Shown here: piece after piece, positions 1 to 64,000 of the stretch
Layout of the letters: every line of letters starts with the position of its first letter
Position numbering within the stretch: the first letter of the stretch is position 1
DNA from: a virus
Lineage: Duplodnaviria > Heunggongvirae > Uroviricota > Caudoviricetes
Direction: 5' to 3' (one strand)
Virus record (IMG/VR): IMGVR_UViG_3300027628_000007
DNA length: 64,000 bases
The notes under the pieces: generated by a model
Told to the model about the DNA's origin: nothing
The model's input: only the letters and a program-made list of their open reading frames with translations
The model's database searches: none
Translations under genes and position numbers: made by a program

Positions 1-286
1 GACACCAATCTTCAATATATCTGTCGATATTACCTAATTCAAATACCTCTTCTGAAAGGAATAAATGTGTCATACGCATACCATGTATTGGTGTTCCCAC
101 TGGCATAATCACAATTCTATCCCAATTTTCAAATGCAAACTCATGAATATTGCGTGTCTGCTTTTCATATTTCAAACTCGTTCCTTTTTCTAAGATAGTT
201 GTTTTCAATGCGTTAATCATCTTTTCTTTTGCAGTGAAGCTTGCAAGGTCATTCACAGAATATAAAACTAAAATACTTTCTCTCAT
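1..286 (-). CDS. hypothetical protein, 3-prime end truncated by window edge (ATG at 286..284, frame continues to position 1)
   Basis: Manual translation of the minus strand gives MRESILVLYSVNDLASFTAKEKMINALKTT...IVIMPVGTPIHGMRMTHLFLSEEVFELGNIDRYIEDWC with no stop before the edge. The start overlaps the stop of the upstream gene (TAATATG). Confidence 0.5.
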   Translation of the reverse strand, partial: MRESILVLYSVNDLASFTAKEKMINALKTTILEKGTSLKYEKQTRNIHEFAFENWDRIVIMPVGTPIHGMRMTHLFLSEEVFELGNIDRYIEDWC

Positions 287-287
287 A

Positions 288-581
288 TTATTTCTCCATT
301 TCTACAATCTCAATTTGAGTGTTATTGATAATCCATTCTCTAGATTCATCACTAACTGTATCATGCAGTACAGCTTTCTCAACTGTAGACCCTTTAACTT
401 CAAATGTAAAGTTCTGGTTGATACGCAAAACTGTAATCCTTTGGTCAATACCTCTCATCTTGTTATAAGGTATCTGACTGCCAACGATAATGGCAACGTT
501 ATGCTTAATAGCATAACGCACCATTTCTAAATCTCCATCGACTTTTTCCTTTTTACCAAATAGTCGTTTGAAGAAGTTCAT
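288..581 (-). CDS. hypothetical protein (97 aa)
   Basis: ORF track; compact minus-strand gene array; start overlaps the stop of the upstream gene. Confidence 0.6.
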   Translation of the reverse strand: MNFFKRLFGKKEKVDGDLEMVRYAIKHNVAIIVGSQIPYNKMRGIDQRITVLRINQNFTFEVKGSTVEKAVLHDTVSDESREWIINNTQIEIVEMEK

Positions 582-838
582 TATTCCACAACCTCAATAG
601 ATGGTACTAATAGATATTCAGTATTCTTTGTAACTAATTTAACTACATTTCTATGAATGAAAACATCCTCTATAGTGGATGTTTCGACAACCATTAGTGC
701 ATCTTCTACATTCACTAATTTTGCAGTGCTACCAATCAGCATTGATTCAATGAAATATCTACGTGCTTGTCGTCTTTCATTTCTAATCTCATTACCTAAT
801 CTATCATACATACCTTCAATACGATATACTAACTTCAT
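581..838 (-). CDS. hypothetical protein; start moved to the internal ATG (MKLVYR...) 5 nt after the ligase stop, preceded by GGAGAG
   Basis: The ORF-track start at 934 would overlap the ligase gene by 92 nt. The internal ATG at 838 has a good RBS. Confidence 0.5.
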   Translation of the reverse strand: MKLVYRIEGMYDRLGNEIRNERRQARRYFIESMLIGSTAKLVNVEDALMVVETSTIEDVFIHRNVVKLVTKNTEYLLVPSIEVVE

Positions 839-842
839 ACTA

Positions 843-2150
843 TCACTCTCCATAGTTAATGTCTTCAATGCCTTTATCATGTCGAATACCTTTGAATACA
901 GGGAAACGAAGTGACAGTTGACCAGTTTTCTCATCTGTTGATTCTTCGAAGAATTGTACTTCGATGATTTTTCCTACAATCTCATCTGGATTGTTGATGA
1001 ATTTTTGACGTTCATCAATTGTAAATCCACTACCACAACCTACTAAATTACCTTTATACTCAACATTAATACGACCTAGCAATCCTTCAAATTGACCGTC
1101 AATAGATTTCTCTACACTCATACATAGAAGGTCTGCTGTCTTAAATTTCTTGACTTTTAATAGACCGTCAGTACGTTTGTTGAGATATAAACCATCAGCA
1201 GTGTTGACCATTAATCCTTCATGACCGTTCTCTTCTACCCACTTCATGAAGTGTGCAATCATTTCTTTATTTGTTCCTTCATACAATACTGGTAGAATAT
1301 GGATATTAGCTTGACCTGCTACATGTTGTTCTAGCACGCCCAATTGATTTCTACGCTTCTCATATGTAAGTTTAGATTTTCCATCGTAAAACTCTGCTAC
1401 TGGTAACATATCAAAGATATGAAACTCTAAATCTTTCTTTTCACCATCTTTACGCACAACCTTTTGTGTAGCTCTGAATAGCTTATCAGATGGTAAGTTC
1501 TCTGTATTGATAAGTAAAAGCTCTCCATCATATACATATCCTTCTGGTAGATTCATAAACTGTGCTTCTAAATCAACCATGTCAAAGATTGGTTGCCCTT
1601 GACGTGTGAAGAATTTAATTGTATTGCCTTCACGAATCGCAACACATCGGTTTCCATCCAGTTTAAGAGTGATAAAGAATTTACCTGTTACTTTCGCTTC
1701 TTTCTTAGCAAATGATTCTGCTAACATTACAGCGAATGCAGGAATCGTACCTTTGCCGTAAATCTTATTTACAGTCTTTTCAGAGATTCCAAGTTTTAAA
1801 TCCTTTGTTACAAACTTCTTGATAAACTCTGCAATATGTTCTTCATGCTTATTAGCAAACTCTTGAATCATATGTATAGTAAAATCACGACCACTATTGT
1901 TTTCTTCTACATATGTAAGTAAGTGGTTAAAGTCTTGGATTGGTTGATAGTTCGCATCGCCTTTCAACACAATTTCTTTACTCATCTTCTTAGTTGAGAT
2001 ACCTGTTGTGATGAATGAATTAAGAAGGAAGTTTAGGGCTTTGAGAATATCCTCATCACCCTTATGTCGTTTTAAGATAGCTTCCTTACCTGTCTTTGCA
2101 GACGTTTCTTGTAGCTGTGAAAATACACCATAGATTTTATTGATATCCAA
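843..2150 (-). CDS. ATP-dependent DNA ligase (T4 gp30-like)
   Basis: Motif I KLDGNR (adenylation lysine), motif V EGLMVN...LLKVKK. The N-terminus INKIYGVFSQL...KEAILKRH resembles the T4 ligase N-terminus. Apparent TTG start. Confidence 0.85.
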   Translation of the reverse strand: MDINKIYGVFSQLQETSAKTGKEAILKRHKGDEDILKALNFLLNSFITTGISTKKMSKEIVLKGDANYQPIQDFNHLLTYVEENNSGRDFTIHMIQEFANKHEEHIAEFIKKFVTKDLKLGISEKTVNKIYGKGTIPAFAVMLAESFAKKEAKVTGKFFITLKLDGNRCVAIREGNTIKFFTRQGQPIFDMVDLEAQFMNLPEGYVYDGELLLINTENLPSDKLFRATQKVVRKDGEKKDLEFHIFDMLPVAEFYDGKSKLTYEKRRNQLGVLEQHVAGQANIHILPVLYEGTNKEMIAHFMKWVEENGHEGLMVNTADGLYLNKRTDGLLKVKKFKTADLLCMSVEKSIDGQFEGLLGRINVEYKGNLVGCGSGFTIDERQKFINNPDEIVGKIIEVQFFEESTDEKTGQLSLRFPVFKGIRHDKGIEDINYGE

Positions 2151-2168
2151 AATTCAATTACCCCTTTA

Positions 2169-2774
2169 TTATTTATTTCGTTTTGTTGTGATTAGTTCAT
2201 CCACTAATCCATAGTTGAATGCATCTGTTCCAGAGAAGTACCAATCAGAATGATATTTGTTTTTCTCATCCATGATATGTTTTGGAAGATTGGACACAGA
2301 TAGCAAGTACCCATCATATGTATCTTGAAGATTTTGAATCTCAACTAAATCATCTTTTAATTGAGTTAGTTTTCCATGAAGACCTGTTGCAACCTCATGG
2401 TACATGAATCGTGCCATTGGGTGAGCAAAGCGTTTGTGACCTGCTGAAAAGATTACTAATCCTGCACTCATTGCTTTGCTGTAGCAGTATGTGTAAACTG
2501 GTGTTTCAGATGAGTCAATCACTGCTGTTAATCCAAATCCGTCATATGCACTTCCACCATATGAGCTAACAGTTAAATGGATTGGCTCACGCACATAGCT
2601 AGGGTCTTCTTTCTGTTTCTTATCATCGTGGCGATTAACTGCTAGAATACCAGTGACGATATCTTTAACAGAGGATTCAGTAACATTTTCATTCAAGATG
2701 AAATCACGTTTAATCGTAGATGTTGATGCCTTTGTCTCTTGGTTTTTAGTCTCGTTATTTGTATTGTTTGTCAT
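2169..2774 (-). CDS. ClpP-family (S14) serine peptidase homolog
   Basis: GxAxSAG-type nucleophile context (KAMSAGLVIFSAG) and an MYHEV segment corresponding to the ClpP MIHQP histidine region. Confidence 0.65.
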   Translation of the reverse strand: MTNNTNNETKNQETKASTSTIKRDFILNENVTESSVKDIVTGILAVNRHDDKKQKEDPSYVREPIHLTVSSYGGSAYDGFGLTAVIDSSETPVYTYCYSKAMSAGLVIFSAGHKRFAHPMARFMYHEVATGLHGKLTQLKDDLVEIQNLQDTYDGYLLSVSNLPKHIMDEKNKYHSDWYFSGTDAFNYGLVDELITTKRNK

Positions 2775-2810
2775 ATTACATTCCCCTTTATCATATAGTT
2801 TAGTATGGTA

Positions 2811-3104
2811 TTAGTTTTGATGTTCTCTGAATGGTTCTGGTTTTACAGTGGCTCTATCAATATTGCTTGACCTAAGGATTAACTCTTCACCAGTTGGAGA
2901 TTCAGTACCAAACCATTCACGCTGTTCAAGCAGGGTGATAATTCTATCAGATGCTTCATCTGCATTCTCCCAATTAACTGCAAGACCCTCTACATAACTA
3001 CCGTCTTTCATTGCAAAGATAACTATGTAGTCAAAGGTCGGCTTAACCTCTTCAATTTTCTCTTCTTCCTTTTTACCAAACCACTTTTTAAATGTTTCAA
3101 TCAT
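2811..3104 (-). CDS. hypothetical protein (97 aa)
   Basis: ORF track; RBS present. Confidence 0.6.
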   Translation of the reverse strand: MIETFKKWFGKKEEEKIEEVKPTFDYIVIFAMKDGSYVEGLAVNWENADEASDRIITLLEQREWFGTESPTGEELILRSSNIDRATVKPEPFREHQN

Positions 3105-3116
3105 TCCAATTCCTCC

Positions 3117-4115
3117 TTAGTGTGCTAGAGTATCTGCTTCACGCAGTAACTCTAGTTTGTCAAACATATCTTTTCCTACTTGTTTCATAAGCTTGTCACG
3201 ATTAGCTCTTTCATCAAGTAAGTACATATGAAACTGAATCAGAGTTGTTGCTTGATGTATAAATGCGGTATTAAATCCTAGTCGTTTAAGGACATGCACT
3301 GCTAGTTGAGCAGAGACATGTTCATGACCAATGAAGTTTGCATATCTAGATGGCTCACCTTTACGATTCTTAAAGTTCTTACAGAAATGCTTACCTGTAT
3401 CATGGAGCATCGCAACCCACAACATAAGCTCTTTATCTTGACCATGATAGTTATTGAATACATAGTCGTAAACGTGATATGTATGACGGCTTACAGAGAA
3501 TGCGTGATACTTTGAATCTTGTGCCATATCTAAGATGTATATGAATATTTCTGGAATAACTCTTGCAAGTTCCTCCATGATTCTGTATCCCATGTTATTT
3601 AACATGACTTGCTTAGTTATGTATTCTCTTTGAGCTTCTGGGAAGTTCTTATCTACAAAGCTGTAATCAAACTCAATCTCATCCCAACCTTCACTAAAGA
3701 TAGGTACTTGAAGATTTTTGTACATCTTTTTAATCACATCATATGGTACAGTTCTTTCTCTCACATGATTGAATGTTACTGCTGTTTTGAATGGAGTTGT
3801 CATGTAAACAACTTTCTTATGTACGCCTTTAGGTAATTGTTGCAGTAATCCTTTTCGCTTCTTACGACTGATATTAGTAGCATCATAGATTACGCTTTGC
3901 CCATCTTTCAACGCTTTCTTTGTACGTTTCGCCATTTCTTGGAAAATCATTGCAGGGTCGGCTTGGTCATTAACATCTCCATGAATCTCTTGTCGAAGAT
4001 TGTCAGATGATAACCAAAGTGCATCATCCCCATTTTCATTTGCATATGTGGACTTCCCAGATGCAGGAAGACCCACTAGCATTGTAAATGTTGGTTTAAA
4101 GATTTCGATTTCCAT
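3117..4115 (-). CDS. bifunctional polynucleotide 5-prime kinase (P-loop) / HD-domain phosphoesterase (RNA/DNA end-healing enzyme)
   Basis: N-terminal Walker A GLPASGKST followed by an SSD catalytic Asp context, as in T4 Pnk-type kinases. C-terminal HD signature (H...HDTGKH...GHEH...D). Confidence 0.7.
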   Translation of the reverse strand: MEIEIFKPTFTMLVGLPASGKSTYANENGDDALWLSSDNLRQEIHGDVNDQADPAMIFQEMAKRTKKALKDGQSVIYDATNISRKKRKGLLQQLPKGVHKKVVYMTTPFKTAVTFNHVRERTVPYDVIKKMYKNLQVPIFSEGWDEIEFDYSFVDKNFPEAQREYITKQVMLNNMGYRIMEELARVIPEIFIYILDMAQDSKYHAFSVSRHTYHVYDYVFNNYHGQDKELMLWVAMLHDTGKHFCKNFKNRKGEPSRYANFIGHEHVSAQLAVHVLKRLGFNTAFIHQATTLIQFHMYLLDERANRDKLMKQVGKDMFDKLELLREADTLAH

Positions 4116-4171
4116 TTAATCACTCCTATGTATGTATTATATCATTATTTTTTGTTTTTGTGCAAGCATTT

Positions 4172-5449
4172 TTATTCTGTTGCTGATTCTTCTTCTTCAA
4201 TGTCAAGGACATCATCTGCTTTAATGATACCTTCTAAGACTTTGAAGTTAAATGACTTCTGTTTGAATGCAGAGAATTTCTCTCTGTTCTCAATACGTAC
4301 AATTACACCTTCACGTAAATGTGTTTTACCGATTGGGTCTGCACCATCTACATGAGCGTTTACACGTTTCATCAAGTCATCAGCAGTTGTAAACTTAAAT
4401 GAATCTAACTCTGGGCAAATCTTAACTCCCATTTGTTCACAACGAAGTTTAACTAAGTGCCAAGGGTACTCAACAACCTGTCCATCTTCGTTCGTCATTG
4501 TCATGCGGTATACATAAATATCGCTTTGACCTACTCCACAACCGTATGTAAATCGTGTCTTATCGCCATATGTCTTGATAAACTCTTTATCTTTCGTTTT
4601 CTTATTATCGCATTCTGGCATAATAAGTGTATCTTGGTTTACATATCCTACAACTTCATAGAATACTTCTTCACCTTTATGTAATTTACCGTCAAAGAAA
4701 TCATGCCATTGCTTTCTAAACTCGTTGCTACCGTAGTAACCGCCACCAAATTGCGTAGTGTTTAAAGTCACACGTCTAGTACCTGTTACATAATCCCAAA
4801 CTTTTGTTGGCTTAGTCTTGATGCCAATCTTATTTAAGAATTTAGCAAACTTTGATTTATGCTCTTTGACTGTGTGAGCAGTACGTTGAGATGTTCCATG
4901 AAGTTTTAAAGAGATTACACAGTCATCGCCTTCTTTGAAGCTACGAGTATTGTAAGCTAGTTGAGCTGTATCAATATGCTGTTCAAAGAATGGGTAATTA
5001 ACCACATCTTCTTTCTTTTGCTTCTCTTTGTTCTTGCCTTGTGGCATATCTTTTCGTGGTTTAGACTTTGGTACATACTTCTCACAGATTACCACACCTT
5101 TTAAGATATCAATTGTGTCACCCTCTTTAAGAGTATCAATTTTGACAAACTTTGCAAGAGATGTGATTGGCATGAATAAACCATCTGATTTCTCTCCACG
5201 TAAACGGATTGTAGTTACATGACGCTTTTCGTCATCTAAGTAACCGCCTTGTGTACGAAGTAATTTGTTTTCTTCCGCATATTCTAGACCTAATTTACCG
5301 TCTGTAGGGAAGTAAACACCTAAGTCTCCTTCTTTTACATCTAAGCTAACAATTACATCGTTACCGAATAGTTCTGCAACTTGTAATCTATCTGCATTAG
5401 AATGCTTTCGTAGTTTTTTAACAGTTGTAATATAAGCTTGGTAAGCCAT
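4172..5449 (-). CDS. RNA ligase, Rnl2-like nucleotidyltransferase domain with N-terminal OB-like domain
   Basis: Motif I KLHG (the KxHG form is typical of Rnl2/RNA-editing ligases), motif III FYEVVG, motif IV EGVIVR, motif V KQKSFNFK. The window already has a separate DNA ligase. Adjacent to the Pnk-HD gene. Confidence 0.7.
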   Translation of the reverse strand: MAYQAYITTVKKLRKHSNADRLQVAELFGNDVIVSLDVKEGDLGVYFPTDGKLGLEYAEENKLLRTQGGYLDDEKRHVTTIRLRGEKSDGLFMPITSLAKFVKIDTLKEGDTIDILKGVVICEKYVPKSKPRKDMPQGKNKEKQKKEDVVNYPFFEQHIDTAQLAYNTRSFKEGDDCVISLKLHGTSQRTAHTVKEHKSKFAKFLNKIGIKTKPTKVWDYVTGTRRVTLNTTQFGGGYYGSNEFRKQWHDFFDGKLHKGEEVFYEVVGYVNQDTLIMPECDNKKTKDKEFIKTYGDKTRFTYGCGVGQSDIYVYRMTMTNEDGQVVEYPWHLVKLRCEQMGVKICPELDSFKFTTADDLMKRVNAHVDGADPIGKTHLREGVIVRIENREKFSAFKQKSFNFKVLEGIIKADDVLDIEEEESATE

Positions 5450-5502
5450 TTAACAACACTCCTTAATGTTTTTTTATTTGTTTGTTTCAACCTTATGAAT
5501 TT

Positions 5503-5531
5503 ATTATATCATTATCTTTTGCTCTTGTCTA
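5503..5531 (-). promoter_or_regulatory. sigmaA-type promoter, family copy (TAGACA-17-TGaTATAAT), upstream of RNA ligase gene
   Basis: Plus-strand text attata-tcattatcttttgctcttg-tctaca; minus strand reads -35/-10 with conserved spacer. Confidence 0.6.
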
Positions 5532-5750
5532 CAAAAAAAGAAAAGTTTTTTATTTTTCTTTTTTATTTTCTCTATCTTACGAAAATTAACCAACATAGAC
5601 CGATGGAAAATAGAGCTATTAGTGCACCGTATCCTAAGAAACATATTATAAAAAACATTACTTTAAGATACTCTTGCCACAACTCACGCATGACAATCAC
5701 CTCCCATATTTTTCTTTATTGTAGCAAAAATTGGATTAGAAGTCAATACT

Positions 5751-6620
5751 CTAATCCAATAATTTTGATAAATCTACGACACCATATCCTAAGTTATAGC
5801 TGTGGTCATGATTACCCATATTCATAATTTTCTCTTTTACTTGTGCAGGTGTTAACTCAATACCTTGATTACGGTTGTGAGAAATAAGCAATGCGATTGC
5901 TCCTGCTACTAATGGTGAAGCCATAGATGTTCCAGACATCCTAGCATACTTGCCATCTTTAAATGTGCTTAATACATCAATTGCAGGTGCAGAGATATCT
6001 ACTTGTGGTGCTCTATTAGAGAATGGACAATGATTTAAATCTTTGTCAACTCCACCTACTGCAAATACTTCATCCATAAATGCAGGATAATCCACTTCTG
6101 GCAATCCCATATTTCCTACTGCACATACAATCTTAATTCCTTGTGCATGAGCTTCTTCTAATCGTTCTTGAAGTCGTACTGGAAGACCTCCACGAACGCC
6201 TAGACTCATACATAATACATCTACTTTGAAGTTGATAGCTAATGTAATTCCATCCATAACACTCGCCATACTGCCTTCGCCTTTTTCGTCTAATACTTTT
6301 GCAATATATAAATCAACATTAGGTGCAACGCCTGTCTTCGCACCTGCAATTAATCCTGCAACATGAGTTCCATGACCATACTCATCTGTGATATCATTTG
6401 TTTTTTCAAACATATTTATACCGTACTTGACTTTTCCTTTTAGGTCTGGATGGTTCTCATCCATTCCAGTATCAATCACCATAACTTTAACGCCTTCGCC
6501 TTTTGTTTTCTTCCAAGCTTCTTTGACGTTAATAGCTTTTAAACTCCAATCAAGCCCTTTGGGTAATTTATCCAATACTTCAATATTCTTAGTTTCATTT
6601 TGTGTCATCATATGTTGCAC
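5751..6620 (-). CDS. subtilisin-like serine protease (peptidase S8)
   Basis: Catalytic triad contexts VIDTGMD (Asp), HGTHVAG (His), GTSMASP (Ser). Confidence 0.9.
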   Translation of the reverse strand: MQHMMTQNETKNIEVLDKLPKGLDWSLKAINVKEAWKKTKGEGVKVMVIDTGMDENHPDLKGKVKYGINMFEKTNDITDEYGHGTHVAGLIAGAKTGVAPNVDLYIAKVLDEKGEGSMASVMDGITLAINFKVDVLCMSLGVRGGLPVRLQERLEEAHAQGIKIVCAVGNMGLPEVDYPAFMDEVFAVGGVDKDLNHCPFSNRAPQVDISAPAIDVLSTFKDGKYARMSGTSMASPLVAGAIALLISHNRNQGIELTPAQVKEKIMNMGNHDHSYNLGYGVVDLSKLLD

Positions 6621-6624
6621 ACTC

Positions 6625-6900
6625 CTATTTGCTTTCTTTGATTGTTACAGTTCCTTCCATAACTCCATATGTACTATCTTCTTTAAACTTATAAGTCTCT
6701 GCTTTATCTTGTTCTGTCATTGGACGTGTAAGATACCAAAGAGCAGATTCTTTCCATGTGATATTAACTAGCTTTTCACCTTTAGGGAGATTGACTGTGT
6801 AACTTCCACCAAAACTCTTCGCTCCTATTTGACATCCAGAAAGACCTACTAAACCTGCAATTGCTGTTAATCCGATTAAAAACTTTTTCATCATAATCAC
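6625..6900 (-). CDS. lipoprotein (signal peptide with lipobox LSGC)
   Basis: MIMMKKFLIGLTAIAGLVGLSGC: hydrophobic h-region followed by Cys. Confidence 0.7.
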   Translation of the reverse strand: MIMMKKFLIGLTAIAGLVGLSGCQIGAKSFGGSYTVNLPKGEKLVNITWKESALWYLTRPMTEQDKAETYKFKEDSTYGVMEGTVTIKESK

Positions 6901-7523
6901 TCCTTATCAGTATCTAGCGGTGCTAGTAATTTAAATTCACTCTTTAAACTATTGTAAATTGGTTGGAAGAATTTCTTAATTGTATCCCAATCCTTCATAG
7001 CCATAACACTTCCTAAGAAACGGTTTGCACATTCGTAATCTACGATTCTACCATGCTTTGCAATTTGAATCCCAAACATCAAGATTCTGATTGAATGAAA
7101 CATGCTCTTTTTGCCGATATAATCTTCACCAATCGCTAATTTCTTTTTACATTTAACAAAACTGTTAGAAGAAATCCCAGAGATATTTCTACGTAATGCT
7201 TCTAGATTTGGTTCAAAATGCTCACGATATTTACTATCTTCTTTTTGGAAGATACATTCTAGGTAGCTAATATGTTGCTCTTTAATCTTCTTAATAAACA
7301 GTGCTTCGCTTACTACGTGAATAGAGACATCATCACGCTCAAACGTATAATCAAGTTCTAGGTCATGACTGTCTGCAACAGCCATGAAATCATAATCTGA
7401 ATCCGCATTGTCAGTTCCGTAGACCCTAGAGCCATACGGATAGATTGCCAATAGTTTTTCATTAATGTTTCTTTTTGTTTCCCACATGTTATCACTCCTA
7501 TAGTTGACCCATTGCGTAGTCAT
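6897..7523 (-). CDS. minimal nucleotidyltransferase (Pol-beta superfamily, MNT-like)
   Basis: hGS...G...SDYDF motif (IYPYGSRVYGTDNADSDYDFMAV). Confidence 0.65.
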   Translation of the reverse strand: MTTQWVNYRSDNMWETKRNINEKLLAIYPYGSRVYGTDNADSDYDFMAVADSHDLELDYTFERDDVSIHVVSEALFIKKIKEQHISYLECIFQKEDSKYREHFEPNLEALRRNISGISSNSFVKCKKKLAIGEDYIGKKSMFHSIRILMFGIQIAKHGRIVDYECANRFLGSVMAMKDWDTIKKFFQPIYNSLKSEFKLLAPLDTDKE

Positions 7524-8217
7524 AATGTTCTTTTAATTTAATGAAGTCTTTCTCATTTCCTCCCATATCTGGGTGATGCTTTTTAGCTAATTTTCTGTAA
7601 GCTTTTTTGACATCATCTTTCGTTGCCCCTCTAGACAATCCTAAGAATTTCAATGCAGAATCAAGTCGAGATGTGTAAGATTGCTGTTGAGTTTGACTGT
7701 TGAATCCACGACTATATTGTTGCTTTTGTCGTCCAAAGAAGTCTCTATAAATTCTTTCCCATTCTTCATTCGTTCTTCTATCCTGTTCCTCATACATCTT
7801 TCTTCTTCTCTCTTCCTGTCGTCTTCTTTCTTCTGCTTTCATTCTTTCCCATTCTCTTTGTATTCTCTCACGCTCTGCACGCTGTTTTCTCATGTATTCC
7901 TCATGCTCACGCTGTTTAGCTTCACGTTCTGCCTGCCTACGCTTTTCTTCCTGTTCCCATTGTATCTCTCGACCCTCTCTGCCTACGTTATGTATAATTG
8001 TTAGGTTGCCTAGAATAATAGGTATCCAGATAAACATAGAAAGCGTAAAGATAGCGGATGATACAAAGAATATAGAGAAGATATGTAAGATAAAGAATAT
8101 CATAGGTGTAAACGTTGCAATGAAACTCTCATTAGCATCCATTGCAATATCGTATTTCTTAGCACTTCCATTATACAGATGGTAATAAAACCTAAACATC
8201 GAAAAATATTTCTTCAT
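7498..8217 (-). CDS. membrane protein with Arg/Glu-rich linker and C-terminal J domain (DnaJ-like, HPD motif)
   Basis: C-terminus KKAYRKLAKKHHPDMGGNEKDFIKLKEHYDYA; two TM helices near the N-terminus. The track start at 8247 is TTG; the ATG at 8217 with AAAGGAGTG is preferred. Confidence 0.75.
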   Translation of the reverse strand: MKKYFSMFRFYYHLYNGSAKKYDIAMDANESFIATFTPMIFFILHIFSIFFVSSAIFTLSMFIWIPIILGNLTIIHNVGREGREIQWEQEEKRRQAEREAKQREHEEYMRKQRAERERIQREWERMKAEERRRQEERRRKMYEEQDRRTNEEWERIYRDFFGRQKQQYSRGFNSQTQQQSYTSRLDSALKFLGLSRGATKDDVKKAYRKLAKKHHPDMGGNEKDFIKLKEHYDYAMGQL

Positions 8218-8246
8218 GTTATTCACTCCTTTATGTTTGTAAACCA

Positions 8247-8275
8247 ATTATATCATTATCATTTATGTTTGTCCA
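8247..8275 (-). promoter_or_regulatory. sigmaA-type promoter (TGGACA-17-TATAAT), upstream of J-domain gene
   Basis: Conserved spacer ...AAATGATAATGA TATAAT. Confidence 0.6.
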
Positions 8276-8287
8276 TATCATTTCTCC

Positions 8288-8437
8288 TTATTTATTAAAT
8301 TTTTTCAAAGCCCTAAACTTATTCCATTTACTTTTTACAGTCAATGATATAACAGGGATTGCATAATATAAAGACAAGAATCCCCAAGGGTCGGCAAACA
8401 ATATTGTTAAAAACAAACCCACTATTAACCAAGTCAT
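8288..8437 (-). CDS. small membrane peptide (about 49 aa), not in ORF track
   Basis: Strong RBS AAGGAGGAAcgtaaATG; single TM (MTWLIVGLFLTILFADPWGF...). Coordinates approximate. Confidence 0.4.
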   Translation of the reverse strand: MTWLIVGLFLTILFADPWGFLSLYYAIPVISLTVKSKWNKFRALKKFNK

Positions 8438-8575
8438 TTACGTTCCTCCTTTATAATTGGGTGACCTAACAGCGTACTACACTTACAATTGTTCGTGCTT
8501 GGGTTTTACCATATGTATGATGCAGGGTTTCTGGTTTGCCACCTAGCCTACTCCAAACCCTTTTTCGGCAGGATA

Positions 8576-8827
8576 TTATTGCTCTGTTGTTGGTGGTTTT
8601 GGTATTAATGCATCAATTCGTGCGATGACTTCTTGCCACTCTCTGATATCTCCAAATGCAACTTCCATTTCCCATTCTAGACGATTGATTTCTTTTTGTT
8701 TTTCTGCAATCTCATTTTGATAATGAGTTACAAGTTCTTCGTTATCTTTCATTTTCATTACTGCATAATCACGAAGACCTCCATCAATTTCTTCTTTTAA
8801 CTTCTCATCTGTCCAATCTTTAAACAT
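8576..8827 (-). CDS. hypothetical protein (coiled-coil)
   Basis: ORF track. Confidence 0.6.
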   Translation of the reverse strand: MFKDWTDEKLKEEIDGGLRDYAVMKMKDNEELVTHYQNEIAEKQKEINRLEWEMEVAFGDIREWQEVIARIDALIPKPPTTEQ

Positions 8828-8839
8828 ATTAACACTCCT

Positions 8840-9193
8840 TTAATATTCTACGACTCTTAGACTTAATCCTTCTTTTTTAGCTAAATCTATCATGTGTTTA
8901 GTTCCTTTACTTTTACCATCCCAAAACGCCACACATGCATCAGCATATTTTGCCATGTCCCAATTGCGTATGAAGCCTGCTTGCTTACCAAGACCATCCC
9001 AATCTGGAATGAATCTTTTAATCTTGCAACCATGTTCTCTTGCAAATCTTTCTCCCAGAGAATCAGCACCTCTAGCTCCACCAGAGACAATTTCAACTTC
9101 TGTCAAATCATATTTAGATAAAAGGTGGAGCAGTTTGAATTTCAATAATCTATAGCTGTCAAAGTCTCTGCTCCCTGCAATAATTAATCTCAA
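8840..9193 (-). CDS. SLOG/DprA-like Rossmann-fold protein (DUF2493-like)
   Basis: N-terminal IIAGSRDF...VSGGARGAD pattern typical of Smf/DprA-LOG superfamily phage proteins. Confidence 0.5.
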   Translation of the reverse strand: MRLIIAGSRDFDSYRLLKFKLLHLLSKYDLTEVEIVSGGARGADSLGERFAREHGCKIKRFIPDWDGLGKQAGFIRNWDMAKYADACVAFWDGKSKGTKHMIDLAKKEGLSLRVVEY

Positions 9194-9609
9194 TCAATCA
9201 CCTCAACATCATAAACCTTTAAGTTCTCGAATAACACATCTTTGTCGGCAGACTTAAATTTGATTGTTGCAGTTTCATATTGTTTTAATTTTGCAACTTC
9301 TTGTTGTATATTCCAAAGGTAATGAGCATCGTATTTATCTTCATCTAAAAATTCATAGATGTGATAGAATAATTTCTCTCCATCATCGCCTTGTGGTACA
9401 TGAGACTCTAAGTATTTATCTGAAACGTAATCGACTTCAATAGTTGCCATTGTTTCAGAGTGCTTGCCATCAAGCTCATATATGTATGTAGTAAAATCAA
9501 AACCATCTTTAATTTCTTCCCAAACATCTACAGGTAAAAACACCTCTTCATAATATGTAGCTTCACTGTAATATGCTTCAACATCAATTGATAATTGTAC
9601 GTAACTCAT
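9190..9609 (-). CDS. hypothetical protein
   Basis: ORF track; overlapping start/stop with neighbours. Confidence 0.6.
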   Translation of the reverse strand: MSYVQLSIDVEAYYSEATYYEEVFLPVDVWEEIKDGFDFTTYIYELDGKHSETMATIEVDYVSDKYLESHVPQGDDGEKLFYHIYEFLDEDKYDAHYLWNIQQEVAKLKQYETATIKFKSADKDVLFENLKVYDVEVID

Positions 9610-9818
9610 TTTATCTTCTCCTTTTCATCATCTATCCATTTAACATCTTCCCAAAACAACTTATAACCGCTTGATGTATAAGCTTGGTATGCAACTTGAC
9701 GAATCTTTACAGTCTCTAGCCATCGCCATTCGTGATTTAATTTTTTAGGAAACCATAGAAATTCAGTTGCAATTCTAGTATCGCCAACATGTTTAGGCGT
9801 ACTTGATATCCATCTCAT
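9606..9818 (-). CDS. hypothetical protein
   Basis: ORF track. Confidence 0.55.
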   Translation of the reverse strand: MRWISSTPKHVGDTRIATEFLWFPKKLNHEWRWLETVKIRQVAYQAYTSSGYKLFWEDVKWIDDEKEKIK

Positions 9819-9869
9819 GTTCTCACTCCTTCATAAAACGACACTTTTATCTAGTTTAAAACACTATAT

Positions 9870-10367
9870 CTAGTTGCCGTCACGATACCATCTTACCTTA
9901 TTTAGTAGGTCAACTGTTAATTCCGTTTCATTCGTAAGATATGTTCTCTCACCATCAAGCACATAGAAGATTTTCTCTCTCTTGAAACGAAACGCCTTAA
10001 TTGCATCATCGAATTTCATTGGATGAATATTTTTAAAGAAGTTGTCCAATCTTTCTTGATATGTATCAGATGCAGAGAAGAAGTCTGCAAGAATCTCTCT
10101 TGACTTTCTATAAGGAGTCTCCCAATCATCACTCTCATGGTCTTCATACACAACTGAATATTCTTCATCTCCTAAAACAAAGCTTGTGCTAGGGATACTA
10201 TCATTCTCATACGCTCTGAATTGCTCTGCTGTGATATATCCTTTTCCTAAAGCCCAAAACATGAAATTATACTCATTGATGTAAGAGCTAAAGTAATCTA
10301 CAAAATCCTCTCCTGCTTCTTGTTCCCATTCAATAATCGCTTCGCAAATCTCTTCTTTTGTACGCAT
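9870..10367 (-). CDS. hypothetical protein
   Basis: ORF track. Confidence 0.6.
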   Translation of the reverse strand: MRTKEEICEAIIEWEQEAGEDFVDYFSSYINEYNFMFWALGKGYITAEQFRAYENDSIPSTSFVLGDEEYSVVYEDHESDDWETPYRKSREILADFFSASDTYQERLDNFFKNIHPMKFDDAIKAFRFKREKIFYVLDGERTYLTNETELTVDLLNKVRWYRDGN

Positions 10368-10368
10368 A

Positions 10369-10722
10369 TTATTCTTCCTCCATCATTTCGTAAGCATCTC
10401 CATAACCTTCCCAATTATCTACACCACAAGCTTCTAAGCAGTTTAAAAACTCTTCACGCTCTTCTAGATAATCAAGACGTTCCTGTGTGATTTTGACAAA
10501 CTTCTCTTCTTCTTTATCCGCTTCAAACATCACAGACCATACATCCTCATCGAAGCTAAGTATTGGGACAAGATGAGTTGCTCCATCTACATTCCATCGC
10601 AAAGCACCAGTATCATCAATGATTGCGTATCCAATTTCTCCATCTGGAAACTCAACTTTAAACTTAGTTCCATATCCAAATTTATCTTCTTGAATACCTT
10701 TAGCTACTTCCCAACGTTTCAT
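10369..10722 (-). CDS. hypothetical protein (acidic)
   Basis: ORF track; promoter copy immediately upstream. Confidence 0.6.
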   Translation of the reverse strand: MKRWEVAKGIQEDKFGYGTKFKVEFPDGEIGYAIIDDTGALRWNVDGATHLVPILSFDEDVWSVMFEADKEEEKFVKITQERLDYLEEREEFLNCLEACGVDNWEGYGDAYEMMEEE

Positions 10723-10742
10723 TTAATTTCCCCCTTGGTTAT

Positions 10743-10771
10743 AATATATCATTATCTTTTGTTTTTGTAAA
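10743..10771 (-). promoter_or_regulatory. sigmaA-type promoter (TTTACA-17-TATATT)
   Basis: Family spacer CAAAAGATAATGA. Confidence 0.5.
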
Positions 10772-10773
10772 CC

Positions 10774-11049
10774 CTAAATTTCTTCATAAATTGTTTCTGC
10801 AATTATTCTAGCTAGTTCTGCATGTTTCTTCTCTGGTGTGAAGCATTTTATAGCATCGAATAGCTTTCTTGGAAGTTCTAACAACCTATGCATGTTAGCA
10901 TTCTCCATTTCGTCTTCAACAATCTCCAAAATTATATCTGGGTCTGTAATATCATTAAATGGGATTGTTACAAATCCGTCAAGGTCGTCATATCTTGAAT
11001 CAGCAAAATAGTAGCCATCTTCGTATATTACTTGTACAATGTGCTCCAT
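10774..11049 (-). CDS. hypothetical protein
   Basis: ORF track. Confidence 0.6.
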   Translation of the reverse strand: MEHIVQVIYEDGYYFADSRYDDLDGFVTIPFNDITDPDIILEIVEDEMENANMHRLLELPRKLFDAIKCFTPEKKHAELARIIAETIYEEI

Positions 11050-11321
11050 TATTTAAGACCTTCCACAACATAGAAATTAGTATGCTTTGCAAAATCGTAA
11101 TCAATAAATTCATTGTATAGATAGCTAATAAAATCACCATCAACTTCATCTTTAAACTCACGAATACGTACTTCAATGTAATAATCGCTACTGTCAAACA
11201 CCATTAAAGTCAAGTTGTGTTTAACCATGTCTTCATATACTTCTTGTGCATTGAAATACTTCTCGAAATCTTGTGCAGAATAATCTCCACCAGATACATG
11301 TAATAGAATTGTTTTATTCAC
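11049..11321 (-). CDS. hypothetical protein
   Basis: ORF track. Confidence 0.6.
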   Translation of the reverse strand: MNKTILLHVSGGDYSAQDFEKYFNAQEVYEDMVKHNLTLMVFDSSDYYIEVRIREFKDEVDGDFISYLYNEFIDYDFAKHTNFYVVEGLK

Positions 11322-11688
11322 TCTTAAATTCCTCCTTGACTACTTTAAACATAATTACTTTCGACCCTTCACTTACATCACGTAAAGCATCGCTATAATC
11401 CTTTTCAGCCTTCTCTAATGTGTCATGGTAAATCTCATCTTCTGACTCATCATCGTAAACCATCCATTTACCTTCTTCTTTTTTTGGGGCTAAAGGCGGT
11501 GCTAAATTACCCCATCGCTCTTCATAAAATTTTACAAATCCTTCCATAATTTCTTTTGCCTGTGTTAAGCCTTCAAAAAACCCATCGCCTTTAGGAGTCT
11601 CAAAACCTCTATTCTTCATCTCTATCATTAAATCTATTGTCTCTAAAGACATTCCTAGTGCAAGAGCTTTGATGCTACTTTCATTCAT
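11314..11688 (-). CDS. hypothetical protein
   Basis: ORF track. Confidence 0.6.
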   Translation of the reverse strand: MNESSIKALALGMSLETIDLMIEMKNRGFETPKGDGFFEGLTQAKEIMEGFVKFYEERWGNLAPPLAPKKEEGKWMVYDDESEDEIYHDTLEKAEKDYSDALRDVSEGSKVIMFKVVKEEFKSE

Positions 11689-11690
11689 AG

Positions 11691-12251
11691 TTATTTCACC
11701 TCGTTTTGGTATAGAATCCCTGCAATAATGTTTCTTGTAAACATCTGCTTATCTCTGACATTCTTAATTACATAATCGTAGTCAACTCTGTTTTTCATTT
11801 CATCATCATATAATTCAATTCTTGCTACAGCATTCTCAATTGAGTCTCCACGAAGTAACATGTTCGCCATGCAATCTTCTTTACTCATATGTAGGAAGAT
11901 TCCTACTGCATCTGGAAACTTTTCTTTCACCTGTTTGTAGCCATCGTAATTAACAATTATGTATACGTTTTCTGCTTCACTCATACGTCTTTTAATTTCT
12001 TCTACTGAAATCCCATACAAGTGACCGTCATATTCAATGTATTCTGCAAATTCGCCACCGTCAATCCCTACTTGGAAATAATCTTTGTCAATGTAATAAT
12101 ATGTTTGACCATCAACCTCTCCATCTCTCATAGGACGTGTTGTATGAGAAACACATTCTAGTAATGCATGTTTACCAAGATAGTTTTGTACCATTTCCAT
12201 AATACTAGTTTTCCCTGTTCCGCTAGGTGCGGTAACTAAAATTAATGCCAT
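11691..12251 (-). CDS. guanylate kinase-family nucleoside monophosphate kinase
   Basis: P-loop APSGTGKTS plus the guanylate-kinase signature SHTTRPMRDGEVDGQTYYYI. Confidence 0.8.
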   Translation of the reverse strand: MALILVTAPSGTGKTSIMEMVQNYLGKHALLECVSHTTRPMRDGEVDGQTYYYIDKDYFQVGIDGGEFAEYIEYDGHLYGISVEEIKRRMSEAENVYIIVNYDGYKQVKEKFPDAVGIFLHMSKEDCMANMLLRGDSIENAVARIELYDDEMKNRVDYDYVIKNVRDKQMFTRNIIAGILYQNEVK

Positions 12252-12430
12252 TAGATTCTACCTCCAATTAAAATATATGAATCTGCTAAAGCCCAAGATA
12301 AGAAGTAAATAATAAGTATCGACCATAATGTTGTAATCCATCTGCCTTTGTCTTTGTCGATATATAGCATGTAAGATGCTAGTGCACAAAATATAACTTC
12401 TAGAATTATTTTTGTAATCATATCAATCAT
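12251..12430 (-). CDS. small membrane protein (about 59 aa), not in ORF track, translationally coupled to neighbours
   Basis: Manual translation MIDMITKIILEVIFCALASYMLYIDKDKGRWITTLWSILIIYFLSWALADSYILIGGRI; its stop overlaps the gmk-like start (TAATG). Confidence 0.4.
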   Translation of the reverse strand: MIDMITKIILEVIFCALASYMLYIDKDKGRWITTLWSILIIYFLSWALADSYILIGGRI

Positions 12431-12689
12431 CCTTTTTACGTTGTAGTTTGCTTAGTAGTGGTTCAAGTAATATTGCCCACGTCTGTGTTCCAATGTCTAG
12501 CAACCAGTAGACCTTCCCAGAAAACTTAGCGTTCCAGAATGGCATCATTATGGTCTCTATTTTCATCCTTTCGTCATCTGTTATCTCTTTACGTAAATCT
12601 GATTCAAACATTTGGGAAACCATGAATCCTGTGAGCAGGAATATCATAAACGTCCATGATAAGAATCCCATAATATACATGTATGCCAT
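12423..12689 (-). CDS. membrane protein; start moved to the ATG at 12689 (AGGAGGTGAcagaATG)
   Basis: The track start at 12788 overlaps the upstream gene by 88 nt. The internal start has a perfect RBS directly after the upstream stop. Confidence 0.5.
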   Translation of the reverse strand: MAYMYIMGFLSWTFMIFLLTGFMVSQMFESDLRKEITDDERMKIETIMMPFWNAKFSGKVYWLLDIGTQTWAILLEPLLSKLQRKKDD

Positions 12690-12700
12690 TCTGTCACCTC

Positions 12701-12949
12701 CTAGTGATGATGATGGTCGATTCCCAATGCCCAACCAGTTAGGATTGAGAAGATACCAAAGATAAAGTTTTCTACTACAGGAGTCCAAGCACGAATATCG
12801 TAGGCACTGATATCAATCAATCCCCATGCTCCAATTCCTGCAACAATCAAGTGAATGACTCCTTCTAAAGTGTTTAACCATGATAAGCTCTTCATTATGT
12901 ATTTCCCTGTCTTAGTTTCAAGGAAAAAGTGTTTTAAATATTTTTTCAT
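12701..12949 (-). CDS. membrane protein ending in a natural His4 tail (..GIDHHHH)
   Basis: Two to three TM helices; C-terminal HHHH. Confidence 0.6.
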   Translation of the reverse strand: MKKYLKHFFLETKTGKYIMKSLSWLNTLEGVIHLIVAGIGAWGLIDISAYDIRAWTPVVENFIFGIFSILTGWALGIDHHHH

Positions 12950-12966
12950 TTTATCACCTCATGTTT

Positions 12967-12995
12967 ATTATACGATTATCTTTTGCTATTGTCAA
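12967..12995 (-). promoter_or_regulatory. sigmaA-type promoter, perfect TTGACA-17-TATAAT
   Basis: attata cgattatcttttgctat tgtcaa on plus strand. Confidence 0.7.
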
Positions 12996-13485
12996 TAACA
13001 TTTCCCTCAAATTTATACCATTTAAATAAATATTGTCTAAGAGTATAACAACGCTTATAACCCCATGTCTTAAACGGCTTACTAACTCTTGTCTCTTTGA
13101 TTTCTTGTAGCTTACTAGGTTTGAGCACTGTAAACTCTGGACTATCAGTTAGCCATCCATTAACCCATAATACACAAGCATCTTGTGCAAGATAGCTTAG
13201 TAACTGGTCTTTCTTAAATCTAAACTCATAGTCCATGCTGTTGTTATATTTGACTTCTATTGGCTTGCCATTGATTTTGAAATCAGCATTTGTATTAGCA
13301 CTATCAACGACTGCACCACTATTATCTGTACCATTATCCTCGATAACAACTTCCAAACCATGTTTGATGCGTAGATGTTCTGCATACGCATCAATTATGA
13401 TTCTCTCAATCTTATGTGATTCCTTTATATCTTTGGCAAACTCATCATCATTTCGCCAATCCTTCCGATAATCATTATGTAGCAT
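12976..13485 (-). CDS. hypothetical protein, possible PD-(D/E)xK-like fold
   Basis: IEDNG...D...EVK arrangement; weak. Confidence 0.5.
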   Translation of the reverse strand: MLHNDYRKDWRNDDEFAKDIKESHKIERIIIDAYAEHLRIKHGLEVVIEDNGTDNSGAVVDSANTNADFKINGKPIEVKYNNSMDYEFRFKKDQLLSYLAQDACVLWVNGWLTDSPEFTVLKPSKLQEIKETRVSKPFKTWGYKRCYTLRQYLFKWYKFEGNVIDNSKR

Positions 13486-13495
13486 TTAAAACACC

Positions 13496-13828
13496 TCAAC
13501 GATTACGTTTACGAGATTTCTTTGCTTGTTTACGCTTTGACTTGTCTTTTGCTTTCTGTTTGTTATTCTTGAATTTAGGGACTCCATAACCACTATTCAT
13601 CATCTTGCTCACAGCTTGAAGATGCTTCATAACTTCCTCTTCCGTCATTCCTTCTTCTTGTGCAACTTCTTTAACAATGTCTTGCAAATTCTTTTGTTTA
13701 ATCTCTTTTTCTTCACCACTTTCCATTATCGTTTCAATATCTTGATGACATCCTTCTTTATACTGTGCTGTTCTACCTAAACCTGCAACTGCATCTGCAA
13801 CTAATTTATCTAAGTTTTGCTTTTCCAT
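13496..13828 (-). CDS. small protein with polybasic C-terminal tail (paralog of next gene)
   Basis: C-terminus KFKNNKQKAKDKSKRKQAKKSRKRNR. Confidence 0.6.
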   Translation of the reverse strand: MEKQNLDKLVADAVAGLGRTAQYKEGCHQDIETIMESGEEKEIKQKNLQDIVKEVAQEEGMTEEEVMKHLQAVSKMMNSGYGVPKFKNNKQKAKDKSKRKQAKKSRKRNR

Positions 13829-13839
13829 AATAACACTCC

Positions 13840-14055
13840 TTAACGATTTTTTCTTTGAGATTTTTTAATCATCTTGCGTTTAGCTTTATCATTTGATTTT
13901 TGCTTATTGGTCTTAGGTGTTTCGAAAGACATATTTTTAAGCATATCAACATATGACATAAGCCCTCTCAACGCATTGTTATCCTTTGCATGTTTTACAA
14001 TCATCTTAGGCGACTCTTCTTTTATTCCTGCTCCCCAGATTCTCATAGATAACAC
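13840..14055 (-). CDS. small protein with polybasic C-terminal tail (paralog of previous gene)
   Basis: C-terminus KTNKQKSNDKAKRKMIKKSQRKNR; same architecture as 13496..13828. Confidence 0.55.
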   Translation of the reverse strand: MLSMRIWGAGIKEESPKMIVKHAKDNNALRGLMSYVDMLKNMSFETPKTNKQKSNDKAKRKMIKKSQRKNR

Positions 14056-14079
14056 TCCTTTATGTTTTACTATACTACG

Positions 14080-14108
14080 ATTCTATCATTATCTTTTACG
14101 CTTGTCAA
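14080..14108 (-). promoter_or_regulatory. sigmaA-type promoter (TTGACA-17-TAGAAT)
   Basis: Family spacer. Confidence 0.55.
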
Positions 14109-14148
14109 TGGGCAAAAAAGAAAGAAGAGAAAAAATTCTCTTCTTAAA

Positions 14149-14964
14149 TTATTTACCGCTTTGACCTAGTTTAGTAGTTCCACGCTCTGATTCAATTTTT
14201 TGTAAATCGTTAAATGAAATTTCTTTAACGATTGGTTCAACTACTAGGTCGATAGTTCCTTGTGCAACTGCTTTTGAGTATGGGTAAAGAATTACATTCT
14301 CTTGATACTCAATCTTATCTACTTCACTAGTGATTAATACGTCTTTATGTAAAGGGGTAAGAGCTAGGAAAATCTCATCACGATATCCAGAGTCAATTAC
14401 ACCTGCTAAGACTGATACAGATGGTTTTGCTGTTGACCCACGCTCATGCTTAGTGTTTAAGTAATGAGTTGTAGGTAATGCAGATGCTACACCTGTAGGT
14501 ACTAAAGTTGTTTTAAATGCAGGTAAGTAGATTTCAAATACATCTTCTCCATCAACTTCTCTAGGCTCTACGCAAGCGTAGAAGTCCCAACCTGCATCTT
14601 CTTTACGCTTAGAAGGGATAATTCCTTCTGGACGTACTTTTGCAAAGAATACTTCTGGATGCATAATAGTATTATACAGCTCTTGTACTTTACGATGTAA
14701 CTCTGCTACATCCATAACTTCTAAACTACCAGATACTAACTTGCCTTTCTTAGCTTTCTCTGGATGTTCTTTGAAGAATTTATCCTTTGCTTTGTACTTC
14801 AACTTGTCAATATCCCACATTTTGACAGTCAACTCTTTATCTTCTACTTTCACTACTGCTTCTAATTTTGCCTTGTCAATAGACAGGATTTTGCCTTCTT
14901 TCTTCTCTGCAATAACCCATACTACTTCATCAACTTTGTAAAAACGCTTTGCTTTCTTTTCCAT
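14149..14964 (-). CDS. dut: dUTP pyrophosphatase (dUTPase) with about 95-aa N-terminal extension
   Basis: dUTPase motifs DAGWDFYA, TGVASALP region, GVIDSGYRDEIF. Confidence 0.8.
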   Translation of the reverse strand: MEKKAKRFYKVDEVVWVIAEKKEGKILSIDKAKLEAVVKVEDKELTVKMWDIDKLKYKAKDKFFKEHPEKAKKGKLVSGSLEVMDVAELHRKVQELYNTIMHPEVFFAKVRPEGIIPSKRKEDAGWDFYACVEPREVDGEDVFEIYLPAFKTTLVPTGVASALPTTHYLNTKHERGSTAKPSVSVLAGVIDSGYRDEIFLALTPLHKDVLITSEVDKIEYQENVILYPYSKAVAQGTIDLVVEPIVKEISFNDLQKIESERGTTKLGQSGK

Positions 14965-15001
14965 GTTTATAACCCCTTTGGTTTATGTATTTTGTAATAT
15001 T

Positions 15002-15030
15002 ATTATACTATTATTTTTTGTTTCTGTCAA
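15002..15030 (-). promoter_or_regulatory. sigmaA-type promoter, perfect TTGACA-17-TATAAT, upstream of dUTPase
   Basis: attata ctattattttttgtttc tgtcaa. Confidence 0.7.
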
Positions 15031-15039
15031 ACGTATGTA

Positions 15040-15351
15040 TTACGAAATCTTGCCTGCTTGTTCAAGGATTTCTTTCAGCTTAGACATGCCAACACCACTA
15101 TAAACTGTGATTGTCATTTCGTCAATTTCTTCTTTCGTCATTTTCTTTAAATCCTCTGCATCAACATCTTCACTTAATAGTAAGAATGTTGGAGCACTCA
15201 TAATGCCTAGCTTCTGGGCAATTTGAGGATTCATATTCATATTGATTTTTTCATCCTTTTCAAGCACAACACCGAATGCATTCTTCAATGTTTCATCTGC
15301 CATCTTACAAGGTGTACAGTTAGATTTTTCTAATTTAAATAATTTTGCCAT
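15040..15351 (-). CDS. thioredoxin/NrdH-like redoxin (CxxC)
   Basis: N-terminal SNCTPCK motif, about 100 aa, immediately downstream of nrdIEF. Confidence 0.7.
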   Translation of the reverse strand: MAKLFKLEKSNCTPCKMADETLKNAFGVVLEKDEKINMNMNPQIAQKLGIMSAPTFLLLSEDVDAEDLKKMTKEEIDEMTITVYSGVGMSKLKEILEQAGKIS

Positions 15352-15399
15352 ATAGTATCTCTCCTAATTTTTATTAGGCAGGAATTACCCTGCCTAATT

Positions 15400-15428
15400 A
15401 TTATATCATTATAGTTTGCTTTTGTCAA
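15400..15428 (-). promoter_or_regulatory. sigmaA-type promoter, perfect TTGACA-17-TATAAT, upstream of thioredoxin gene; 10-bp-stem hairpin (15373..15398) directly downstream
   Basis: attata tcattatagtttgcttt tgtcaa. Confidence 0.7.
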
Positions 15429-15431
15429 ACA

Positions 15432-16496
15432 TTAATTTAATCTGTCGAAAATAAAATCATCATCAGTAATTGGTTTGACATTTACAGTCTTAATGTAACC
15501 ATTTCCCTTTGTAGAGAAGAAATCGTGTGTCTTAGTAGACGTGTTAAGACCGTTTAAAACGATAGGATTAATACGTTTCTCTGGGAATGTATTCTCTAAT
15601 CCTAAGTTCTGTAAAGCTTTGTTTGCATTGTAGTACAAGAAGTCTTTTACTTCATGGTCAAGGTTAATGTCTGCATATACATCTTCTGTATATTTAAACT
15701 CATTACCCATTAACAGATACATCAAGTTGTAAACTTCATTTCTAGCCTTTTCTTTTTCTTCTTCTGTGAATCGCTCAAAGATTTCTTGTGCTAGTTTTCC
15801 AACATAGACACCATGAATGCTCTCATCACGCAAGATAAGATTGATAATCTCACCAGATGCAACCATACGACCTTTACCGTCTTGTGCACCACCACCACCT
15901 GCTAGATACAGTGGGAAGAAGAAACCAGAATAGAATAAGAATGATTCAAGGAATACAGATGCAACCATTGCCATATACAGACTGTAATCATCTGTAATGT
16001 TATCGTAATAGCTTGTGATGATATTGGCTTTGAATTGCAAGTATGGATTCTCTTGCACCCACTCAAACACTTCATCAATCTCTAAACCATTTAACAGAGT
16101 TGTGAAGATTGTAGAATAAGATTTTGCATGAATCTCTTCCATAGTACCCATGAATGAAAGTACCGCTTTACGCTGATTACCTTTGATAAATTCAGCGATA
16201 CGTGGCATACCGATATTACCTTGCTTAGTATCTAATAGAGTCAGACCGCCAAGCACTTTACGATATACTTCTTTCCATTCTGGTGAAAGAGACTTCCACA
16301 CTTTTGCATCCTTTGTAGGTGTAAATTCTGTATCAATCCAAAACTGACTAATGTTTTGTTCCCAGAATTTCTGTGTGAAATCATCTTCTTCTTCATTCCA
16401 GTTCACCGCATCGTGCAAGACTTTTCTCGCACCATGCAGTTTTTCAATTTCTTTTATAAGTTTCTCGTTGCTATATTTCAATGTGTTAAAATCCAT
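15432..16496 (-). CDS. nrdF: ribonucleotide reductase class Ib beta subunit
   Basis: R2 ferritin-like iron ligand pattern, tyrosyl radical region IHAKSYSTIF; follows nrdE. Confidence 0.9.
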   Translation of the reverse strand: MDFNTLKYSNEKLIKEIEKLHGARKVLHDAVNWNEEEDDFTQKFWEQNISQFWIDTEFTPTKDAKVWKSLSPEWKEVYRKVLGGLTLLDTKQGNIGMPRIAEFIKGNQRKAVLSFMGTMEEIHAKSYSTIFTTLLNGLEIDEVFEWVQENPYLQFKANIITSYYDNITDDYSLYMAMVASVFLESFLFYSGFFFPLYLAGGGGAQDGKGRMVASGEIINLILRDESIHGVYVGKLAQEIFERFTEEEKEKARNEVYNLMYLLMGNEFKYTEDVYADINLDHEVKDFLYYNANKALQNLGLENTFPEKRINPIVLNGLNTSTKTHDFFSTKGNGYIKTVNVKPITDDDFIFDRLN

Positions 16497-16511
16497 TATA
16501 TCATATCCTCC

Positions 16512-18599
16512 TTAAATTGTACAGCTAATGCAGTCATCAGCGTTCAAGTTTCTAGTTCTTGTATAGTACAGGCTCTTTAAACCTTTCTTGTGAGCGTAGA
16601 TATACAATCTAGCTAACTCATTTGTTGCAATGTCGCTGTTAACGAATAGCGTACAACTAATGCCTTGGTCGATATGACGTTGCCATGTAGCAATTACATC
16701 AACCATATCATACATATCCATATCGTAAGCTGTAGTGTAGTACCAGAATGTATCACGATTCAGATAAGGCATTGGATAGTGCGTAGTAGAATCTCCATAT
16801 ACACGTGTTTCTACATGCTCTGTGATTGGCATTAATCCACTTGTAGATGAATGTACATAACTGATATTTCCTGTAGGAGCAATCGCATTCAGATACGCAT
16901 GGTATAATCCGTACTCTTGGATATCTTCGATTAATTGTTTCCAATCTTCGATAGAAGGAATCTCAATTCCTCTTAATACCTCTTTAACCTTTTCTGTCAC
17001 AGGCTCATGGCTATTGTGGATGTATTGCTCTAATCCTTTACCTTTTGCATATGTACTCTTATCAAAGTGTTTAAATGTCGTCTTACGTTCTTTAGCAATC
17101 TGCATAGAGCGTTCTAAAGAATAGAATCGAATTAACGCACCTAAAACATTTGATAAGTCTATGGACTCTTCACTGCCATAAACTATTTCATTCTTAGCAA
17201 ATAATCCATGTAGGTTCATTGCTCCTAGACCAATAGAATGCATGTCATCGTTTGCTTTCTTAACCGATGGCACTTCATCAATTGATGTATCATCTGCAAC
17301 TGCTGTTAAAGCATCAATCGCTAGATGGATAGCTTCTTTAGCCATTCCGTTCTCAACTAGTTTCACAAGATTCAATGACCCTAGATTACAAGAGATATCA
17401 TATCCAAATGTGTCTTCACCTTGATATCCTTGGATGTCAGAAGGCGTTTGAGCTTGGAAGATTTCTGTACAAAGATTTGACATCTTGATACTAGATAAAT
17501 CTCCTAAGTGATGTAAGCGGTTTGCATTATCACGATACATGAAGTATGGGTAACCAGATGCCAATTGAGTTTTAGCAATTGTAGTTAGCATATCACGTGC
17601 ATCTAGCTTACGCTTTTTAACATCTCTATCATTTACTAGCTTATCGTACCACTCATTCATGTCTAATTCATCTAAATGCACTCCATATTTTTTGAATACT
17701 GAATATGGTTTAAAGACGAAGAATGGCTCATTTTTCTCTGCCAATTCGAAGAATTTGTCTGGGGCAATTACACCGATAGACAACGTTTTTAAACGCTTCT
17801 TCTCATCAACGTTGATTTGTTTTGTATCTAAGAAGTCTTCGATATCGTCATGGAAGATGTTTAAATACGCAACACCACTACCATTACGCTGTCCTAATTG
17901 GTTGAAGTGAGAGAAAGTATCTTCTAATAGTTTCGCAACACCAACAACACCAGAGGAAGCATTTTCCACACCTTTAATTGCTTCGCCACTTGCACGTAGT
18001 TTAGATAGGTTAAGACCAACTCCACCACCAAATCGTGATAGCTGTGCAGATGATTGTACAATGTACATGATACCTTCTGTAGTATCTGGGCAATCTAGTA
18101 AGAAACATGAAACCATTCGTCCACTACGTTTACGTCCTGCATTTAGGAAAGTAGGTGTAGCAGGTTGATAGTTTTGATTGATTAAGTTTCTTACATGTGC
18201 TTTCGCTTTTTCATAATCGCCTTGTGCAAGATATAGAGCATTAACTGCTACTCGGTCTTCGTATCGCTCTAAATACTTCTTACCATCATTTGTCTTTAAC
18301 GCATAGTTATTGTAAAACTTGAATGCAGACATAAACGATGGGAATCTAAATTTCTTGCCATAGGCTATGTTAAATACTGTCTTCACTTGCTGATATGTAT
18401 ATTGATTGATAACTTTCTCATCGTAATATTCGTTCTCAATCAAGTAGTCTAGCTTCTCACGTAGATTGTGGAAGAAGACTGTTTCTTCGTTTACGTGACT
18501 AATAAAGTAATCACGCACCGCTTCTTTATCTTTTTCAATTTGATAGAATCCGTCTACCAGATTCTTTACCTCATTATTTAGCTCAATGTACTTCGCCAA
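16512..18599 (-). CDS. nrdE: ribonucleotide reductase class Ib alpha subunit
   Basis: 695 aa; catalytic NLCTEI region; C-terminal Cys pair ...DDCISCTI; nrdI-nrdE-nrdF order. Confidence 0.9.
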   Translation of the reverse strand: MAKYIELNNEVKNLVDGFYQIEKDKEAVRDYFISHVNEETVFFHNLREKLDYLIENEYYDEKVINQYTYQQVKTVFNIAYGKKFRFPSFMSAFKFYNNYALKTNDGKKYLERYEDRVAVNALYLAQGDYEKAKAHVRNLINQNYQPATPTFLNAGRKRSGRMVSCFLLDCPDTTEGIMYIVQSSAQLSRFGGGVGLNLSKLRASGEAIKGVENASSGVVGVAKLLEDTFSHFNQLGQRNGSGVAYLNIFHDDIEDFLDTKQINVDEKKRLKTLSIGVIAPDKFFELAEKNEPFFVFKPYSVFKKYGVHLDELDMNEWYDKLVNDRDVKKRKLDARDMLTTIAKTQLASGYPYFMYRDNANRLHHLGDLSSIKMSNLCTEIFQAQTPSDIQGYQGEDTFGYDISCNLGSLNLVKLVENGMAKEAIHLAIDALTAVADDTSIDEVPSVKKANDDMHSIGLGAMNLHGLFAKNEIVYGSEESIDLSNVLGALIRFYSLERSMQIAKERKTTFKHFDKSTYAKGKGLEQYIHNSHEPVTEKVKEVLRGIEIPSIEDWKQLIEDIQEYGLYHAYLNAIAPTGNISYVHSSTSGLMPITEHVETRVYGDSTTHYPMPYLNRDTFWYYTTAYDMDMYDMVDVIATWQRHIDQGISCTLFVNSDIATNELARLYIYAHKKGLKSLYYTRTRNLNADDCISCTI

Positions 18600-18616
18600 A
18601 AAAAATCACCTTACCC

Positions 18617-18862
18617 TTAATTTAATGTATCTTCTTGCTGTACAATCCAGTCACCTTCGGCAACGTTTCGTAAAACTGCTTCCTCTAAGTAATATGTGAA
18701 AGTTTCATCAACATCTATGCCGAAATCCTCTTCACTATTCCACTTCTCATCCCACTCAACCTTGTACATCCCATCTTCAACTTTCGTTGCAGTGAAAATC
18801 ACCTTATCGTCATTATCAAAACAATAGTTTCTTGGGTGTAACTTAAATTCAAATTTTTCCAT
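18617..18862 (-). CDS. hypothetical protein between nrdI and nrdE
   Basis: ORF track. Confidence 0.6.
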   Translation of the reverse strand: MEKFEFKLHPRNYCFDNDDKVIFTATKVEDGMYKVEWDEKWNSEEDFGIDVDETFTYYLEEAVLRNVAEGDWIVQQEDTLN

Positions 18863-19320
18863 TATCCTTCAATCTCCTTCACTCGTTTAATAAATTCTTC
18901 AACATCACTCTTAGTACCATCATTCTCAAATTTGAGTAAAAGAGGTACGTTAAACTGTTTAGAAATCTTAACTCCTGCTTCTGCAAACATTGGTATCCAG
19001 TTGCGATTACCGCTAGATGCGACAGCTTTCATATTGAGGAAGTTACCTCTTCTAAGGAATTTAGCTGTAGAGTCTGGGATATTACCCATGCCTGTTGTAT
19101 ATGTAACAAGTACAAAAGGCTCTTTTACTATTAATCCTTCTTCGATTTTGACAGCTTCTAAACCCACTTTATTGATGAATCTCTCAACGTTGCCTGTGAA
19201 GCTGTCATAGACTAGAATCATTGAATCACCCCTTTCAAGAATTAATTCGAGAGACACAACATCTTGTATCTCTCGGAATGACATACTACTAATTATATCA
19301 TTATAATTAGCTCTTGTCAA
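18862..19320 (-). CDS. nrdI: NrdI flavodoxin-like protein
   Basis: N-terminal MILVYDSFTGNVERF matches the NrdI FMN-binding signature (Y.S.TGNT.RF); located upstream of nrdE. Confidence 0.8.
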   Translation of the reverse strand: MTRANYNDIISSMSFREIQDVVSLELILERGDSMILVYDSFTGNVERFINKVGLEAVKIEEGLIVKEPFVLVTYTTGMGNIPDSTAKFLRRGNFLNMKAVASSGNRNWIPMFAEAGVKISKQFNVPLLLKFENDGTKSDVEEFIKRVKEIEG

Positions 19321-19759
19321 GTAACGTGCTATGTTTCATTTTAGTTTCAAGGAGGTCTGCTACTGCATCAAGCTCTTTATCAATTAGTTCAGAGATTGCA
19401 TTAAACAGCTCTTCACCAGTCATCTTTTCGAATCGTGGCACTCGCTTGCAGAATCCCTTCCAATCGTTGCCGTTCACTGGTACTACAACATGTTCGAAAA
19501 ACATCTCCTTTGGTCGTAACCAGTAATTACCTTCAATATCTTTGTAGAAGCAAAGGATGCCTTCATATTTCCCATCATCGAATGCATAATGAGAGCCACC
19601 AGTTGCCTTATCATGGACTAATAGGACAGTTATCATTTCTTCTGTTTCGGTATGTTTTGCGACTTCAAATACTTCAACTTTGACATTTTTATCTGGTGTG
19701 AATTTGGTTGCATACCCGACCATAAGGTATAGACCACCTTTATAATGTCTGTAAATCAT
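19307..19759 (-). CDS. DUF1653-like protein
   Basis: N-terminal YRHYKGGLY motif. Confidence 0.55.
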   Translation of the reverse strand: MIYRHYKGGLYLMVGYATKFTPDKNVKVEVFEVAKHTETEEMITVLLVHDKATGGSHYAFDDGKYEGILCFYKDIEGNYWLRPKEMFFEHVVVPVNGNDWKGFCKRVPRFEKMTGEELFNAISELIDKELDAVADLLETKMKHSTLLDKS

Positions 19760-19782
19760 CTTTACCCCTCCTAATTTAGTAA

Positions 19783-19814
19783 TATACAGGGACTATCAAG
19801 CGACAATCCCTGTA
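19783..19814 (-). other. stem-loop (9-bp stem ATACAGGGA/TCCCTGTAT, 14-nt loop) without U tract, between HNH and DUF1653 genes
   Basis: Read from sequence. Confidence 0.35.
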
Positions 19815-19830
19815 TAAAAGCTGTCTTTTA

Positions 19831-20322
19831 TTAATCGAATGACCAGTCATATCCTTTACATTGCCAACCATTCTTGCAAGCTCTTGATATGGTAGAGAAG
19901 TGTACACCGATTTCTCTTGATGCATGAGCGATACTTTCATATTCTCTCACTAATTTACCATCCTTCATTTGCTTTACAGTTTTCTTTTGAGCATCATGAT
20001 TTCCTACGCCCCAAGACTTACTTGCATTGTTTTCATTTGCCATCCATTGCAGATTGTCTGCATGATTATTTCTAGGGTCATTATCCTTATGGTCAACTGT
20101 ATCATGGTTATTAGGATTATCTAAGAATGCTAGTGCAACTACTTGATGCACCGAAACATTCTTCCTTGTACCATTGTGATATAGTGTTACAACTTGGTAG
20201 CCCTTTTTACCTCTGTCACAAGACTTCAAAGCCTTGCCTTCTTTATTTAGGATATTCCCATCATATGTGACACTATATGATGGGAATCCTAGAAAGTCTA
20301 AGCTCTTACTTCTTGTCTGCAT
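19831..20322 (-). CDS. HNH homing endonuclease with C-terminal HTH
   Basis: VDHKDNDPRNNHADNLQW (HNH); C-terminal IENR/HTH-like ...IAHASREIGVHFSTISRACKNG. Confidence 0.85.
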   Translation of the reverse strand: MQTRSKSLDFLGFPSYSVTYDGNILNKEGKALKSCDRGKKGYQVVTLYHNGTRKNVSVHQVVALAFLDNPNNHDTVDHKDNDPRNNHADNLQWMANENNASKSWGVGNHDAQKKTVKQMKDGKLVREYESIAHASREIGVHFSTISRACKNGWQCKGYDWSFD

Positions 20323-21136
20323 CTACAATCGCCTGTCCTGTTTGTACAGTAACCCAACCATGTTGTAAGCGTGCTTCCGCTTCGATTTTTTGGATTAACT
20401 GTGGTGTAATTGATTCTTGAATCTTTTTGTTCGCATCTGCTTCGGCTTGTGCATCAATCATTTTCTTCTGTGCATTACCTTGTGCTTCAATTTTTTGTTT
20501 TTCAGCAGTGATTTCAGCTTTTTGTTTCTCAACTTCTAAAGCTTTAACCTCTTGCTGTTTGTTTACTACTTGTTGGATAGCTTCTTTAGTCTGTGCATCG
20601 TATTCTGGTGTTCCTAATACTACAGATGTAACAGTGAATCCTTTCTTACCAACTTTCTTAGTGAAGGCTTCCATAATCTTAGTTTGAATCTCTGCACGAT
20701 TAGAGTTAAGTTCTAAGATTGTGTATTTAGATGCCACTTCCGATGCTACACCCACCATACTGTTACGTAAGTACCCTTTCTCTAAAGCTTCTGGTTTCTG
20801 TCCACGCCACTCACGATAAATGTCATCAACCTTCTGTGGGTCGTTGTGGTAGTCAAACACGATTGGAATTGTGATAGTCTTCGTATCTGCTGTTGGTAAT
20901 GATAGATTGTATTTTACTGTCTCTACTGAAATTGGGTACTCTGTAATCTTTGCAAATGGCGATACGAAGTTTAATCCTTCTGTTAATACTTCACTTTGTA
21001 CTCCACCTTGCGTGCGGTCAAATACTACCCCTGCATGTCCTTGACTTACAACCTCTGTAAAGTTTAACCATGCTGTCAATCCAACTACTCCAACTACTCC
21101 TGCAATAATTCCTCTTTTAGCTACTCGATTCAACAT
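20306..21136 (-). CDS. SPFH/band-7 (stomatin/prohibitin-like) membrane protein
   Basis: N-terminal TM helix, SPFH core (HAGVVFDRTQGGV...), C-terminal Ala/Glu/Lys-rich coiled coil. Confidence 0.75.
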   Translation of the reverse strand: MLNRVAKRGIIAGVVGVVGLTAWLNFTEVVSQGHAGVVFDRTQGGVQSEVLTEGLNFVSPFAKITEYPISVETVKYNLSLPTADTKTITIPIVFDYHNDPQKVDDIYREWRGQKPEALEKGYLRNSMVGVASEVASKYTILELNSNRAEIQTKIMEAFTKKVGKKGFTVTSVVLGTPEYDAQTKEAIQQVVNKQQEVKALEVEKQKAEITAEKQKIEAQGNAQKKMIDAQAEADANKKIQESITPQLIQKIEAEARLQHGWVTVQTGQAIVDADKK

Positions 21137-21314
21137 AATATCATTCTCCCTTTTTTATAATTTTTTGTTTTTTATGTAAGAGTGTCATAGACACGTGTTA
21201 CCTATTTCTTGATAAACTTACCAGAAACCCACCAACCAACTGCTGAAAGTAATATTAACATTGTAACGTAGTACATTTGAGAATCACATCCTTTAAGTTT
21301 CTCTCTCTCAACCT

Positions 21315-21343
21315 TATGCACTTATTATATCATTATTTTTTGT
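21315..21343 (-). promoter_or_regulatory. sigmaA-type promoter (TAGACA-17-TATAAT)
   Basis: attata tcattattttttgtgct tgtcta. Confidence 0.6.
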
Positions 21344-21371
21344 GCTTGTCTACATCTTTTTTAAATCTTTT

Positions 21372-23513
21372 TTAAAAATCTCCTGCTCTTAGATATTTTC
21401 CGACACCTGCACTTGCTGTGCGGTAATAATCGACAACATCTAAATGCTCTTCCTTGACATCAAGATACTTATGTACAAAGCTGTCATTCTTAGATTTCAT
21501 AGCCTGTATACCAATTGTTGTTTTACTTGTCTTAGAGTTAATCATAGACGTATTGAAAACAAGAATCTTGTCGATACTAGACCACGCTACTAAATCAATA
21601 TCTTCATGGATATGATTGAAGTATAGAGCCTTCTTATTTGCATAGGCATTCTTTATCATTTTACGATTCGTTTTGGTTTCGTAGGCAGATAATTCAATCT
21701 TCGCTACCTTACCATCTTTAAATCCAATCAATAGATTGCCTGTGTAATCATTTGTTACTGTTGCAAATAATACTTGCTCATTCTCTAATCCTAATAAGGA
21801 TGGCAGATACTCACCTAGTACAGATGGCTTATGGTCTTTGATATCATAAGTCTTATATTTGTAGCAGTTGTGCTTATCAGTGAATACTAGAATGTCTGAA
21901 TTATTAGTAGTTTCAATCTCACTGATAATTTCATCGCCTTCCTTAATACTAATATTATAGTTTCCACGAAGAGATGTCAATGGTATTTTCTTTAAATATC
22001 CATCTTTTGTGATAAAAACTTTTACATTGTAATCATCAATAGTAACAGCTTCTTTCTCTGCTTTCGCAACTGCTGTTGCTTCAATGATTCCAGACTTACG
22101 CTCTTTACCATGATTCTTTTTAACCTCTTCCAATTGACTTACAATCAATTCTGCAAGGCGTTTACGATTAGTAATTAAATCTTGAAGGTCGGCTATCTCT
22201 TCTTCAAGGACTTCAATTTCGCTTGTACGTTCGAGTAAATATTCTTCATTTAAATTCTGTAATTTATATTCTCCAACGTACTCTGCTTGCTTCTCATCAA
22301 TGTCAAAGCCTTCCATAAGATTTCCTACAACATCTTTCTTTTTCTTTGTTCCACGAATGATTCTAATAGCTTTATCAATGTCTAGCAACACTTGTCTTAA
22401 AGCGAGTAATAGATGTCTCTTATCAGTCTTTTTACCAATATCAAACATCATTCCACGTTTAATAGATTCCGCTCTGAATTTCAACCATTCATGCACAATA
22501 CCTTTAATCCCTAGCACTCTAGGTCTTCCATCAATAACAACGTTGAAGTTACAAGCATATGTAGATTGTAAAGGAGTCATACGGAAAAGTTTCTCAACTA
22601 ACGCTTCTTTATCCGTATTCTTCTTCACTGAAACTCTAATGCCTTTAGATTTGATACCATAAATATCATTCACATCAACGATATCTTTAATTTTTCCTTC
22701 TTTTACTAGCTCTGCAATCTTATCAATGATTACCTCAAATGTTGATGTATAAGGCAACTCTTCGAATACAATTGCATCTTTCTCAAACTTATACGTAGCA
22801 CGAATCGTAAACGTTCCTCTACCAGTGTCAAAGATTTTCTCAAATGTGTTCTTATCATAGATTATATTTCCACCTGTTGGAAAATCTGGGGCTTTAATAT
22901 AATCAGATACATTTGCAGTCTTTGGACTTCTGATATAAGCCATCGTATAATCTAGCACCTCATTCAGATTGAATGGAGCAATGCTACTTGCCATACCAAC
23001 TGCTGTACCGCTTTGAGGATTCACAAGAATCATAGGAATTGTTACAGGTAATAACTTCGGCTCTTTCAGAGTCCCATCATAGTTATCTACCATGTCAACT
23101 ACATCCTTATTGATATCTCTGAATAACTCTTTCGCAAAAGCTTCTAGCTTTACTTCTGTGTAACGTGCAGAAGCGTATTGCATGTTCTTAGAATACTGCT
23201 TACCAAAGTTCCCTTTGGAATCAATGAATGGATGTAAGAGTGCATCTGCATCTCTTGCCATACGTACTAGAGTTTCATAGATTGCACCATCACCATGAGG
23301 ATGTAGGAACATTGTCTGCCCTACAATCCCTTGTGACTTCTTACGTCCACTCGTTATTAAACCCATCTTCATCATTGTGTATAGAATACGTCTTTGAGAA
23401 GGCTTAAACCCATCAATCTCTGGCAAAGCCCTTTCTTGAATAACATATGCTGTATATGGCATATAGTTACATCTTAACGCTTCTATAATACTTTGTTCAA
23501 TTACTGTTACCAT
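21372..23513 (-). CDS. type IIA topoisomerase subunit A (GyrA/ParC-like)
   Basis: N-terminal YAMSVI-like region, active-site tyrosine motif ASARYTEVKL (compare GyrA AAMRYTE). Confidence 0.9.
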   Translation of the reverse strand: MVTVIEQSIIEALRCNYMPYTAYVIQERALPEIDGFKPSQRRILYTMMKMGLITSGRKKSQGIVGQTMFLHPHGDGAIYETLVRMARDADALLHPFIDSKGNFGKQYSKNMQYASARYTEVKLEAFAKELFRDINKDVVDMVDNYDGTLKEPKLLPVTIPMILVNPQSGTAVGMASSIAPFNLNEVLDYTMAYIRSPKTANVSDYIKAPDFPTGGNIIYDKNTFEKIFDTGRGTFTIRATYKFEKDAIVFEELPYTSTFEVIIDKIAELVKEGKIKDIVDVNDIYGIKSKGIRVSVKKNTDKEALVEKLFRMTPLQSTYACNFNVVIDGRPRVLGIKGIVHEWLKFRAESIKRGMMFDIGKKTDKRHLLLALRQVLLDIDKAIRIIRGTKKKKDVVGNLMEGFDIDEKQAEYVGEYKLQNLNEEYLLERTSEIEVLEEEIADLQDLITNRKRLAELIVSQLEEVKKNHGKERKSGIIEATAVAKAEKEAVTIDDYNVKVFITKDGYLKKIPLTSLRGNYNISIKEGDEIISEIETTNNSDILVFTDKHNCYKYKTYDIKDHKPSVLGEYLPSLLGLENEQVLFATVTNDYTGNLLIGFKDGKVAKIELSAYETKTNRKMIKNAYANKKALYFNHIHEDIDLVAWSSIDKILVFNTSMINSKTSKTTIGIQAMKSKNDSFVHKYLDVKEEHLDVVDYYRTASAGVGKYLRAGDF

Positions 23514-23537
23514 TGTACCAATCCTTTCTATGTTTAC

Positions 23538-23567
23538 ATTATATCATTATCTTTAGCGTTTAGTCAA
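23538..23567 (-). promoter_or_regulatory. sigmaA-type promoter (TTGACT-18-TATAAT) upstream of topo II A subunit gene
   Basis: Family spacer ...AAAGATAATGA. Confidence 0.5.
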
Positions 23568-25524
23568 GCACATTTTCAATATATTTATGTAAATTATTTT
23601 CGATGTACTCTTTACGACCTTCTAAATTATCGCCCAAGAATAATTCAAATGTCTTCATAGTCTCTTCAAAATTATCTGGTTTGATTTGAATAAGCCTACG
23701 TGTCTCTGGATTCATCGTAGTATCCCACATCATTTCAGCCGTATTCTCACCAAGACCTTTTGAGCGTTGGATTGTATAGCTTCCACTCATTTTAGAAACA
23801 ATCTCATCCTTCTCTGCATCACTGTATGCGAATACGGATACATCATTCTGTGTAATCTCATATAATGGAGATTCAGCAATATGTATAATCCCTTCTTCAA
23901 TAAGTGTAGGCATCAAACGATAAATCATTGTAAGAATAAGCGTTCTAATATGGAAGCCATCAACGTCTGCATCTGTTGCAATGATTACTTTTGACCAACG
24001 TAAGTTTTCAAGGTCAAACGTATTTAAATCTTTTGCGTGCTTAGACTTGACTTCTACACCGCATCCAAGAATCTTAATTAAATCCACGATAATATCATTC
24101 TTGAAAATCTTATCATAGTCTGCTTTAAGACAGTTAAGAATCTTACCACGCAATGCATAAATAGCTTGAAATAATGGGTCACGACCCTGCTGTGTTGACC
24201 CTAAGGCAGATTTACCTTCCACGATGTAAAACTCTGTGATAGCCTTATCTTTAGACGTACAGTTAACGAATCCATCTACACGTGCAGTTAAGTTATTAAC
24301 TGTACCAGACAGCTTCTTCTTGAAGTCTAAACGTGTCTTCTCTGCTTTCTCACGACTACGCTTATTAACAAGTACCTGTGTAAAGATAAGTTTTGCTTCA
24401 TTTGGATTCTCAACAAAGTAGACTTCTAATTGCTCACGCAACCATTTTGTCACTTCTTGTTTCATAAAGTCAGAGCCAATCTTTTTCTTCGTTTGGTCTG
24501 TGAATAATGAAATCGTTGAGTACGTACTTGTTACAACGATTAAACTATCAGCAATATCATCAAATGATATTTTCTTTTCGCTCTTATTATACAAGTTCTG
24601 GTCTTTCAAGAATTTGTCAATTACATATGTAAATGAGTTCTTAATGAAATCCTCTGGTGTACCGCCATTCTCCAACCATGAAGCATTGTGATAGTAGCGA
24701 TTGAATGATGTCTCACGATTGAAACTAAAATAGATATCAGCTTTAATCTTGTAGTCTTTATCAGCTTCATTATCTCGACCTTTCTGCTCTGTAGACAGAT
24801 ATTTCACCTCTGTTAACATATGCTCTTCGTTCGATAATGATTTGATATAATCTACTACACCATTCTCATAGTAAAATTCTTTTGTCTCTCCTGTGTTTTC
24901 ATTGATGAAAGTAAATTTCATTCCACCATTTACAATGGCTTGGTCTTCAAGTGCAGTGATGATAAATTCATCATCAATCTCACCTTTACCACGAAAACAT
25001 TCAGCAGATGGTCGCCAAGTAATAGATGTACCAATAGGTTCATCTGGATTGGAAACTATTGATAGACCAGTTGGCGATTCAATCCCTTTATCATATTCTA
25101 CAGTGTATATCTTATTTTTAGAATATGATGCAACCCACATAAAATCAGATGTGTAGTTCGTACCAGTTGCACCAACACCGTTAGTACCTAATGAATATTC
25201 GTAGTTACCACCATCGTCATCATTATTGTTGTACTTACCACCTGCCCACAATTCGTCAAAGACTTTCTTGTAAGCATATTCACCCTTTTCATTCTTATCC
25301 ATTGGCACGCCACGCCCAAAGTCTCGTACAGTAACGGATTTATCAATGTTCTTTTTTACAATGATTTCGTCACCGAATCCTGCACGCCCTTCGTCAATTG
25401 AGTTCCCTAGAATCTCTAGGAAGGTGTGATTGTGGCTTTCTAAACCGATTGAAGCAGGTTTAGCTCTCACACCTCCTAGAATCCCTAAAGATTCAATGGC
25501 ATTCTCGTTGTATTGTTTTGTCAT
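23560..25524 (-). CDS. type IIA topoisomerase subunit B (GyrB/ParE-like ATPase + Toprim)
   Basis: GHKL ATPase N-terminus (LEILGNSIDE), Toprim YIVEGKSALGS, ALRGKILN motif. Confidence 0.9.
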   Translation of the reverse strand: MTKQYNENAIESLGILGGVRAKPASIGLESHNHTFLEILGNSIDEGRAGFGDEIIVKKNIDKSVTVRDFGRGVPMDKNEKGEYAYKKVFDELWAGGKYNNNDDDGGNYEYSLGTNGVGATGTNYTSDFMWVASYSKNKIYTVEYDKGIESPTGLSIVSNPDEPIGTSITWRPSAECFRGKGEIDDEFIITALEDQAIVNGGMKFTFINENTGETKEFYYENGVVDYIKSLSNEEHMLTEVKYLSTEQKGRDNEADKDYKIKADIYFSFNRETSFNRYYHNASWLENGGTPEDFIKNSFTYVIDKFLKDQNLYNKSEKKISFDDIADSLIVVTSTYSTISLFTDQTKKKIGSDFMKQEVTKWLREQLEVYFVENPNEAKLIFTQVLVNKRSREKAEKTRLDFKKKLSGTVNNLTARVDGFVNCTSKDKAITEFYIVEGKSALGSTQQGRDPLFQAIYALRGKILNCLKADYDKIFKNDIIVDLIKILGCGVEVKSKHAKDLNTFDLENLRWSKVIIATDADVDGFHIRTLILTMIYRLMPTLIEEGIIHIAESPLYEITQNDVSVFAYSDAEKDEIVSKMSGSYTIQRSKGLGENTAEMMWDTTMNPETRRLIQIKPDNFEETMKTFELFLGDNLEGRKEYIENNLHKYIENVLD

Positions 25525-25553
25525 GTAACCATCCTTCCAAACTTGATGTACCT

Positions 25554-25582
25554 AGTATATCATTATAATTTGCTTCTGTCAA
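25554..25582 (-). promoter_or_regulatory. sigmaA-type promoter (TTGACA-17-TATACT) upstream of topo II B subunit gene
   Basis: agtata tcattataatttgcttc tgtcaa. Confidence 0.6.
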
Positions 25583-25583
25583 C

Positions 25584-26354
25584 CTATGCTACTAATTTAT
25601 TTTTAACTAATTGCATGATTAGGTTGTCGATATGTAATTTAAGCTCTTCATTTGGTTTCTGTGAGCGGTACTTATCTTTCAGATGTACGAATTGTGCATC
25701 GTGGATATGATTAACTAGACGTTCAAAGCTTTCTTGATTCCAGAAACCATATTTGATTTCATGCATAAAGAATACTTCTTCGCCTTCATATCGCAATGCT
25801 TTCTCTGGATTCTTAAATCCTAATGCTTCATACTTGATTGCAAAGTCTAACAAGCGATAAGCGTGCTGTGCTTGCTTTGTATCGAATCCAAATAGGTCTA
25901 CTAATACTTGTGTACCTTCTGTACCTTTAGGCAACAGCTTCATCTTTTGTTTAAATGTACCGCCAAGAGCATCAAATAGCTTTGGAAGGTTCATGTTAAA
26001 GATGTCATAACGTAAATCATAAAGCTCTTTTAATTCCTTGCTATCTTCAAGATACAGCTCTTTAGAGATTAAAGGCTCTAAGTAATTCAAGTTAGCCTTC
26101 CAGAACAAGTCTGGGAGCTTACGGATGTCGTGCACATCATAATCTGCATCTGCACCGATGATGCTTTCTGCAAACATCTTCTGCTTGTACAGCTCTTCAA
26201 ATGTAGGAGTTACAAATGCTTTGTAATCCTTGTCAGATGCAAGGATAATCTTGCCACTGATTTTCTTTTCACCTGTTGCTAGATTGTAATTGTTTGACCC
26301 TACTAATGCTTGTACTAATACTTCTCTTCCTAAGATTGTTTTCATGTTTTTCAT
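25584..26354 (-). CDS. hypothetical protein (256 aa)
   Basis: ORF track; own promoter copy upstream. Confidence 0.6.
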   Translation of the reverse strand: MKNMKTILGREVLVQALVGSNNYNLATGEKKISGKIILASDKDYKAFVTPTFEELYKQKMFAESIIGADADYDVHDIRKLPDLFWKANLNYLEPLISKELYLEDSKELKELYDLRYDIFNMNLPKLFDALGGTFKQKMKLLPKGTEGTQVLVDLFGFDTKQAQHAYRLLDFAIKYEALGFKNPEKALRYEGEEVFFMHEIKYGFWNQESFERLVNHIHDAQFVHLKDKYRSQKPNEELKLHIDNLIMQLVKNKLVA

Positions 26355-26374
26355 CCTTTCGTTATTACTCTCTG

Positions 26375-26403
26375 ATTATATCATTATCATTATCTATTGT
26401 CAA
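26375..26403 (-). promoter_or_regulatory. sigmaA-type promoter, perfect TTGACA-17-TATAAT
   Basis: attata tcattatcattatctat tgtcaa; immediately downstream of terminator 26413..26447. Confidence 0.7.
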
Positions 26404-26412
26404 CAGCCTGTT

Positions 26413-26447
26413 TCAAAAAAGTTAAGGAATGAATTAAATCATTCCTT
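26413..26447 (-). terminator. Rho-independent terminator (9-bp stem AAGGAATGA/TCATTCCTT, 6-nt loop, T6 tract on minus strand); bidirectional in form
   Basis: Read directly from sequence; stop codon of the upstream gene lies in the stem. Confidence 0.7.
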
Positions 26448-26921
26448 TTTAAATTCAATAACATAGCTATACACATTATCATCACCCACAAATGGAACGC
26501 CTGCGTAGACACCTATATCTGTAATCTTGTCAGATTTAAATGTTCCTTCTATATATGTGGAGAAATAAATTGGATTAATTCTTACTATTACAGGATTACC
26601 AAAACGTGCTTGTGCCTGTAAACATTCTTCAATAAGTTTATTCTCATTTTTTGCAAATCCAAATGCGAATCGTTCATGTATCTTATTAGTTCCAAGACCC
26701 GCATCCGCAACTCTTTCTCTTATTATTTCTGTCTTCTCAACTACTGCCTGCATCACATATAAATTATTTGTTTCAAAAGATGCAAGATTTACAAATTCTT
26801 TCGCAAGTTCTTGCAATTTCACTTCTTCTAATCTATTTTCTTCTATCGTAGCTTTCGTTAAATCATTGCGATATTGCTCTACTAAGTAATTAATTGATTC
26901 TAATTGGTCTTTTCTAATCAT
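26439..26921 (-). CDS. hypothetical protein
   Basis: ORF track; followed by intrinsic terminator. Confidence 0.6.
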   Translation of the reverse strand: MIRKDQLESINYLVEQYRNDLTKATIEENRLEEVKLQELAKEFVNLASFETNNLYVMQAVVEKTEIIRERVADAGLGTNKIHERFAFGFAKNENKLIEECLQAQARFGNPVIVRINPIYFSTYIEGTFKSDKITDIGVYAGVPFVGDDNVYSYVIEFKKE

Positions 26922-26923
26922 AA

Positions 26924-27421
26924 TTACACCTCATACTTTCTTAATAGTTTTACAATTTTGTCAAGATGTGCTTTCTTATGTACACTGTCTGCTTTCCATG
27001 CCATACCAGACTCCATAATCCAGTTTGCATCAATAGGATGCCAACGTACCCATTTGCTAAATGTTACATATGTATTTTCAGAATCCAAACCTGTGTGCTC
27101 TGCTAGTTTCATAATCTGTTCATCTGTCACAGACTCATGAAACATTACGCTGAATGATTCACCATCTTTATGACCGTAACAGCAGAATTTTGTTTTCAAT
27201 CCAATTTCGAAATTGATTACGTCTAGCATCTCAATCATTTCTGGGTCAATCTCATCATATGGAATACCATGAGCGTTGAAGCGATGACGTAACGCTTTCT
27301 CAATCGTACTCTCTTTCATATCGTGGAAGCAACCATGACAAAGATTAGCCTTATGTGCATTACTTCCTTTTGTTACCTTTTCATAAGTTTGACAATTACC
27401 GCAACCGATTTCTACTTTCAT
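26924..27421 (-). CDS. hypothetical zinc-finger protein (CGNC...CHGC)
   Basis: Two CxxC pairs near the N-terminus. Confidence 0.55.
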   Translation of the reverse strand: MKVEIGCGNCQTYEKVTKGSNAHKANLCHGCFHDMKESTIEKALRHRFNAHGIPYDEIDPEMIEMLDVINFEIGLKTKFCCYGHKDGESFSVMFHESVTDEQIMKLAEHTGLDSENTYVTFSKWVRWHPIDANWIMESGMAWKADSVHKKAHLDKIVKLLRKYEV

Positions 27422-28026
27422 TATGCTGTTTCCTCCTGTTTACGTAGTTCATCTCGTACTTCCATTAACACTTGACCTAATAGGTTCATGCCTTTCCACT
27501 TCTTAGGGTCTTCTACGTCTGGATGGTCTTTATGCATACCGATTCCCCAGATTCTATCAGAAGGGCTTGCTTCCACAAGCATCTTATTACCTGTTGCAAG
27601 AATACATTTTTTCAAGAATGGTACAGAGAATTTATCCATTAACACTTCTTTGTAGATTCTCTTACGATTCTTCTGCCAAACATCTTCCTTGAATGGAATG
27701 TCATTGCTACGACCTAATAGCTTACAGTAACTTGGTGTATCGGCTTCTAAAATATCTTTTGCAACGTCTGTCGCACCAAATAACATAGCTTTACGATACA
27801 TTACCGCCTGCTCTGACCATAAGAATCGTATGCCTTGATGCCTGAATGGTGAGAAGTTAAAGTTTGAGTACACGCTGTCACCCATCCAGAAGAAGATAAA
27901 CTTATCAGTTTCTCTTGCATTCTGTCCAAGACCTCTTTTAACTCTACCGATTTTCGCATCAGTTTCACGCTTTTGCTTCAAGAATCGTTCTTGGTCTGCT
28001 TTTGTTAATTTAGGTTTCTCTCTCAT
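27421..28026 (-). CDS. NADAR (YbiA/DUF1768) domain protein - ADP-ribose processing N-glycosidase
   Basis: Collinear match to E. coli YbiA: FFW..G..SNF...PF......F...E...M.KA.LF......IL....P...K.LGR.......W......EV...KF.....LL.TG...LVE.SP.D..WG.G. Confidence 0.8.
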   Translation of the reverse strand: MREKPKLTKADQERFLKQKRETDAKIGRVKRGLGQNARETDKFIFFWMGDSVYSNFNFSPFRHQGIRFLWSEQAVMYRKAMLFGATDVAKDILEADTPSYCKLLGRSNDIPFKEDVWQKNRKRIYKEVLMDKFSVPFLKKCILATGNKMLVEASPSDRIWGIGMHKDHPDVEDPKKWKGMNLLGQVLMEVRDELRKQEETA

Positions 28027-28027
28027 G

Positions 28028-28495
28028 TTAACCTCCTAGTAATGATAATAGTCTAGTAATGTCTTTTGGTTGATGCCCATCATATTCTGGTGCAAATTCT
28101 AATTCTTTCACTTTAAATAAATCATAATCTTCTTCTCTGTAATGATATGAATACTGACCTTCTGGTGTATCGACTCCAACAATAAATGACCCATCAAACA
28201 TTGTGCCATCTGAATGTTGCCAAGACTTCCATGCTTTGTCTTTGTATGTATGACAGATTACTAAGAATAACATCATGCGATGATAATACAGTTCATCAAA
28301 AGTGTGATAGCCATCGCTAAACTCTCCAACTCTCATAACTAAATCAGCAGGAATATGATTATGTGTTCCGTCTAAAGTAACGGTTGAAACATCTTTTCTA
28401 GACCCAAAATTTTCAACATCTGTCTTAGTTATCTTATATATTGTTGGTAAATCTGATTTGAAAATAACCTTGTTGCCTGCTTTAAATTTACTCAT
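28028..28495 (-). CDS. hypothetical protein
   Basis: ORF track. Confidence 0.6.
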   Translation of the reverse strand: MSKFKAGNKVIFKSDLPTIYKITKTDVENFGSRKDVSTVTLDGTHNHIPADLVMRVGEFSDGYHTFDELYYHRMMLFLVICHTYKDKAWKSWQHSDGTMFDGSFIVGVDTPEGQYSYHYREEDYDLFKVKELEFAPEYDGHQPKDITRLLSLLGG

Positions 28496-29102
28496 CGTCT
28501 TCCTCCACTTCGAATCCGTCTACTTTAAACTCAACCATAACCATTTCATGGCACTCTACTTTATCTTCTGTCATCTCTGGAAACTCGCCTTCAACTAGAC
28601 TAATAATCTCTTGGAAGCAACCTCTTGTATCGTCTACAACCTCGTGAGCTTCAACTGTTACATAGATAACCCAATCCTCATCGCAATACCCAACGCTAGG
28701 CGTATAATCAAGGTCTTGGCTATCTAGAAACTCTTCTACTCTATCTGCTAATGCATCAAATTCTTCTAATTTATTTTTAACTGTTTCGTCAAAGATTTCA
28801 ACATCAAACACTTTACCATTTTCATCTATGTACTCAATTGTTAATTCTGTTAATGTGTGACAATTCCCATCCCAACCATTGTAAGGGATATCTAAGTCCA
28901 TAGGATTAGGATAGTTTTCTAATTCATGACTACCACCATAGTTCACTTGAAGATTTACTAATTCTCGAATACGTTCTTCAAATTCAAACTTACCAAAACG
29001 CATTGTGCTATACATGTAGTCTGCATCATTTGAATCTGCCTTAATTCTTACAATAAATGTATCTCTCATGTTTGAAACCTTTTCTGATAGTGTGTATCCC
29101 AT
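28488..29102 (-). CDS. hypothetical acidic protein
   Basis: ORF track. Confidence 0.6.
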   Translation of the reverse strand: MGYTLSEKVSNMRDTFIVRIKADSNDADYMYSTMRFGKFEFEERIRELVNLQVNYGGSHELENYPNPMDLDIPYNGWDGNCHTLTELTIEYIDENGKVFDVEIFDETVKNKLEEFDALADRVEEFLDSQDLDYTPSVGYCDEDWVIYVTVEAHEVVDDTRGCFQEIISLVEGEFPEMTEDKVECHEMVMVEFKVDGFEVEEDDE

Positions 29103-29150
29103 TAAAAATCTCTCCCTTTTTGTTAGTTTTTGTTTGATAAAAACATCATT

Positions 29151-29330
29151 TTATTCAACAAATTCTGCATGTAATCCATCTGAATTTAAGAAGTCACACA
29201 AGATTTCGAAATCATCACTTGAAACTACCATATCCCATGCAAGCCCCTCATAACCATAATCATCCTGCAACACTCGTACAGCATCATCAAATCTAGTAAA
29301 TTCATACTCTCCAAAGTTTACTACTAACAT
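29151..29330 (-). CDS. small hypothetical protein (59 aa, just below ORF-track threshold)
   Basis: RBS AAAGGAGTGtagaaagATG; translation MLVVNFGEYEFTRFDDAVRVLQDDYGYEGLAWDMVVSSDDFEILCDFLNSDGLHAEFVE. Confidence 0.45.
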   Translation of the reverse strand: MLVVNFGEYEFTRFDDAVRVLQDDYGYEGLAWDMVVSSDDFEILCDFLNSDGLHAEFVE

Positions 29331-29334
29331 CTTT

Positions 29335-29706
29335 CTACACTCCTTTATATGTATCTAAGATATCTTGAATGTTATGTAAGACACACTCAACATCTGTGAT
29401 AGAGCCATAGATTGAGCCACCGCTTGATGTAACATCAAACTTGAAATCTTTCACATCAGTGATAGGTACAACTGGCGTTGTATTTAAGATTAGTGTACCC
29501 TTTTTAAGCACTTCACCATCTCTACCTGTGTAATCTTCTTTCAGCTCTCTCAAACCAGTGCAACCTCTGACAATCTTTGTTTTCGAGTTAGGAATAGTGT
29601 AGTAGAATCCACCAGTACGCTTGTACTTATATACGTTGACAAGCACCCCTTCCTTTACTCTCCAAACATCTGCAATTGCATGTGATTTAATTTTTTCCAT
29701 CTGCAA
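29335..29706 (-). CDS. hypothetical protein
   Basis: ORF track. Confidence 0.6.
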   Translation of the reverse strand: MQMEKIKSHAIADVWRVKEGVLVNVYKYKRTGGFYYTIPNSKTKIVRGCTGLRELKEDYTGRDGEVLKKGTLILNTTPVVPITDVKDFKFDVTSSGGSIYGSITDVECVLHNIQDILDTYKGV

Positions 29707-29923
29707 ATCTCCATTCGTTAGATTTTAGATTTTCTGTTCGGATAAACATTGGCGTACCGTTGTTCATAAACTCAATAATCATCAGTTTACCTTTTAGATA
29801 ATCTGGGCATTCACCAATGAATGTTGACTCTGCACTTACAACTTCATATTGACCACCGTAAGCGAATGAATCACCTGTATACTCAATGAAATCTCCTTCT
29901 TGCACTTTTGAGAAATCAATCAT
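29687..29923 (-). CDS. hypothetical protein
   Basis: ORF track; perfect promoter upstream. Confidence 0.6.
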   Translation of the reverse strand: MIDFSKVQEGDFIEYTGDSFAYGGQYEVVSAESTFIGECPDYLKGKLMIIEFMNNGTPMFIRTENLKSNEWRFADGKN

Positions 29924-29943
29924 ATTATTTCCTCCACATTCAT

Positions 29944-29972
29944 ATTATATAATTATCATTTGTTTTTGTCAA
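29944..29972 (-). promoter_or_regulatory. sigmaA-type promoter, perfect TTGACA-17-TATAAT
   Basis: attata taattatcatttgtttt tgtcaa. Confidence 0.7.
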
Positions 29973-30146
29973 CACCTTATTCACTAAATTCTTTCACGAA
30001 TGCATCGAAAAACTCTTTGCTAACTTCCTGCTTACTTGTGCTACCCCAATCATCTAATGCTAAATAATACTTACCATCACTTTCATATACGTGCACAGTT
30101 CCATAATAATTGCTTACAGTTGTATATACTTCCATCATATCACTCC

Positions 30147-30494
30147 TTAGTCTATTTCTACGAAACTTACTGACTCTGAATAATAACCGTTAGAAGAGCC
30201 ATACCATCTGATTGTTACATACCCACGCACTGTTGCAAGTTTATAGAAAGTCCATGTGCCACTCTCATATGCATCTGGGTCATCCTCTGAAACCTCTTCT
30301 GCCATTGTTACAGGGTTTCCAATTAAATCATCTAAGTCACCAATGATATCTTCTATGTATACACTTTCACAACAATCTTGCCAATGATACATTCTATATC
30401 TACAATCATCAGATGTGTGGAAGATTAATTCGTCACCCAGATTATCAATCTTAGTAATCGTTTTACCTATTAACATTTCAAATTCAGTATACAT
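30147..30494 (-). CDS. hypothetical protein
   Basis: ORF track. Confidence 0.6.
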   Translation of the reverse strand: MYTEFEMLIGKTITKIDNLGDELIFHTSDDCRYRMYHWQDCCESVYIEDIIGDLDDLIGNPVTMAEEVSEDDPDAYESGTWTFYKLATVRGYVTIRWYGSSNGYYSESVSFVEID

Positions 30495-30515
30495 ATAATT
30501 CCTCCTAGTTTTAGA

Positions 30516-30719
30516 TTAGCCTGCACAGAAGCTATCGTGAATAATTCCTTCTTTATCTTGTTTAACCTCTTCAACCGTTACACGTTCTTCCGAAAAGTAG
30601 GATTGAAATTTAATAGCATGTTCCAATGCGTTCTCTTTATTTTTAGCTAAAACCACTACTGAATCATACTCATCCCAATCAACATCTTGACCATCTCTTC
30701 TAACTAAATATATATTCAT
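30516..30719 (-). CDS. hypothetical protein
   Basis: ORF track. Confidence 0.55.
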   Translation of the reverse strand: MNIYLVRRDGQDVDWDEYDSVVVLAKNKENALEHAIKFQSYFSEERVTVEEVKQDKEGIIHDSFCAG

Positions 30720-30723
30720 ACTA

Positions 30724-31029
30724 TCATCCTCTCTTTTTTGTTCCGTCTAAGTAATGCACAATCCAATTTGTTTCTTCTTCAATTGGGCTACCATATAATT
30801 CTGGGCGGTCTGTTGCTTCATCTTCGTCCCAATGGTCGCTCCATCTATCACCGCAACAATCACAATCAAATCCTTTTTCACAACCGTCAAAGTAGATTCC
30901 AATATTTTGTGCAGTGAAATTTGCTTCTGCGAAGCTTTCCGCTTCAATAACTACAACCACATCAACATTATCATCTTGGTCAAAGAATCCACCAGAGTTA
31001 TTTTGTCTGTAAGTGTAAAATTTTGCCAT
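30724..31029 (-). CDS. hypothetical Cys-rich protein (CDCCGDRW)
   Basis: ORF track. Confidence 0.55.
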   Translation of the reverse strand: MAKFYTYRQNNSGGFFDQDDNVDVVVVIEAESFAEANFTAQNIGIYFDGCEKGFDCDCCGDRWSDHWDEDEATDRPELYGSPIEEETNWIVHYLDGTKKRG

Positions 31030-31056
31030 ACTATCATCTCCTTATAAAATTATCCT

Positions 31057-31212
31057 TTTATTCATTGTGCTTCTCCCATAGTTCCCATAAGCAACGTGCA
31101 TGACAAGCATATAAATCAAAATGTTTAAGTTTAACATATGTTTTTTTATTACAGATACTACATTTATGCTTTTCTTTTAATTCAACTAACTCTACAAACT
31201 TAGTAAAATCCA
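31057..31212 (-). CDS. small zinc-ribbon protein (about 51 aa), not in ORF track
   Basis: RBS GAGGTGtgggATG; CSIC...CHARC. Coordinates approximate. Confidence 0.45.
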
Positions 31213-31231
31213 TCCCACACCTCATAAAAGT

Positions 31232-31396
31232 ATCATTTTAATAAAAGTCTCTCCAACTCATACCAAATGTTGTATGCCCACAACTTACACCGCAAAATCC
31301 ATATCGCATAGCATATCTATCTCTTGCATCCATTTGTTTACCACAGCCTGTACAAACTTCGTACACCTTAGTAAATCTCCAACGTTGTTTCTTCAA
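31232..31396 (-). CDS. small zinc-ribbon protein (about 54 aa, TTG start), not in ORF track
   Basis: RBS AGAGGTGGtataTTG; CTGC...CGVSC. Coordinates approximate. Confidence 0.4.
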
Positions 31397-31406
31397 TATA
31401 CCACCT

Positions 31407-31790
31407 CTAGATTATTATATTTAAAGACTTCAATACATCTATCTCTGAATCTGTTACACCTTCTTTGACTAACGACCATCCAACATGTGTTACACCATAA
31501 TAAGCATCGTCAACATCAGCATCTTCATCATTCACTTCTCCACACAATCTAATCATCTTATCCTTGAATGTTTCTGTTCCTACAACATTGTAATCACTGT
31601 CATAAACATCATATTCATATTCTTCTCTGTCTGCCCATGAGTTATAAAGTGTTCCACCTTGTGGGAGTATTGGCTCTGATTTAATCCACTCATAAACGCC
31701 CTCATCATCATTAGCTACTATGTATCCAAAAATACCATCTTCACTGCCCCTTTGAGCATAGTGAGTAAAATCAACGCTATATAAATTCAT
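31407..31790 (-). CDS. hypothetical acidic protein
   Basis: ORF track. Confidence 0.6.
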   Translation of the reverse strand: MNLYSVDFTHYAQRGSEDGIFGYIVANDDEGVYEWIKSEPILPQGGTLYNSWADREEYEYDVYDSDYNVVGTETFKDKMIRLCGEVNDEDADVDDAYYGVTHVGWSLVKEGVTDSEIDVLKSLNIII

Positions 31791-31801
31791 CTAATCAGCT
31801 C

Positions 31802-31984
31802 CTACTCTTCGTCTTCGTCATCCCAATTAAACTCTGTTTCCTCATTAGAAACTTCTACTAAGCTCCATTGCATTACGCCTTCAACATTGAATAATTCGTG
31901 GTCAATTTGTGCAACCATATTCTTTCCATGTTGTAGCTCATTCTCATCAAATATTACCCAACCCTTTAATTCTACTTTTCTCAT
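31802..31984 (-). CDS. hypothetical protein
   Basis: ORF track. Confidence 0.55.
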   Translation of the reverse strand: MRKVELKGWVIFDENELQHGKNMVAQIDHELFNVEGVMQWSLVEVSNEETEFNWDDEDEE

Positions 31985-31994
31985 TTTATCTCTC

Positions 31995-32204
31995 CTATTC
32001 TTCTATTAACTTAAATTCAAATGATTCTAAATACTGCTTTACTCTATGACCTCTGACTTCACCGATGAAAACATAATCGTAATACCCTTCTTCTTCGTCA
32101 ATGATTCCATCTTCTACAAATTCAATCTCTGCACCAGTTTTAAAATAATTATCGTCAGATTCAAGTGCTATTGCTTTTGCTCCAATTTTAATATCCAGTT
32201 TCAT
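31995..32204 (-). CDS. hypothetical protein
   Basis: ORF track. Confidence 0.55.
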   Translation of the reverse strand: MKLDIKIGAKAIALESDDNYFKTGAEIEFVEDGIIDEEEGYYDYVFIGEVRGHRVKQYLESFEFKLIEE

Positions 32205-32784
32205 ATGTATCTTCCTCCTTTGGAAATTTAATATTTCTTAACGTATGTGGTATAACCAACTTCTTACCAATCTGTTCAAGTCTTATGTAGCCCTTCCTAG
32301 CAAGCGACTCTAGCATTCTCATTACTGTATCTCTATTCTTTATCTTGATACCATCTGCTAGAGCATCAATGTCAGTAGTAGTTTTCCAATAACCAACATC
32401 TGAATGCATTACTATGAAAGCGTATAGCTTGTATTCCTTCTTAGTCATTGTATCATTATCTTTTACTTTTGTCCACAACTCTTCTAAAATAAAATTGAAA
32501 TTATCACTTCTTTTTTCCATCACGTTATACCTCGGACTATATTTATTTATGAGATAGAGTTCATAGACTTTCATTTCGCTCTCACTTTGCAACTCCATGT
32601 ATTCTACGACTGCACACTCATCATAGCACTCTCTAGGAAGGTGACCTTCCTTAGAGAAGTGCTCTTGCTCTAGTCTTCGTTTCAGATTGTTAGTTCTGCC
32701 TATGTATATAATATCATTATGTTTATCTAGAAATCTGTAGACATAGAAACTATTCTTCGTCAATCTCTTCCAACAACTTCTCAA
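32188..32784 (-). CDS. GIY-YIG homing endonuclease-like protein with C-terminal winged-helix
   Basis: FYVYRFLDKHNDIIYIGRTNNLKRRLEQH (GIY...YIG...R...E/QH) and YELYLINKYSPRYN. Start approximate. Confidence 0.8.
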   Translation of the reverse strand: MRSCWKRLTKNSFYVYRFLDKHNDIIYIGRTNNLKRRLEQEHFSKEGHLPRECYDECAVVEYMELQSESEMKVYELYLINKYSPRYNVMEKRSDNFNFILEELWTKVKDNDTMTKKEYKLYAFIVMHSDVGYWKTTTDIDALADGIKIKNRDTVMRMLESLARKGYIRLEQIGKKLVIPHTLRNIKFPKEEDTYETGY

Positions 32785-33121
32785 TAGCTTTTGGGTCTAA
32801 CTTTAACAGATACATAACTTCTGCCAAAGAATACCAATCTTTATCTAGTGTTAAATTATCAAATGTCACCTCTTTAAATGTGTCCCATAAAATCTCTGTA
32901 TCACAAACATTATCAGAAGTATGACTCTTATATTCATAAGAATATCTCTTACCTTTGTATGCAAACGTTACTTCATGATAGTTATACCATCCACTATTGT
33001 AGCTGATACTATCATCATAATCCGTTACGCCTTCGTAATCCTCAATCTCCCACATATTAATTTCGCCATATTCCTCAAACTCATCTGCAAAAACCTCAAC
33101 TATTAAATCATCTCCACGCAT
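32750..33121 (-). CDS. hypothetical acidic protein
   Basis: ORF track. Confidence 0.6.
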   Translation of the reverse strand: MRGDDLIVEVFADEFEEYGEINMWEIEDYEGVTDYDDSISYNSGWYNYHEVTFAYKGKRYSYEYKSHTSDNVCDTEILWDTFKEVTFDNLTLDKDWYSLAEVMYLLKLDPKAIEKLLEEIDEE

Positions 33122-33123
33122 AT

Positions 33124-33426
33124 CTACTCCTCCTTGTATGGTGCTCCACCGATTTTATGCTCACTAATCTCAAACTGCTTAAACCACTCTACAGCATGAT
33201 ATTGAAAAGCAAGACTATGCTCAAATCTGTCATTAACAGTGAATGATGTCCACTTGACTTCCATTCTATCAATCTTATCAAAATCAGAATATCTCATCTT
33301 GACTTCACTTGGGTGCAACCATGCACTATTCTTAATCTTCCAATTGTAAATTTTCCCATCTAACAACAGCACACTGGCGAATACTTTGTGTGGATACTCA
33401 TTAAAGTTACTCCAAGTTTCCTCCAT
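33124..33426 (-). CDS. hypothetical protein
   Basis: ORF track. Confidence 0.6.
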   Translation of the reverse strand: MEETWSNFNEYPHKVFASVLLLDGKIYNWKIKNSAWLHPSEVKMRYSDFDKIDRMEVKWTSFTVNDRFEHSLAFQYHAVEWFKQFEISEHKIGGAPYKEE

Positions 33427-33433
33427 GCTACCC

Positions 33434-33790
33434 CTACTTTCTGTTTGATGTTAATGTAACGCTAACAACGTCTTTACCATCTGTCACAACGTCAAATCTT
33501 AAATCCTTTTCTTTGTTTACCATTCTAGCAGTGTTTAGGATTCTTTCTACATCTTCATACAAAGCAGTAGATACTCTAAATTTTGTAGCACTGCCCTCTT
33601 TCTCAAAATAGATTACATATGAAGAATACCGACCTGCATTTTCAGAATCAAGTTTGGATACTCTTGCATCTGTAATTGTTACATTTTCATTGATGTTTTT
33701 ATATTCACTCTCAACTCCACAACCTGCCAATATGTTTATTGTTAAAACAGTAGACATAGTTAGTAAAAAGAATTTCTTCATCCAATTCAT
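33434..33790 (-). CDS. lipoprotein (lipobox LAGC), paralog A
   Basis: Signal peptide + LAGC; C-terminus ...VVTDGKDVVSVTLTSNRK. Confidence 0.7.
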   Translation of the reverse strand: MNWMKKFFLLTMSTVLTINILAGCGVESEYKNINENVTITDARVSKLDSENAGRYSSYVIYFEKEGSATKFRVSTALYEDVERILNTARMVNKEKDLRFDVVTDGKDVVSVTLTSNRK

Positions 33791-33798
33791 TTACCTAC

Positions 33799-34149
33799 CT
33801 ACTTTCTATTAGATGATAATGTTACGTTGTAAATCCTATTTCCATCAGTGACAATATCGAAATATGCTTCTTCTGGTTTATTGATGAATTTTGCAGTCTT
33901 TAATACATTCTGAATATCTATGTATATCTCTTTTTTAACATATGATTCAAACAATGTATCACTACCTTCTTTCTTAAACCAGACTTGATACCATAGGTAC
34001 TTACTACCACCGCTATCTGTCTTTACCACCTGTACGTCTGTGATAATATATGTTTTATTAATATCGAAATGTGGAGGTTTATTAACCTCACATCCTGCCA
34101 ACAAAGATGTTGCTACTAAGAGGATAATGGCAATTAGTGTTTTATTCAT
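33799..34149 (-). CDS. lipoprotein (lipobox LAGC), paralog B
   Basis: Signal peptide + LAGC; C-terminus ...IVTDGNRIYNVTLSSNRK, clearly homologous to 33434..33790. Confidence 0.7.
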   Translation of the reverse strand: MNKTLIAIILLVATSLLAGCEVNKPPHFDINKTYIITDVQVVKTDSGGSKYLWYQVWFKKEGSDTLFESYVKKEIYIDIQNVLKTAKFINKPEEAYFDIVTDGNRIYNVTLSSNRK

Positions 34150-34167
34150 TTCCTCTCACCTCATGTT

Positions 34168-34398
34168 TTACTTCTTACTACACTCCCTGTTTTCAGTTTC
34201 ATAGATGAAAGGCACATCTCCTGCCATCATTACTTGTTGCGTATACTTACCTGTGCCCTCCATCTTACCACCGTTATCTTCACACATCTTCTCTTCTGTC
34301 CAAGCACCGATGACTGCAATTCCAAGAAGAAGGATAAGACTCAAACCAATAGCCATCATCCACTTATCTTCGAAAAACAAATCCATCAAATCTTTCAC
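34168..34398 (-). CDS. small membrane protein
   Basis: One TM helix (AIGLSLILLLGIAVIGAW). Confidence 0.55.
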   Translation of the reverse strand: MKDLMDLFFEDKWMMAIGLSLILLLGIAVIGAWTEEKMCEDNGGKMEGTGKYTQQVMMAGDVPFIYETENRECSKK

Positions 34399-34409
34399 GT
34401 TATCACTCC

Positions 34410-34868
34410 TTAGAGTTTGTATAATGTTACTTCATAACCGTCAAAAGCTTTGTCTATTAACTTATAAACCTCTGTCCAATCCGCTCCACCTCTATCACTA
34501 CCAATTAGGTATGGAAGTGCAACAGATAAGGCATATGATTCTGCAAAATCTCTTAAATCCTTCATAGCTTTATAGAGAGCCATTGTCTTTGTGTATTGAT
34601 TCCCATCTCCACCATATGTAAGCTGACCAAAAAGATTTGCAACCACCTTGCCATCCATCAGTACAAGATGACATTTCCCTAACAATTCTGTCCTAGAGTT
34701 CTCTTTCACAAAGTTTGTCACATATTCAACATAAGTTGTATAGGCTTCTGGGAAGGATTGGCGTATGCATTTCGCAACGCCACTTCCCATAACACCCATC
34801 GCATTCACTTGATGACCAATGACATCCTCACTGGCTTCCATTAAATCTCCATTAACAATCTTAATCAC
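34410..34868 (-). CDS. macrodomain protein, DarG/TARG1-like (ADP-ribosyl hydrolase)
   Basis: N-terminal IVNGDLMEASEDVIGHQVNAMGVMGSGVAKCIRQSFP follows the GD...aH.vN..G..G.GvA pattern of DarG/TARG1-type macrodomains. Confidence 0.7.
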   Translation of the reverse strand: MIKIVNGDLMEASEDVIGHQVNAMGVMGSGVAKCIRQSFPEAYTTYVEYVTNFVKENSRTELLGKCHLVLMDGKVVANLFGQLTYGGDGNQYTKTMALYKAMKDLRDFAESYALSVALPYLIGSDRGGADWTEVYKLIDKAFDGYEVTLYKL

Positions 34869-34887
34869 TTAATCATCTCCTTGAATA

Positions 34888-34916
34888 CAATATACCATTA
34901 TTTTTTGCTTTCGTCA
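34888..34916 (-). promoter_or_regulatory. sigmaA-type promoter (TTGACG-17-TATATT) upstream of macrodomain gene
   Basis: Family spacer. Confidence 0.5.
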
Positions 34917-35095
34917 ACAACTTCTGCATATTCTTCTGCAATTTTTATCAAAATTTCTTCTGCTTCGTTTCTAGTAATTAAACCGTCTATGTAATCTGAA
35001 AACACACCTTTTATCTTGCGTGACAAAATAACCTTTTTCATTCTAGCAGGCGATATTTCATTCATGATGTCATCAATTCTTCCCATATAAATCAC
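34898..35095 (-). CDS. hypothetical protein
   Basis: ORF track. Confidence 0.55.
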   Translation of the reverse strand: MIYMGRIDDIMNEISPARMKKVILSRKIKGVFSDYIDGLITRNEAEEILIKIAEEYAEVVDESKK

Positions 35096-35105
35096 TCCTA
35101 AGAGT

Positions 35106-35582
35106 TTATTGTTCGCCTAATACACTTTGGTCAATGATTTTGACAAGATATTTATCTACAGATTCTTGACCGCCCATATGATGTTCATTATCTACATCAC
35201 TATAGAATGTAAAATCCCAATCCTCATTCAATCTGTAAACCTTTCCTTTCTTAAACGCAACACTATCATCGTGTCGCATACGCATAGTCTTCTTGCACAT
35301 GTAATGCTCACCTGCAAGCAATGATATACTCTCACCTCTCAACATACGCAATACATGTTTATCTTTTACTTTAACCATAATTTTCTTCTTAAACTCTTTT
35401 GATAGATTGTGTTTCTTACCTCTATCATCTATAAACTGCAACACCATTCCTCCATCACGTTCAAACTTCTGGACAAGTTTATAGAATAATCCTTGTGTGA
35501 ATGCAACCTCTTTATTGTCTGCATCTCGCATACGAAAAGTCTCTTTACAAAGATAATAAACTGCTTTTTCCATAATTATCAT
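35106..35582 (-). CDS. hypothetical protein with internal tandem duplication
   Basis: Repeat 1 YYLCKETFRMRDADNKEVAFTQGLFYKL; repeat 2 HYMCKKTMRMRHDDSVAFKKGKVYRL. Confidence 0.6.
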   Translation of the reverse strand: MIIMEKAVYYLCKETFRMRDADNKEVAFTQGLFYKLVQKFERDGGMVLQFIDDRGKKHNLSKEFKKKIMVKVKDKHVLRMLRGESISLLAGEHYMCKKTMRMRHDDSVAFKKGKVYRLNEDWDFTFYSDVDNEHHMGGQESVDKYLVKIIDQSVLGEQ

Positions 35583-35617
35583 TCTCCTTTATAAAATCCC
35601 GATTTTATTAAGATATA

Positions 35618-35902
35618 CTAGATATCGAAAACCTTGTCTGTAGAGCTTTCTTTTTGCTTTGGCACTAATTTGAAATCATACTCATTCTTACTATAGTGAG
35701 TCCAATTAAGTCTATTAAACGACTTTACTAAACCTACAAGCGATGAATACGTGCCTGTTGCACGCACAGAGCCATCACTGATTTTTTTAGTTGTATATTT
35801 ACCCTCAAAGCACGCAATAAGAAAAGCAACACCGTTAATAACTACAACATCACCACATTCAATATCAAAAGCATTATCTTCAACTTCGAAAATTACGTTC
35901 AT
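35618..35902 (-). CDS. hypothetical protein
   Basis: ORF track. Confidence 0.6.
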   Translation of the reverse strand: MNVIFEVEDNAFDIECGDVVVINGVAFLIACFEGKYTTKKISDGSVRATGTYSSLVGLVKSFNRLNWTHYSKNEYDFKLVPKQKESSTDKVFDI

Positions 35903-36111
35903 TTAACATCATCCTTTTCTTTCTCTTTTTTCTCTCTTCTACGATTCTTCCAACCTTCAAACTTATGGAAGCTCTTAGGATGGATTGTCTCCCAGAATAA
36001 CCCAACTAATCCAAGGGCTACTCGTAATAATGCTAGAATAATAATAACTGCAATCATCCATCCTACTAGTTTTGCAAGCATCCACAATGTTGTTAAGACT
36101 GCTGTTGTCAT
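35899..36111 (-). CDS. small membrane protein with basic C-terminus
   Basis: TM helices then KNRRREKKEKEKDDVK. Confidence 0.55.
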   Translation of the reverse strand: MTTAVLTTLWMLAKLVGWMIAVIIILALLRVALGLVGLFWETIHPKSFHKFEGWKNRRREKKEKEKDDVK

Positions 36112-36872
36112 TTAAGTGTTCCTCCTTTTGTGATTATCTTAATGTTTTCCATCACTTCTTCCATATCAATTTGATAATCAAACATACCAATTACTTCTTG
36201 GGCTGTTCGAATACCATGTAAGTATTCCTTAATCTCTGCAATCTGTCTCTTATGCTCTGCAACAAATTCATGATGCTGTTTAATCTTAATCAAGTGTGGC
36301 ATAATAGTTGTCTTGGCAGAATGAAAGAATCGTGCATGTTCTGGATATCTTTTACGACATGCTTTGAAGAATGGCAGGAAGAATTTCTCTGTTTCCAATG
36401 CCTGTCTCAATTCTTTCTCTGGCGTTGCATCTTTTAATGTGCCAAAATTATTCTTTCTATCTACTGTTTTAATTTTAGCCATTCGGACATTTTGCAGTAT
36501 GATGTCTAAGTACGCCTGCATATTCTCTTCTTTCTTGTAGTCGATGTTTGGCAACTTTGTTACTCCCATTACTGTATCAGCAACCTCTTGACCAAACAGA
36601 CTTTTAACAGCTTCATAGTTGATGTCTGGGACATCTTCGATTGCATCATGCAGTATACATGCGGTCAAAGTTACTTCATCGGTTTCACCATGATTAATTA
36701 AATCCTGTGTTGCATCTACCAAGTGATAGTAATAGTGACGACCATCATGTCGTTTATATCCGTTATCAGCGTTCATAACTGATATCATCCAATTAAGAGC
36801 TTTTAACGCTTCTTTACAACCCATCTCTGCTAAATCCATTTGCAACTGTACTACACGACTTTCTTTCGCCAT
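36108..36872 (-). CDS. RelA/SpoT-family HD hydrolase (small alarmone hydrolase, Mesh1-like)
   Basis: HD-domain motifs RHDGRHYYYHL..., ILHDAIEDV, and FGQEVADTVMGVTKL, as in the SpoT (p)ppGpp hydrolase domain. No synthetase domain. Confidence 0.8.
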   Translation of the reverse strand: MAKESRVVQLQMDLAEMGCKEALKALNWMISVMNADNGYKRHDGRHYYYHLVDATQDLINHGETDEVTLTACILHDAIEDVPDINYEAVKSLFGQEVADTVMGVTKLPNIDYKKEENMQAYLDIILQNVRMAKIKTVDRKNNFGTLKDATPEKELRQALETEKFFLPFFKACRKRYPEHARFFHSAKTTIMPHLIKIKQHHEFVAEHKRQIAEIKEYLHGIRTAQEVIGMFDYQIDMEEVMENIKIITKGGTLK

Positions 36873-36873
36873 C

Positions 36874-37260
36874 CTATCGCTCTCCTACAATCTTAATCTT
36901 ATAGCCTAATTCTTTTTCGATTTCTTGCACCGTCATCTCTTTTAATACTAAGTCTCGGATTATAAGATGGTCTTTATGATATGTAAGAATCTCTTGTGTA
37001 AGCATAGTGTATGGTAACACCTTTCTTATTCCTACTTCTCTAGGGTCTTTTCCGTAAATACCACATATGCCATATCCTAGCTTACTATTCTTATAAGCTG
37101 TAACTACCCCAATGTTGCCATTTCCAAGTGTAGAAAATTCTGGATTAAATAAAACGATATCTCCAACATGATAATCACCATTCGCATTAAACGCAAACTC
37201 TCCAATTACACCTGCACTCTCAAATACCGATTTATTATAAATCTCTTTAACTTCTGTCAT
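36874..37260 (-). CDS. hypothetical protein
   Basis: ORF track. Confidence 0.6.
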   Translation of the reverse strand: MTEVKEIYNKSVFESAGVIGEFAFNANGDYHVGDIVLFNPEFSTLGNGNIGVVTAYKNSKLGYGICGIYGKDPREVGIRKVLPYTMLTQEILTYHKDHLIIRDLVLKEMTVQEIEKELGYKIKIVGER

Positions 37261-37292
37261 TTTATTTCCTCCTTGTTATTTGGTATATACAT

Positions 37293-37321
37293 AATATATC
37301 ATTATCTTTATCGCCTGTCAA
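37293..37321 (-). promoter_or_regulatory. sigmaA-type promoter (TTGACA-17-TATATT); -35 embedded in CTGTCAACAG
   Basis: aatata tcattatctttatcgcc tgtcaa; follows terminator 37327..37370. Confidence 0.6.
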
Positions 37322-37326
37322 CAGCT

Positions 37327-37370
37327 TTCGATAAAAAATTAAGACAGGCAAAACTTTTTACCTGTCTTAA
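37327..37370 (-). terminator. Rho-independent terminator (10-bp perfect stem TTAAGACAGG/CCTGTCTTAA, 12-nt loop, T6 tract)
   Basis: Downstream of the DHH gene; followed by a promoter. Confidence 0.7.
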
Positions 37371-37381
37371 TTTGTCAACTA

Positions 37382-39064
37382 CTATGACTTCATATAATCC
37401 TCAATCATCACCTGCGGAGTGCAGATTTTCTGCTTTAATCCAAAGTTATAAAACTCATTCATAGACAACACGCCTACTACGTCAATCGTGTCAAAATGCC
37501 CTAATTCAGATGCATAATGCTCATCGACACGAAACTTGATTAACTCCATTTCGTCATAGGTTTTGATTTTAACTGTTTCCATTGTTTTACCAATACATTG
37601 TGGCTCTTCCACTGTAACGCCTGTTACTTTTACAATAATCTTATAGAATCCATTACCAGTTAATAGATTGAATCGTTCAATTGGTTTGATATAATCCCCA
37701 ATTTCATCAACAGGGATTTCTAAATCATAGATTACTGTTTGACCTTTTTCGTCAAGTTCTGGCAGGCATCTTTCAATGTATGTATTTAGATTGTCTAGAT
37801 ACTCTTCATTGATTATAAATCCTCCTGCACCTTCATGACCAAGTGCTTCAATTTCGCCATCGAAATCTTGCAGGAATGATTTGAATTTAAGACCGTTGTA
37901 GCTACGGAAGCTACCGCTTGCCACACCTTTATGTAGACGACCAACAAGTACAGGACGTTTAAATTTCTCTGATAACTGTTGGGCTATGATACCGTTGAAG
38001 CCTTTAGATGATTTGTCATCTAAGACAACTAAAACTTTTTGGTCTAAATTCACTCGTTTTGAATAAGCTTCTACTAATCCCTTTTGAATTTCTTTACGCT
38101 TATCATTAAGCTTGCTCATTTGAAGTCGTAGCTTCTTACACACTGTATCATCATCAGATAATAATATGTCTATAGCAAGCTTAATGTTGTTCATTCTCGC
38201 TGTACCATTTAGGATTGGTGCAATAGTGAATCCAATAGAGTTACAGTCAAGCTTGAATAAATCAGCCTTGCCACCCTTTAAGATACGTACTAGACCAGTA
38301 TTTTTCATATTTCGTAGACCATGCATAATTAGATATCTATTTTCTAAAACATCTACACGCATGATATCCGCATACATTCCTACAGCTACTAAATCAATGT
38401 AATCAAATGGGTCTACCTGTCCTAATGTATCTTCCATTACTTGCATCACTTTAAATACTACGCCTGCACCACTTAAAAACTTATTTGGATATAGGCAACC
38501 TTCTTGTTGAGGGTTGACCATAAGTACGTATGGGTTTTCTCTTTCGATGCCATGATGGTCTAAAATGATAATCTCTTTACCTAACTCTTCTGAAATGTAT
38601 CGACATGCATCTGTATCGTTAGAAGATGAGTCAATAAGGATTAAAAGGTCACAAGCTTTAATCTTTTCAAGATTGTCTTTATTTCTCTCTAAACGTGTTT
38701 CCTCATCTACGCCTTCAACCTTAATCATTTCAGCGATACCATGACCGTCATTACGCTCACCATAGATGAAGTCTACTTTATCAGTATAATTTTTAAGATA
38801 TCGAATCTTAGTGGAAGTTGCAGTCAAACCATCTGCATCTGGGTCATATGATACAAGGATATTTTCACCAGAAGCAATTGCACGAATGATTCTATTACTA
38901 GCATCTTCAATATTTTTCATAAGATATGGGTCATGCAGTTCATCAGCAGTAGGACTTAAAAAACTGTCAACGTCTTTAATTCCTCTGATTTTTGCAATCA
39001 TATCAATGATGTCATCAGTCTTTCTTGGTGCTACCTTCGGCTTTCGTTGAATCCATTTCTTCAT
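37382..39064 (-). CDS. DHH-DHHA1 phosphoesterase (RecJ-like exonuclease / nanoRNase family)
   Basis: Motif I YDPDADGLTA, motif III ILDHHGIE, DHHA1 GHEGAGGF. Confidence 0.75.
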   Translation of the reverse strand: MKKWIQRKPKVAPRKTDDIIDMIAKIRGIKDVDSFLSPTADELHDPYLMKNIEDASNRIIRAIASGENILVSYDPDADGLTATSTKIRYLKNYTDKVDFIYGERNDGHGIAEMIKVEGVDEETRLERNKDNLEKIKACDLLILIDSSSNDTDACRYISEELGKEIIILDHHGIERENPYVLMVNPQQEGCLYPNKFLSGAGVVFKVMQVMEDTLGQVDPFDYIDLVAVGMYADIMRVDVLENRYLIMHGLRNMKNTGLVRILKGGKADLFKLDCNSIGFTIAPILNGTARMNNIKLAIDILLSDDDTVCKKLRLQMSKLNDKRKEIQKGLVEAYSKRVNLDQKVLVVLDDKSSKGFNGIIAQQLSEKFKRPVLVGRLHKGVASGSFRSYNGLKFKSFLQDFDGEIEALGHEGAGGFIINEEYLDNLNTYIERCLPELDEKGQTVIYDLEIPVDEIGDYIKPIERFNLLTGNGFYKIIVKVTGVTVEEPQCIGKTMETVKIKTYDEMELIKFRVDEHYASELGHFDTIDVVGVLSMNEFYNFGLKQKICTPQVMIEDYMKS

Positions 39065-39416
39065 TAATTACTTTCTCCCCTTCATCTTCCAGATGCTTTG
39101 ATTCCTCTGCGATTTGAAGGTTGATTGCTCCCATTTCTTCGTATCCGTCTGCAATCTGCTTTAACTTCACAACCTCACGAAATGCATCTAAATAATTCAA
39201 TTTTGCTTGCTGTACTGTCAAGATGTCTAAATCCTCTGGACTCCACATCTTATTAACGAATGCTGTTACTTCATCCATTTCTGGCTCTGAAATACCTACG
39301 CTGTCTAAAACGAATGCCAACTCTGGAATCTTTCCGTTGATTCCAAGAATCATCATAGATGAAACCATTGTGTAAACGTTGTCTAATAATTTTTTATTGA
39401 ATGTACCTTTTTCCAT
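39015..39416 (-). CDS. hypothetical protein
   Basis: ORF track. Confidence 0.6.
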   Translation of the reverse strand: MEKGTFNKKLLDNVYTMVSSMMILGINGKIPELAFVLDSVGISEPEMDEVTAFVNKMWSPEDLDILTVQQAKLNYLDAFREVVKLKQIADGYEEMGAINLQIAEESKHLEDEGEKVINEEMDSTKAEGSTKKD

Positions 39417-39451
39417 GTTTATATTCCCCTTTTATATAATTATTTTTATGT

Positions 39452-39482
39452 TGATAAGAAAAGGCTAAGAAACTCTTAGCCT
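39452..39482 (-). terminator. probable intrinsic terminator (9-bp stem AGGCTAAGA/TCTTAGCCT, 3-nt loop, U-rich TTTCTTAT)
   Basis: Immediately after the stop of 39484..39726. Confidence 0.5.
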
Positions 39483-39483
39483 A

Positions 39484-39726
39484 CTATTTTTTGAATCCAC
39501 CGAAATGTTTAACTTTACCGCCAAGCTCTTTAGCTTTTACAGTTAATTCCTTTTCAGCAAGGATGCGTGTTGTCGGATTTTCAGTAGTTACTAAAACATC
39601 CTTAGTTGTTGATTTTCCATCTTTACCCTTTACAGTTAGCTCTACTACTACGTAGAAGTCAAACTTTGTTACCGCCTTTGGTTCATGGAAACGATTGCCT
39701 TTAATGATGTTCTTGTTTTCTTTCAT
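39484..39726 (-). CDS. small Lys-rich protein (possible nucleic-acid binding)
   Basis: 80 aa, 20% Lys; flanked by terminator. Confidence 0.55.
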   Translation of the reverse strand: MKENKNIIKGNRFHEPKAVTKFDFYVVVELTVKGKDGKSTTKDVLVTTENPTTRILAEKELTVKAKELGGKVKHFGGFKK

Positions 39727-39825
39727 AATGAAATTCCTCCAATTAAATGATTATTTTTTGCTTTTGTTATAATATATAATAATTATCACAAAGAGTGATG
39801 AATTATATCGAATTTAGTCAAATGC

Positions 39826-40320
39826 CTAACTAGCCATTTGTAGTTCTTTCTTTTTCTTTTTAATGATATCATTGAATCCTTCAAGCTCTTTTAGCTCTCT
39901 GATTCTGTAAGAGCGTCTGTCTTGCATTCTATCAAACTTCTCTTTGTCTTTAATTGTAGATTCAAGGATTTCTTTGAAATCTGATTCGTACTTCTTTACT
40001 AACTCTTTAACTACTTCTCTCTCTTCAATGCGGTCTTTGATTTTGCGTCTTGCACGACCAATAATTTGTAGCATCTTTGCAAAATTATATCCTTCGGATG
40101 CGTTGAAGTTTAACAGCTCAATAATATGTAGTACATCTTGTTGCATACGCTGTGTTCTAAGTAATTCGTTATGTAATTCTTTGTCAGTTTCACTCTTTAA
40201 ATCCAACTGCATTTGTCTAAACATCTTAAATATTTGAGACATACTATCCATGTAATTTACTTCAAAAAACTTCTCGTTTACATTTACATCAATACTTACA
40301 GTCATTTCAAACCTCTCCAA
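39826..40320 (-). CDS. hypothetical coiled-coil protein
   Basis: ORF track; perfect promoter upstream. Confidence 0.6.
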   Translation of the reverse strand: MERFEMTVSIDVNVNEKFFEVNYMDSMSQIFKMFRQMQLDLKSETDKELHNELLRTQRMQQDVLHIIELLNFNASEGYNFAKMLQIIGRARRKIKDRIEEREVVKELVKKYESDFKEILESTIKDKEKFDRMQDRRSYRIRELKELEGFNDIIKKKKKELQMAS

Positions 40321-40360
40321 TCAATTTGTGTTTTTAGGTTTCTCTCAACCTTGTAATCTT

Positions 40361-40389
40361 ATTATATCATTACTTTTTGCGTTTGTCAA
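40361..40389 (-). promoter_or_regulatory. sigmaA-type promoter, perfect TTGACA-17-TATAAT
   Basis: attata tcattactttttgcgtt tgtcaa. Confidence 0.7.
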
Positions 40390-40393
40390 AGCT

Positions 40394-41497
40394 TTATACC
40401 ATGTTTTTTTCGTTTTTTTCTAACATTTTTTTCAGCTCATCTTTGGTGTATGTATAATCATTGATTAATTGAGTCCAAGTATCGAATCCTTCATCAATTG
40501 GAGAGTTTTTGTCATCTAGCAAATCGTCTTTGTCATATATTGCAGTGACCGTTCTTCCCTCAAATAACTCCATATTCTTTACTATTTCGTCAATTGGTAT
40601 ACCCTTATCATAACATAGGACAATCTCAATATCAAGCCCTAATTGTTTCACAGCTCTAACTTGTTCATCAGAAATATCAGATGCACCAATCGCTAGTGTG
40701 TTGAATAATCCATTACTAAATGCTTTCATGCAGGACTTTTCAGCTTCATATATATAAACCTTCTTATCCATTAGGATGTAAGGGTGGGCGTAATGAAAAT
40801 TAAACCACTCTAGACGATTCTGATAGCGATATAGATATAGATACTTCTTATCATCATCCTCATCTTTCATGATTCGACCTTTAACTCCTACGAGTTGACC
40901 AAATCTATTTCTCATAGGAACTGTTACACGCTTTGATTCTAAGTCAAATCCAATACCATACATAATCTGGGTGTGATACGAAATCCCTTCGTCAATCCAA
41001 GGTTTATATGGTAATGCTTTGCCATAGTAATAAAAATCATCAAGGATAGATTCATCCAGAATCGGATTAGGCTTTACCTCTTTCCTACGTCTATGACCTT
41101 TAATTAACTCCTTTAACGGTGCTAAGTAATCGGTCTTTGGAAGATATCCTTTTTTATTTTTAAGATACTCATTCCAACCCAGAGTCTCACATATGAATTG
41201 TTTTGCATTGCTCAAATCACTCTTCAACTCTTCTTCTCCACGTTTATTGTGAAGGATGTATGACACAAGATAATAGATATCTCCACTAAACTTCTTGTTT
41301 CGGATACTGGAAGACAAGGACTCTTGCAACTTCACTTGAACGCTTCGCCTATTGTTACTATAGAATCGTTCTGGAAGTTGGGCAGTGACACGTGCACCAC
41401 CCTCAATCCTTATATGTTCGCATTCCAGAGCTTCCAAGATATCACACACTTTATCCTCTTCTAAAATTCTAATTTTGATATCTTGCAATTCAGACAT
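40394..41497 (-). CDS. Toprim-domain protein, putative DNA primase
   Basis: Toprim-like YIYEAEKSCMKAF...CYDKG; immediately downstream of the DnaB-like helicase. Confidence 0.5.
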   Translation of the reverse strand: MSELQDIKIRILEEDKVCDILEALECEHIRIEGGARVTAQLPERFYSNNRRSVQVKLQESLSSSIRNKKFSGDIYYLVSYILHNKRGEEELKSDLSNAKQFICETLGWNEYLKNKKGYLPKTDYLAPLKELIKGHRRRKEVKPNPILDESILDDFYYYGKALPYKPWIDEGISYHTQIMYGIGFDLESKRVTVPMRNRFGQLVGVKGRIMKDEDDDKKYLYLYRYQNRLEWFNFHYAHPYILMDKKVYIYEAEKSCMKAFSNGLFNTLAIGASDISDEQVRAVKQLGLDIEIVLCYDKGIPIDEIVKNMELFEGRTVTAIYDKDDLLDDKNSPIDEGFDTWTQLINDYTYTKDELKKMLEKNEKNMV

Positions 41498-41507
41498 ATG
41501 TATTCAC

Positions 41508-43040
41508 CTATCTCTTCGAGTTATCATTCGCTACAAATGTCCAACCAATTTCCTTAAATGTATTACTTTGGAAATATGGTTCTATGATTAAAACTGGCAG
41601 TCCTGTATCGTTTGATTGACCGAAACGGTTTTTAGGTGTAAACAGCAAGTAATACTGTTTATCTGGGTCTAACTGAAACCAATCTTTATCATATGAGCCA
41701 TCTGGCAACTTCTTCAATCTGTAGCATTGTAATGCTTTGTTTCCACCTTTATACTCATCGCTCCAAGCTTTTCTAAACATCATAACAACAGATGCTTCGT
41801 TCTTAGATGCTTTACCTTCACCGATTGCTTCATAGTCTAAGAAACGGTTTCTTACTGCACTATCAGCTAACTGGAATGTAACCCATGTTCTAAGGTTTAA
41901 GCCACCTGCATTCTTACGAGTAAGGCGGTAGATTACCTTCATATCCTCTACGAATGTCTGCCAACGTTGTTCGAATTTAGATTCATCAGATACCTTATGT
42001 GTATCAATCACTAAGTTTATGTATCCACGATTTGCCCAGAAACGTACAATCTTTTCAAGGTCTTTGATTACATATTTTTCCATAAAGATGACTTTGATTA
42101 ATCCGTCATTCTCATCCATAAGCTCATTCATACGTTTCATAGCTTTACGGATTTTCTCTTTATCCTCTTCACGAAGTTTACCATTGACCATTCGTTTACG
42201 GTCAAGGTGTTCATTGTACTCATGCCATAAAAGTGTTAAGATGATTTTTTGTCGGAATGTCTGTGCATCTTCCTCATTCAGCACTACGATTGCTTTCTCT
42301 TTATTCTCAATACAGCTCATAACAATCTTCTCTGCTGTGATAGATGACTTACCAGTACCACCAAAACCACCAAACATATTTACGTGACCACGTGCCACAC
42401 CTTGCGTAATGCTATTAAGAAGCTTACTCTTATAGAATGGTAGCATCTCTGCTGACTCTTCTTCTAGCTTTCTGATAAACTCTTCTGGGTCTATGTATAA
42501 GTTCTCGGCTTCATATCGGTTAACGTTATTAAGACGGATTACATTCATCTTGTCATCCCAATACGCTCCAAGCTGTTCACTTGTCATTTTCTCAAAATCA
42601 TATTTACCCTTCTTGATTAAAACTTTGTTACCAAAGAGTAAATATAACTGTCTAATGACATAGTTTTTCTTGACAGTCTCATAGTAGTATTCAACGTTGT
42701 CTGGGTTGTCTTTTACGATATCTACCGCATCCTCAATCGTATCCATTCCACCAAACTCATCAAACTCATCTATCAAGTTGTATTCTTTTATTTTTGTAGC
42801 AACTGTGATTCTATCGAATGTTCGAATAGATTCTTTATACATCTTTCGACCTAATTCAAAATAGAATCCCCATACGCTATGTACAAACTCATCTTGTGAA
42901 ACTGTATCACTATATTCTGCGAAGTTATTAAATGGGTCTGCCCATAGAAGCCCAACAAAGTAGGCTTCATTAATTTGAGCGTTCTTATTAATCTTCTTCA
43001 TTTCTTGCATAACCAATTCTTTAGTATTATCTTGTGCCAT
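41508..43040 (-). CDS. DnaB-family replicative DNA helicase
   Basis: Walker A GGFGGTGKSS; RecA-like core with DnaB-type N-terminal domain; 510 aa. Confidence 0.85.
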   Translation of the reverse strand: MAQDNTKELVMQEMKKINKNAQINEAYFVGLLWADPFNNFAEYSDTVSQDEFVHSVWGFYFELGRKMYKESIRTFDRITVATKIKEYNLIDEFDEFGGMDTIEDAVDIVKDNPDNVEYYYETVKKNYVIRQLYLLFGNKVLIKKGKYDFEKMTSEQLGAYWDDKMNVIRLNNVNRYEAENLYIDPEEFIRKLEEESAEMLPFYKSKLLNSITQGVARGHVNMFGGFGGTGKSSITAEKIVMSCIENKEKAIVVLNEEDAQTFRQKIILTLLWHEYNEHLDRKRMVNGKLREEDKEKIRKAMKRMNELMDENDGLIKVIFMEKYVIKDLEKIVRFWANRGYINLVIDTHKVSDESKFEQRWQTFVEDMKVIYRLTRKNAGGLNLRTWVTFQLADSAVRNRFLDYEAIGEGKASKNEASVVMMFRKAWSDEYKGGNKALQCYRLKKLPDGSYDKDWFQLDPDKQYYLLFTPKNRFGQSNDTGLPVLIIEPYFQSNTFKEIGWTFVANDNSKR

Positions 43041-43055
43041 TCACATCAACCTTTC

Positions 43056-43673
43056 TTAATCGTCTAGGAAGTCCGTAATATCTGCTTTTGACTTAGAAGG
43101 CTTTTTATAATTCGTATCTTCGAATATTTGCTCTTCTACTTCAACTCTCTTCAAGTGTTGTGCCATTTTTCTTTCCTCTGCTTCACGTGTTCTAGCACGC
43201 TGTTCAACTACATAGATTTTGTCAATGATAATCGTCATTGCATATCTAAACGCTGACATAAACCCATTAAACGGTTTAACACTGTTCCAATACTCAATTG
43301 TTTCGCTACAGTAATCAAATGTCTCTGCAATCAATAAGTAATCGTATCCCTCTTTATATCGTTTAGAGAGGTTCTTTTGATTGCCGTACACTGGCTCACC
43401 ATTACGAAGTTTTTGTAGCATCGGAAATGCTTGTTTCGAAACTTCCTTGACACCATAAATCTCTTTAATCTTTTCCGTAAGTACATCTAGCTTTTCAGCT
43501 TCGATTCTTTTAAACTCTTTTTCTTTCAAATGTTCCACAAAGCATTCTTTGTGATAGAATTTTTTAACTGGCTTCTTTTCTCCTACCAGTTCAAATTCCA
43601 TATCCTCCATCAAAGTATCATCTAGTTTACATCGTTGGCACTTTCGTGTTTTTTTACCTGCCATATGTATCAC
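43056..43673 (-). CDS. hypothetical protein
   Basis: ORF track. Confidence 0.6.
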   Translation of the reverse strand: MIHMAGKKTRKCQRCKLDDTLMEDMEFELVGEKKPVKKFYHKECFVEHLKEKEFKRIEAEKLDVLTEKIKEIYGVKEVSKQAFPMLQKLRNGEPVYGNQKNLSKRYKEGYDYLLIAETFDYCSETIEYWNSVKPFNGFMSAFRYAMTIIIDKIYVVEQRARTREAEERKMAQHLKRVEVEEQIFEDTNYKKPSKSKADITDFLDD

Positions 43674-43688
43674 CCTCCTACGAAAAAC

Positions 43689-43717
43689 ATTATATCATTA
43701 TTATTGATGCCTGTCAA
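43689..43717 (-). promoter_or_regulatory. sigmaA-type promoter, perfect TTGACA-17-TATAAT
   Basis: attata tcattattattgatgcc tgtcaa. Confidence 0.7.
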
Positions 43718-43744
43718 ATAAAAATTATAGAATTAAAGACCACT

Positions 43745-44335
43745 CTATTGAGCAGTCTTTATAATGTTCATTACTTCTTCTTCTACATCGTCTGCTCTGC
43801 GACCTGTAGTATCAATTCTATAGATATTGATATTTTTATTGTCGGAAGCATATTTGTAGTAGAATGAATCCATAACCTTTCTGTATTCTTCTTGTTGTTT
43901 CAGAGACTCTTCTACGCTTTCTTTGACACTTGCGAATGGTACTTTGTCTCTTTGCAGACGTGATTCCAAGTCTGATTCATCCACAGTCAAGTGAACGATA
44001 TCAACCTGTACTCCCATATCTGCTAAGTCAAATAACTTTTCACATAACACATCGTAGCTTCCTGTGAAGTTATACTCTTTATACAGCTTAGAATAGACCT
44101 TTTCTGAAAAGAAAAATCTATCAAATACGTATGTAGAATCGTGCTTTAACAATCTAAAGAATGCACTAATCCATGCAGTATAATAATCTTCAACTTTCGA
44201 CAATCCTTCTTGACCGTCTTTATGGAATCCAGTAAAGTTAATCAACGTTGTCTCTGGAAGCTTTTGTCTTAATTCTCTAGCCAACGTTGACTTCCCTGTA
44301 CCACGTGTGCCTTCTAAAATAATAATTCTTGGCAT
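43745..44335 (-). CDS. P-loop nucleotide (dNMP/thymidylate-like) kinase
   Basis: Walker A ILEGTRGTGKSTLAREL; about 196 aa. Confidence 0.65.
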   Translation of the reverse strand: MPRIIILEGTRGTGKSTLARELRQKLPETTLINFTGFHKDGQEGLSKVEDYYTAWISAFFRLLKHDSTYVFDRFFFSEKVYSKLYKEYNFTGSYDVLCEKLFDLADMGVQVDIVHLTVDESDLESRLQRDKVPFASVKESVEESLKQQEEYRKVMDSFYYKYASDNKNINIYRIDTTGRRADDVEEEVMNIIKTAQ

Positions 44336-44346
44336 AAAATCTCTCC

Positions 44347-45108
44347 CTAGTTAACTATAGTTACGCTAACATTTCTTCTGCCCCAATTGTTTGTTTGAGT
44401 GCTGTCACCCATTAGAATGTCAATTCTATTACCTTGGATTGCACTACCAGTATCTAAAGCAATGTAAGTCCCTAGACCTTCAATCTCTACGATACTATTT
44501 AAAGGAATCACGCTAGGGTCTGTTGCGATAATCCCCATGCCGTTATAAGTGATGCTATTAGAAATATCTAAACCTGTTCTTGTAACGACTTTTCCACCAT
44601 ATGTACCATTCTCACTTGGATGGTTTGTATATGCAGTAGCTTCAACTGTGATAGTTCTGCCACTAGATTTCTTTTCTTCTTTTGCTACAGCAGGTGCTTG
44701 TTGCACTTCTTGCTTCTCAACTTTTGCTTCCTTTTTCACATCACTTCCTTTCTTTTGTTTTTTAAAACTTAATTCTTTTTCCAATTCTTGGATTTTTTGC
44801 TGATAGCCTTCAACAGTTGAATGTTGTTCCTCTATCTTCTTGGACTGTTCATTGATAGTGTTCTCCTGTTCGGATTTTACTTTCTCTGATTCTTGAAATT
44901 TCTTATCTAACTCATCCAATTGAGCTTGGATATTCTTAATACGGTTGTCCTTATCAGCATTGTTATCATTCAATTTTTTGATAGTCTTATTGCTATCACT
45001 GATTTCCGCATTCTTTCTGTCAATTGTGCTGTAAGAATAAGCACCTACGCCTATTGTCAGCATTAAATTGACTGTCATCACTCCACCTATAATATAATTT
45101 TTATTCAT
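44347..45108 (-). CDS. 3D-domain protein (MltA/Rpf-like cell-wall binding) with N-terminal TM and coiled coil
   Basis: C-terminal 3D domain: ATAYT...GIIATDPSVIPLNSIVEIEGLGTYIALDTGSAIQGNRIDI. Confidence 0.8.
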   Translation of the reverse strand: MNKNYIIGGVMTVNLMLTIGVGAYSYSTIDRKNAEISDSNKTIKKLNDNNADKDNRIKNIQAQLDELDKKFQESEKVKSEQENTINEQSKKIEEQHSTVEGYQQKIQELEKELSFKKQKKGSDVKKEAKVEKQEVQQAPAVAKEEKKSSGRTITVEATAYTNHPSENGTYGGKVVTRTGLDISNSITYNGMGIIATDPSVIPLNSIVEIEGLGTYIALDTGSAIQGNRIDILMGDSTQTNNWGRRNVSVTIVN

Positions 45109-45139
45109 ATTTCCTCCTAGTTTAGCCTTATTACGAGAT

Positions 45140-45167
45140 TTGGTAGGTTAAACTCTTAACCTACCAA
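45140..45167 (-). other. very stable hairpin (12-bp stem TTGGTAGGTTAA/TTAACCTACCAA, 4-nt loop) without U tract, between RecA-like and 3D-domain genes
   Basis: Read from sequence. Confidence 0.4.
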
Positions 45168-45180
45168 ACTCCTTTATGTA

Positions 45181-46278
45181 TTAAGCTAGAGATTTAACAA
45201 ACTCTAATGCTTTTTGTAAAGCATCTAAGTCGTTTGATTTGCGGTAATCCGCTTGACCTAAAACCTCTTTAAATTCAGTTGCACATTCACGCTTAGTTGC
45301 TACTTCCATTCCTGCTACAAGTGAAGCGATTTCTGCTTTAACAGAGTCAACAGTTACTTCGACTTCTTCTGCATGTTGTACTTCTGGGTCTTTTTCAACC
45401 ACTTCTTGTACTGGCTCTTCTTTTGCAACCTCTTTCGCAACTTCTTTGACCTTTTCGACTTTAGAGATAGAAGAGCCTTCCACAGCCTTCTTAAATTCTG
45501 CTAAAAATTCTTTTGGGTCATTGCTGATTTCAGCAGGGAAGTTACGGAAACGAGTACCACATAAGATATTACCATCACTACGGAATCGTAACACACGTGT
45601 TGTTTCTGGCTTACCATCTTTTCCTTCTTTAACCATGATGTCACCGTACATAATCATATCAGCTTCACGCTCAATGATATCCGATGTTTTACCTAAAACG
45701 TTTAATCCAGTGTAGTCATACTCGTAACCATCACGATTTTTGATTTTCTTAGTTTTAGAGTGACCGATTACTAATACACCGAATCCTGCTTTTTTCAGAC
45801 GGTCAATTTGTTGGTAGATGTGCTCTGCAACCAACGTATAACCTTTACCCCAAGGGATGTCTGAAATGTCTGTGTAACGTTTCTGTGGTTGGTCATCACG
45901 ATTTGCTTTTCGGATTGCATACGCTACAGCGTAACGCTCTAATGCAGTGATTGTATCAATGATAATGAATCGGAATGGAATTTCGTCTTTATTATCAATT
46001 AACTCATCTACTACTTCGATGAATCCTTTTTGTTCGCCATCTTCTTCTTCTGCGAAGTCAAAACCTGTTACTGGAATAGCGAATACGCCATCCATAGTTT
46101 TATAACCAATCTCTGTCGCTAATAGCAATGCTTTATCCATATCACCGTTGTAGTGCTCACGTACAGTGTCTACAGACCAAGTTGTTTTACCGAATTTACT
46201 TGGTGCTAACATTGCCATAAAGTACCCTTCAAGAGATGCTACAGGTTTATTTGCTTTTAAAGTTTTTAAGAATGACAT
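45181..46278 (-). CDS. RecA-like recombination ATPase (AAA_24/Sak4-like core)
   Basis: Walker A PSKFGKTT, Walker B FIIIDTITAL. Confidence 0.65.
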   Translation of the reverse strand: MSFLKTLKANKPVASLEGYFMAMLAPSKFGKTTWSVDTVREHYNGDMDKALLLATEIGYKTMDGVFAIPVTGFDFAEEEDGEQKGFIEVVDELIDNKDEIPFRFIIIDTITALERYAVAYAIRKANRDDQPQKRYTDISDIPWGKGYTLVAEHIYQQIDRLKKAGFGVLVIGHSKTKKIKNRDGYEYDYTGLNVLGKTSDIIEREADMIMYGDIMVKEGKDGKPETTRVLRFRSDGNILCGTRFRNFPAEISNDPKEFLAEFKKAVEGSSISKVEKVKEVAKEVAKEEPVQEVVEKDPEVQHAEEVEVTVDSVKAEIASLVAGMEVATKRECATEFKEVLGQADYRKSNDLDALQKALEFVKSLA

Positions 46279-46386
46279 TAATATTTTCCCCTTTTCTCAC
46301 ACATAAATGTGAGTAAGGGGGCGTTCTTACTATTTTAGTATTTTTTCGCCCCTACGTTCTCATGTTGTAAGGTTTGACATGATACT

Positions 46387-46415
46387 ATTATATCATTATC
46401 TTTGATGTTTATCAA
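46387..46415 (-). promoter_or_regulatory. sigmaA-type promoter (TTGATA-17-TATAAT) upstream of RecA-like gene
   Basis: Family spacer. Confidence 0.55.
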
Positions 46416-46429
46416 GTTGCTAGTTTATA

Positions 46430-47578
46430 TTAGAATGGTAAATCGTCATCTTCGATGTCGTCTAAGTTTACTTCATCGTCACCTGCGAATGGGTTGTTTT
46501 CTTTCTTCGCTTTGCCACCTAATTCAGAAAGCTCATCATCTTTCTTCTTAGTTAATAGCTCACTTGCTTTTTTAGCTTCTTCGAAATCTTCTTCTGTGTA
46601 GACTTTCTTATCCCAAGCATCTACACCTTCGATTTGCATTGCACTAATGTATGTACGAGAAACGAATGCTTGTGCGTGTTTAGGCTTAGATTTACCGCCT
46701 AAAAGATTTAGCATATCTACTTCTTCGCCCTCATCTTCTTCTCCTGCAACCTCTTCAACAATAACACGATTCAATGCGTTACCACGTACAGTTAAAAGGT
46801 CACCGAATTTGATTTTCTTAGCGAATGCATCAGCTAATTTTTTCATGCCTGCATCTACATTGCCTTCTTCGTCTTTAAATACAATTTCCATCTGTGTATC
46901 ATGGAATGACTTATTGTAGTTAATGTGACGTGCTGTAACGAATGCTTTACCTTCTTTAGCTTCAACCATTGCATCAACATATACCATTTCTTGCTCAAAG
47001 TATGTAACTTCTTCAAATTTTTCATCTTCGAAATCAATGTCTTTTAAGCGGAAAACTTTCTTAATAGTATAAGTCTTTTTCTCTTTTGTCTTACCTTCTC
47101 GGTCTTCGTAATGACCGTAGCGGATTTCTCCTTCGACAACTACGCTGTCGCCATTATCAAGCTTCTCAAAGATTTCTTTTGAAGCTACGAAACTTGGTAA
47201 ACCTTTGCTTACTAATTTTCCATCTTCACCATAATTTAAGCCAATTCTTGTTTGTAATACTGCATAACCTTGCTCACGAAGTTCTTCTTGCTCATCTTCC
47301 CATTGAGCGAATGGAATACGGTCACCTTTGTAACCCTTGTCCTTTTTCTTCTTGTCGCTATTCCACATGAAAACTTCTTCTGGTTCGAAGTCAAACATTT
47401 CAACATTCATTGTATTTGTTTCAGATGTTTTTACACCGAATCGTAATGCACGATAAGTTTGCCCAATCATTTTACCTTTTGTCGCCTTATCTTCTTTGAA
47501 AGCGTGCTCTTTGTCGATTCCTGTCACCTTTCCAATAAATTTGAAGCTGTTTTTCGTTTGTTTTAACTCGTTTGTCAT
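46430..47578 (-). CDS. ssb: single-stranded DNA-binding protein with acidic C-terminal tail
   Basis: C-terminus ...DDEVNLDDIEDDDLPF (compare bacterial SSB DDDIPF). Confidence 0.6.
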   Translation of the reverse strand: MTNELKQTKNSFKFIGKVTGIDKEHAFKEDKATKGKMIGQTYRALRFGVKTSETNTMNVEMFDFEPEEVFMWNSDKKKKDKGYKGDRIPFAQWEDEQEELREQGYAVLQTRIGLNYGEDGKLVSKGLPSFVASKEIFEKLDNGDSVVVEGEIRYGHYEDREGKTKEKKTYTIKKVFRLKDIDFEDEKFEEVTYFEQEMVYVDAMVEAKEGKAFVTARHINYNKSFHDTQMEIVFKDEEGNVDAGMKKLADAFAKKIKFGDLLTVRGNALNRVIVEEVAGEEDEGEEVDMLNLLGGKSKPKHAQAFVSRTYISAMQIEGVDAWDKKVYTEEDFEEAKKASELLTKKKDDELSELGGKAKKENNPFAGDDEVNLDDIEDDDLPF

Positions 47579-47665
47579 AAACTTATTTCCCCCAATTATG
47601 TAATTATTTTTTGCTTTTATGGTGAAGGAAAAGAATTTTTAACTCTTTCCCCATCAACAATACTT

Positions 47666-47694
47666 ATTATATCATTAACTTTATCGTTTGTCAA
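47666..47694 (-). promoter_or_regulatory. sigmaA-type promoter, perfect TTGACA-17-TATAAT, upstream of ssb
   Basis: attata tcattaactttatcgtt tgtcaa. Confidence 0.7.
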
Positions 47695-47698
47695 CTAA

Positions 47699-48076
47699 CT
47701 ATAGTACATAACTTAAAATATTTTTATTTGGATTCATTTTAAATTGACTATAGATGCTTTCTAATGTGGTTTTACCGCTTGACAACGATTCATAAATGAA
47801 TGCTACATCCTCTCCATCAAAAAACTGTAAGAATGTTTCTTGAAATGCAGTCTTTATCCCCTTAGTTGAGCACATACTAACAAACATTTCAAGGGTTATG
47901 TTGGATGATTCCAATTTGCTTTCTCTGTAATCCAGAATATCATCCGCTACGCAAGTATTTCTACCGTAATTCGTTATGTAAAACGAATGGCAGTCGCCAA
48001 TCGTTCGAAACAAAATTGTTGACTCTTGCGGTAAATCAAGTGACTTTATAAATCCTTCGACTGAATTAGCCACCAT
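47699..48076 (-). CDS. hypothetical protein
   Basis: ORF track; RBS GGGAGAG. Confidence 0.6.
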   Translation of the reverse strand: MVANSVEGFIKSLDLPQESTILFRTIGDCHSFYITNYGRNTCVADDILDYRESKLESSNITLEMFVSMCSTKGIKTAFQETFLQFFDGEDVAFIYESLSSGKTTLESIYSQFKMNPNKNILSYVL

Positions 48077-48142
48077 GCATCCACTCTCCCTTATTTTGTT
48101 ATCAAGTGTCGTTTGCTTTCCGCTCCCTTACCTTGTAACGTT

Positions 48143-48171
48143 ATTGTAACATGTAATCGCTTTGCATACAA
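48143..48171 (-). promoter_or_regulatory. sigmaA-type promoter of a different kind (TTGTAT-17-TACAAT), not a family member
   Basis: Lies in the GC-richer intergenic region containing TTGTAAC direct repeats. Confidence 0.4.
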
Positions 48172-48195
48172 GCCTTTTCGCATCACCTCCTTCAA

Positions 48196-48465
48196 TTATT
48201 TTTTAACATCTACAATTTCGAATATATCAGTATAGTTGATATTTAATACATCTGCAATTGCATGTGCATACAATAATTTCCAACTTGACTTATTCGACAT
48301 CAAGCTCATAAATCCTTTATATTGCAGGTCTAATCCAAACTTGGTGGAAACCTTGTTATGAAGCTCAATATACTCCATTTTTTGGCTCTCTAAAATCTTA
48401 TGCAACTTCTCTCTATTCAACTTAATATCCTTTTGATGTTCTACCACTCTTGACATTTTCCTCAT
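48196..48465 (-). CDS. putative HTH (XRE-like) DNA-binding protein
   Basis: Weak HTH pattern in ...YKGFMSLMSNKSSWKLLYAHAIADVLNIN. Confidence 0.4.
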   Translation of the reverse strand: MRKMSRVVEHQKDIKLNREKLHKILESQKMEYIELHNKVSTKFGLDLQYKGFMSLMSNKSSWKLLYAHAIADVLNINYTDIFEIVDVKK

Positions 48466-48471
48466 CCTCTC

Positions 48472-49467
48472 TTATTGCGGATATGTTTGTCGAATGTGCT
48501 GTAAATCAAGGAATCCTTTCAGATTGTGATAAGACTTCATATTGTATCGGTCTGCTACAATCTTGATGTCGTCTAAAGACAACTCGTTATTACCTTTGAT
48601 AAGCTCATTCGCAAAGTACATCATACCGCTTCTTTGTACGTATTTAGCTGTAAGCTTATCGAATCCTAAAGCTTCTGCCATATTTTTCATTCTTCTATAT
48701 ACTACGAATTTATCTACTGGTGCATTTAGGCTTTTCTCAATTTTAGTTAAAGAAGCTCTGATTACATAATCATTATTAGCAAGGTCAGTATATTTTCTGA
48801 TTCTGTCCTGTGCAACCATTTCACCATTCTTCTTCATATAAGTTTTTTGAGCAATTGCCCCTTGGATTAATTCTAAAGTTCTGTCGTCAACATCTAAAAA
48901 TCTTTCTGTAAATTTAACTGGAAAACCATTGTCATCTTCTTTTAAAGTATTTACAAGGTGCAGGCGTTTATTTTCAAAATCAACATCTTCTATTTTTAAG
49001 TTGCGGATTTCACTCATTTGTTTACCGCCTACTCCTACAAATGAAAGTCGTAAGATTACTGAATCTTGATAGTTTGCACATCTGTCTTCATATCTTCTAA
49101 GACCTTTTTCAGTAGTATAAACTTCTTCATTTGTCAAATACTTTTCAAAGTCAGTAGGTTTAAGTACAGCTAACACATTCTCTTTAATGTGCCCATGCTT
49201 TACACACCAGTTCAAGTAACTTGAAATGATACGTGCGTAAGTTTCAATGGTATTTCTATTATTGGATTTGAAGTCATACATAACAGTTTCCAATTGACTA
49301 AAAGTAAACAACCTAACATCTTTTTCCAAAGCTTCCTCATGTTTAGCAGTGTATTTAAAGATGCGTTCGTAGCTGAAAACAGTACCTTCATTAATTTCAC
49401 TTAGAAATTGTTCCTTCAATCCATCTTTATCAAATATAGAATTATCATTTGTGTTTGTCATAGTCAT
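48472..49467 (-). CDS. tyrosine-recombinase (integrase)-fold-like protein, divergent
   Basis: SAM-like N-terminal domain; RLSFVGVGGKQMSEIRNLKIEDVDF resembles the integrase Arg-I box; C-terminal KYVQRSG...KSYHN could be the Arg-II/Tyr region. The track start at 49521 is probably too long; the ATG at about 49467 has AGGAGTGG. Confidence 0.4.
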   Translation of the reverse strand: MTMTNTNDNSIFDKDGLKEQFLSEINEGTVFSYERIFKYTAKHEEALEKDVRLFTFSQLETVMYDFKSNNRNTIETYARIISSYLNWCVKHGHIKENVLAVLKPTDFEKYLTNEEVYTTEKGLRRYEDRCANYQDSVILRLSFVGVGGKQMSEIRNLKIEDVDFENKRLHLVNTLKEDDNGFPVKFTERFLDVDDRTLELIQGAIAQKTYMKKNGEMVAQDRIRKYTDLANNDYVIRASLTKIEKSLNAPVDKFVVYRRMKNMAEALGFDKLTAKYVQRSGMMYFANELIKGNNELSLDDIKIVADRYNMKSYHNLKGFLDLQHIRQTYPQ

Positions 49468-49726
49468 CACCAAAACCACTCCTTGTTTTATAAGTCTTAT
49501 TATAGTTATACCCACTCGCAAGGGTTTTTATGCATATAATCATTCGATTAAATTCTAGCAGTTTTGTCGAATCGTGTCAAATGACGTAAAATTGTCTCAA
49601 TTGAGACACTTTTGAGTGGGGTTAAGACTCCATAAAACATGACTTTTATCAAGATTTTCATCTGTCAAAAAGCACCTCTATTGACAGGCTTTTAGAACAT
49701 GACCTCATATGGGCTTTCTGTAGCAA

Positions 49727-49755
49727 ATTATATCATTAATTTTGTTGCTTGTCAA
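49727..49755 (-). promoter_or_regulatory. sigmaA-type promoter, perfect TTGACA-17-TATAAT, followed by a 200-nt leader rich in inverted repeats
   Basis: attata tcattaattttgttgct tgtcaa. Confidence 0.65.
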
Positions 49756-50304
49756 TTATTTTGATACAGGAACGCTCATAAGCTCATCTGTAGACTTGGT
49801 AATATATTCTGTACTTTTACCAATCAAATCCAATCCTTCTTGCATCTTATCCGCATTCACTTCATTAACCGCTTCCATTATCTTTACTCGGCTCTGCATA
49901 AAGTAATCGTATCCTTGTAACAATGTGTTGTGAGTATTTTTGTATTGCTCTGGCACATCACGATATCCTTTTATAGCATCGTAATCTGCTTGGATTTTGT
50001 CATACTCTCTTGTTACGTCCGATTTCCAATCTGCATTCATTAGAAGTTGCGGATGCATAGATGCTTTCTGGAACAGTGCACCAATTTCTTTAGATGCTTT
50101 CCCAGAGTTAGTCGTTGAATTTGAAACAGCAGTAAGATAATTTACTGTTCTTTGCTTTTCTACTGCTTGTGTGTCTACTTGTTCTACTTTAGGTTCAGTC
50201 TTCGGCTTCTCTACTGGCTCTGCCTTTTGAGAGCATCCAACTATACCTCCTGCCAATAGTATTGCTAGTGCGGTCTTGCTGATTTTTGATAACATTTTAG
50301 ACAT
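49756..50304 (-). CDS. lipoprotein (signal peptide + GCSQ)
   Basis: MSKMLSKISKTALAILLAGGIVGCSQ. Confidence 0.65.
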   Translation of the reverse strand: MSKMLSKISKTALAILLAGGIVGCSQKAEPVEKPKTEPKVEQVDTQAVEKQRTVNYLTAVSNSTTNSGKASKEIGALFQKASMHPQLLMNADWKSDVTREYDKIQADYDAIKGYRDVPEQYKNTHNTLLQGYDYFMQSRVKIMEAVNEVNADKMQEGLDLIGKSTEYITKSTDELMSVPVSK

Positions 50305-50389
50305 CTCCTTTATATTTGATAGTACAATATATGCGAAATACTAAAATAAATGACTATCTTTCACACATATTGTACAAGAACATCACTCC

Positions 50390-50905
50390 TTATACATAAT
50401 TTTTATAATATTTGGGCACTATATTTCTCTTAGCATAATCTATAGCATTCTTTACATCTGCCCCTGCTTTCTCTAATGCTAACAGGGTATCAATTAGCTT
50501 GTTGTCTGGGACTATCCAACATTGAGTCTCTTTATCATACTTTCTAATTGGTTGTTTCTTTAATACCTGTATGTACTTATCGTTATAACGAAAACTAATT
50601 AACGTACCAGATTCTAGCTTTGCTATACTTATACCATTACTACGATTATGTATACTTGCTATCTTTGATAGCTGTCTTGCAGTTTCTTCCATTTTCTCTT
50701 TCTCTATTTTTAATTGCGTTTTAGAATACTTGACTAGTCTCTTTGCAAGGTCTGCAAGTTGAGAATCGCTTAAACCATTATAATATGTCCTACAAGCACC
50801 GAAATCAGCTTTGTTGTAGCCGATTCCGTCTTGTTGAACTGGTCTTCCACGACCAAGCAAAAACTCGTTAAACGTCAACAGCTCTTCTTTAGTAAACGTA
50901 TCCAT
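50390..50905 (-). CDS. hypothetical protein
   Basis: ORF track. Confidence 0.6.
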   Translation of the reverse strand: MDTFTKEELLTFNEFLLGRGRPVQQDGIGYNKADFGACRTYYNGLSDSQLADLAKRLVKYSKTQLKIEKEKMEETARQLSKIASIHNRSNGISIAKLESGTLISFRYNDKYIQVLKKQPIRKYDKETQCWIVPDNKLIDTLLALEKAGADVKNAIDYAKRNIVPKYYKNYV

Positions 50906-50908
50906 ATG

Positions 50909-51349
50909 TCACACTCCTAATACTTTCATGTTCTTGTCGTACAATCTCCAATCTAAAGTCTTGTGTCGGTCATTTACGTGGTTCATCCATACGGATATAA
51001 CGGTATTGTTTGTTAAACTGAAAACCGCATGTAAGTTGAATCTACGGTTAACAATTGCTTTTGAACGTAATACTACACGCTCTTCATATTTCCGATGTCT
51101 TTTGTTGTAGACTATGCGGTATTCTATGATGGAGGAATTACTAATTGTAGAGATGATGTCGTGGCGTGTCGCTTCAATACCCTTCTCTTCCAATCTATCC
51201 AGTGCGTGGTCGATTATCTCCCATTCCCATTCCTGTACGGCTGATAAACGTTTCCATAATCCTAGTTCCTCAAACCTTTCTAATTGCGTTCCATGCTTAC
51301 GTTTGTCGCAATATTTTTTTAAATCCCTAACCAGTATTTTTGCCATCAC
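50909..51349 (-). CDS. hypothetical protein
   Basis: ORF track; perfect promoter upstream. Confidence 0.6.
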   Translation of the reverse strand: MMAKILVRDLKKYCDKRKHGTQLERFEELGLWKRLSAVQEWEWEIIDHALDRLEEKGIEATRHDIISTISNSSIIEYRIVYNKRHRKYEERVVLRSKAIVNRRFNLHAVFSLTNNTVISVWMNHVNDRHKTLDWRLYDKNMKVLGV

Positions 51350-51378
51350 TCACTCCCCATTTCGTATTTATATGTATC

Positions 51379-51407
51379 ATTATATGATTAACTTTAGCTT
51401 TTGTCAA
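51379..51407 (-). promoter_or_regulatory. sigmaA-type promoter, perfect TTGACA-17-TATAAT
   Basis: attata tgattaactttagcttt tgtcaa. Confidence 0.7.
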
Positions 51408-51424
51408 CGGAAATCGCAAATATT

Positions 51425-51757
51425 CTAAACAATATTCGCAATTTCCTCTGTAAAGTCTATGTTCTTTACAATCTTATGCACCGCTTTCCAAAAGTCAATC
51501 CCAAGCTCTTTAGCCATCTTCTCGGCTTTCACTGTATGCTCACGATTCAACTTGCAAGATGATACATTGTATTGCACCTTTTGCTCATACAAGATTACAA
51601 TTACTCCTTTGTATTCAATCTGGTAAGAGAAAGGTTCGTTCCCATCTCCCCATTCGCCATTAGTTACAACAGCTTGAACGATTGGCTTTGACATACCACG
51701 TTTAGCCATCCGTTTCAATTGGTGCTTTGTGAAAAACAACGGCTTATTCTTTTTCAT
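51425..51757 (-). CDS. DUF4258-like small protein (putative toxin-fold)
   Basis: N-terminal FFTKHQLKRMAKRGMS pattern resembles the DUF4258 FTKHA.ERM..RGIS motif. Confidence 0.4.
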   Translation of the reverse strand: MKKNKPLFFTKHQLKRMAKRGMSKPIVQAVVTNGEWGDGNEPFSYQIEYKGVIVILYEQKVQYNVSSCKLNREHTVKAEKMAKELGIDFWKAVHKIVKNIDFTEEIANIV

Positions 51758-51804
51758 GTCATCCCTCCTTATTTTATTCTATGCAATTTATGTATCGCCT
51801 AACA

Positions 51805-52146
51805 CTATTTACGACAGATATGCTCACTACCATTTATACTATCGTTATACTTCATACGTGGTGTGATTGCAACGCCACCATCTTCTCTTTTTGTTTCTAC
51901 AACAAGATATTCACAAGTACCATATGGTGTTTTATCTTTATAGACCGATATGTCTGCACTAGGCGTATCATTATATGCTTCAACCTTCATATCGTTAATG
52001 GTTCTAAACAATGTAGGCGTTGCCATTAGCAATCCAATATCTGCAATCAATAGTCCTCCAAGTATAGCAATCATTTTCAACGTCTTTTTCTTACTCTTTA
52101 CTGGTTTCATTTTCTTTCTTGGATACATGCATGACATGTTAATCAC
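51805..52146 (-). CDS. membrane protein
   Basis: N-terminal TM (IAILGGLLIADIGLLMA). Confidence 0.55.
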   Translation of the reverse strand: MINMSCMYPRKKMKPVKSKKKTLKMIAILGGLLIADIGLLMATPTLFRTINDMKVEAYNDTPSADISVYKDKTPYGTCEYLVVETKREDGGVAITPRMKYNDSINGSEHICRK

Positions 52147-52167
52147 TCCTTTTATGTTTGTAATAAC

Positions 52168-52196
52168 AATATATCATTACTTTTGTCGCTTGTCAA
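52168..52196 (-). promoter_or_regulatory. sigmaA-type promoter (TTGACA-17-TATATT); -35 within CTTGTCAACAG
   Basis: Family spacer. Confidence 0.6.
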
Positions 52197-52413
52197 CAGA
52201 CTTTAAATATTCTTCCCCAAAAACTTCTTTGAACATTCCAAATTTAAGATGCAAGTATGCAACAATTACTGCAAGTGGAATTGGAGAGATTAACATATAC
52301 CAAGATAAGACAAATGCATCAGTTTTAACAGTTAGATGCAGGATAAGCACAGCTAAGTAAAGCAACTCCATATACCAATACGCTTCCGCTACAACTTTTA
52401 AGTAGTTTTTCAT
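52177..52413 (-). CDS. small membrane protein
   Basis: Two TM helices. Confidence 0.55.
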   Translation of the reverse strand: MKNYLKVVAEAYWYMELLYLAVLILHLTVKTDAFVLSWYMLISPIPLAVIVAYLHLKFGMFKEVFGEEYLKSVDKRQK

Positions 52414-52658
52414 TTTCCCATCTCCTTCATATATTTAGTTAGTAGTTCATTGACACCCATAAACACAGGTGCAAGAATGAGGTCTTCTCGGTCTTCTTGC
52501 ACCATATGTTTAATGATTACCATCTTGCCTACTAACTCTTCTAGATTCATCTTCTTAGGGATGCCAAGACCTACAAGACGTTTTTCTCCTTTGTGTTCTA
52601 TAATGATTGCTCTATCACTATAGCCAACTACCTTTTTGGGAATTGTTCGTGTTAACAT
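52410..52658 (-). CDS. hypothetical protein
   Basis: ORF track. Confidence 0.55.
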   Translation of the reverse strand: MLTRTIPKKVVGYSDRAIIIEHKGEKRLVGLGIPKKMNLEELVGKMVIIKHMVQEDREDLILAPVFMGVNELLTKYMKEMGK

Positions 52659-52669
52659 GTTTAGCCCTC

Positions 52670-53050
52670 CTATTTTACATCTGGATATTTTTTCTGTAAC
52701 TTTTTAAGCAGGCGTATTTCATCCTCTTGTTCTAGCTGTGCGTAATAAGCCTTGTCTTCCAACTCTTTTTGTGCTTTAAGCTCTTCTTTAATTCGGATTT
52801 CCTCTTTCAGTTCATCCATAAACGTATCATCATATAAGTATTCAATTGGAAAATTCATCTGTTCTGGCTCATCCCAACATTCAACTGTCACAATAACATC
52901 TTTCTTTGTTATTTCGTATATGCCTTCAAACCAATTCCCTCTCCATCTTCCTGCTTTTAGCAAAGTTTCGACAACGTGTTCCACTCTATCATAAAGCTTC
53001 TCATATGTACCTGCATATAACTGCACCACTTCTTTATCTAATTTCTCCAT
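52670..53050 (-). CDS. hypothetical protein
   Basis: ORF track. Confidence 0.6.
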   Translation of the reverse strand: MEKLDKEVVQLYAGTYEKLYDRVEHVVETLLKAGRWRGNWFEGIYEITKKDVIVTVECWDEPEQMNFPIEYLYDDTFMDELKEEIRIKEELKAQKELEDKAYYAQLEQEDEIRLLKKLQKKYPDVK

Positions 53051-53063
53051 AATATCTCTCCTT

Positions 53064-53288
53064 TTAGTCTCTATAGACTTTAATATCGTAAAAGAATGTC
53101 AATTGGTCAAGACCGTTTTTACACAACCATTTCGCATACTTCCTTGCTTTGAATCCCATTAATTGTAATATGAAACATGGGAAGGAAACGATGTTTGAGT
53201 AGATGATAATTATGATAAAAAATATCGCTTCCCACCATCTAGGTTTCCATCCAAACATAATATCATCTCCAATCCTCAACATATACAT
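53064..53288 (-). CDS. small membrane protein
   Basis: ORF track; hydrophobic. Confidence 0.5.
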   Translation of the reverse strand: MYMLRIGDDIMFGWKPRWWEAIFFIIIIIYSNIVSFPCFILQLMGFKARKYAKWLCKNGLDQLTFFYDIKVYRD

Positions 53289-53451
53289 CTTTGTGAGTGA
53301 CTGTTACATCGTATTTCTCTTCAATTGCCTTCTTAATCATCTTTTCAGATTCATTAAGTGGCATTGCACAATCACCAATGTCTTCCGCATCAATATTTAC
53401 TGCAAATCTAATTTCTACCGTTCCAACTACTCTCATACTATCAACCTCCAA
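53263..53451 (-). CDS. hypothetical protein
   Basis: ORF track. Confidence 0.5.
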   Translation of the reverse strand: MEVDSMRVVGTVEIRFAVNIDAEDIGDCAMPLNESEKMIKKAIEEKYDVTVTHKDVYVEDWR

Positions 53452-53809
53452 ATAGTTTTTTAAAGAATCCTTTACTTCGCTCTGCCTTTAATTCTTCAAG
53501 CTTCTTATATGCTTCATACTCTTTCATATTACCATCTGTTTTCGATAAGACTTTTGAAGTGTAGCACTTATACGAATCGTCCATAATGTCATATTCAATC
53601 CTGCTGATATAAACACTCTCACCATTGATAGCAACCGATGTGCCTGCTTGAAATTCTACATGCACATTATCTTTTCTGAAAAACTCTGTATATGTAACGT
53701 TTCCGATGTAATCACCTATGGTATTTACATCAACTCCATACCAATCACAGTAGTATGATTTTGGCTCATAGTTTATTGTTTCATTCCTGCCGTAAAATAC
53801 GTATCTCAT
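53441..53809 (-). CDS. hypothetical protein
   Basis: ORF track. Confidence 0.6.
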   Translation of the reverse strand: MRYVFYGRNETINYEPKSYYCDWYGVDVNTIGDYIGNVTYTEFFRKDNVHVEFQAGTSVAINGESVYISRIEYDIMDDSYKCYTSKVLSKTDGNMKEYEAYKKLEELKAERSKGFFKKLFGG

Positions 53810-53813
53810 ACTA

Positions 53814-54080
53814 TCACTCCTTCAATGAAATTGTTGCCGTACCATAATACATGCAACCAGAAACATCATACTTGTCAGTTGTAAGCCAATAATCTACTTG
53901 CCATCCATTTGTTTCCGCTTCCGACCAATCAAACCCTTCAATTATTATATCTAAGATACTAGGATATACACCAGTTAGGTTTACTGCCTTAACGCCATTT
54001 GAAAGTTTATTTAGTTCTGCTCTTACATATGCTTTAATTTGTTCTTCCATCATTACCAACTCCCATCGTATTTTTGCCAT
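53814..54080 (-). CDS. hypothetical protein
   Basis: ORF track. Confidence 0.6.
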   Translation of the reverse strand: MAKIRWELVMMEEQIKAYVRAELNKLSNGVKAVNLTGVYPSILDIIIEGFDWSEAETNGWQVDYWLTTDKYDVSGCMYYGTATISLKE

Positions 54081-54433
54081 CTAATAACGGTGTATTTTTC
54101 CTCAACCTTTTTATCGCTTGAAACGTTATACCACCATTTACCATCTTCATAGAATCCAACATGCTTGCCACCACCAGAAGTAGTTATCCAAACCTTTCTA
54201 TTATTGTTTGGAAGTTTCTTAACTTTTAAATACTTTTCAACAAGCGATAAATACTCCTGCTTTGCTTCATCTGATACAAATAACCAATCCCCTTTTAACC
54301 TTCTTTTATATCCACTTTTTCTTGATTCATCTTTATACCTCTTTTTTTCTCTCTCAAACTCGCTAAAGAGAATTGGAAATTCATCTTTGTATTTATGTAT
54401 CGCTCTAATAATCTGCATTGTTGCACGAATCAT
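54053..54433 (-). CDS. hypothetical protein
   Basis: ORF track. Confidence 0.6.
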   Translation of the reverse strand: MIRATMQIIRAIHKYKDEFPILFSEFEREKKRYKDESRKSGYKRRLKGDWLFVSDEAKQEYLSLVEKYLKVKKLPNNNRKVWITTSGGGKHVGFYEDGKWWYNVSSDKKVEEKYTVIRWQKYDGSW

Positions 54434-54459
54434 ATCATCACCTCCATAAAAGGGAAATT

Positions 54460-54693
54460 TTATTTAGTTACTTTCTTTGCTTTACCATTTTCAATTAGTT
54501 CTTTCAACTTTGTTAACCCTATATATTGAAATCCGCTTTTTGGTGAAACACAAGTAATTATATCCGTAATATCATTAACTCTATATATAGTGTAGATGTT
54601 TTCATTTAATTCAAACTTCATACCTATTGGAAAATCTGGGTGTTTATCATTACTATAGCTTTCACCTGTCTCTTGATAACTCATGCACAACAC
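54460..54693 (-). CDS. hypothetical protein
   Basis: ORF track. Confidence 0.55.
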   Translation of the reverse strand: MLCMSYQETGESYSNDKHPDFPIGMKFELNENIYTIYRVNDITDIITCVSPKSGFQYIGLTKLKELIENGKAKKVTK

Positions 54694-54870
54694 TCCTTCA
54701 TAAAAGTAAGATTTGATTAAATCTCTTCCACATGCTTACATTCTGGATTGCAACATTTTATTTCAGTTTTAATTACATAGCTAATGTTGTAAGATATTAT
54801 TTTCACATCATTACCATTACATTTCTTACATGTGACAATGAAGTCATTTGGTTTCATATCGTCACTCCTT

Positions 54871-55206
54871 TTATATTAACGGCTCTGTCTTTAATACTTT
54901 TGAATCTGATATATATTCATTGTTGCAGAAAGGACAGCTCTCTGGCATATCATCTAAATCAGTATAGAAAACCTTATTGCAGTCATCATCGTCACAATGC
55001 CATTGATTGATTAAATGCTCTACCTCTTTCTTAACTGGTCTTAATTGCGATTCTCCAACAAATACGAAGTCCGAAAATCCTTCGATATCAACTGCATATT
55101 TCAAGCTTGGCTCACGAAAATCATTGATGTTATAAATTACACCTTCTGCAACTTTTTTACCTTTACTATTTAAAACCTCAACTTTATCTCTCACTTTGAA
55201 TCCCAT
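54871..55206 (-). CDS. hypothetical protein with C-terminal CxxC (zinc ribbon)
   Basis: ...CDDDDCNKV...CPFCNNEY. Confidence 0.55.
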   Translation of the reverse strand: MGFKVRDKVEVLNSKGKKVAEGVIYNINDFREPSLKYAVDIEGFSDFVFVGESQLRPVKKEVEHLINQWHCDDDDCNKVFYTDLDDMPESCPFCNNEYISDSKVLKTEPLI

Positions 55207-55207
55207 C

Positions 55208-55633
55208 TTAATTCTCCCCTTCGTTTACAAATTTTACAATCGTTCTACCTTCGTGACCATGAATATGCTGTACTGCATTGATATTAGGATAGATATTATG
55301 AGATGTCACATATGATTCAGACCACTCATGAATACATTTTCCACTTGGCATAATGACTCCCTGTGCTACGATTCCAGTACCGCTAACACCACTAAAGTCT
55401 TCATTGCGTTGCAGATAGTATTCTCGTAATCTCTCTTTGCATTTAGGCTTTAATGGAATTAATTTAGTATCCTTACTTTCGTTGCAGACAAATTCTTTTA
55501 CCTGTTCGATGTTATCATAGAATGATAGTGTTTTGATTGCACTAGACCACTCTAACAGCGTTACATTTGATTTAAGTGTGATACCTCTTGCTAGAACCTT
55601 ATCGTGTTTGTCAATGATTTTAAATTGCTCCAT
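55208..55633 (-). CDS. hypothetical protein
   Basis: ORF track. Confidence 0.6.
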   Translation of the reverse strand: MEQFKIIDKHDKVLARGITLKSNVTLLEWSSAIKTLSFYDNIEQVKEFVCNESKDTKLIPLKPKCKERLREYYLQRNEDFSGVSGTGIVAQGVIMPSGKCIHEWSESYVTSHNIYPNINAVQHIHGHEGRTIVKFVNEGEN

Positions 55634-55803
55634 GTTTATCGCTCCTTTTTGTATTCAGCTTTTGAAACTGCATATTGCACTGAATTGTATTGAGTGTAAA
55701 TAACTACCTCTTTACTCACCATATTTGGATAATGATTTTCTACATACTCATGTAATGCTTTGAAAATATCTTTTTCTGTTAATTTGATTTCAACTTGTGC
55801 CAT

Positions 55804-56253
55804 TTATTTCATCCCCTTTAAAATTGTCTTTGTTTCCATAAGTTCAAAGTATTCGTTCACTGTCAATATATCTCTCAAATCCTCATCGCTTACATTTTCA
55901 TTAATTACAACGCCAACATATCCTACTCCACTTACACTTGACCGTTCTTTTTCAAATTGTCCACTTGTAAAGTGCTCTAGTTCTTTACCATAACCACGTA
56001 CTATGTATCTCTCTTCGTCCTCCCAATCATCACCTCTAACATCTACGTATATAATATGTACTGGCAGTTTGAGCTTATATCTTAGGCAACACATTTCATC
56101 TGGCATTGCGTGGTCGCTCTGACCTTCGTGATACTCTTGATAATGTGGCGACCAATGATATTCATGACCATTTTCACATTTTCTATCTCCACGAAGACAC
56201 TTACAAGTCTGTACGATTCTACCTCCACAAACGATACAACTCATTACATCCAC
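55804..56253 (-). CDS. hypothetical Cys/His-rich protein
   Basis: CIVCGG...CKC...CENGHEYH. Confidence 0.55.
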   Translation of the reverse strand: MDVMSCIVCGGRIVQTCKCLRGDRKCENGHEYHWSPHYQEYHEGQSDHAMPDEMCCLRYKLKLPVHIIYVDVRGDDWEDEERYIVRGYGKELEHFTSGQFEKERSSVSGVGYVGVVINENVSDEDLRDILTVNEYFELMETKTILKGMK

Positions 56254-56279
56254 TCCTTAAATGATTATTATTTGCTTTT

Positions 56280-56308
56280 ATTATAATCTGCTGTCAAAGG
56301 ATTGTCAA
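56280..56308 (-). promoter_or_regulatory. sigmaA-type promoter TTGACA-17-TATAAT with second TGTCAA and ATCTGCTGTCAAAGGAT element in spacer
   Basis: attata atctgctgtcaaaggat tgtcaa. Confidence 0.55.
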
Positions 56309-56363
56309 GTAAATTTAGGAGGGATTTTTCAATCCCTCTATATATTAACCATCCCTTGGCTAT

Positions 56364-56392
56364 AATATACCATTATCTTTTCTCTATGTCAA
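56364..56392 (-). promoter_or_regulatory. sigmaA-type promoter (TTGACA-17-TATATT) at end of nadR
   Basis: Family spacer. Confidence 0.55.
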
Positions 56393-57412
56393 CAAGTTAT
56401 CGACATAATTTATTGCTTTTGTAATTCTTTCGTTGTAATTGCCTTTAATCGTTATGTATTGGACACCCATGTATCTTAACATATACTTTAAATCATCATT
56501 GTTCTGCTCACGCACATGTTGCTCACCGAATGTCCTAGTGCCATCGTCAACCCATTTTACATCTGGCTCTAGGAAAATCCATAGGTCATACTTTTGATTG
56601 TTTGCAATACGTGTTAGAAGTGCATCTCGCTCATTTAAATATGCTTTTAAATAGTATTGCGTAACAATCGCTTCTGTGTCAACAAAGAGCACTTTGTTAG
56701 CATTCTTTAAAGCATTAAATTCATCTACCTTATGTTGGTATGCAATGAGCTGATAATCTTCTGCCATTGTAATGTCTTTACATCCACCTAATTCCTCATA
56801 GAATGTGCGACCATATTCTTCTACGTAATTAGTATTATACAATGTTGCTAGATTTTTGACAAGTGTTGATTTGCCACAAGATTCTGTTCCTACAATAACT
56901 ACTTTTTTAACATAATATCGTCTTACTACTTCTGGTAGAAGCTCCCAATTTTTATAGACACCTTCTGTACGAAGCTTTGTAGCGGATATTGTATACTTTT
57001 CACGATTCGCATCGACTACGACATGTTCTGCATCTGGGTATAACACATTGAAAAACTCTGTGTAAGCATGTTCGGAAGAGAATACGTGAGTGATAGGTTC
57101 ACCCACAGCTTTCTTAATCCCTTCCGCACCTTGCTTCCAACTCTCAATCTTGCCTGTATTCTCTTCGTATACAGCGTGTACATGTACATGGGGCATATCC
57201 TTTGTAATTTCCGTCCACCATCTTACACGTTGTTTATGGTCAACATGTGGAAGGAAACTATCTTTACTAAGCACGTTCTTCTCATAATTCTCATCATATG
57301 AAACTATTACATGTAGCTCATCAACCATTGTTGATGCCATTGTCATTGCAAACACATGACCCATATGTATTGGATAAAACTTTCCACCTAAAAATCCTAC
57401 TGTTTTTGACAT
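56384..57412 (-). CDS. nadR: NadR-like bifunctional NMN adenylyltransferase / ribosylnicotinamide kinase
   Basis: N-terminal GGKFYPIHMGHV (HxGH nucleotidyltransferase, near-identical to the NadR NMNAT motif GKFYPLHTGH); C-terminal Walker A GTESCGKSTL (RNK domain). Confidence 0.85.
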   Translation of the reverse strand: MSKTVGFLGGKFYPIHMGHVFAMTMASTMVDELHVIVSYDENYEKNVLSKDSFLPHVDHKQRVRWWTEITKDMPHVHVHAVYEENTGKIESWKQGAEGIKKAVGEPITHVFSSEHAYTEFFNVLYPDAEHVVVDANREKYTISATKLRTEGVYKNWELLPEVVRRYYVKKVVIVGTESCGKSTLVKNLATLYNTNYVEEYGRTFYEELGGCKDITMAEDYQLIAYQHKVDEFNALKNANKVLFVDTEAIVTQYYLKAYLNERDALLTRIANNQKYDLWIFLEPDVKWVDDGTRTFGEQHVREQNNDDLKYMLRYMGVQYITIKGNYNERITKAINYVDNLLT

Positions 57413-57912
57413 TTCTCTTCCCTCTTTCTTTTATCTTCATGCATTTTTCTAGTATTATCTGCTAAAGTTAACCATTGACAATTGCTAGGCTCATAATCTC
57501 CATCTGCATCAATTCTGTCAATAGACAATCCTTCCTCATATCCATTTTCTATAGCCCATTTGTAAAATGGTTCAAATTTCTGCCATTCATCGCAAACCTT
57601 AATTCCCCTGCCACCATATCGTTCATATCCTGTTATGGTAGGAGTGCTACATCGACCTTTCATTGTAGCCCATAGCTTATAGATTTTAGTCCCATCCATA
57701 CCATGTTTCTTATTTTGTTTACCTATCTTGCTTAGATTTTCTTTTCTTAGGCAACCGCAAGATTGTTGTTTCCCTGTCCTTACATTTCTATATGCAACAT
57801 CCTTTTCGTTACCGCAATCGCACTTGACTCGTACATATCGTTCTTTCTTTCTAACATCTAAAATCTCTATGACAGTTAATCTATTGAATCTGTCACCAAT
57901 TTTTGCTCCCAA
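57397..57912 (-). CDS. homing-endonuclease-like (HNH/AP2-associated) phage protein
   Basis: N-terminal GDRFNRLTVIE...CDCGN...SCGC and C-terminal GLSIDRIDADGDYEPSNCQWLT motifs common in phage HNH/AP2-type HEG proteins. Confidence 0.45.
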   Translation of the reverse strand: MGAKIGDRFNRLTVIEILDVRKKERYVRVKCDCGNEKDVAYRNVRTGKQQSCGCLRKENLSKIGKQNKKHGMDGTKIYKLWATMKGRCSTPTITGYERYGGRGIKVCDEWQKFEPFYKWAIENGYEEGLSIDRIDADGDYEPSNCQWLTLADNTRKMHEDKRKREEKCQKQ

Positions 57913-58653
57913 TTACGCCACCTCATTTTGTTCTTTCGCATTTTTCGACCATTTGATGTAACCATAGATACTGTTGCATAAGTACGCACACCACATAACT
58001 AATACTGTAACATTTCCTCCATCATGCATGAAAGCGTTAAACCATAGAATGATAGTTAAAGTGTTTACTGCAATCCATAACAACCATTGTTCTGCATATC
58101 GTTTAAGCATTAAAAGTTGAGCTGTAATTGATAATGTTACTGCGAATCCATCAATACCTGCTTGCTTACTGCCAATCATATGTAAGAATACACCGTACAA
58201 GATTCCAACCGTTAAAACTGTTAATGCTACGTATAACCAACCTTTTTTTGTTAACTTCTTAGCTTTTACTACTGTATCATTTTCTGTTACTGACTTATTC
58301 TTGCTCCAAACATAGAATCCAATAAATTGCATTGGGAAGTATAAGAAAGCATTTAGCATAAACTCACCATATAGCTGTGCACTGTAAGCTATGTAAGCGT
58401 ATAACGCTGTGTTGATTGCCCCAAAGAAGTAGTTTCCTATTTTTCCTTTGGCTACGAGAACTACGCACAACATACCAGTTAGAGAAGATGCTAGTCCGAT
58501 TAATGTATCATCGAATGCAAAGTACATATAGATAATAAGTGCTGTGAATGATGTTAACCATGTTAATTCGAATGCTGACCAACCTTTTAATAGTGTTTTC
58601 ATAATAATTTCCACCTTTACGTTATTTTTTAAAAAACATGAATATAATTTCAA
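57913..58653 (-). CDS. pnuC: PnuC nicotinamide riboside transporter
   Basis: About 245 aa with 7-8 TM helices and Trp-rich motifs (YFPMQFIGFYVWSKN) typical of PnuC; same operon as nadR. Confidence 0.75.
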   Translation of the reverse strand: MKLYSCFLKNNVKVEIIMKTLLKGWSAFELTWLTSFTALIIYMYFAFDDTLIGLASSLTGMLCVVLVAKGKIGNYFFGAINTALYAYIAYSAQLYGEFMLNAFLYFPMQFIGFYVWSKNKSVTENDTVVKAKKLTKKGWLYVALTVLTVGILYGVFLHMIGSKQAGIDGFAVTLSITAQLLMLKRYAEQWLLWIAVNTLTIILWFNAFMHDGGNVTVLVMWCAYLCNSIYGYIKWSKNAKEQNEVA

Positions 58654-58857
58654 GCATTATACAGAAGATGTCGGCAATTCCTGCAAATATTTCTCCCCAA
58701 CCAGAGGAATCTTTCTTCTTCTTAGTAATCGTAATCACCCTTTCGAAGCTTCTCTTTCACTTTCTTGCGGTCATTCTTCTTCTTTTTCTTTTCATCTGCC
58801 ACAGTTGGTGGTGGCATGACCCCTCTTGATTGAGTCATGACACCAATTGTTTTCTTC

Positions 58858-59106
58858 TTATTTCGCTTCTTTTTCTTTGCCATTGATAGATTCAACTGCC
58901 TTTCTAATTTTCTCTTTACGGAATTTCAACTGCTCTGCAACGAATTGCTCAAATGTGTAAGGCACTGCATCTACTCTCTCTGAAAAGTCAACATGGTTTT
59001 TATACTGTATTGCAAAGTGTTCAACCAATTCGTTTGTAACTACCTCTTTAATGTGCTCACCATTTGCTAATTTGATTTCCATTGTAGTTTTTCCCATTTG
59101 TACCAA
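58858..59106 (-). CDS. hypothetical protein
   Basis: ORF track; perfect promoter upstream. Confidence 0.6.
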   Translation of the reverse strand: MVQMGKTTMEIKLANGEHIKEVVTNELVEHFAIQYKNHVDFSERVDAVPYTFEQFVAEQLKFRKEKIRKAVESINGKEKEAK

Positions 59107-59118
59107 CCTCCGATTTTT

Positions 59119-59147
59119 ATTATATGGTTATCTTTTGTTTTTGTCAA
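59119..59147 (-). promoter_or_regulatory. sigmaA-type promoter, perfect TTGACA-17-TATAAT
   Basis: attata tggttatcttttgtttt tgtcaa. Confidence 0.7.
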
Positions 59148-59157
59148 TATCTTTTTT

Positions 59158-59268
59158 AGCAGGTAGCTTATGTCGATTAATACAATATATATTATATCTT
59201 CTTGTATATCTTTATGTTGTATATATCTTTATATATATTGTTAATTAGTCGATTTAGACTACCTGCTA
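59158..59268. repeat. 11-bp perfect inverted repeat (TTAGCAGGTAG ... CTACCTGCTAA) flanking an AT-rich tract with tandem TGTATAT(A)TCTTTAT units
   Basis: Read from sequence; non-coding. Confidence 0.5.
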
Positions 59269-59274
59269 AATTTA

Positions 59275-59451
59275 CTATTCGTGAATCTCTTCGAAATCTG
59301 TACCGCCACAATCTGGACACTTCTCAATTTTTGCTCTCTGCATGTGGTCACAGTAGTAACCGCAATCCGTACAAGCATGGATTTCAATTGGATTTAATAA
59401 GCTCCCATTTTCGTTTACATCATTTTCATTTGCAAATTCATAGTTTTTCAT
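59275..59451 (-). CDS. small zinc-ribbon protein (58 aa), not in ORF track
   Basis: RBS AAGGGAGAttataacATG; CTDCG...CPDCGG. Confidence 0.45.
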   Translation of the reverse strand: MKNYEFANENDVNENGSLLNPIEIHACTDCGYYCDHMQRAKIEKCPDCGGTDFEEIHE

Positions 59452-59492
59452 GTTATAATCTCCCTTTGTGTTTGTTTTTTGTTTACAAGCTT

Positions 59493-59521
59493 ATTGTAGC
59501 ATGCTACTATTCTGCTGTCAA
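59493..59521 (-). promoter_or_regulatory. palindromic-class promoter: TTGACA(-35 inside ATCTGTTGACAGCAGAAT)-17-TACAAT
   Basis: attgta gcatgctactattctgc tgtcaa; drives small Zn-ribbon gene. Confidence 0.55.
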
Positions 59522-59538
59522 CAGATTATTTATTATTT

Positions 59539-59970
59539 TTATGCTACCATTTTTAATGTGATGATTTCATTATTATACTCATCTTCGCTGTGAATAATAT
59601 CAAAGTCTACTAAATACCGTTTATAGTCAACATATTCATCTGGTATCATAATATTTGTATCATTAACCAAATGACGATACCAAATCCAATCTAATAGCTT
59701 ATTCTGCTCATGAAACTCCTTTCTCGGCTCTGAAATAATTAGAAGACCATCCTGCTTCAATAGACGTTTGAACTCGTTGAATAGTGTAGGCAGGTCTTGT
59801 TCTGGTATGTGATGAATAACGTTGCGACAATGAATCGCTTCGAATGAATGGTCTTTAGCTCCTAAGACCTTGTAGTCCTTTATGTAGTAGTCATAGTTAG
59901 GCGTACCGACAAAATCACTTGTTAAAAATCCTTGTTTTGGCTGTCTTCCAGAGCCGTAATCTAACTTCAT
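59539..59970 (-). CDS. class I SAM-dependent methyltransferase (small)
   Basis: LDYGSGRQ (motif I-like), ...FNEFKRLLKQDGLLIISEP (post-I/II). Confidence 0.55.
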   Translation of the reverse strand: MKLDYGSGRQPKQGFLTSDFVGTPNYDYYIKDYKVLGAKDHSFEAIHCRNVIHHIPEQDLPTLFNEFKRLLKQDGLLIISEPRKEFHEQNKLLDWIWYRHLVNDTNIMIPDEYVDYKRYLVDFDIIHSEDEYNNEIITLKMVA

Positions 59971-59985
59971 TTCAATCTCTCTCCT

Positions 59986-60249
59986 TTAATTCATTTTATA
60001 AGCCTTGCAAACCCAAGGGTAATCTTCATCGCCTTCTTCATCTGAAAAGAAAAGCTCTAACTCTACTATAAATCCATTTTCCATAGTTACAGTTGCTTCA
60101 TAGTAGTTTTGTAGCCAATCACAATCACCTTCATTAACATTTTCTATGCCACCCCATTCACTAGGCAAAGTGTCAAATGAATGCTCAATCGCACCTTCAT
60201 ACATTAAGTGGTTGCCAAAAGTATTCTCATGTACTAGTTCTCTAGCCAT
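59986..60249 (-). CDS. hypothetical protein
   Basis: ORF track. Confidence 0.6.
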   Translation of the reverse strand: MARELVHENTFGNHLMYEGAIEHSFDTLPSEWGGIENVNEGDCDWLQNYYEATVTMENGFIVELELFFSDEEGDEDYPWVCKAYKMN

Positions 60250-60505
60250 TCAAATCATTCCTTCCTCTTGTTACTAATCTTGCACTAGTATCCATATTCC
60301 TTAAATACTCTTTAGCCTTCTCAAATTGCCCATCAGACATCATCAGAGCCTTTCGGCAATCTAATCTACTAAATTCACCATTCAACTCTTCATAAAGTCG
60401 TTGAGCACTTCTCTTTTGGAATTTGCAAGCATAACACAATCCGTCATTCAGCGTGTGTATGATGTAATTCATCGGTGTTTCACAAAACTTACAATTTTCG
60501 CTCAT
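60242..60505 (-). CDS. hypothetical Cys-containing protein
   Basis: ORF track; CKFCE...CYAC. Confidence 0.6.
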   Translation of the reverse strand: MSENCKFCETPMNYIIHTLNDGLCYACKFQKRSAQRLYEELNGEFSRLDCRKALMMSDGQFEKAKEYLRNMDTSARLVTRGRNDLNG

Positions 60506-60527
60506 GTCATCACCTCCTTATGTACTC

Positions 60528-60556
60528 ATATTACCATCATTAAAATCTGCTGTCAA
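60528..60556 (-). promoter_or_regulatory. palindromic-class promoter: -35 inside AATCTGTTGACAGCAGATT, 17 bp, TAATAT
   Basis: atatta ccatcattaaaatctgc tgtcaa cagattt. Confidence 0.55.
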
Positions 60557-60809
60557 CAGATTTATATTTAAATTTTGGTTCTTCTGCAAAATCTCTTAAT
60601 TCTGAATCATAATTAATTACATATGTAAGGGCATCAATCTGTATGCTTAGTGCATTAATCATGCTCATTAAACGAGAATACTCCCTTTTATCTGGGTCTG
60701 ACATTTCAGACCATTTTGAAATAGGATATTTGAATTTATTCGACTCTAAATTGTTTAATTTACTTCTCAATTCTTCACGTTTCTTTAGTATTACATCTAA
60801 TGTTTTCAT
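60540..60809 (-). CDS. hypothetical protein
   Basis: ORF track. Confidence 0.6.
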   Translation of the reverse strand: MKTLDVILKKREELRSKLNNLESNKFKYPISKWSEMSDPDKREYSRLMSMINALSIQIDALTYVINYDSELRDFAEEPKFKYKSVDSRF

Positions 60810-60810
60810 A

Positions 60811-61005
60811 TTACAACCCCTCTTTACCTTTCTTGTACACGTCTAGCTTCTTCACGACCTGCTCACCATGCGTGCCTGTTTGAATTACAGATACAGACAA
60901 CCCAACTGGATAACCTTTCTGTCTAAGAAACTCAAAGATTTCATTTGCTAGTTCTGGATTATGACAATATACAATATCTTCCATATTCGAGAATGGCACT
61001 GCCAT
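60811..61005 (-). CDS. hypothetical protein
   Basis: ORF track. Confidence 0.55.
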   Translation of the reverse strand: MAVPFSNMEDIVYCHNPELANEIFEFLRQKGYPVGLSVSVIQTGTHGEQVVKKLDVYKKGKEGL

Positions 61006-61019
61006 ATGTATTCCTCCCT

Positions 61020-61316
61020 TTATACACCGTATTTTACTGTACTACGTAGTTCCTCTAACGCTTCTTGATTAACCTCTTCACAGTCTTCCAAGTCTCTTAA
61101 TGCTTCCTTTGGAGAATACCCTAATGCAAGACCTTCTTGAAAGGCATCTATAGTCTCTCTATAGGTCATCTTACCCCTTACATCAATAGTATTACTTTTA
61201 CAGCAAACACTACAGCTTTCATGCCAAGTATAATATCTTTTACCGCAATTCTTACATTCCATTTTTCTTCTGAACACTCTCTTTAAAAATTCCAACATAG
61301 CAACCACTCCCACCAT
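61020..61316 (-). CDS. hypothetical zinc-finger protein (CKNCG...CSVCC)
   Basis: ORF track. Confidence 0.6.
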   Translation of the reverse strand: MVGVVAMLEFLKRVFRRKMECKNCGKRYYTWHESCSVCCKSNTIDVRGKMTYRETIDAFQEGLALGYSPKEALRDLEDCEEVNQEALEELRSTVKYGV

Positions 61317-61681
61317 CTTTTTTTCTTCTCTTCTTCTGGCTCAATAATTGGCTCAAATGCATATTTTATATCTGTTCCAAAGTAACATGGCACTATCGCA
61401 ACCACTTTAACCAATCTCCATTTCCAATCCCAACCTAAAGCAATAGTGTCTCCAACTTGTGGATAATCATTAAATTGAGGATACGAGAAGAAAACTGTAT
61501 TCTCGTTGCGGTCAACCCATCCATCGTCTGGATGCGAAGCTTTTACGCCTTGTGAGCGTAAATCTGCTATCCATTGTCTTTTATTTTGCTCCATTTCATC
61601 ACCAATTTTATTCCAATGATGAATCCATTCTGCGTTATTACTTTCGCAATAACCGTCTTTGCTCTTATAATCATACGCCAT
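61283..61681 (-). CDS. hypothetical protein
   Basis: ORF track; conserved leader GGGGTGATAGTATG. Confidence 0.6.
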   Translation of the reverse strand: MAYDYKSKDGYCESNNAEWIHHWNKIGDEMEQNKRQWIADLRSQGVKASHPDDGWVDRNENTVFFSYPQFNDYPQVGDTIALGWDWKWRLVKVVAIVPCYFGTDIKYAFEPIIEPEEEKKKRWWEWLLCWNF

Positions 61682-61708
61682 ACTATCACCCCTTATAAAA
61701 TTGAGTTT

Positions 61709-61858
61709 TTATCTATTGACTTTATGATAATCTTCTGCTATTTCATACAGCTTAATCATATCACCAACTGTACTTGCAGTCCTGTCATACCATACAACTT
61801 CATTATACTTATTACACCAATCTGCATCGCACATCATACCAATTTTAGTTTCGTACAT
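61709..61858 (-). CDS. small hypothetical protein (about 49 aa), not in ORF track
   Basis: RBS GAGAGAGGttctATG. Coordinates approximate. Confidence 0.35.
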   Translation of the reverse strand: MYETKIGMMCDADWCNKYNEVVWYDRTASTVGDMIKLYEIAEDYHKVNR

Positions 61859-62042
61859 AGAAACCTCTCTCATGCTATCACCCTTTCATAAAAGTAAACT
61901 TTTATCTTGTAATTTTATCTCCAATTAAACTAATTGTATATAAAATTACTAAAACACCAACTAGAATATATATTGGTAAATCATGCTCTAAATACTTAAA
62001 ATAATCCACTATTTAATCACCTCATAAAAGTAAAATTTTATC

Positions 62043-62216
62043 CTACTCTACAAATTCCCTTTTATTTATGCTTAAAATTACGCTATCATCTGTATCTGCA
62101 CCAATTTCTATTTCATGGTCTTCTGTCAATATAGTTACGCCATATGGCTGAATATCAACACTCTCAATCTTTTCTCTGTTAAGGATATTTTTTAGCTCTT
62201 TCTCTTCATAATTCAT
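62043..62216 (-). CDS. small hypothetical protein (57 aa), not in ORF track
   Basis: Leader GAAAGGGTGATAGTATG shared with neighbouring genes. Confidence 0.4.
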   Translation of the reverse strand: MNYEEKELKNILNREKIESVDIQPYGVTILTEDHEIEIGADTDDSVILSINKREFVE

Positions 62217-62228
62217 ACTATCACCCTT

Positions 62229-62426
62229 TCATCTCTTCTTTAATCCGTCTGGCTTGAATTTCAATTTCTCATCATCATTCAAATAATGCTTAAATCCTCC
62301 CTTGTAATAAAGGCAAATGTTGCCTGCCTTTGTTACACTATAAGCAACAGGAATTAACCTTTCTTTCTGCATATGATATTCCTCACCCTGTAATCTCTTC
62401 ATATTATCATTTCCTAATCCATCCAA
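62229..62426 (-). CDS. hypothetical protein
   Basis: ORF track. Confidence 0.55.
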   Translation of the reverse strand: MDGLGNDNMKRLQGEEYHMQKERLIPVAYSVTKAGNICLYYKGGFKHYLNDDEKLKFKPDGLKKR

Positions 62427-62647
62427 TGTATCACTGCAAACTTTCCATTATGCTTTGTAGTAGGATTATACAATTCTTCCTGTACCTTTTCATAATTGTT
62501 GAAGTTATCCGTTTCATCAATGACTACATCTATACCTCCCCATTCTTTCTTTACCTGCTCAATATTATTATCTGTAATGGTTTCTATGTAGTATCTCATA
62601 TGGTTGTTTGTAAACAGTATAACCACCTTTTTATCCATACCTCTCAT
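62414..62647 (-). CDS. hypothetical protein
   Basis: ORF track. Confidence 0.55.
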   Translation of the reverse strand: MRGMDKKVVILFTNNHMRYYIETITDNNIEQVKKEWGGIDVVIDETDNFNNYEKVQEELYNPTTKHNGKFAVIHWMD

Positions 62648-62814
62648 ACTATCTCCCCCTTGCGTACCATTCTCTAAATGGATTTTGACTTAAAACTACT
62701 AACCCACCATCTTTAAATCTAACAATCAATTCGCCTGCATGACTTATTTTAACCTCCTTTACTTCTCTATTCTCCATTAACTCTTTAATTCCCTCTATTT
62801 TAGACTTATCCATA

Positions 62815-63246
62815 TCAACCCTCCTTAATCTCTCTTAAATCCTCTTCTAGCGTTTCTACAGCGTATTCAAGTCTATCATTATGTACTTTATGTAAGGCAT
62901 CGTCAACATAGCCTTCAAATCGTTCATAAGCATTGATAATTCTTTTAAATTTATTTGCATTAGTTTCTGTAAATTTAGCCATTGCCAACAATCCTCTTCG
63001 ACTAAATGTTTCAGCACTGAATAGCACGCACTTTCCTAATATTCCTTTGATATCTTCGCTTGTATAGAAGTGGTGGTAAGACTTGTTAAATTCGTAAAGC
63101 TCATGCGGTTGAGGATGAATTTCTGGTCGATTCTTTAATACTACCATTTCCCCATTAACCATAACAGCTCCAAAGCTTACAACATCTATCAACATTTTAT
63201 TTGGTAAAGACCATCTAAGTTCTTGTACTAACTCTTCTCTATTCAT
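62815..63246 (-). CDS. hypothetical protein
   Basis: ORF track. Confidence 0.6.
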   Translation of the reverse strand: MNREELVQELRWSLPNKMLIDVVSFGAVMVNGEMVVLKNRPEIHPQPHELYEFNKSYHHFYTSEDIKGILGKCVLFSAETFSRRGLLAMAKFTETNANKFKRIINAYERFEGYVDDALHKVHNDRLEYAVETLEEDLREIKEG

Positions 63247-63476
63247 TTTAACCCCTCCACTAATCCTTTTATTTTTAAGATTTGCTCCTTTGTGTAACCC
63301 CTTGAATCCCTTAGGTTTAATGAGCCACCCATACTTTTGTAAACAGGAAGCCCAACCTTCTTTAGCTTATTGTATACTTCTTCGCTCAATCCATATGTGT
63401 CAGAGATTCTATACTTTCCGCTCATCGCCTTATAAACTACGAGTTTCATATTAACTCCCCCTTTAAAGCATACCAT
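63243..63476 (-). CDS. hypothetical protein
   Basis: ORF track. Confidence 0.55.
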   Translation of the reverse strand: MVCFKGGVNMKLVVYKAMSGKYRISDTYGLSEEVYNKLKKVGLPVYKSMGGSLNLRDSRGYTKEQILKIKGLVEGLK

Positions 63477-63624
63477 ATTTTACAAGATTTTGCCCCTTCA
63501 TCATAGCAATTCTTGCAGTTTTGTAGAATACTTCCAATTCATTTTCTGTAAGCTTGCGACCTAGTTCTGCTTCTACTTTTTCAAGTGTCTTATTCTTTAT
63601 TGTAGTGTATTCGTAGATATCCAT
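63463..63624 (-). CDS. small hypothetical protein (53 aa), not in ORF track
   Basis: RBS AAGGAGttgagcgaATG. Confidence 0.4.
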   Translation of the reverse strand: MDIYEYTTIKNKTLEKVEAELGRKLTENELEVFYKTARIAMMKGQNLVKYGML

Positions 63625-63670
63625 TCGCTCAACTCCTTGTTAAAATTAAGATTTTATTAACTATAATCCT

Positions 63671-63699
63671 ATTATAAACCCTTAATTATCTGCTGTCAA
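63671..63699 (-). promoter_or_regulatory. palindromic-class promoter: -35 inside ATCTGTTGACAGCAGAT, 17 bp, TATAAT
   Basis: attata aacccttaattatctgc tgtcaa cagatttt. Confidence 0.6.
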
Positions 63700-63705
63700 C
63701 AGATT

Positions 63706-63870
63706 TTATACTATTTTTACATGCCATTTACTTACTTCCCAAACTTCGTAATCATCATCTCTTACGTATAAAATTTGACCTCCTACTAAAATATCAACAA
63801 CCAAACCTTCTTTACGCCCCTCATCCGTAGGGAACTCAACTCTTGTTTCAAATACTTCAAACTCCATATC
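63706..63870 (-). CDS. small hypothetical protein; start moved to the ATG with perfect RBS (AGGAGGAAtagatATG)
   Basis: The track start at 63918 lacks an RBS; the internal M (MEFEVFETRV...) has AGGAGG. Confidence 0.5.
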   Translation of the reverse strand, partial: DMEFEVFETRVEFPTDEGRKEGLVVDILVGGQILYVRDDDYEVWEVSKWHVKIV

Positions 63871-63878
63871 TATTCCTC

Positions 63879-64000
63879 CTATAAGCTCATTTGGTCTACA
63901 TGACCGCATTGTGTGCATTTAATACTGATTTCGTCTGGATGTGTCTGCTTGGCTTCAAAATAACCCATATGATGGCGATTAATAGTGTCTGCAAACAACA
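63879..64000 (-). CDS. hypothetical zinc-ribbon protein, 5-prime end truncated by window edge
   Basis: Open frame from the edge to the TAG at 63879: ...EISIKCTQCGHVDQMSL. Confidence 0.4.
   Translation of the reverse strand, partial: LFADTINRHHMGYFEAKQTHPDEISIKCTQCGHVDQMSL

Follow-up and report, generated by a model that had tools for sequence, protein, structure and literature searches.

Genomic context and promoter sites

In the genome of a giant, temperate Kirov/Tsamsa-like siphovirus of the Bacillus cereus group, the window (the whole stretch of DNA analysed, 64,000 nt) makes up the block for replication and nucleotide metabolism. About 88% of it is coding, and all its genes lie on one strand, as the preliminary description had stated; likewise, every gene of phage Kirov between 63.6 and 156.8 kb is on the minus strand. 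Tsamsa-like phages are temperate and probably plasmid prophages (PMC9703825, PMC7685451), and four published genome papers on phages of this family do not mention promoters.

A promoter motif of 29 nt (class I) was found in 28 copies spanning 4-59 kb, before genes for replication and nucleotide metabolism. Another class (class II, ATCTG-TTGACA-GCAGAT), which serves the early small-gene block, starts at the right-hand end of the window (59.5 kb). Sites and neighbouring hairpins are listed below, with bit scores from the 29-nt matrix and orthologue positions in Kirov coordinates.

4136..4164, minus: class I TGCACA-...-TATAAT with TG, before ATPase gene; 28.4 bits; Kirov 84467
5503..5531, minus: class I TAGACA-AGAGCAAAAGATAATGA-TATAAT, before RNA ligase gene; 37.2 bits; Kirov 85836
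8247..8275, minus: class I TGGACA-...-TATAAT with TG, before DnaJ-domain gene; 33.9 bits; Kirov 88225
10743..10771, minus: class I TTTACA-...-TATATT with TG, before RecBCD-inhibitor-like gene; 31.5 bits; Kirov 91014
12967..12995, minus: class I, perfect hexamers, no TG; 35.0 bits; Kirov 93361 differs at variable spacer positions only
14080..14108, minus: class I TTGACA-...-TAGAAT with TG; 36.0 bits; immediately follows terminator-like hairpin 14122-14145
15002..15030, minus: class I, perfect hexamers, no TG, before dUTPase gene; 30.5 bits; identical at Kirov 95269
15373-15398: leader hairpin of the next site
15400..15428, minus: class I, perfect hexamers with TG, before thioredoxin-like gene; 35.9 bits
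19248-19275: 12-bp hairpin in the leader of the next site
19292..19320, minus: class I, perfect hexamers with TG, before NrdI/ribonucleotide reductase genes; 36.7 bits
21324..21352, minus: class I TAGACA-...-TATAAT with TG, long leader before prohibitin/lipoprotein gene; 35.9 bits; Kirov 101079
23538..23567, minus: class I TTGACT-18 bp-TATAAT with TG, before topoisomerase/gyrase A-like gene; 22.1 bits in the 17-bp register; sole copy with an 18-bp spacer (17 bp in its counterpart, Kirov 103293)
25554..25582, minus: class I TTGACA-...-TATACT with TG, before topoisomerase/gyrase B-like gene; 33.7 bits; Kirov 105305
26375..26403, minus: class I, perfect hexamers with TG, before nucleotidyltransferase gene; 34.4 bits; also class II-like CTG-TTGACA-ATAGAT
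26424-26447: terminator-like hairpin preceding site 26375..26403
29944..29972, minus: class I, perfect hexamers, no TG; 34.5 bits; Kirov homology ends just upstream of the -35
32447..32475, minus: class I TGGACA-...-TACAAT, within GIY-YIG endonuclease ORF; 29.2 bits; Kirov 112617, within gp152
34889..34917, minus: class I TTGACG-...-TATATT with TG, before macro-domain gene; 30.0 bits; Kirov 115056
37293..37321, minus: class I TTGACA-...-TATATT with TG, before SpoT-like (p)ppGpp enzyme gene; 35.5 bits; Kirov 117174
39742..39770, minus: weak or orphan class I copy ATAACA-AAAGCAAAAAATAATCA-TTTAAT, ribosome-binding site directly after; 21.0 bits; identical at Kirov 119623
40361..40389, minus: class I, perfect hexamers with TG; 37.8 bits, the top score in the window; Kirov 120241
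43689..43717, minus: class I, perfect hexamers with TG, before helicase/primase module; 34.6 bits; Kirov 123564
46387..46415, minus: class I TTGATA-...-TATAAT, before P-loop NTPase gene; 33.2 bits; Kirov 126221
47666..47694, minus: class I, perfect hexamers with TG, 87 nt before ssDNA-binding protein gene; 36.5 bits; identical at Kirov 127492
49433..49461, minus: doubtful class I-like ATGACA-...-TATATT, within the first codons of MrpR-like recombinase gene; 24.0 bits
49727..49755, minus: class I, perfect hexamers with TG, upstream of recombinase region; 34.7 bits; Kirov 129559
51379..51407, minus: class I, perfect hexamers, no TG; 35.9 bits; Kirov 131215
52168..52196, minus: class I TTGACA-AGCGACAAAAGTAATGA-TATATT; 33.7 bits; 29-mer identical at Kirov 132449
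56364..56392, minus: class I TTGACA-...AAAAGATAATGG-TATATT, -35 overlapping the final codons of NadR-like gene; 26.6 bits; Kirov 136936
59119..59147, minus: class I TTGACA-AAAACAAAAGATAACCA-TATAAT, no TG, 21 nt before small ORF (Kirov gp100 homologue); 34.4 bits; Kirov 139189
59493..59521, minus: class II aatCTG-TTGACA-GCAGAA...TACAAT, arms 4/5; marks the onset of the early-type class
63671..63699, minus: class II aatCTG-TTGACA-GCAGAT...TATAAT, 5-bp inverted arms 5/5; Kirov 143958; not a class I copy

Intrinsic terminators between class I promoters were few.

Promoter count, strand and position

When the whole window was scanned with the 29-nt matrix, exactly 28 sites scored 20 bits or more, all on the minus strand. 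The range of 10-20 bits was nearly empty (one site), and the maximum in Markov-simulated sequence was 14.8 bits. The previously proposed set of about 28 minus-strand copies was therefore recovered, with a clean gap below it. The minus strand held 14 perfect matches to TTGACA-N17-TATAAT and the plus strand none (0.26 expected), in line with the earlier count of at least 13; one further (fifteenth) match with perfect hexamers had a 15-bp spacer. With up to one hexamer mismatch allowed, there were 26 minus-strand sites versus none on the plus strand. In a generic promoter scan, independent of the 29-nt matrix, weak matches (9-10 of 12 positions) were at chance level (81-85 observed, about 81 expected) and matches at 11-12 positions were almost all on the minus strand.

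Despite the coding share of the window, 26 of the 28 sites lay in intergenic gaps or ran at most 20 nt into the 3' end of the ORF upstream. The two intragenic sites are those at the recombinase gene start (49433-49461) and in the GIY-YIG endonuclease gene (32447-32475). Sites stood 15-120 nt upstream of start codons and were co-oriented with the local genes in the window (28/28), Kirov (45/45) and vB_BcoS-136 (36/36), including plus-strand copies before the tRNA cluster and before an annotated sigma factor gene. A few copies retained the spacer without a -35, directly on a ribosome-binding site. Placement, distance and co-orientation in three genomes lend indirect support to the proposed sigmaA-type promoters, in which TTGACA would form the -35 and TATAAT the -10, 17 bp apart, most copies having an extended -10 TG as well. 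The predicted transcription start lies about 7 nt beyond the -10, where a purine was found at +1 in 22/28 sites and a pyrimidine at -1 in 20/28.

Recognition by a phage-encoded sigma factor instead of host sigmaA appears very improbable. Kirov gp024 is annotated as a small 'sigma factor' gene; however, hexamers and spacing match the housekeeping consensus exactly, gp024 is itself preceded by a class I promoter, and Pfam gives it only a sub-threshold HTH match.

Composition of the spacer

Conservation of the spacer beyond the textbook elements, as previously noted, was borne out. Because the 28-site set had been picked with a spacer-containing matrix, the unbiased figure was taken from sites selected by hexamers alone, in which the spacer held 10.1 bits of information versus 1.36 +/- 0.27 in random sites. 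The class I spacer was present in 12 of the 14 perfect-hexamer sites. Its conserved elements are AA at -23/-22 and TAATG from -18 to -14: spacer positions 7-8 were AA and positions 12-14 TAA in 28/28 sites, with A at -17 in 28/28 (the T sits at -18), T at -15 in 27/28 and G at -14 in 21/28.

The preliminary description of this region needed adjustment in three respects. The core is conserved as claimed, but it is a degenerate consensus and not almost invariant, the exact 13-mer CAAAAGATAATGA occurring in two sites only. The extended -10 TG was present in 21/28 copies and absent from the rest. The -35 is followed by four variable positions (N4), not five (N5): 7 sites were found in the N4 register, one with N5. 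Neither dyad symmetry nor a regular repeat was found in the class I motif or its spacer, and no clear UP element was seen upstream of class I sites (at most 0.4 bit per position).

Conservation across phages

Among 50,697 phage records scanned, the motif in multiple copies (22-37) was confined to Tsamsa-like phages. Between orthologous sites of the window and Kirov, 2/182 conserved and 38/260 variable positions of the spacer had changed (Fisher p = 1e-7); in the hexamers, 7/312 had. The class I consensus was maintained in vB_BcoS-136, a phage of another genus with Bacillus cohnii as host. Beyond the 29-mer, information dropped to background and copies shared no flank homology. The pattern of substitution points to a spacer under purifying selection rather than a recently copied one.

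These data bear on the suggestion that promoter cassettes spread by duplication or as recombination homology patches, the spacer being kept by descent, which we regard as improbable. The PeSL elements of T4-type phages (RB49, phi1) are a precedent, being repeated, highly conserved intergenic sigma70-like promoters as class I is (PMC2839356), and 5 of the 25 non-homologous window-Kirov segments begin or end at a class I edge (e.g. 8275, 29972, 37321). However, breakpoints were not enriched at the sites: 5 of 47 ends lay within 60 nt of one, versus 3.1 expected at random and 12.8 for random intergenic positions. Unlike PeSL, class I has no conserved stem-loop, and its similarity is restricted to 29 nt without common flanks. 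Recent module duplication, as originally considered, is further contradicted by the consensus common to two genera and by drift at the variable spacer positions with none comparable at the conserved ones.

Class II promoters and transcription domains

In class II, the inverted arms ATCTG-N7-CAGAT flank the -35. Both classes, split by gene block, occurred in Kirov and vB_BcoS-136. The proposal of one massive early/middle transcription domain holds for the single coding strand but is too simple for the promoters, which fall into two classes divided by gene block; the label 'early' for class I promoters is an assumption. Class I promoters would start or boost right-to-left transcription about every 2 kb through the replication and nucleotide-metabolism genes.

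Recognition of the spacer

With moderate confidence, we interpret the 28 elements as working host sigmaA promoters with a selected spacer whose most likely reader is RNA polymerase itself. The polymerase would recognise the spacer by its geometry and through the extended -10 and the regions '-16' and '-22', and class I would constitute a lineage-specific, very strong promoter class, distinct from the class II of the early small-gene block. The polymerase is the likely reader because the conserved bases fall in two regions, -16 and -22, reported to influence the strength of B. subtilis sigmaA promoters (PMC6570832), because the motif lacks dyad symmetry, and because T4 early promoters are a precedent for extra consensus (PMC2988021). 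Promoter arrays of a metagenomic contig (L104) point the same way: no similarity to Tsamsa-like references was detectable in the 8 kb of it compared, and its arrays have AA at -23/-22 and ATG from -16 to -14 in common with class I.

Class I resembles the Gram-positive extended -10 or '-16 region' TRTGn (Voskuil and Chambliss, cited in PMC6570832) in its T at -15 and G at -14 before TATAAT, and the '-22 region' in being A-rich. Canonical TRTG, used by the vB_BcoS-136 class II promoters and the L104 contig, has T at -17; class I departs from it in having A there and the T at -18, which would speak against reading by the polymerase. The spacer-only copies on ribosome-binding sites also stand against it. 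Class II hexamers were equally good without the class I spacer in the same genomes, and the polymerase therefore does not need the spacer. About 10 bits in a spacer exceeds what polymerase preferences usually account for.

Those bits, the orphan copies and the restriction of the multi-copy motif to one family also favour a possible but less probable alternative, in which the promoters are sigmaA promoters and the spacer is a tag for a second, phage-encoded factor. This could be a repressor silencing about 45 dispersed lytic promoters in a plasmid prophage, or a shut-off, activating or polymerase-modifying protein separating class I and class II in time. The division of equally consensus promoters by gene block and the operator-like arms around the class II -35 would suit such a factor; HU/IHF-type and HTH proteins are encoded by the Kirov/Tsamsa-like family, and the temperate, probably plasmid-borne lifestyle calls for global silencing (PMC9703825, PMC7685451). 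On the other hand, the class I spacer shows no dyad or repeat, its conserved bases fall at known polymerase-DNA contact regions, its general features recur in the dissimilar L104 stretch, the annotated regulators have weak Pfam support, and full-consensus promoters require no activator.

Comparison with known systems

The promoter set is real, common to the whole phage family and of a type that other large phages are already known to possess. T4 early 'uber' promoters (UP/-35/TGn/-10) likewise number dozens in one large phage and are near-consensus for the main host sigma factor; their alignments contain extra conserved positions, thought to optimise polymerase binding (PMC2988021), as class I alignments do beyond the standard elements. 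Unlike the T4 set, class I belongs to a temperate phage of a Gram-positive host, has no clear UP element, and fronts replication genes, nucleotide-metabolism genes and tRNAs, not only immediate-early genes.

The C1 operators of P1 and the 'stoperators' of mycobacteriophage L5 are many short asymmetric sites in temperate genomes, in one orientation relative to transcription. Class I sites are likewise dispersed, asymmetric and in one orientation, but nearly every copy lies within a complete consensus promoter; these repressor sites may serve as a model for the second-factor alternative only. SPO1, a large Bacillus phage, has sigmaA-dependent early promoters and an HU-like protein, TF1, which prefers hydroxymethyluracil DNA. 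By analogy, a phage HU/IHF-family protein could bind promoter regions here; the HU-like gene is not within the window.

The phage and its gene block

A 10-kb piece of the window was 88% identical to Bacillus phage Kirov; further matches in the B. cereus group were Tsamsa-like giant siphoviruses such as Thrax1-4, PBC2, Tsamsa, Nate and Skywalker. The whole window was colinear with Kirov ~80.5-145 kb, with 85% covered at 70-90% identity, and the phage is therefore related to Kirov but distinct from it. Gene functions were transferred from the Kirov annotation by synteny: DNA ligase, RNA ligase, dUTPase, thioredoxin, ribonucleotide reductase, two topoisomerase subunits, primase, helicase, SSB, recombinase, NadR and many small proteins without assigned function. 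The coding share was ~88%, and neither a tRNA nor an Rfam family was found when the whole window was scanned for both.

Identification of the putative class I promoters

The sequence TTGACA-N17-TATAAT without mismatch occurred 14 times on the minus strand of the window and never on the plus strand (0.26 expected). When up to one hexamer mismatch was allowed at 17 bp, 26 minus-strand and 0 plus-strand sites were obtained. Although these 26 sites were selected by their hexamers with the spacer ignored, their spacers contained 10.1 bits of information (random sites: 1.36 +/- 0.27), and one spacer consensus was common to 21 of them. A 29-nt matrix was built from those 21 sites and used with a cut-off of >=20 bits. 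It returned 28 sites, all on the minus strand (class I), in agreement with the "about 28" copies of the preliminary description. One further site only was found in the 10-20 bit range, and the maximum in simulated sequence was 14.8 bits. The class I spacer was present in 12 of the 14 perfect-hexamer sites. With a generic promoter scan, weak matches stayed at chance level and nearly all top-tier matches were class I sites.

Class I sites thus carry the housekeeping sigma70/sigmaA hexamers at 17 +/- 1 bp, a single copy having an 18-bp spacer. Spacer positions 7-8 (AA) and 12-14 (TAA) were invariant in 28/28. T was found at -15 in 27/28 sites and G at -14 in 21/28, so that the extended -10 (TG at -15/-14) was present in 21/28. 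The Gram-positive -16 region, TRTGn, was not found: A occupied -17 in 28/28 sites, with T at -18 instead. Upstream of the -35 (-25 to -1), where a UP element was looked for, there was an AT-rich background with <=0.4 bit per position. Two details of the preliminary description had to be corrected. Its literal N5 pattern finds one site, because the register is N4 (the strict pattern in this register gives 7 window matches), and the 13-mer core, described there as almost invariant, is degenerate, with an exact match in two sites only.

Position, orientation and transcription layout

Gaps between genes (or overlaps of <=20 nt with the preceding ORF) accommodated 26 of the 28 class I sites, at 15-120 nt from a start codon with a ribosome-binding site. 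The two intragenic sites were 49433-49461, a doubtful copy in the first codons of the MrpR-like recombinase gene, and 32447-32475, inside a GIY-YIG endonuclease gene. Transcription from a housekeeping promoter would start 6-9 nt past the -10; at 7 nt past it, a pyrimidine(-1) was found in 20/28 and a purine(+1) in 22/28 sites. The matrix scan of complete Kirov gave 40 minus-strand and 5 plus-strand sites, all co-oriented with the local genes; the plus-strand copies precede the tRNA cluster and the annotated sigma factor gene, and also occur at two places in the structural block. In vB_BcoS-136, a phage of another genus with Bacillus cohnii as host, 36/36 sites were co-oriented with genes. Co-orientation with the genes, as expected of housekeeping promoters, was therefore seen at all sites in three genomes, and by these sequence features the reading of class I sites as promoters is well supported, indirectly. 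Terminator-like hairpins were few in the window, so the class I promoters probably reinforce read-through and do not define isolated units.

Stable hairpins were noted at the very start of two predicted transcripts: 19248-19275, which follows promoter 19320 (nrdI/ribonucleotide reductase), and 15373-15398, which follows promoter 15428 (thioredoxin). In Kirov the stem of both is kept and the loop differs. Separately, a leader word A(C/T)AAGGTTGA(G/A)A(G/C)A was common to promoters 40361-40389, 21324-21352 and 5503-5531, ~8-20 nt past the -10 and well ahead of the annotated start codons; it was also present in Kirov (19394+) and in vB_BcoS-136.

Conservation and distribution of the spacer

Similarity among class I copies ended at the edges of the 29-mer. 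In 26 orthologous window-Kirov pairs, differences within the spacer numbered 38/260 at variable positions and 2/182 at conserved ones, and the hexamers differed at 7/312 positions (Fisher test, conserved versus variable spacer positions: p = 1e-7). When the consensus was searched by BLAST in 50,697 phage records, 22-37 places per genome were seen in Tsamsa-like phages alone, vB_BcoS-136 among them, and 1-5 places in all other phages. De novo analysis of vB_BcoS-136 gave the same spacer, A..aCAAAAAATAATGA. The strict 17-bp-spacer pattern had hits in at least 115 IMG/VR stretches. Most of these are kin of the Tsamsa-like phages, and many hold several copies; with an 18-bp spacer, the pattern was found in 10.

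The confinement of similarity to the 29-mer, the pattern of ortholog differences and the family-wide consensus indicate that the spacer is old and kept by selection. Recent duplication of a promoter module, one of the origins first proposed, was rejected on these grounds. A weak alternative is that the promoters are recombination linkers or duplicated cassettes; the homology breakpoints between the window and Kirov were not enriched at promoters (5/47 near sites), which counts equally against a link to insertion/deletion junctions of the PeSL kind. As a control, the B. cereus phage Bastille was scanned: 4 near-consensus sites were found in 100 kb, a sample too small to define host preferences, and none of the 4 had the class I spacer. 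Large B. cereus phages accordingly do not carry dense consensus promoters as a rule.

Putative class II promoters and the boundary between classes

The consensus promoters of Kirov and vB_BcoS-136 split into two groups. Class I promoters serve the genes for replication and nucleotide metabolism. They also serve the tRNAs and the putative sigma factor gene, and a small number lie in the late block. Class II promoters, (a)ATCTG-TTGACA-(G)CAGA(T), have 5-bp inverted arms that bracket the -35 like an operator, and serve the small early genes grouped at 140-157 kb in Kirov and at 2.4-26.4 kb in vB_BcoS-136. One class II copy, Kirov 16369(-), faces the annotated 'transcriptional regulator', a neighbour of the sigma factor gene. 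The following copies were located in the window.

Class II promoters in the window
56280-56308, class II, nested copy
59493-59521, class II
63671-63699, class II

Since class II starts within the window, the 64 kb proposed as a single transcription domain include the boundary of two promoter regimes. One-strand coding does hold (all genes of Kirov 63.6-156.8 kb are on the minus strand), but the two regimes meet inside. The suggested layout is that class II drives the small early genes and the regulator gene, class I drives replication genes, tRNAs and the annotated sigma factor gene, and the late genes follow.

Candidate regulators

Pfam searches of the candidate regulators identified only an HU family protein (Kirov gp027) and the MrpR-like recombinase. 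Kirov gp024 (16498-16920, 140 aa, annotated 'sigma factor') had sub-threshold HTH matches only, as did the annotated 'transcriptional regulator'. The sigma factor annotation, which would be the base of a late-gene cascade, is therefore weak. It is also unlikely that a phage-encoded sigma factor reads class I, given this sub-threshold support and the perfect housekeeping consensus of the class I hexamers.

How the spacer may be read

We lean slightly towards class I being a lineage-specific strong promoter read by the polymerase itself. RNA polymerase would sense the spacer at the conserved bases, with TG at -15/-14 acting as an extended -10. This reading is favoured because the conserved bases lie at polymerase-contact positions, because a contig that showed no similarity to Tsamsa-like phages over 8 kb shares some of them, and because T4 offers a precedent. 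The '-16' and '-22' regions have a reported effect on promoter strength in B. subtilis (PMC6570832), and in T4 early promoters an extra consensus is thought to optimise polymerase binding (PMC2988021). The contig, L104 (IMGVR_UViG_3300028805_000058, metagenomic, 146 kb), has ten promoters in 8 kb (700-7800) with a common long word, aaaaaaatgcTTGACAAAATAAAAAnnTTATGATATAATaaatacataagataaag, in which AA at -23/-22 and ATG at -16 to -14 are the same as in class I; the 8-kb stretch had no similarity to Tsamsa-like phages by blastn and tblastx. Such promoter words, each specific to a lineage, seem common among AT-rich phages.

A second factor that reads the spacer is less likely on our estimate, yet it is a serious rival for four reasons. 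Class II promoters lack the class I spacer, hence the polymerase does not need it; the canonical TRTG is not kept, with T at -18 and A at -17; spacer copies without a -35 sit directly on ribosome-binding sites (39742-39770, 47595-47623 and 56256-56284), though there are only 2-3 such orphans in the window; and Tsamsa-like phages are temperate, probably plasmid prophages (PMC9703825, PMC7685451), in which dozens of consensus promoters must be silenced. If a factor does read the spacer, this would be a new way to control many consensus promoters at once.

More speculatively, and with rather low probability, Tsamsa-like giant temperate phages may have two separate sigmaA promoter regulons told apart outside the hexamers, by the class I spacer AA...TAATG and the class II ATCTG-N7-CAGAT dyad. 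These tags would be read by phage proteins or by a plasmid-prophage master repressor, timing lytic development or silencing ~60 dispersed consensus promoters in lysogeny. Such an arrangement, if true, would be a spacer-embedded operator network.

The orphan copies (AAAGCAAA(A/T)AATAAT..) lack a usable -35, their -10 is degenerate, and they lie on or next to the ribosome-binding site; one is within the SSB leader. Similar copies were found in Kirov at 119623, 158690, 162250 and 156515.

Comparison with known systems

T4-type 'uber' early promoters form a multi-copy set with an extra consensus beyond -35/TGn/-10, and class I does the same (10.1 versus 1.36 bits in the spacer). The T4 type is further marked by an A/T-rich UP element ahead of the -35 and by immediate-early timing. 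A promoter set of the class I kind is already known from large phages such as T4. Class I sites are also asymmetric, present in many copies and in fixed orientation to transcription, like P1 C1 operators and L5 stoperators. Such dispersed operators are bound by the prophage repressor and can occur away from promoters.

Other candidates were rejected. PeSL cassettes consist of a promoter and a conserved stem-loop with about 100 bp shared, whereas class I copies share 29 nt, with no shared sequence past the 29-mer and hairpins beside few copies only. MerR-type promoters have a 19-20-bp spacer that contains a dyad operator; the class I spacer is 17 bp and its consensus has no dyad. The Bacillus Fur box is an inverted 7-1-7 repeat, TGATAATnATTATCA; in a direct comparison, AGATAATGATATAAT agrees with this consensus at 9/14 specified positions and lacks the inversion in its second half. 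Both an IHF core (WATCAANNNNTTR, 2 mismatches, bottom strand) and a MotA-box-like reading were, as judged by eye, poor or unsupported matches.

These promoters were not described in the literature searched, and the genome papers of the Tsamsa-like family that were consulted do not mention promoters. The set thus appears undescribed for the family, and class II appears to have gone unnoticed. About 20 giant Bacillus cereus/anthracis siphoviruses of this family have been sequenced, and the sites give them a first promoter map. The 29-mer is a compact and probably very strong promoter for Bacillus engineering, and the selected non-canonical bases (A -17, T -18, AA -23/-22) are a natural data set on spacer tuning of sigmaA promoters.

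Other elements in the window

Two further elements were recorded.

Additional features
49552-49580, non-class-I consensus promoter TTGACA-CGATTCGACAAAACTGC-TAGAAT, conserved in Kirov at 129385
5572-5691, 39-codon ORF for a hydrophobic peptide with a good ribosome-binding site, absent from the Kirov annotation

The first precedes the MrpR-like tyrosine recombinase gene (48472-49521), is bracketed by the inverted hexamers ATTCGA...TCGAAT and follows a small hairpin (49593-49608). A separate promoter (5718-5746) serves the 39-codon ORF; it overlaps a hairpin of 12 bp (5730-5760), and its spacer, TCTAATCCAATTTTTGC, recurs in the distant vB_BcoS-136 at 121444.

Follow-up and report, generated by a model that had tools for sequence, protein, structure and literature searches.

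A probable RNA repair cassette of a large Bacillus phage containing a kinase–HD protein and a predicted Rnl5-like RNA ligase

Introduction

RNA repair is the classic reply of phages to tRNA-cutting host defences, and RNA-cleaving defences are still being found. In phage T4, the Pnkp and Rnl1 enzymes, which supply a 5′ kinase, a 2′,3′/3′ phosphoesterase and an RNA ligase, act on tRNA-Lys cut by PrrC. Enzymes of the HD-Pnk type are represented by the PNK of phage RM378, the HD-Pnk of Runella slithyformis and DR_B0098 of Deinococcus radiodurans, and are usually encoded beside an ATP-dependent ligase. The RM378 PNK is the one enzyme whose 3′-phosphatase activity has been ascribed to an HD domain of this type (PMC1997131).

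The Rnl5 ligases, including DraRnl of D. radiodurans and NgrRnl of Naegleria gruberi (PDB code 5COT), had already been recorded from Aeromonas, Caulobacter, Mycobacterium and Sinorhizobium phages, and their physiological role is still called uncharted. The characterised Rnl5 enzymes sealed nicked duplexes and not single-stranded loops (PMC5397189). The RlaP enzymes (RNA-ligase-associated Pol-beta nucleotidyltransferase, PF10127) add 1–2 nucleotides to damaged RNA 3′ ends (PMC12776372).

Orthologues of the genes described here are present in the Bacillus phages Kirov (Kirov_98/99), PBC2, Tsamsa and Thrax1–5 (gp100/gp101/gp103), where they are labelled 'polynucleotide kinase', 'RNA ligase' and 'nucleotidyltransferase'. 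The Thrax phage paper files them under DNA replication and repair, and already invokes the T4/PrrC precedent for phage counter-defence (PMC9703825). The cassette analysed here is thus a member of an already annotated kind, with its basic interpretation in the literature for sister phages (PMC9703825). The existing labels are silent on the HD domain, the swapped domain order, the Rnl5 affiliation and the conserved three-gene cassette.

Overall organization of the locus

The DNA analysed, a stretch of 64,000 nucleotides referred to as the window, belongs to a large Bacillus phage and showed ~90% nucleotide identity to Bacillus phage Kirov. Two open reading frames were found at exactly the coordinates given in the original prediction: an ATP-dependent RNA ligase of 425 residues (4172..5449, minus strand) and Pnk-HD, a putative end-healing enzyme of 332 residues composed of a polynucleotide 5′-kinase and an HD phosphoesterase (3117..4115, minus strand). 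Because both genes lie on the minus strand, the ligase is transcribed first and Pnk-HD second, 56 nt downstream. The gene order was the same as in the Kirov, PBC2, Tsamsa and Thrax phages; the ligase was 92% identical to the Thrax3 orthologue and Pnk-HD was 89% identical to the Kirov orthologue. The cassette was located in a replication and nucleotide-metabolism region, two genes away from an ATP-dependent DNA ligase.

Each gene was preceded by a strong SD sequence (AGGAGTG, 7 nt before the ATG of the ligase and 6 nt before that of Pnk-HD) and by its own copy of a window-wide promoter motif, ATAATGATATAAT. The ligase copy, at 5515..5503, was held within a promoter-like site (5503..5531, minus strand; TAGACA-17-TATAAT with TG before the second hexamer) recognised by consensus match only. 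The Pnk-HD copy, at 4148..4136, was part of a consensus-matched site in the 56-nt gap (4136..4164, minus strand; TGCACA-17-TATAAT, also with TG before the second hexamer).

This promoter motif, shared with many window genes, looks constitutive and not like a stress-type regulator. It would suit a role in normal RNA processing rather than damage repair, in which the enzymes would join the halves left by programmed cleavage, phage or host, or circularise or mature phage RNAs. Eukaryotic tRNA splicing also uses RNA ligases paired with kinase/phosphatase enzymes (PMC6379707). However, no tRNA gene was found in the window, split and intron-containing ones included, and the characterised phage healing and sealing systems are all counter-defence systems. 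A role in normal processing is therefore regarded as very unlikely.

Domain architecture of Pnk-HD

In Pfam searches, Pnk-HD matched AAA_33 at residues 11–138 (E = 1e-18) and HD (PF01966) at residues 210–303 (E = 4e-6, above the gathering score). The kinase–HD fusion that had been predicted was thereby borne out, and the active-site residues of both domains appeared intact in alignments. At the C-terminus lies an HD domain; Pfam, TIGR/NCBIfam and PDB profile searches gave no match to a HAD domain. The predicted structure of Pnk-HD was poor (pLDDT 40.7), and the evidence on this protein is therefore from sequence only.

The database contained 666 homologues of Pnk-HD, the best 120 of which were all full length. 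PHROG 6931 matched Pnk-HD in two pieces, and the kinase fell on the C-terminal half of the profile. The domain order had been described as reversed, which proved correct against the characterised HD-Pnk of phage RM378 (HD at 35–94, kinase at 189–325); the kinase is also located at the C-terminus in F368_080 of a Campylobacter phage. To call the architecture non-canonical was an overstatement, because the kinase-first arrangement dominates this HD subfamily and the orthologues were already annotated.

Kinase domain

The kinase domain (residues 1–155; 3651..4115, minus strand) was identified by a family profile against the PDB and by alignment to the Clostridium thermocellum Pnk (CthPnk). Its key residues were located in the P-loop (Gly15..Gly20-Lys21-Ser22), in Ser37-Asp38..Arg41, in Asp78-Ala-Thr80-Asn81 and in the lid (Arg119 and Arg121). 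The GLPASGKST motif (Lys21, Ser22) and the SSD motif (Ser36, Ser37, Asp38), both quoted in the original prediction, were present and conserved in 24 homologues. Residues Lys21, Ser37, Asp38, Arg41, Thr80, Arg119, and Arg121 were invariant in these homologues, and Ser22 was nearly so (at least 90%).

Residues Lys21, Ser22, Ser37, Asp38, Arg41, Thr80, Arg119, and Arg121 aligned with CthPnk Lys21, Ser22, Ser37, Asp38, Arg41, Thr80, Arg120, and Arg123, respectively, the roles of which were described previously; Ser37, Arg41, and Thr80 contact the first phosphodiester of the acceptor strand (PMC3902929). As judged from this alignment, the kinase domain retains every catalytic and acceptor-strand residue of CthPnk. 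Asp38 would act as the general base, residues Ser37, Arg41, and Thr80 would grip the first phosphodiester of the acceptor, and residues Lys21, Ser22, Arg119, and Arg121 would grip the NTP-Mg.

With the family profile, the closest PDB matches were CthPnk (4e-15), PSTK (8e-15), T4 Pnk (4e-10), and Pnkp1 (2e-8); weaker matches in the Pfam and profile searches included 6PF2K, Zeta toxin, APS kinase, and the shikimate and gluconate kinases. AAA_33 is a broad kinase family, and HD domains act on many nucleotide substrates. Accordingly, Pnk-HD could in principle work away from polynucleotide ends, with the P-loop domain phosphorylating a small molecule or nucleotide, the HD domain hydrolysing nucleotides or signalling nucleotides, and the adjacency of the ligase being incidental. 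Against this stand the top matches, all of them polynucleotide or tRNA kinases, the invariance of the residues that contact the acceptor phosphodiester in CthPnk and T4 Pnk (Ser37, Arg41, and Thr80), and the tight and wide linkage of the gene to an RNA ligase. Such a role is extremely improbable, and the best relatives and the retained acceptor residues likewise argue against a kinase specific for nucleosides or dNMPs.

HD phosphoesterase domain

The HD domain (residues 195–332; 3120..3533, minus strand) was identified by hhalign and a family profile. Residues His204, His211, His238-Asp239, His264, His296, Asp328, and His332 were invariant in 24 homologues. They include the H..HD..H..H..D motifs of the HD type related to CCA-adding enzymes (His211, His238-Asp239, His264, His296, and Asp328). 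The domain also matched the CCA-adding enzyme profile TIGR02692 (E = 7e-10), and the family profile matched the HD domain of the A. aeolicus A-adding enzyme (E = 1e-6). When aligned by hhalign with the HD halves of RM378 PNK and F368_080, the domain matched over 127 columns with a probability of 96.5% (E = 7e-10). These profile comparisons show homology from end to end between this domain and the HD domain of the RM378 kinase/phosphatase, all His/Asp motifs included.

RNA ligase

The ligase was composed of an N-terminal OB domain (residues 1–125; 5075..5449, minus strand), supported by a phmmer match to NgrRnl residues 9–124 (E = 2.5e-4), and a nucleotidyltransferase domain (residues 150–412; 4214..5002, minus strand), supported by HMMER alignments and motif assignment. 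The Pfam matches were the PHA02142 OB-fold (PF21189) at residues 7–95 (E = 7e-9) and RNA_ligase (PF09414) at residues 177–394, the latter with 24.9 bits, just under the cut-off of 27. PHROG 968 'RNA ligase' matched with an E of 1e-87, and at least 7,993 homologues were present in the database.

The motifs were assigned by inspection and by collinearity with NgrRnl, motifs IV and V being collinear in the HMMER alignments. Motif I was LKLHGTS (Lys182-Leu-His184-Gly185; Lys182 codon at 4904–4906), followed by motifs Ia (Thr224/Arg225), III (Glu265), IIIa (Tyr312/Tyr314/Arg315), IV (Glu380-Gly381..Arg385), and V (Lys396/Lys398). All of these residues, including Lys182, His184, and Gly185, were invariant in 33 homologues (62–92% identity). 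The Pfam and PHROG matches and motif I agreed with the earlier description of the gene product as an RNA ligase in which an N-terminal OB-like domain accompanies a KxHG motif I.

An AF2 model of the ligase was obtained with a pLDDT of 76.6. In Foldseek searches, the model matched NgrRnl over the full length (E = 1e-15), with target-length normalised TM-scores of 0.64–0.70, and the matches were ordered with Rnl5 first, followed by Rnl2 and Rnl3. The top structural matches of the predicted model were all RNA ligases, with DNA ligase I at rank 27, which argues against a DNA ligase or a capping enzyme. The OB domain alone resembled the tRNA-binding OB folds of MetRS-C, Trbp111, EMAP II, and PheRS beta (Foldseek ranks 21–43).

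The ligase had been predicted to be of the Rnl2 type. However, the C-terminal domain specific to Rnl2 is missing, and both the fold predicted for the full-length protein and the order of its domains matched Rnl5 (NgrRnl/DraRnl). T4 Rnl2 matched only the nucleotidyltransferase part (Foldseek E = 5e-7; query-length TM-score 0.33), and Lys398 was followed by 27 residues, the last 13 of low confidence and acidic, with no C-terminal appendage. An Rnl2 identity was thus rejected; the sole Rnl2-like trait was the His of motif I, which is KIHG in T4 Rnl2. The ligase is a divergent branch with an Rnl5-like build, namely an OB domain, then a nucleotidyltransferase domain, and no C-terminal domain.

The divergence was evident in the TIGR02306 profile (RNA_lig_DRB0094), for which the ligase reached 59.9 bits, well short of the 151.15-bit cut-off, with only residues 7–196 covered. 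In the OB domain of NgrRnl, residues Arg4, Asp53, and Lys121 contact the ATP gamma phosphate and metal (PMC7261155). Asp50 of the ligase aligned with Asp53, the OB metal ligand, and was invariant in homologues; Lys121 of NgrRnl aligned with Ile121, the invariant Lys124 being three residues off, and Arg4 was outside the alignment. Motif I of NgrRnl is 170-KLDG (PMC4408790). The KxDG motif of Rnl5 was absent from the ligase, with the invariant His184 in place of Asp. Asp172 of the KxDG motif in NgrRnl is a water-mediated ligand of the catalytic metal. This Asp is not essential, because the D172A mutant of NgrRnl was still active (PMC7261155). Because of the low Rnl5 score, the His for Asp and the ~85 extra residues, the substrate preference of NgrRnl is not transferable to the ligase.

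RlaP-like nucleotidyltransferases

An RlaP-like nucleotidyltransferase was a third recurrent partner of the cassette, which the original prediction had missed. The window contained two such proteins, both with the GS...DxD Pol-beta core, although both fell short of the Pfam gathering threshold and neither adjoined the ligase, from which their genes lie 1.4 kb and 20 kb in the upstream direction. The first, NT1 (208 residues; 6897..7523, minus strand), is of the Pol-beta type and was assigned by Pfam and PHROG. It matched Polbeta, RlaP, and NTP_transf_2, all under the cut-offs (RlaP PF10127, 19.8 bits against 23), and PHROG 388 'nucleotidyltransferase' (E = 1e-17), and it is labelled nucleotidyltransferase in Kirov and Thrax. 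An NT1 homologue was located between the ligase and Pnk-HD in the related locus L012 (tblastn 2e-29), and upstream, as in the window, in L013. NT1 is a probable accessory component restoring RNA 3′ ends.

The second, NT2 (256 residues; 25584..26354, minus strand), was assigned by Pfam, PHROG, and BLASTP, with 22.6 bits for RlaP PF10127 (cut-off 23) and an E of 1e-23 for PHROG 388. Its gene was preceded by the ATAATGATATAAT promoter motif at 26387..26375. NT2 is homologous to the gene that separates the ligase from Pnk-HD in most distant cassettes; BLASTP against the transferases in this position in L008 and L009 gave 4e-18 and 1e-12, respectively.

Conserved gene linkage and proposed pathway

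Synteny of the ligase/Pnk-HD gene pair extended to further phages and to prophages. A same-strand Pnk-HD gene was present no more than 6 kb from the ligase gene in 67 of 80 viral contigs carrying this ligase, or 27 of 31 clusters after dereplication at 80% ligase identity. The two genes overlapped by 8–20 nt in a B. velezensis prophage and a C. botulinum contig. Given the many homologues and this synteny, the pairing is not due to chance. An RlaP-like transferase was found in the same 6-kb neighbourhood in 56 of the 80 loci (20/31 clusters), mostly between the ligase and Pnk-HD. Other window neighbours were rare near the ligase: DNA ligase in 4/80, ClpP in 2/80, and S8 protease in 1/80. In addition, Bacillus phage G pairs Pnk-HD with a ligase of the Rnl1 type, and the HD-Pnk of Campylobacter phage F368 was encoded ~1 kb from an RNA ligase.

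The domain identities, the intact and conserved catalytic residues, the predicted fold of the ligase and the linkage of the genes over distant phages were thus established, and the conserved synteny backed the heal-and-seal logic proposed earlier. The ligase and Pnk-HD probably form the core of a phage RNA repair cassette, and their most likely role is to heal and seal RNAs that host ribonucleases have cleaved. We infer the enzymatic activities, the RNA substrate, most plausibly tRNA, and the counter-defence role from these features. The HD domain would remove a 2′,3′-cyclic or 3′-phosphate to leave a 3′-OH, and the kinase domain would move the gamma phosphate from an NTP onto the 5′-OH. The RlaP-like nucleotidyltransferase may restore nucleotides lost from the RNA 3′ end. 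The predicted Rnl5-like ligase would then be adenylylated on Lys182, transfer AMP to the 5′-phosphate and join the ends, most probably ends kept together in a duplex-like manner, as in a nicked stem or a folded tRNA. The lack of tRNA genes in the window and the placement of the cassette among replication and nucleotide-metabolism genes, close to a DNA ligase, count against this reading.

A role in DNA repair or replication was also considered, in which Pnk-HD would heal DNA breaks with 3′-phosphate and 5′-OH ends and the ligase would seal ribonucleotide-tipped nicks, such as those left by RNA priming or ribonucleotide patch repair, together with the neighbouring DNA ligase. Rnl5 enzymes need RNA only on the 3′-OH side of the nick and accept DNA elsewhere, and the sole known phenotype of DraRnl, radiation resistance with genome reassembly after irradiation slowed by its loss (PMC5397189), hints at DNA repair. 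The Runella HD-Pnk is called a DNA/RNA end-healing enzyme in the title of its description, the genes are positioned in the replication/nucleotide-metabolism arm, two genes from the DNA ligase, and the Thrax paper groups them with DNA replication and repair (PMC9703825). However, the DNA ligase neighbour is lineage-specific, as the count above indicates, and the conserved partners are Pnk-HD and a transferase resembling the RNA-acting RlaP. Moreover, a variant cassette (L026) has, in place of Pnk-HD, a protein resembling CCA-adding enzymes as judged on motifs alone, and 13 of the 44 related loci scanned had tRNA genes no more than 6 kb from the ligase. On balance, a role in DNA repair is unlikely.

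RNA repair thus remains the preferred reading. A broader proposal is tentative and rather doubtful: that the ligase, the RlaP-like transferase and Pnk-HD form a distinct RNA repair pathway, widespread in large Firmicutes phages, with an Rnl5-like ligase specialised for tRNA (KxHG motif, Trbp111/EMAP-like OB domain, and insertions). If so, the transferase would rebuild tRNAs that lost nucleotides to a host nuclease, as in RloC-type wobble excision, and the ligase clade would be a new subfamily of tRNA-repair RNA ligases, not a generic nick sealer. The RlaP-like partner makes it testable whether phages rebuild RNAs that lost nucleotides.

Comparison with known systems

The cassette shares with T4 Pnkp and Rnl1 the logic of a phage-encoded 5′ kinase, phosphoesterase and RNA ligase, and the kinase is homologous to that of T4 Pnkp (family profile, E = 4e-10) and N-terminal in both. 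However, the predicted phosphatase of Pnk-HD is an HD metalloenzyme and not a DxDxT (HAD) acylphosphatase, the ligase is Rnl5-like and not Rnl1, and Bacillus hosts are not known to have a PrrC-type target. The likeness to T4 Rnl1 is at best one of function, because the characterised Rnl5 enzymes seal duplex nicks and are not known to seal anticodon loops.

Pnk-HD has two homologous domains in common with the HD-Pnk enzymes and, like them, is encoded beside an ATP-dependent ligase. In contrast, the kinase comes first and the HD domain second, the kinase identity is 24%, and profile or weak BLAST searches are needed to see the likeness of the HD domains. The ligase encoded alongside also differs; that of Runella adenylylates itself and joined no substrate tried.

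The ligase shares with Rnl5 the order of OB and nucleotidyltransferase domains, the predicted full-length fold (Foldseek E = 1e-15), and all nucleotidyltransferase motifs. It differs from Rnl5 in its low identity of 16–19%, its length (425 residues compared with 340), a disordered Lys-rich linker (residues 129–148), an insertion after motif I, KLHG instead of KLDG, and its TIGR02306 score (59.9 compared with 151). Furthermore, the window ligase is an Rnl5-like ligase tied genetically to end healing, whereas the operon partner of DraRnl is DR_B0095. Cassettes of this type are common in large phages and prophages of Bacillus and Clostridium. For the window itself the gain is modest: the ligase family was reassigned and the module was extended.

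Organization of the ligase and Pnk-HD locus

Every sizeable ORF in the ligase and Pnk-HD part of the window was carried on the minus strand. In transcription order, these ORFs encoded a DnaJ-domain membrane protein (about 8247..7498), the Pol-beta-type nucleotidyltransferase NT1 (7523..6897), a small lipoprotein-like product (6900..6625), an S8 subtilase (6620..5751), the ligase (5449..4172, 425 aa), the kinase-HD protein Pnk-HD (4115..3117, 332 aa), a 97-aa product (3104..2811), a ClpP-like protease (2774..2169), and an ATP-dependent DNA ligase (2150..843). The original prediction had placed the ligase and Pnk-HD at exactly these coordinates and the ligase after Pnk-HD; transcription ran in the opposite order, with the ligase first and Pnk-HD downstream.

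The DNA of the window was about 90% identical to Bacillus phage Kirov and 82% identical to the PBC2 and Thrax phages. All of these phages are B. cereus group siphoviruses of about 165 kb in the subfamily Andregratiavirinae, and their orthologues bear the GenBank labels 'RNA ligase' and 'polynucleotide kinase'.

The protein at 7498-8247 (-) contained N-terminal transmembrane segments, highly charged E/R/K-rich repeats, and a C-terminal DnaJ-like motif (KKAYRKLAKKHHPD). The NT1 gene was located directly downstream and overlapped it, apparently in one transcription unit. The stretch separating the S8 protease and ligase genes (5560-5770 (-)) contained an unannotated, roughly 40-codon ORF with its own Shine-Dalgarno sequence, and the product of this ORF was a hydrophobic peptide (MRELWQEYLKVMFFIICFLGYGALIALFSIGLCWLIFVR). 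A hairpin with a T-run was located at 5760..5730, and at its upstream end it overlapped the S8 stop codon. A stand-alone 117-aa YspA/YAcAr SLOG-domain protein (PF10686, E 1e-15) was encoded at 8840-9193 (-); according to predictions, this family binds or processes nucleotides derived from NAD.

Expression signals

The ligase and Pnk-HD genes both had an AGGAGTG Shine-Dalgarno sequence 6-7 nt ahead of the ATG, and each was preceded by a promoter-like site with a copy (at 5515..5503 and 4148..4136, respectively) of the 13-mer ATAATGATATAAT, a TATAAT hexamer with TG just upstream. When one mismatch was allowed, the 13-mer occurred at 20 sites in the window, all on the minus strand, against a chance expectation of 0.86. 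It was also found ahead of the second nucleotidyltransferase gene, NT2 (26387..26375), the DnaJ/NT1 unit, and the genes for gyrase and ribonucleotide reductase, and many replication and nucleotide-metabolism genes had it a short way upstream. The minus-strand sites include 8259..8247, 15412..15400, 19304..19292, 21336..21324, 23550..23538, 43701..43689, and 46399..46387. The 13-mer is probably the promoter type for one temporal gene class of the phage. A generic promoter and terminator scan gave counts not above the shuffled expectation, and weight was therefore placed only on this specific motif.

The ligase as a divergent Rnl5-like enzyme

The ligase was composed of an N-terminal OB fold (residues 7-95, Pfam PHA02142) and a nucleotidyltransferase domain (residues 177-394, Pfam RNA_ligase, slightly under threshold). 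Its sole NCBIfam match, to the DraRnl family model TIGR02306, scored 59.9 bits where the cut-off is 151, and its sole PDB sequence match was the Naegleria gruberi RNA ligase (NgrRnl), the structural prototype of Rnl5. The nucleotidyltransferase domain alone gave no ligase match among PDB sequences and was tied to Rnl5, Rnl2, and Rnl3 by fold comparison only. The invariant residues fitted the six nucleotidyltransferase motifs (K182-L-H-G, T224/R225, E265, Y312/Y314/R315, E380-G..R385, and K396/K398), and only 27 residues followed motif V.

An AlphaFold model of the ligase, based on 33 homologues (pLDDT 76.6; residues 129-148, 232-238, and 413-425 were modelled with low confidence), was compared with the PDB by Foldseek. 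With TM-scores normalised to target length, NgrRnl was matched over the full length (E 7e-16 to 4e-14, TM-score 0.64-0.70), T4 Rnl2 over the nucleotidyltransferase domain only (E about 5e-7, TM-score 0.42-0.57), and archaeal Rnl3 partially (E about 1e-4, TM-score about 0.3), while human DNA ligase I appeared as a partial match at rank 27 (E 4e-3, TM-score 0.19).

Rnl5 enzymes are characterized by an N-terminal OB domain and a C-terminal nucleotidyltransferase domain without a C-terminal appendage (PMC4408790, PMC7261155), and the window ligase showed this signature. It differed from Rnl5 in four respects. Asp172 of motif I, a non-essential metal ligand in NgrRnl (PMC7261155), was replaced by His; the protein was about 85 residues longer; its identity to NgrRnl was 16-19%; and Lys121 of the NgrRnl OB domain had no aligned counterpart, whereas Asp53 aligned with D50. 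The enzyme was therefore named Rnl5-like and assigned to a divergent branch, and not to Rnl2, the type assigned originally. The OB domain alone also resembled the tRNA-binding OB folds of MetRS-C, Trbp111, EMAP II, and PheRS-beta in Foldseek, and this resemblance of the model may be taken as a lead towards tRNA, short of proof.

The kinase domain of Pnk-HD

Residues 11-138 of Pnk-HD matched AAA_33 (Pfam, E 1e-18). When a family profile of 24 homologues was compared with solved structures, the best matches were the kinase domain of C. thermocellum Pnkp (CthPnk, 4e-15) and seryl-tRNA(Sec) kinase (8e-15), and T4 Pnk (4e-10) and Pnkp1 (2e-8) were also matched. Residues K21, S22, S37, D38, R41, D78, and T80 aligned to the same-numbered residues of CthPnk, and R119 and R121 aligned to its Arg120 and Arg123. 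All of these were invariant in the family except S22, which was nearly so. CthPnk cannot do without Lys21, Asp38, or Arg41; Asp38 serves as general base towards the 5'-OH, while Arg41, Ser37, and Thr80 hold the acceptor strand at its first phosphodiester, and the NTP gamma phosphate is held by Arg120 and Arg123 (PMC3902929). With these acceptor-strand contacts conserved, a polynucleotide is favoured over a small molecule as the substrate, and a kinase without polynucleotide action found little support and appears scarcely probable.

The HD domain and the domain order

Residues 210-303 of Pnk-HD matched the HD domain (Pfam, E 4e-6), and residues H204, H211, H238-D239, H264, H296, D328, and H332 were invariant in this half of the protein. 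Its closest solved relative was the HD domain of a class II A-adding/CCA-type enzyme (1e-6), and the NCBIfam CCA-adding model also matched (7e-10). PMC1997131 describes the PNK of phage RM378 as the sole enzyme with 3'-phosphatase activity assigned to such an HD domain; it is an HD-Pnk in which the HD domain (35-94) precedes the kinase (189-325). By BLASTP, both of its domains matched Pnk-HD in swapped order (kinase 3e-11, HD 3e-3). When the Pnk-HD family was compared by hhalign with the HD halves of RM378 PNK and a Campylobacter phage homologue, they aligned over 127 columns with 96.5% probability, and all His/Asp motifs were aligned.

The reversed domain order noted in the original prediction was thus borne out, the HD domain being first in the HD-Pnk proteins of RM378, Runella, and Deinococcus (DR_B0098) and last in Pnk-HD. 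When the HD half was used by itself in an exhaustive search, 1,298 cluster representatives were retrieved at E<=1e-3, of which 154 reached E<=1e-10; among the best 150 of the 1,298, almost all were 300-340 aa long with a C-terminal HD domain. The kinase-first order is not rare.

Conservation of the cassette

The arrangement of S8 protease, ligase, Pnk-HD, ClpP, and DNA ligase recurred in a B. velezensis prophage and a Halobacillus contig. The ligase and Pnk-HD genes overlapped by 8 nt in the B. velezensis prophage and by 20 nt in a C. botulinum contig. A 263-273-aa gene stood between them in two large metagenomic phages, of 180 kb and 214 kb, and encoded a Pol-beta nucleotidyltransferase with sub-threshold RlaP matches.

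Linkage was counted in 80 viral contigs encoding a ligase homologue (46-70% identity, searched by tblastn), with neighbours taken within 6 kb on the same strand; many of these loci were near-duplicates. Pnk-HD was near the ligase in 67 of the 80 loci and the RlaP-like transferase in 56, and ligase, transferase, Pnk-HD was the most frequent gene order. After dereplication at 95% ligase identity, Pnk-HD was present in 36 of 44 clusters, together with the transferase in 26; at 80% identity, the corresponding numbers were 27 and 20 of 31. The DNA ligase (4/80), ClpP-like protease (2/80), and S8 protease (1/80) were almost never near the ligase elsewhere and were therefore ruled out as module members.

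These counts bear on the main rival explanation, in which the cassette would serve DNA repair or RNA-primed DNA repair. The radiation phenotype of DraRnl and the open question of the role of Rnl5 enzymes (PMC5397189), as well as the replication-module context of the cassette, suggest it, whereas the lineage-specific DNA ligase neighbour and the RNA-directed partners argue against it. DNA repair is considered unlikely.

Variant arrangements were also found. In Bacillus phage G (L005 3950-6616), the 425-aa kinase-first Pnk-HD gp264 was directly followed by the Rnl1-type ligase gp265, indicating that the kinase-first healing enzyme partners more than one ligase family. Campylobacter phage F368 encoded an HD-Pnk with a 'putative RNA ligase' roughly 1 kb away. 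A metagenomic phage locus without Pnk-HD (L026 6001-12853) encoded the ligase, an RlaP-like transferase of 333 aa, a protein of 452 aa, and an NAD-dependent DNA ligase; by its sequence motifs alone, the 452-aa protein looks CCA-adding-enzyme-like, with an HD domain.

Among 44 related loci scanned, 13 had tRNA genes at most 6 kb from the ligase, generally on its upstream side. A tRNA-Ser(GCT) recurred 2-5 kb upstream in one distant clade (loci L067-L088; e.g. L069 1276-1366), nine tRNA genes were present in locus L028 (116-2887), and a tRNA-Trp was located just downstream of the ligase in locus L082 (7572-7647). No tRNA genes were found in the window.

RlaP-like nucleotidyltransferases and the proposed mechanism

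Both types of transferase were present in the window, as NT1 (7523..6897 (-)) and NT2 (26354..25584 (-)). A homologue of NT1 was located between the ligase and Pnk-HD in one related locus (L012) and upstream of the S8 protease, as in the window, in another (L013). NT2 matched cassette-internal genes of two further loci (L008, 4e-18; L009, 1e-12). Both proteins belonged to PHROG 388, scored 19.8 (NT1) and 22.6 bits (NT2) against RlaP in Pfam, under the threshold of 23, and had no useful match among PDB sequences. According to a 2025 preprint (PMC12776372), RlaP enzymes extend the 3'-OH of damaged RNAs by one or two nucleotides, and this addition is needed for restoring over-damaged tRNA.

The NT2 gene, a homologue of the cassette-internal gene of distant phages, was about 20 kb from the ligase. 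NADAR-domain and WDGH-domain proteins were encoded nearby (27421-28026 (-) and 28028-28495 (-)), and two ORFs of 160 and 165 aa with unassigned function were located between them and NT2.

A heal-and-seal RNA repair cassette is the best-supported reading of the ligase and Pnk-HD, and a likely one. The HD domain would remove a 2',3'-cyclic or 3'-phosphate, the kinase would phosphorylate the 5'-OH, the RlaP-like transferase would optionally restore lost 3' nucleotides, and the Rnl5-like ligase would join the ends via a K182-AMP intermediate. All of these activities are predicted from homology and conserved residues, and we further infer a tRNA target and a counter-defence purpose. Programmed RNA processing, for which little support was found, seems very improbable.

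Other genes in the window

A NadR-like protein with a cytidylyltransferase-like domain and an AAA_28 kinase domain (56384-57412 (-)) was encoded near a PnuC-type nicotinamide mononucleotide transporter (57913-58653 (-)), and the two look like an NAD+ salvage pair. Phage Kirov also has nicotinate phosphoribosyltransferase and PRPP synthetase genes. Such salvage genes could counter NAD-depleting defences. A 254-aa protein with a RelA/SpoT-type HD_4 domain (36108-36872 (-)) may be an alarmone or nucleotide hydrolase, and its gene adjoined that of a RecJ-like DHH/DHHA1 exonuclease (37382-39064). An HNH_3-like ORF close to the ribonucleotide reductase genes (19831-20322 (-)) and, further along, a GIY-YIG endonuclease (32188-32784 (-)) may be homing endonucleases. 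A Band-7/SPFH protein (20306-21136 (-)) was encoded downstream of the gyrase genes and just upstream of the HNH_3-like ORF, which it overlapped.

Comparison with known systems

HD-type kinase/phosphatases of phages have been known since 2005, and to our knowledge none of the cassette enzymes has been characterized. Rnl5 homologues in phages were already noted in 2015 (PMC4408790). The Thrax paper names the polynucleotide kinase gp100, the RNA ligase gp101, and the nucleotidyltransferase gp103, and refers explicitly to T4/PrrC as a counter-defence precedent (PMC9703825); the kinase and ligase genes are also named in the Kirov paper. The Thrax paper further reports that in the sister phages Thrax2, Thrax4, and Thrax5 the RNA ligase gene has a second one nearby (PMC9703825), and none was seen near the cassette of the window. 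A literature text search for 'Pnk-HD', with Burroughs & Aravind 2016 and Munir & Shuman 2017 outside its reach, returned nothing relevant.

The present analysis adds a corrected ligase family, a conserved three-gene cassette including an RlaP-like transferase, and a promoter motif common to the cassette genes. It also demonstrates by alignment that Pnk-HD is a domain-swapped homologue of HD-Pnk: when compared with RM378 PNK, the window protein has homologous domains in exchanged positions, with the sites intact.
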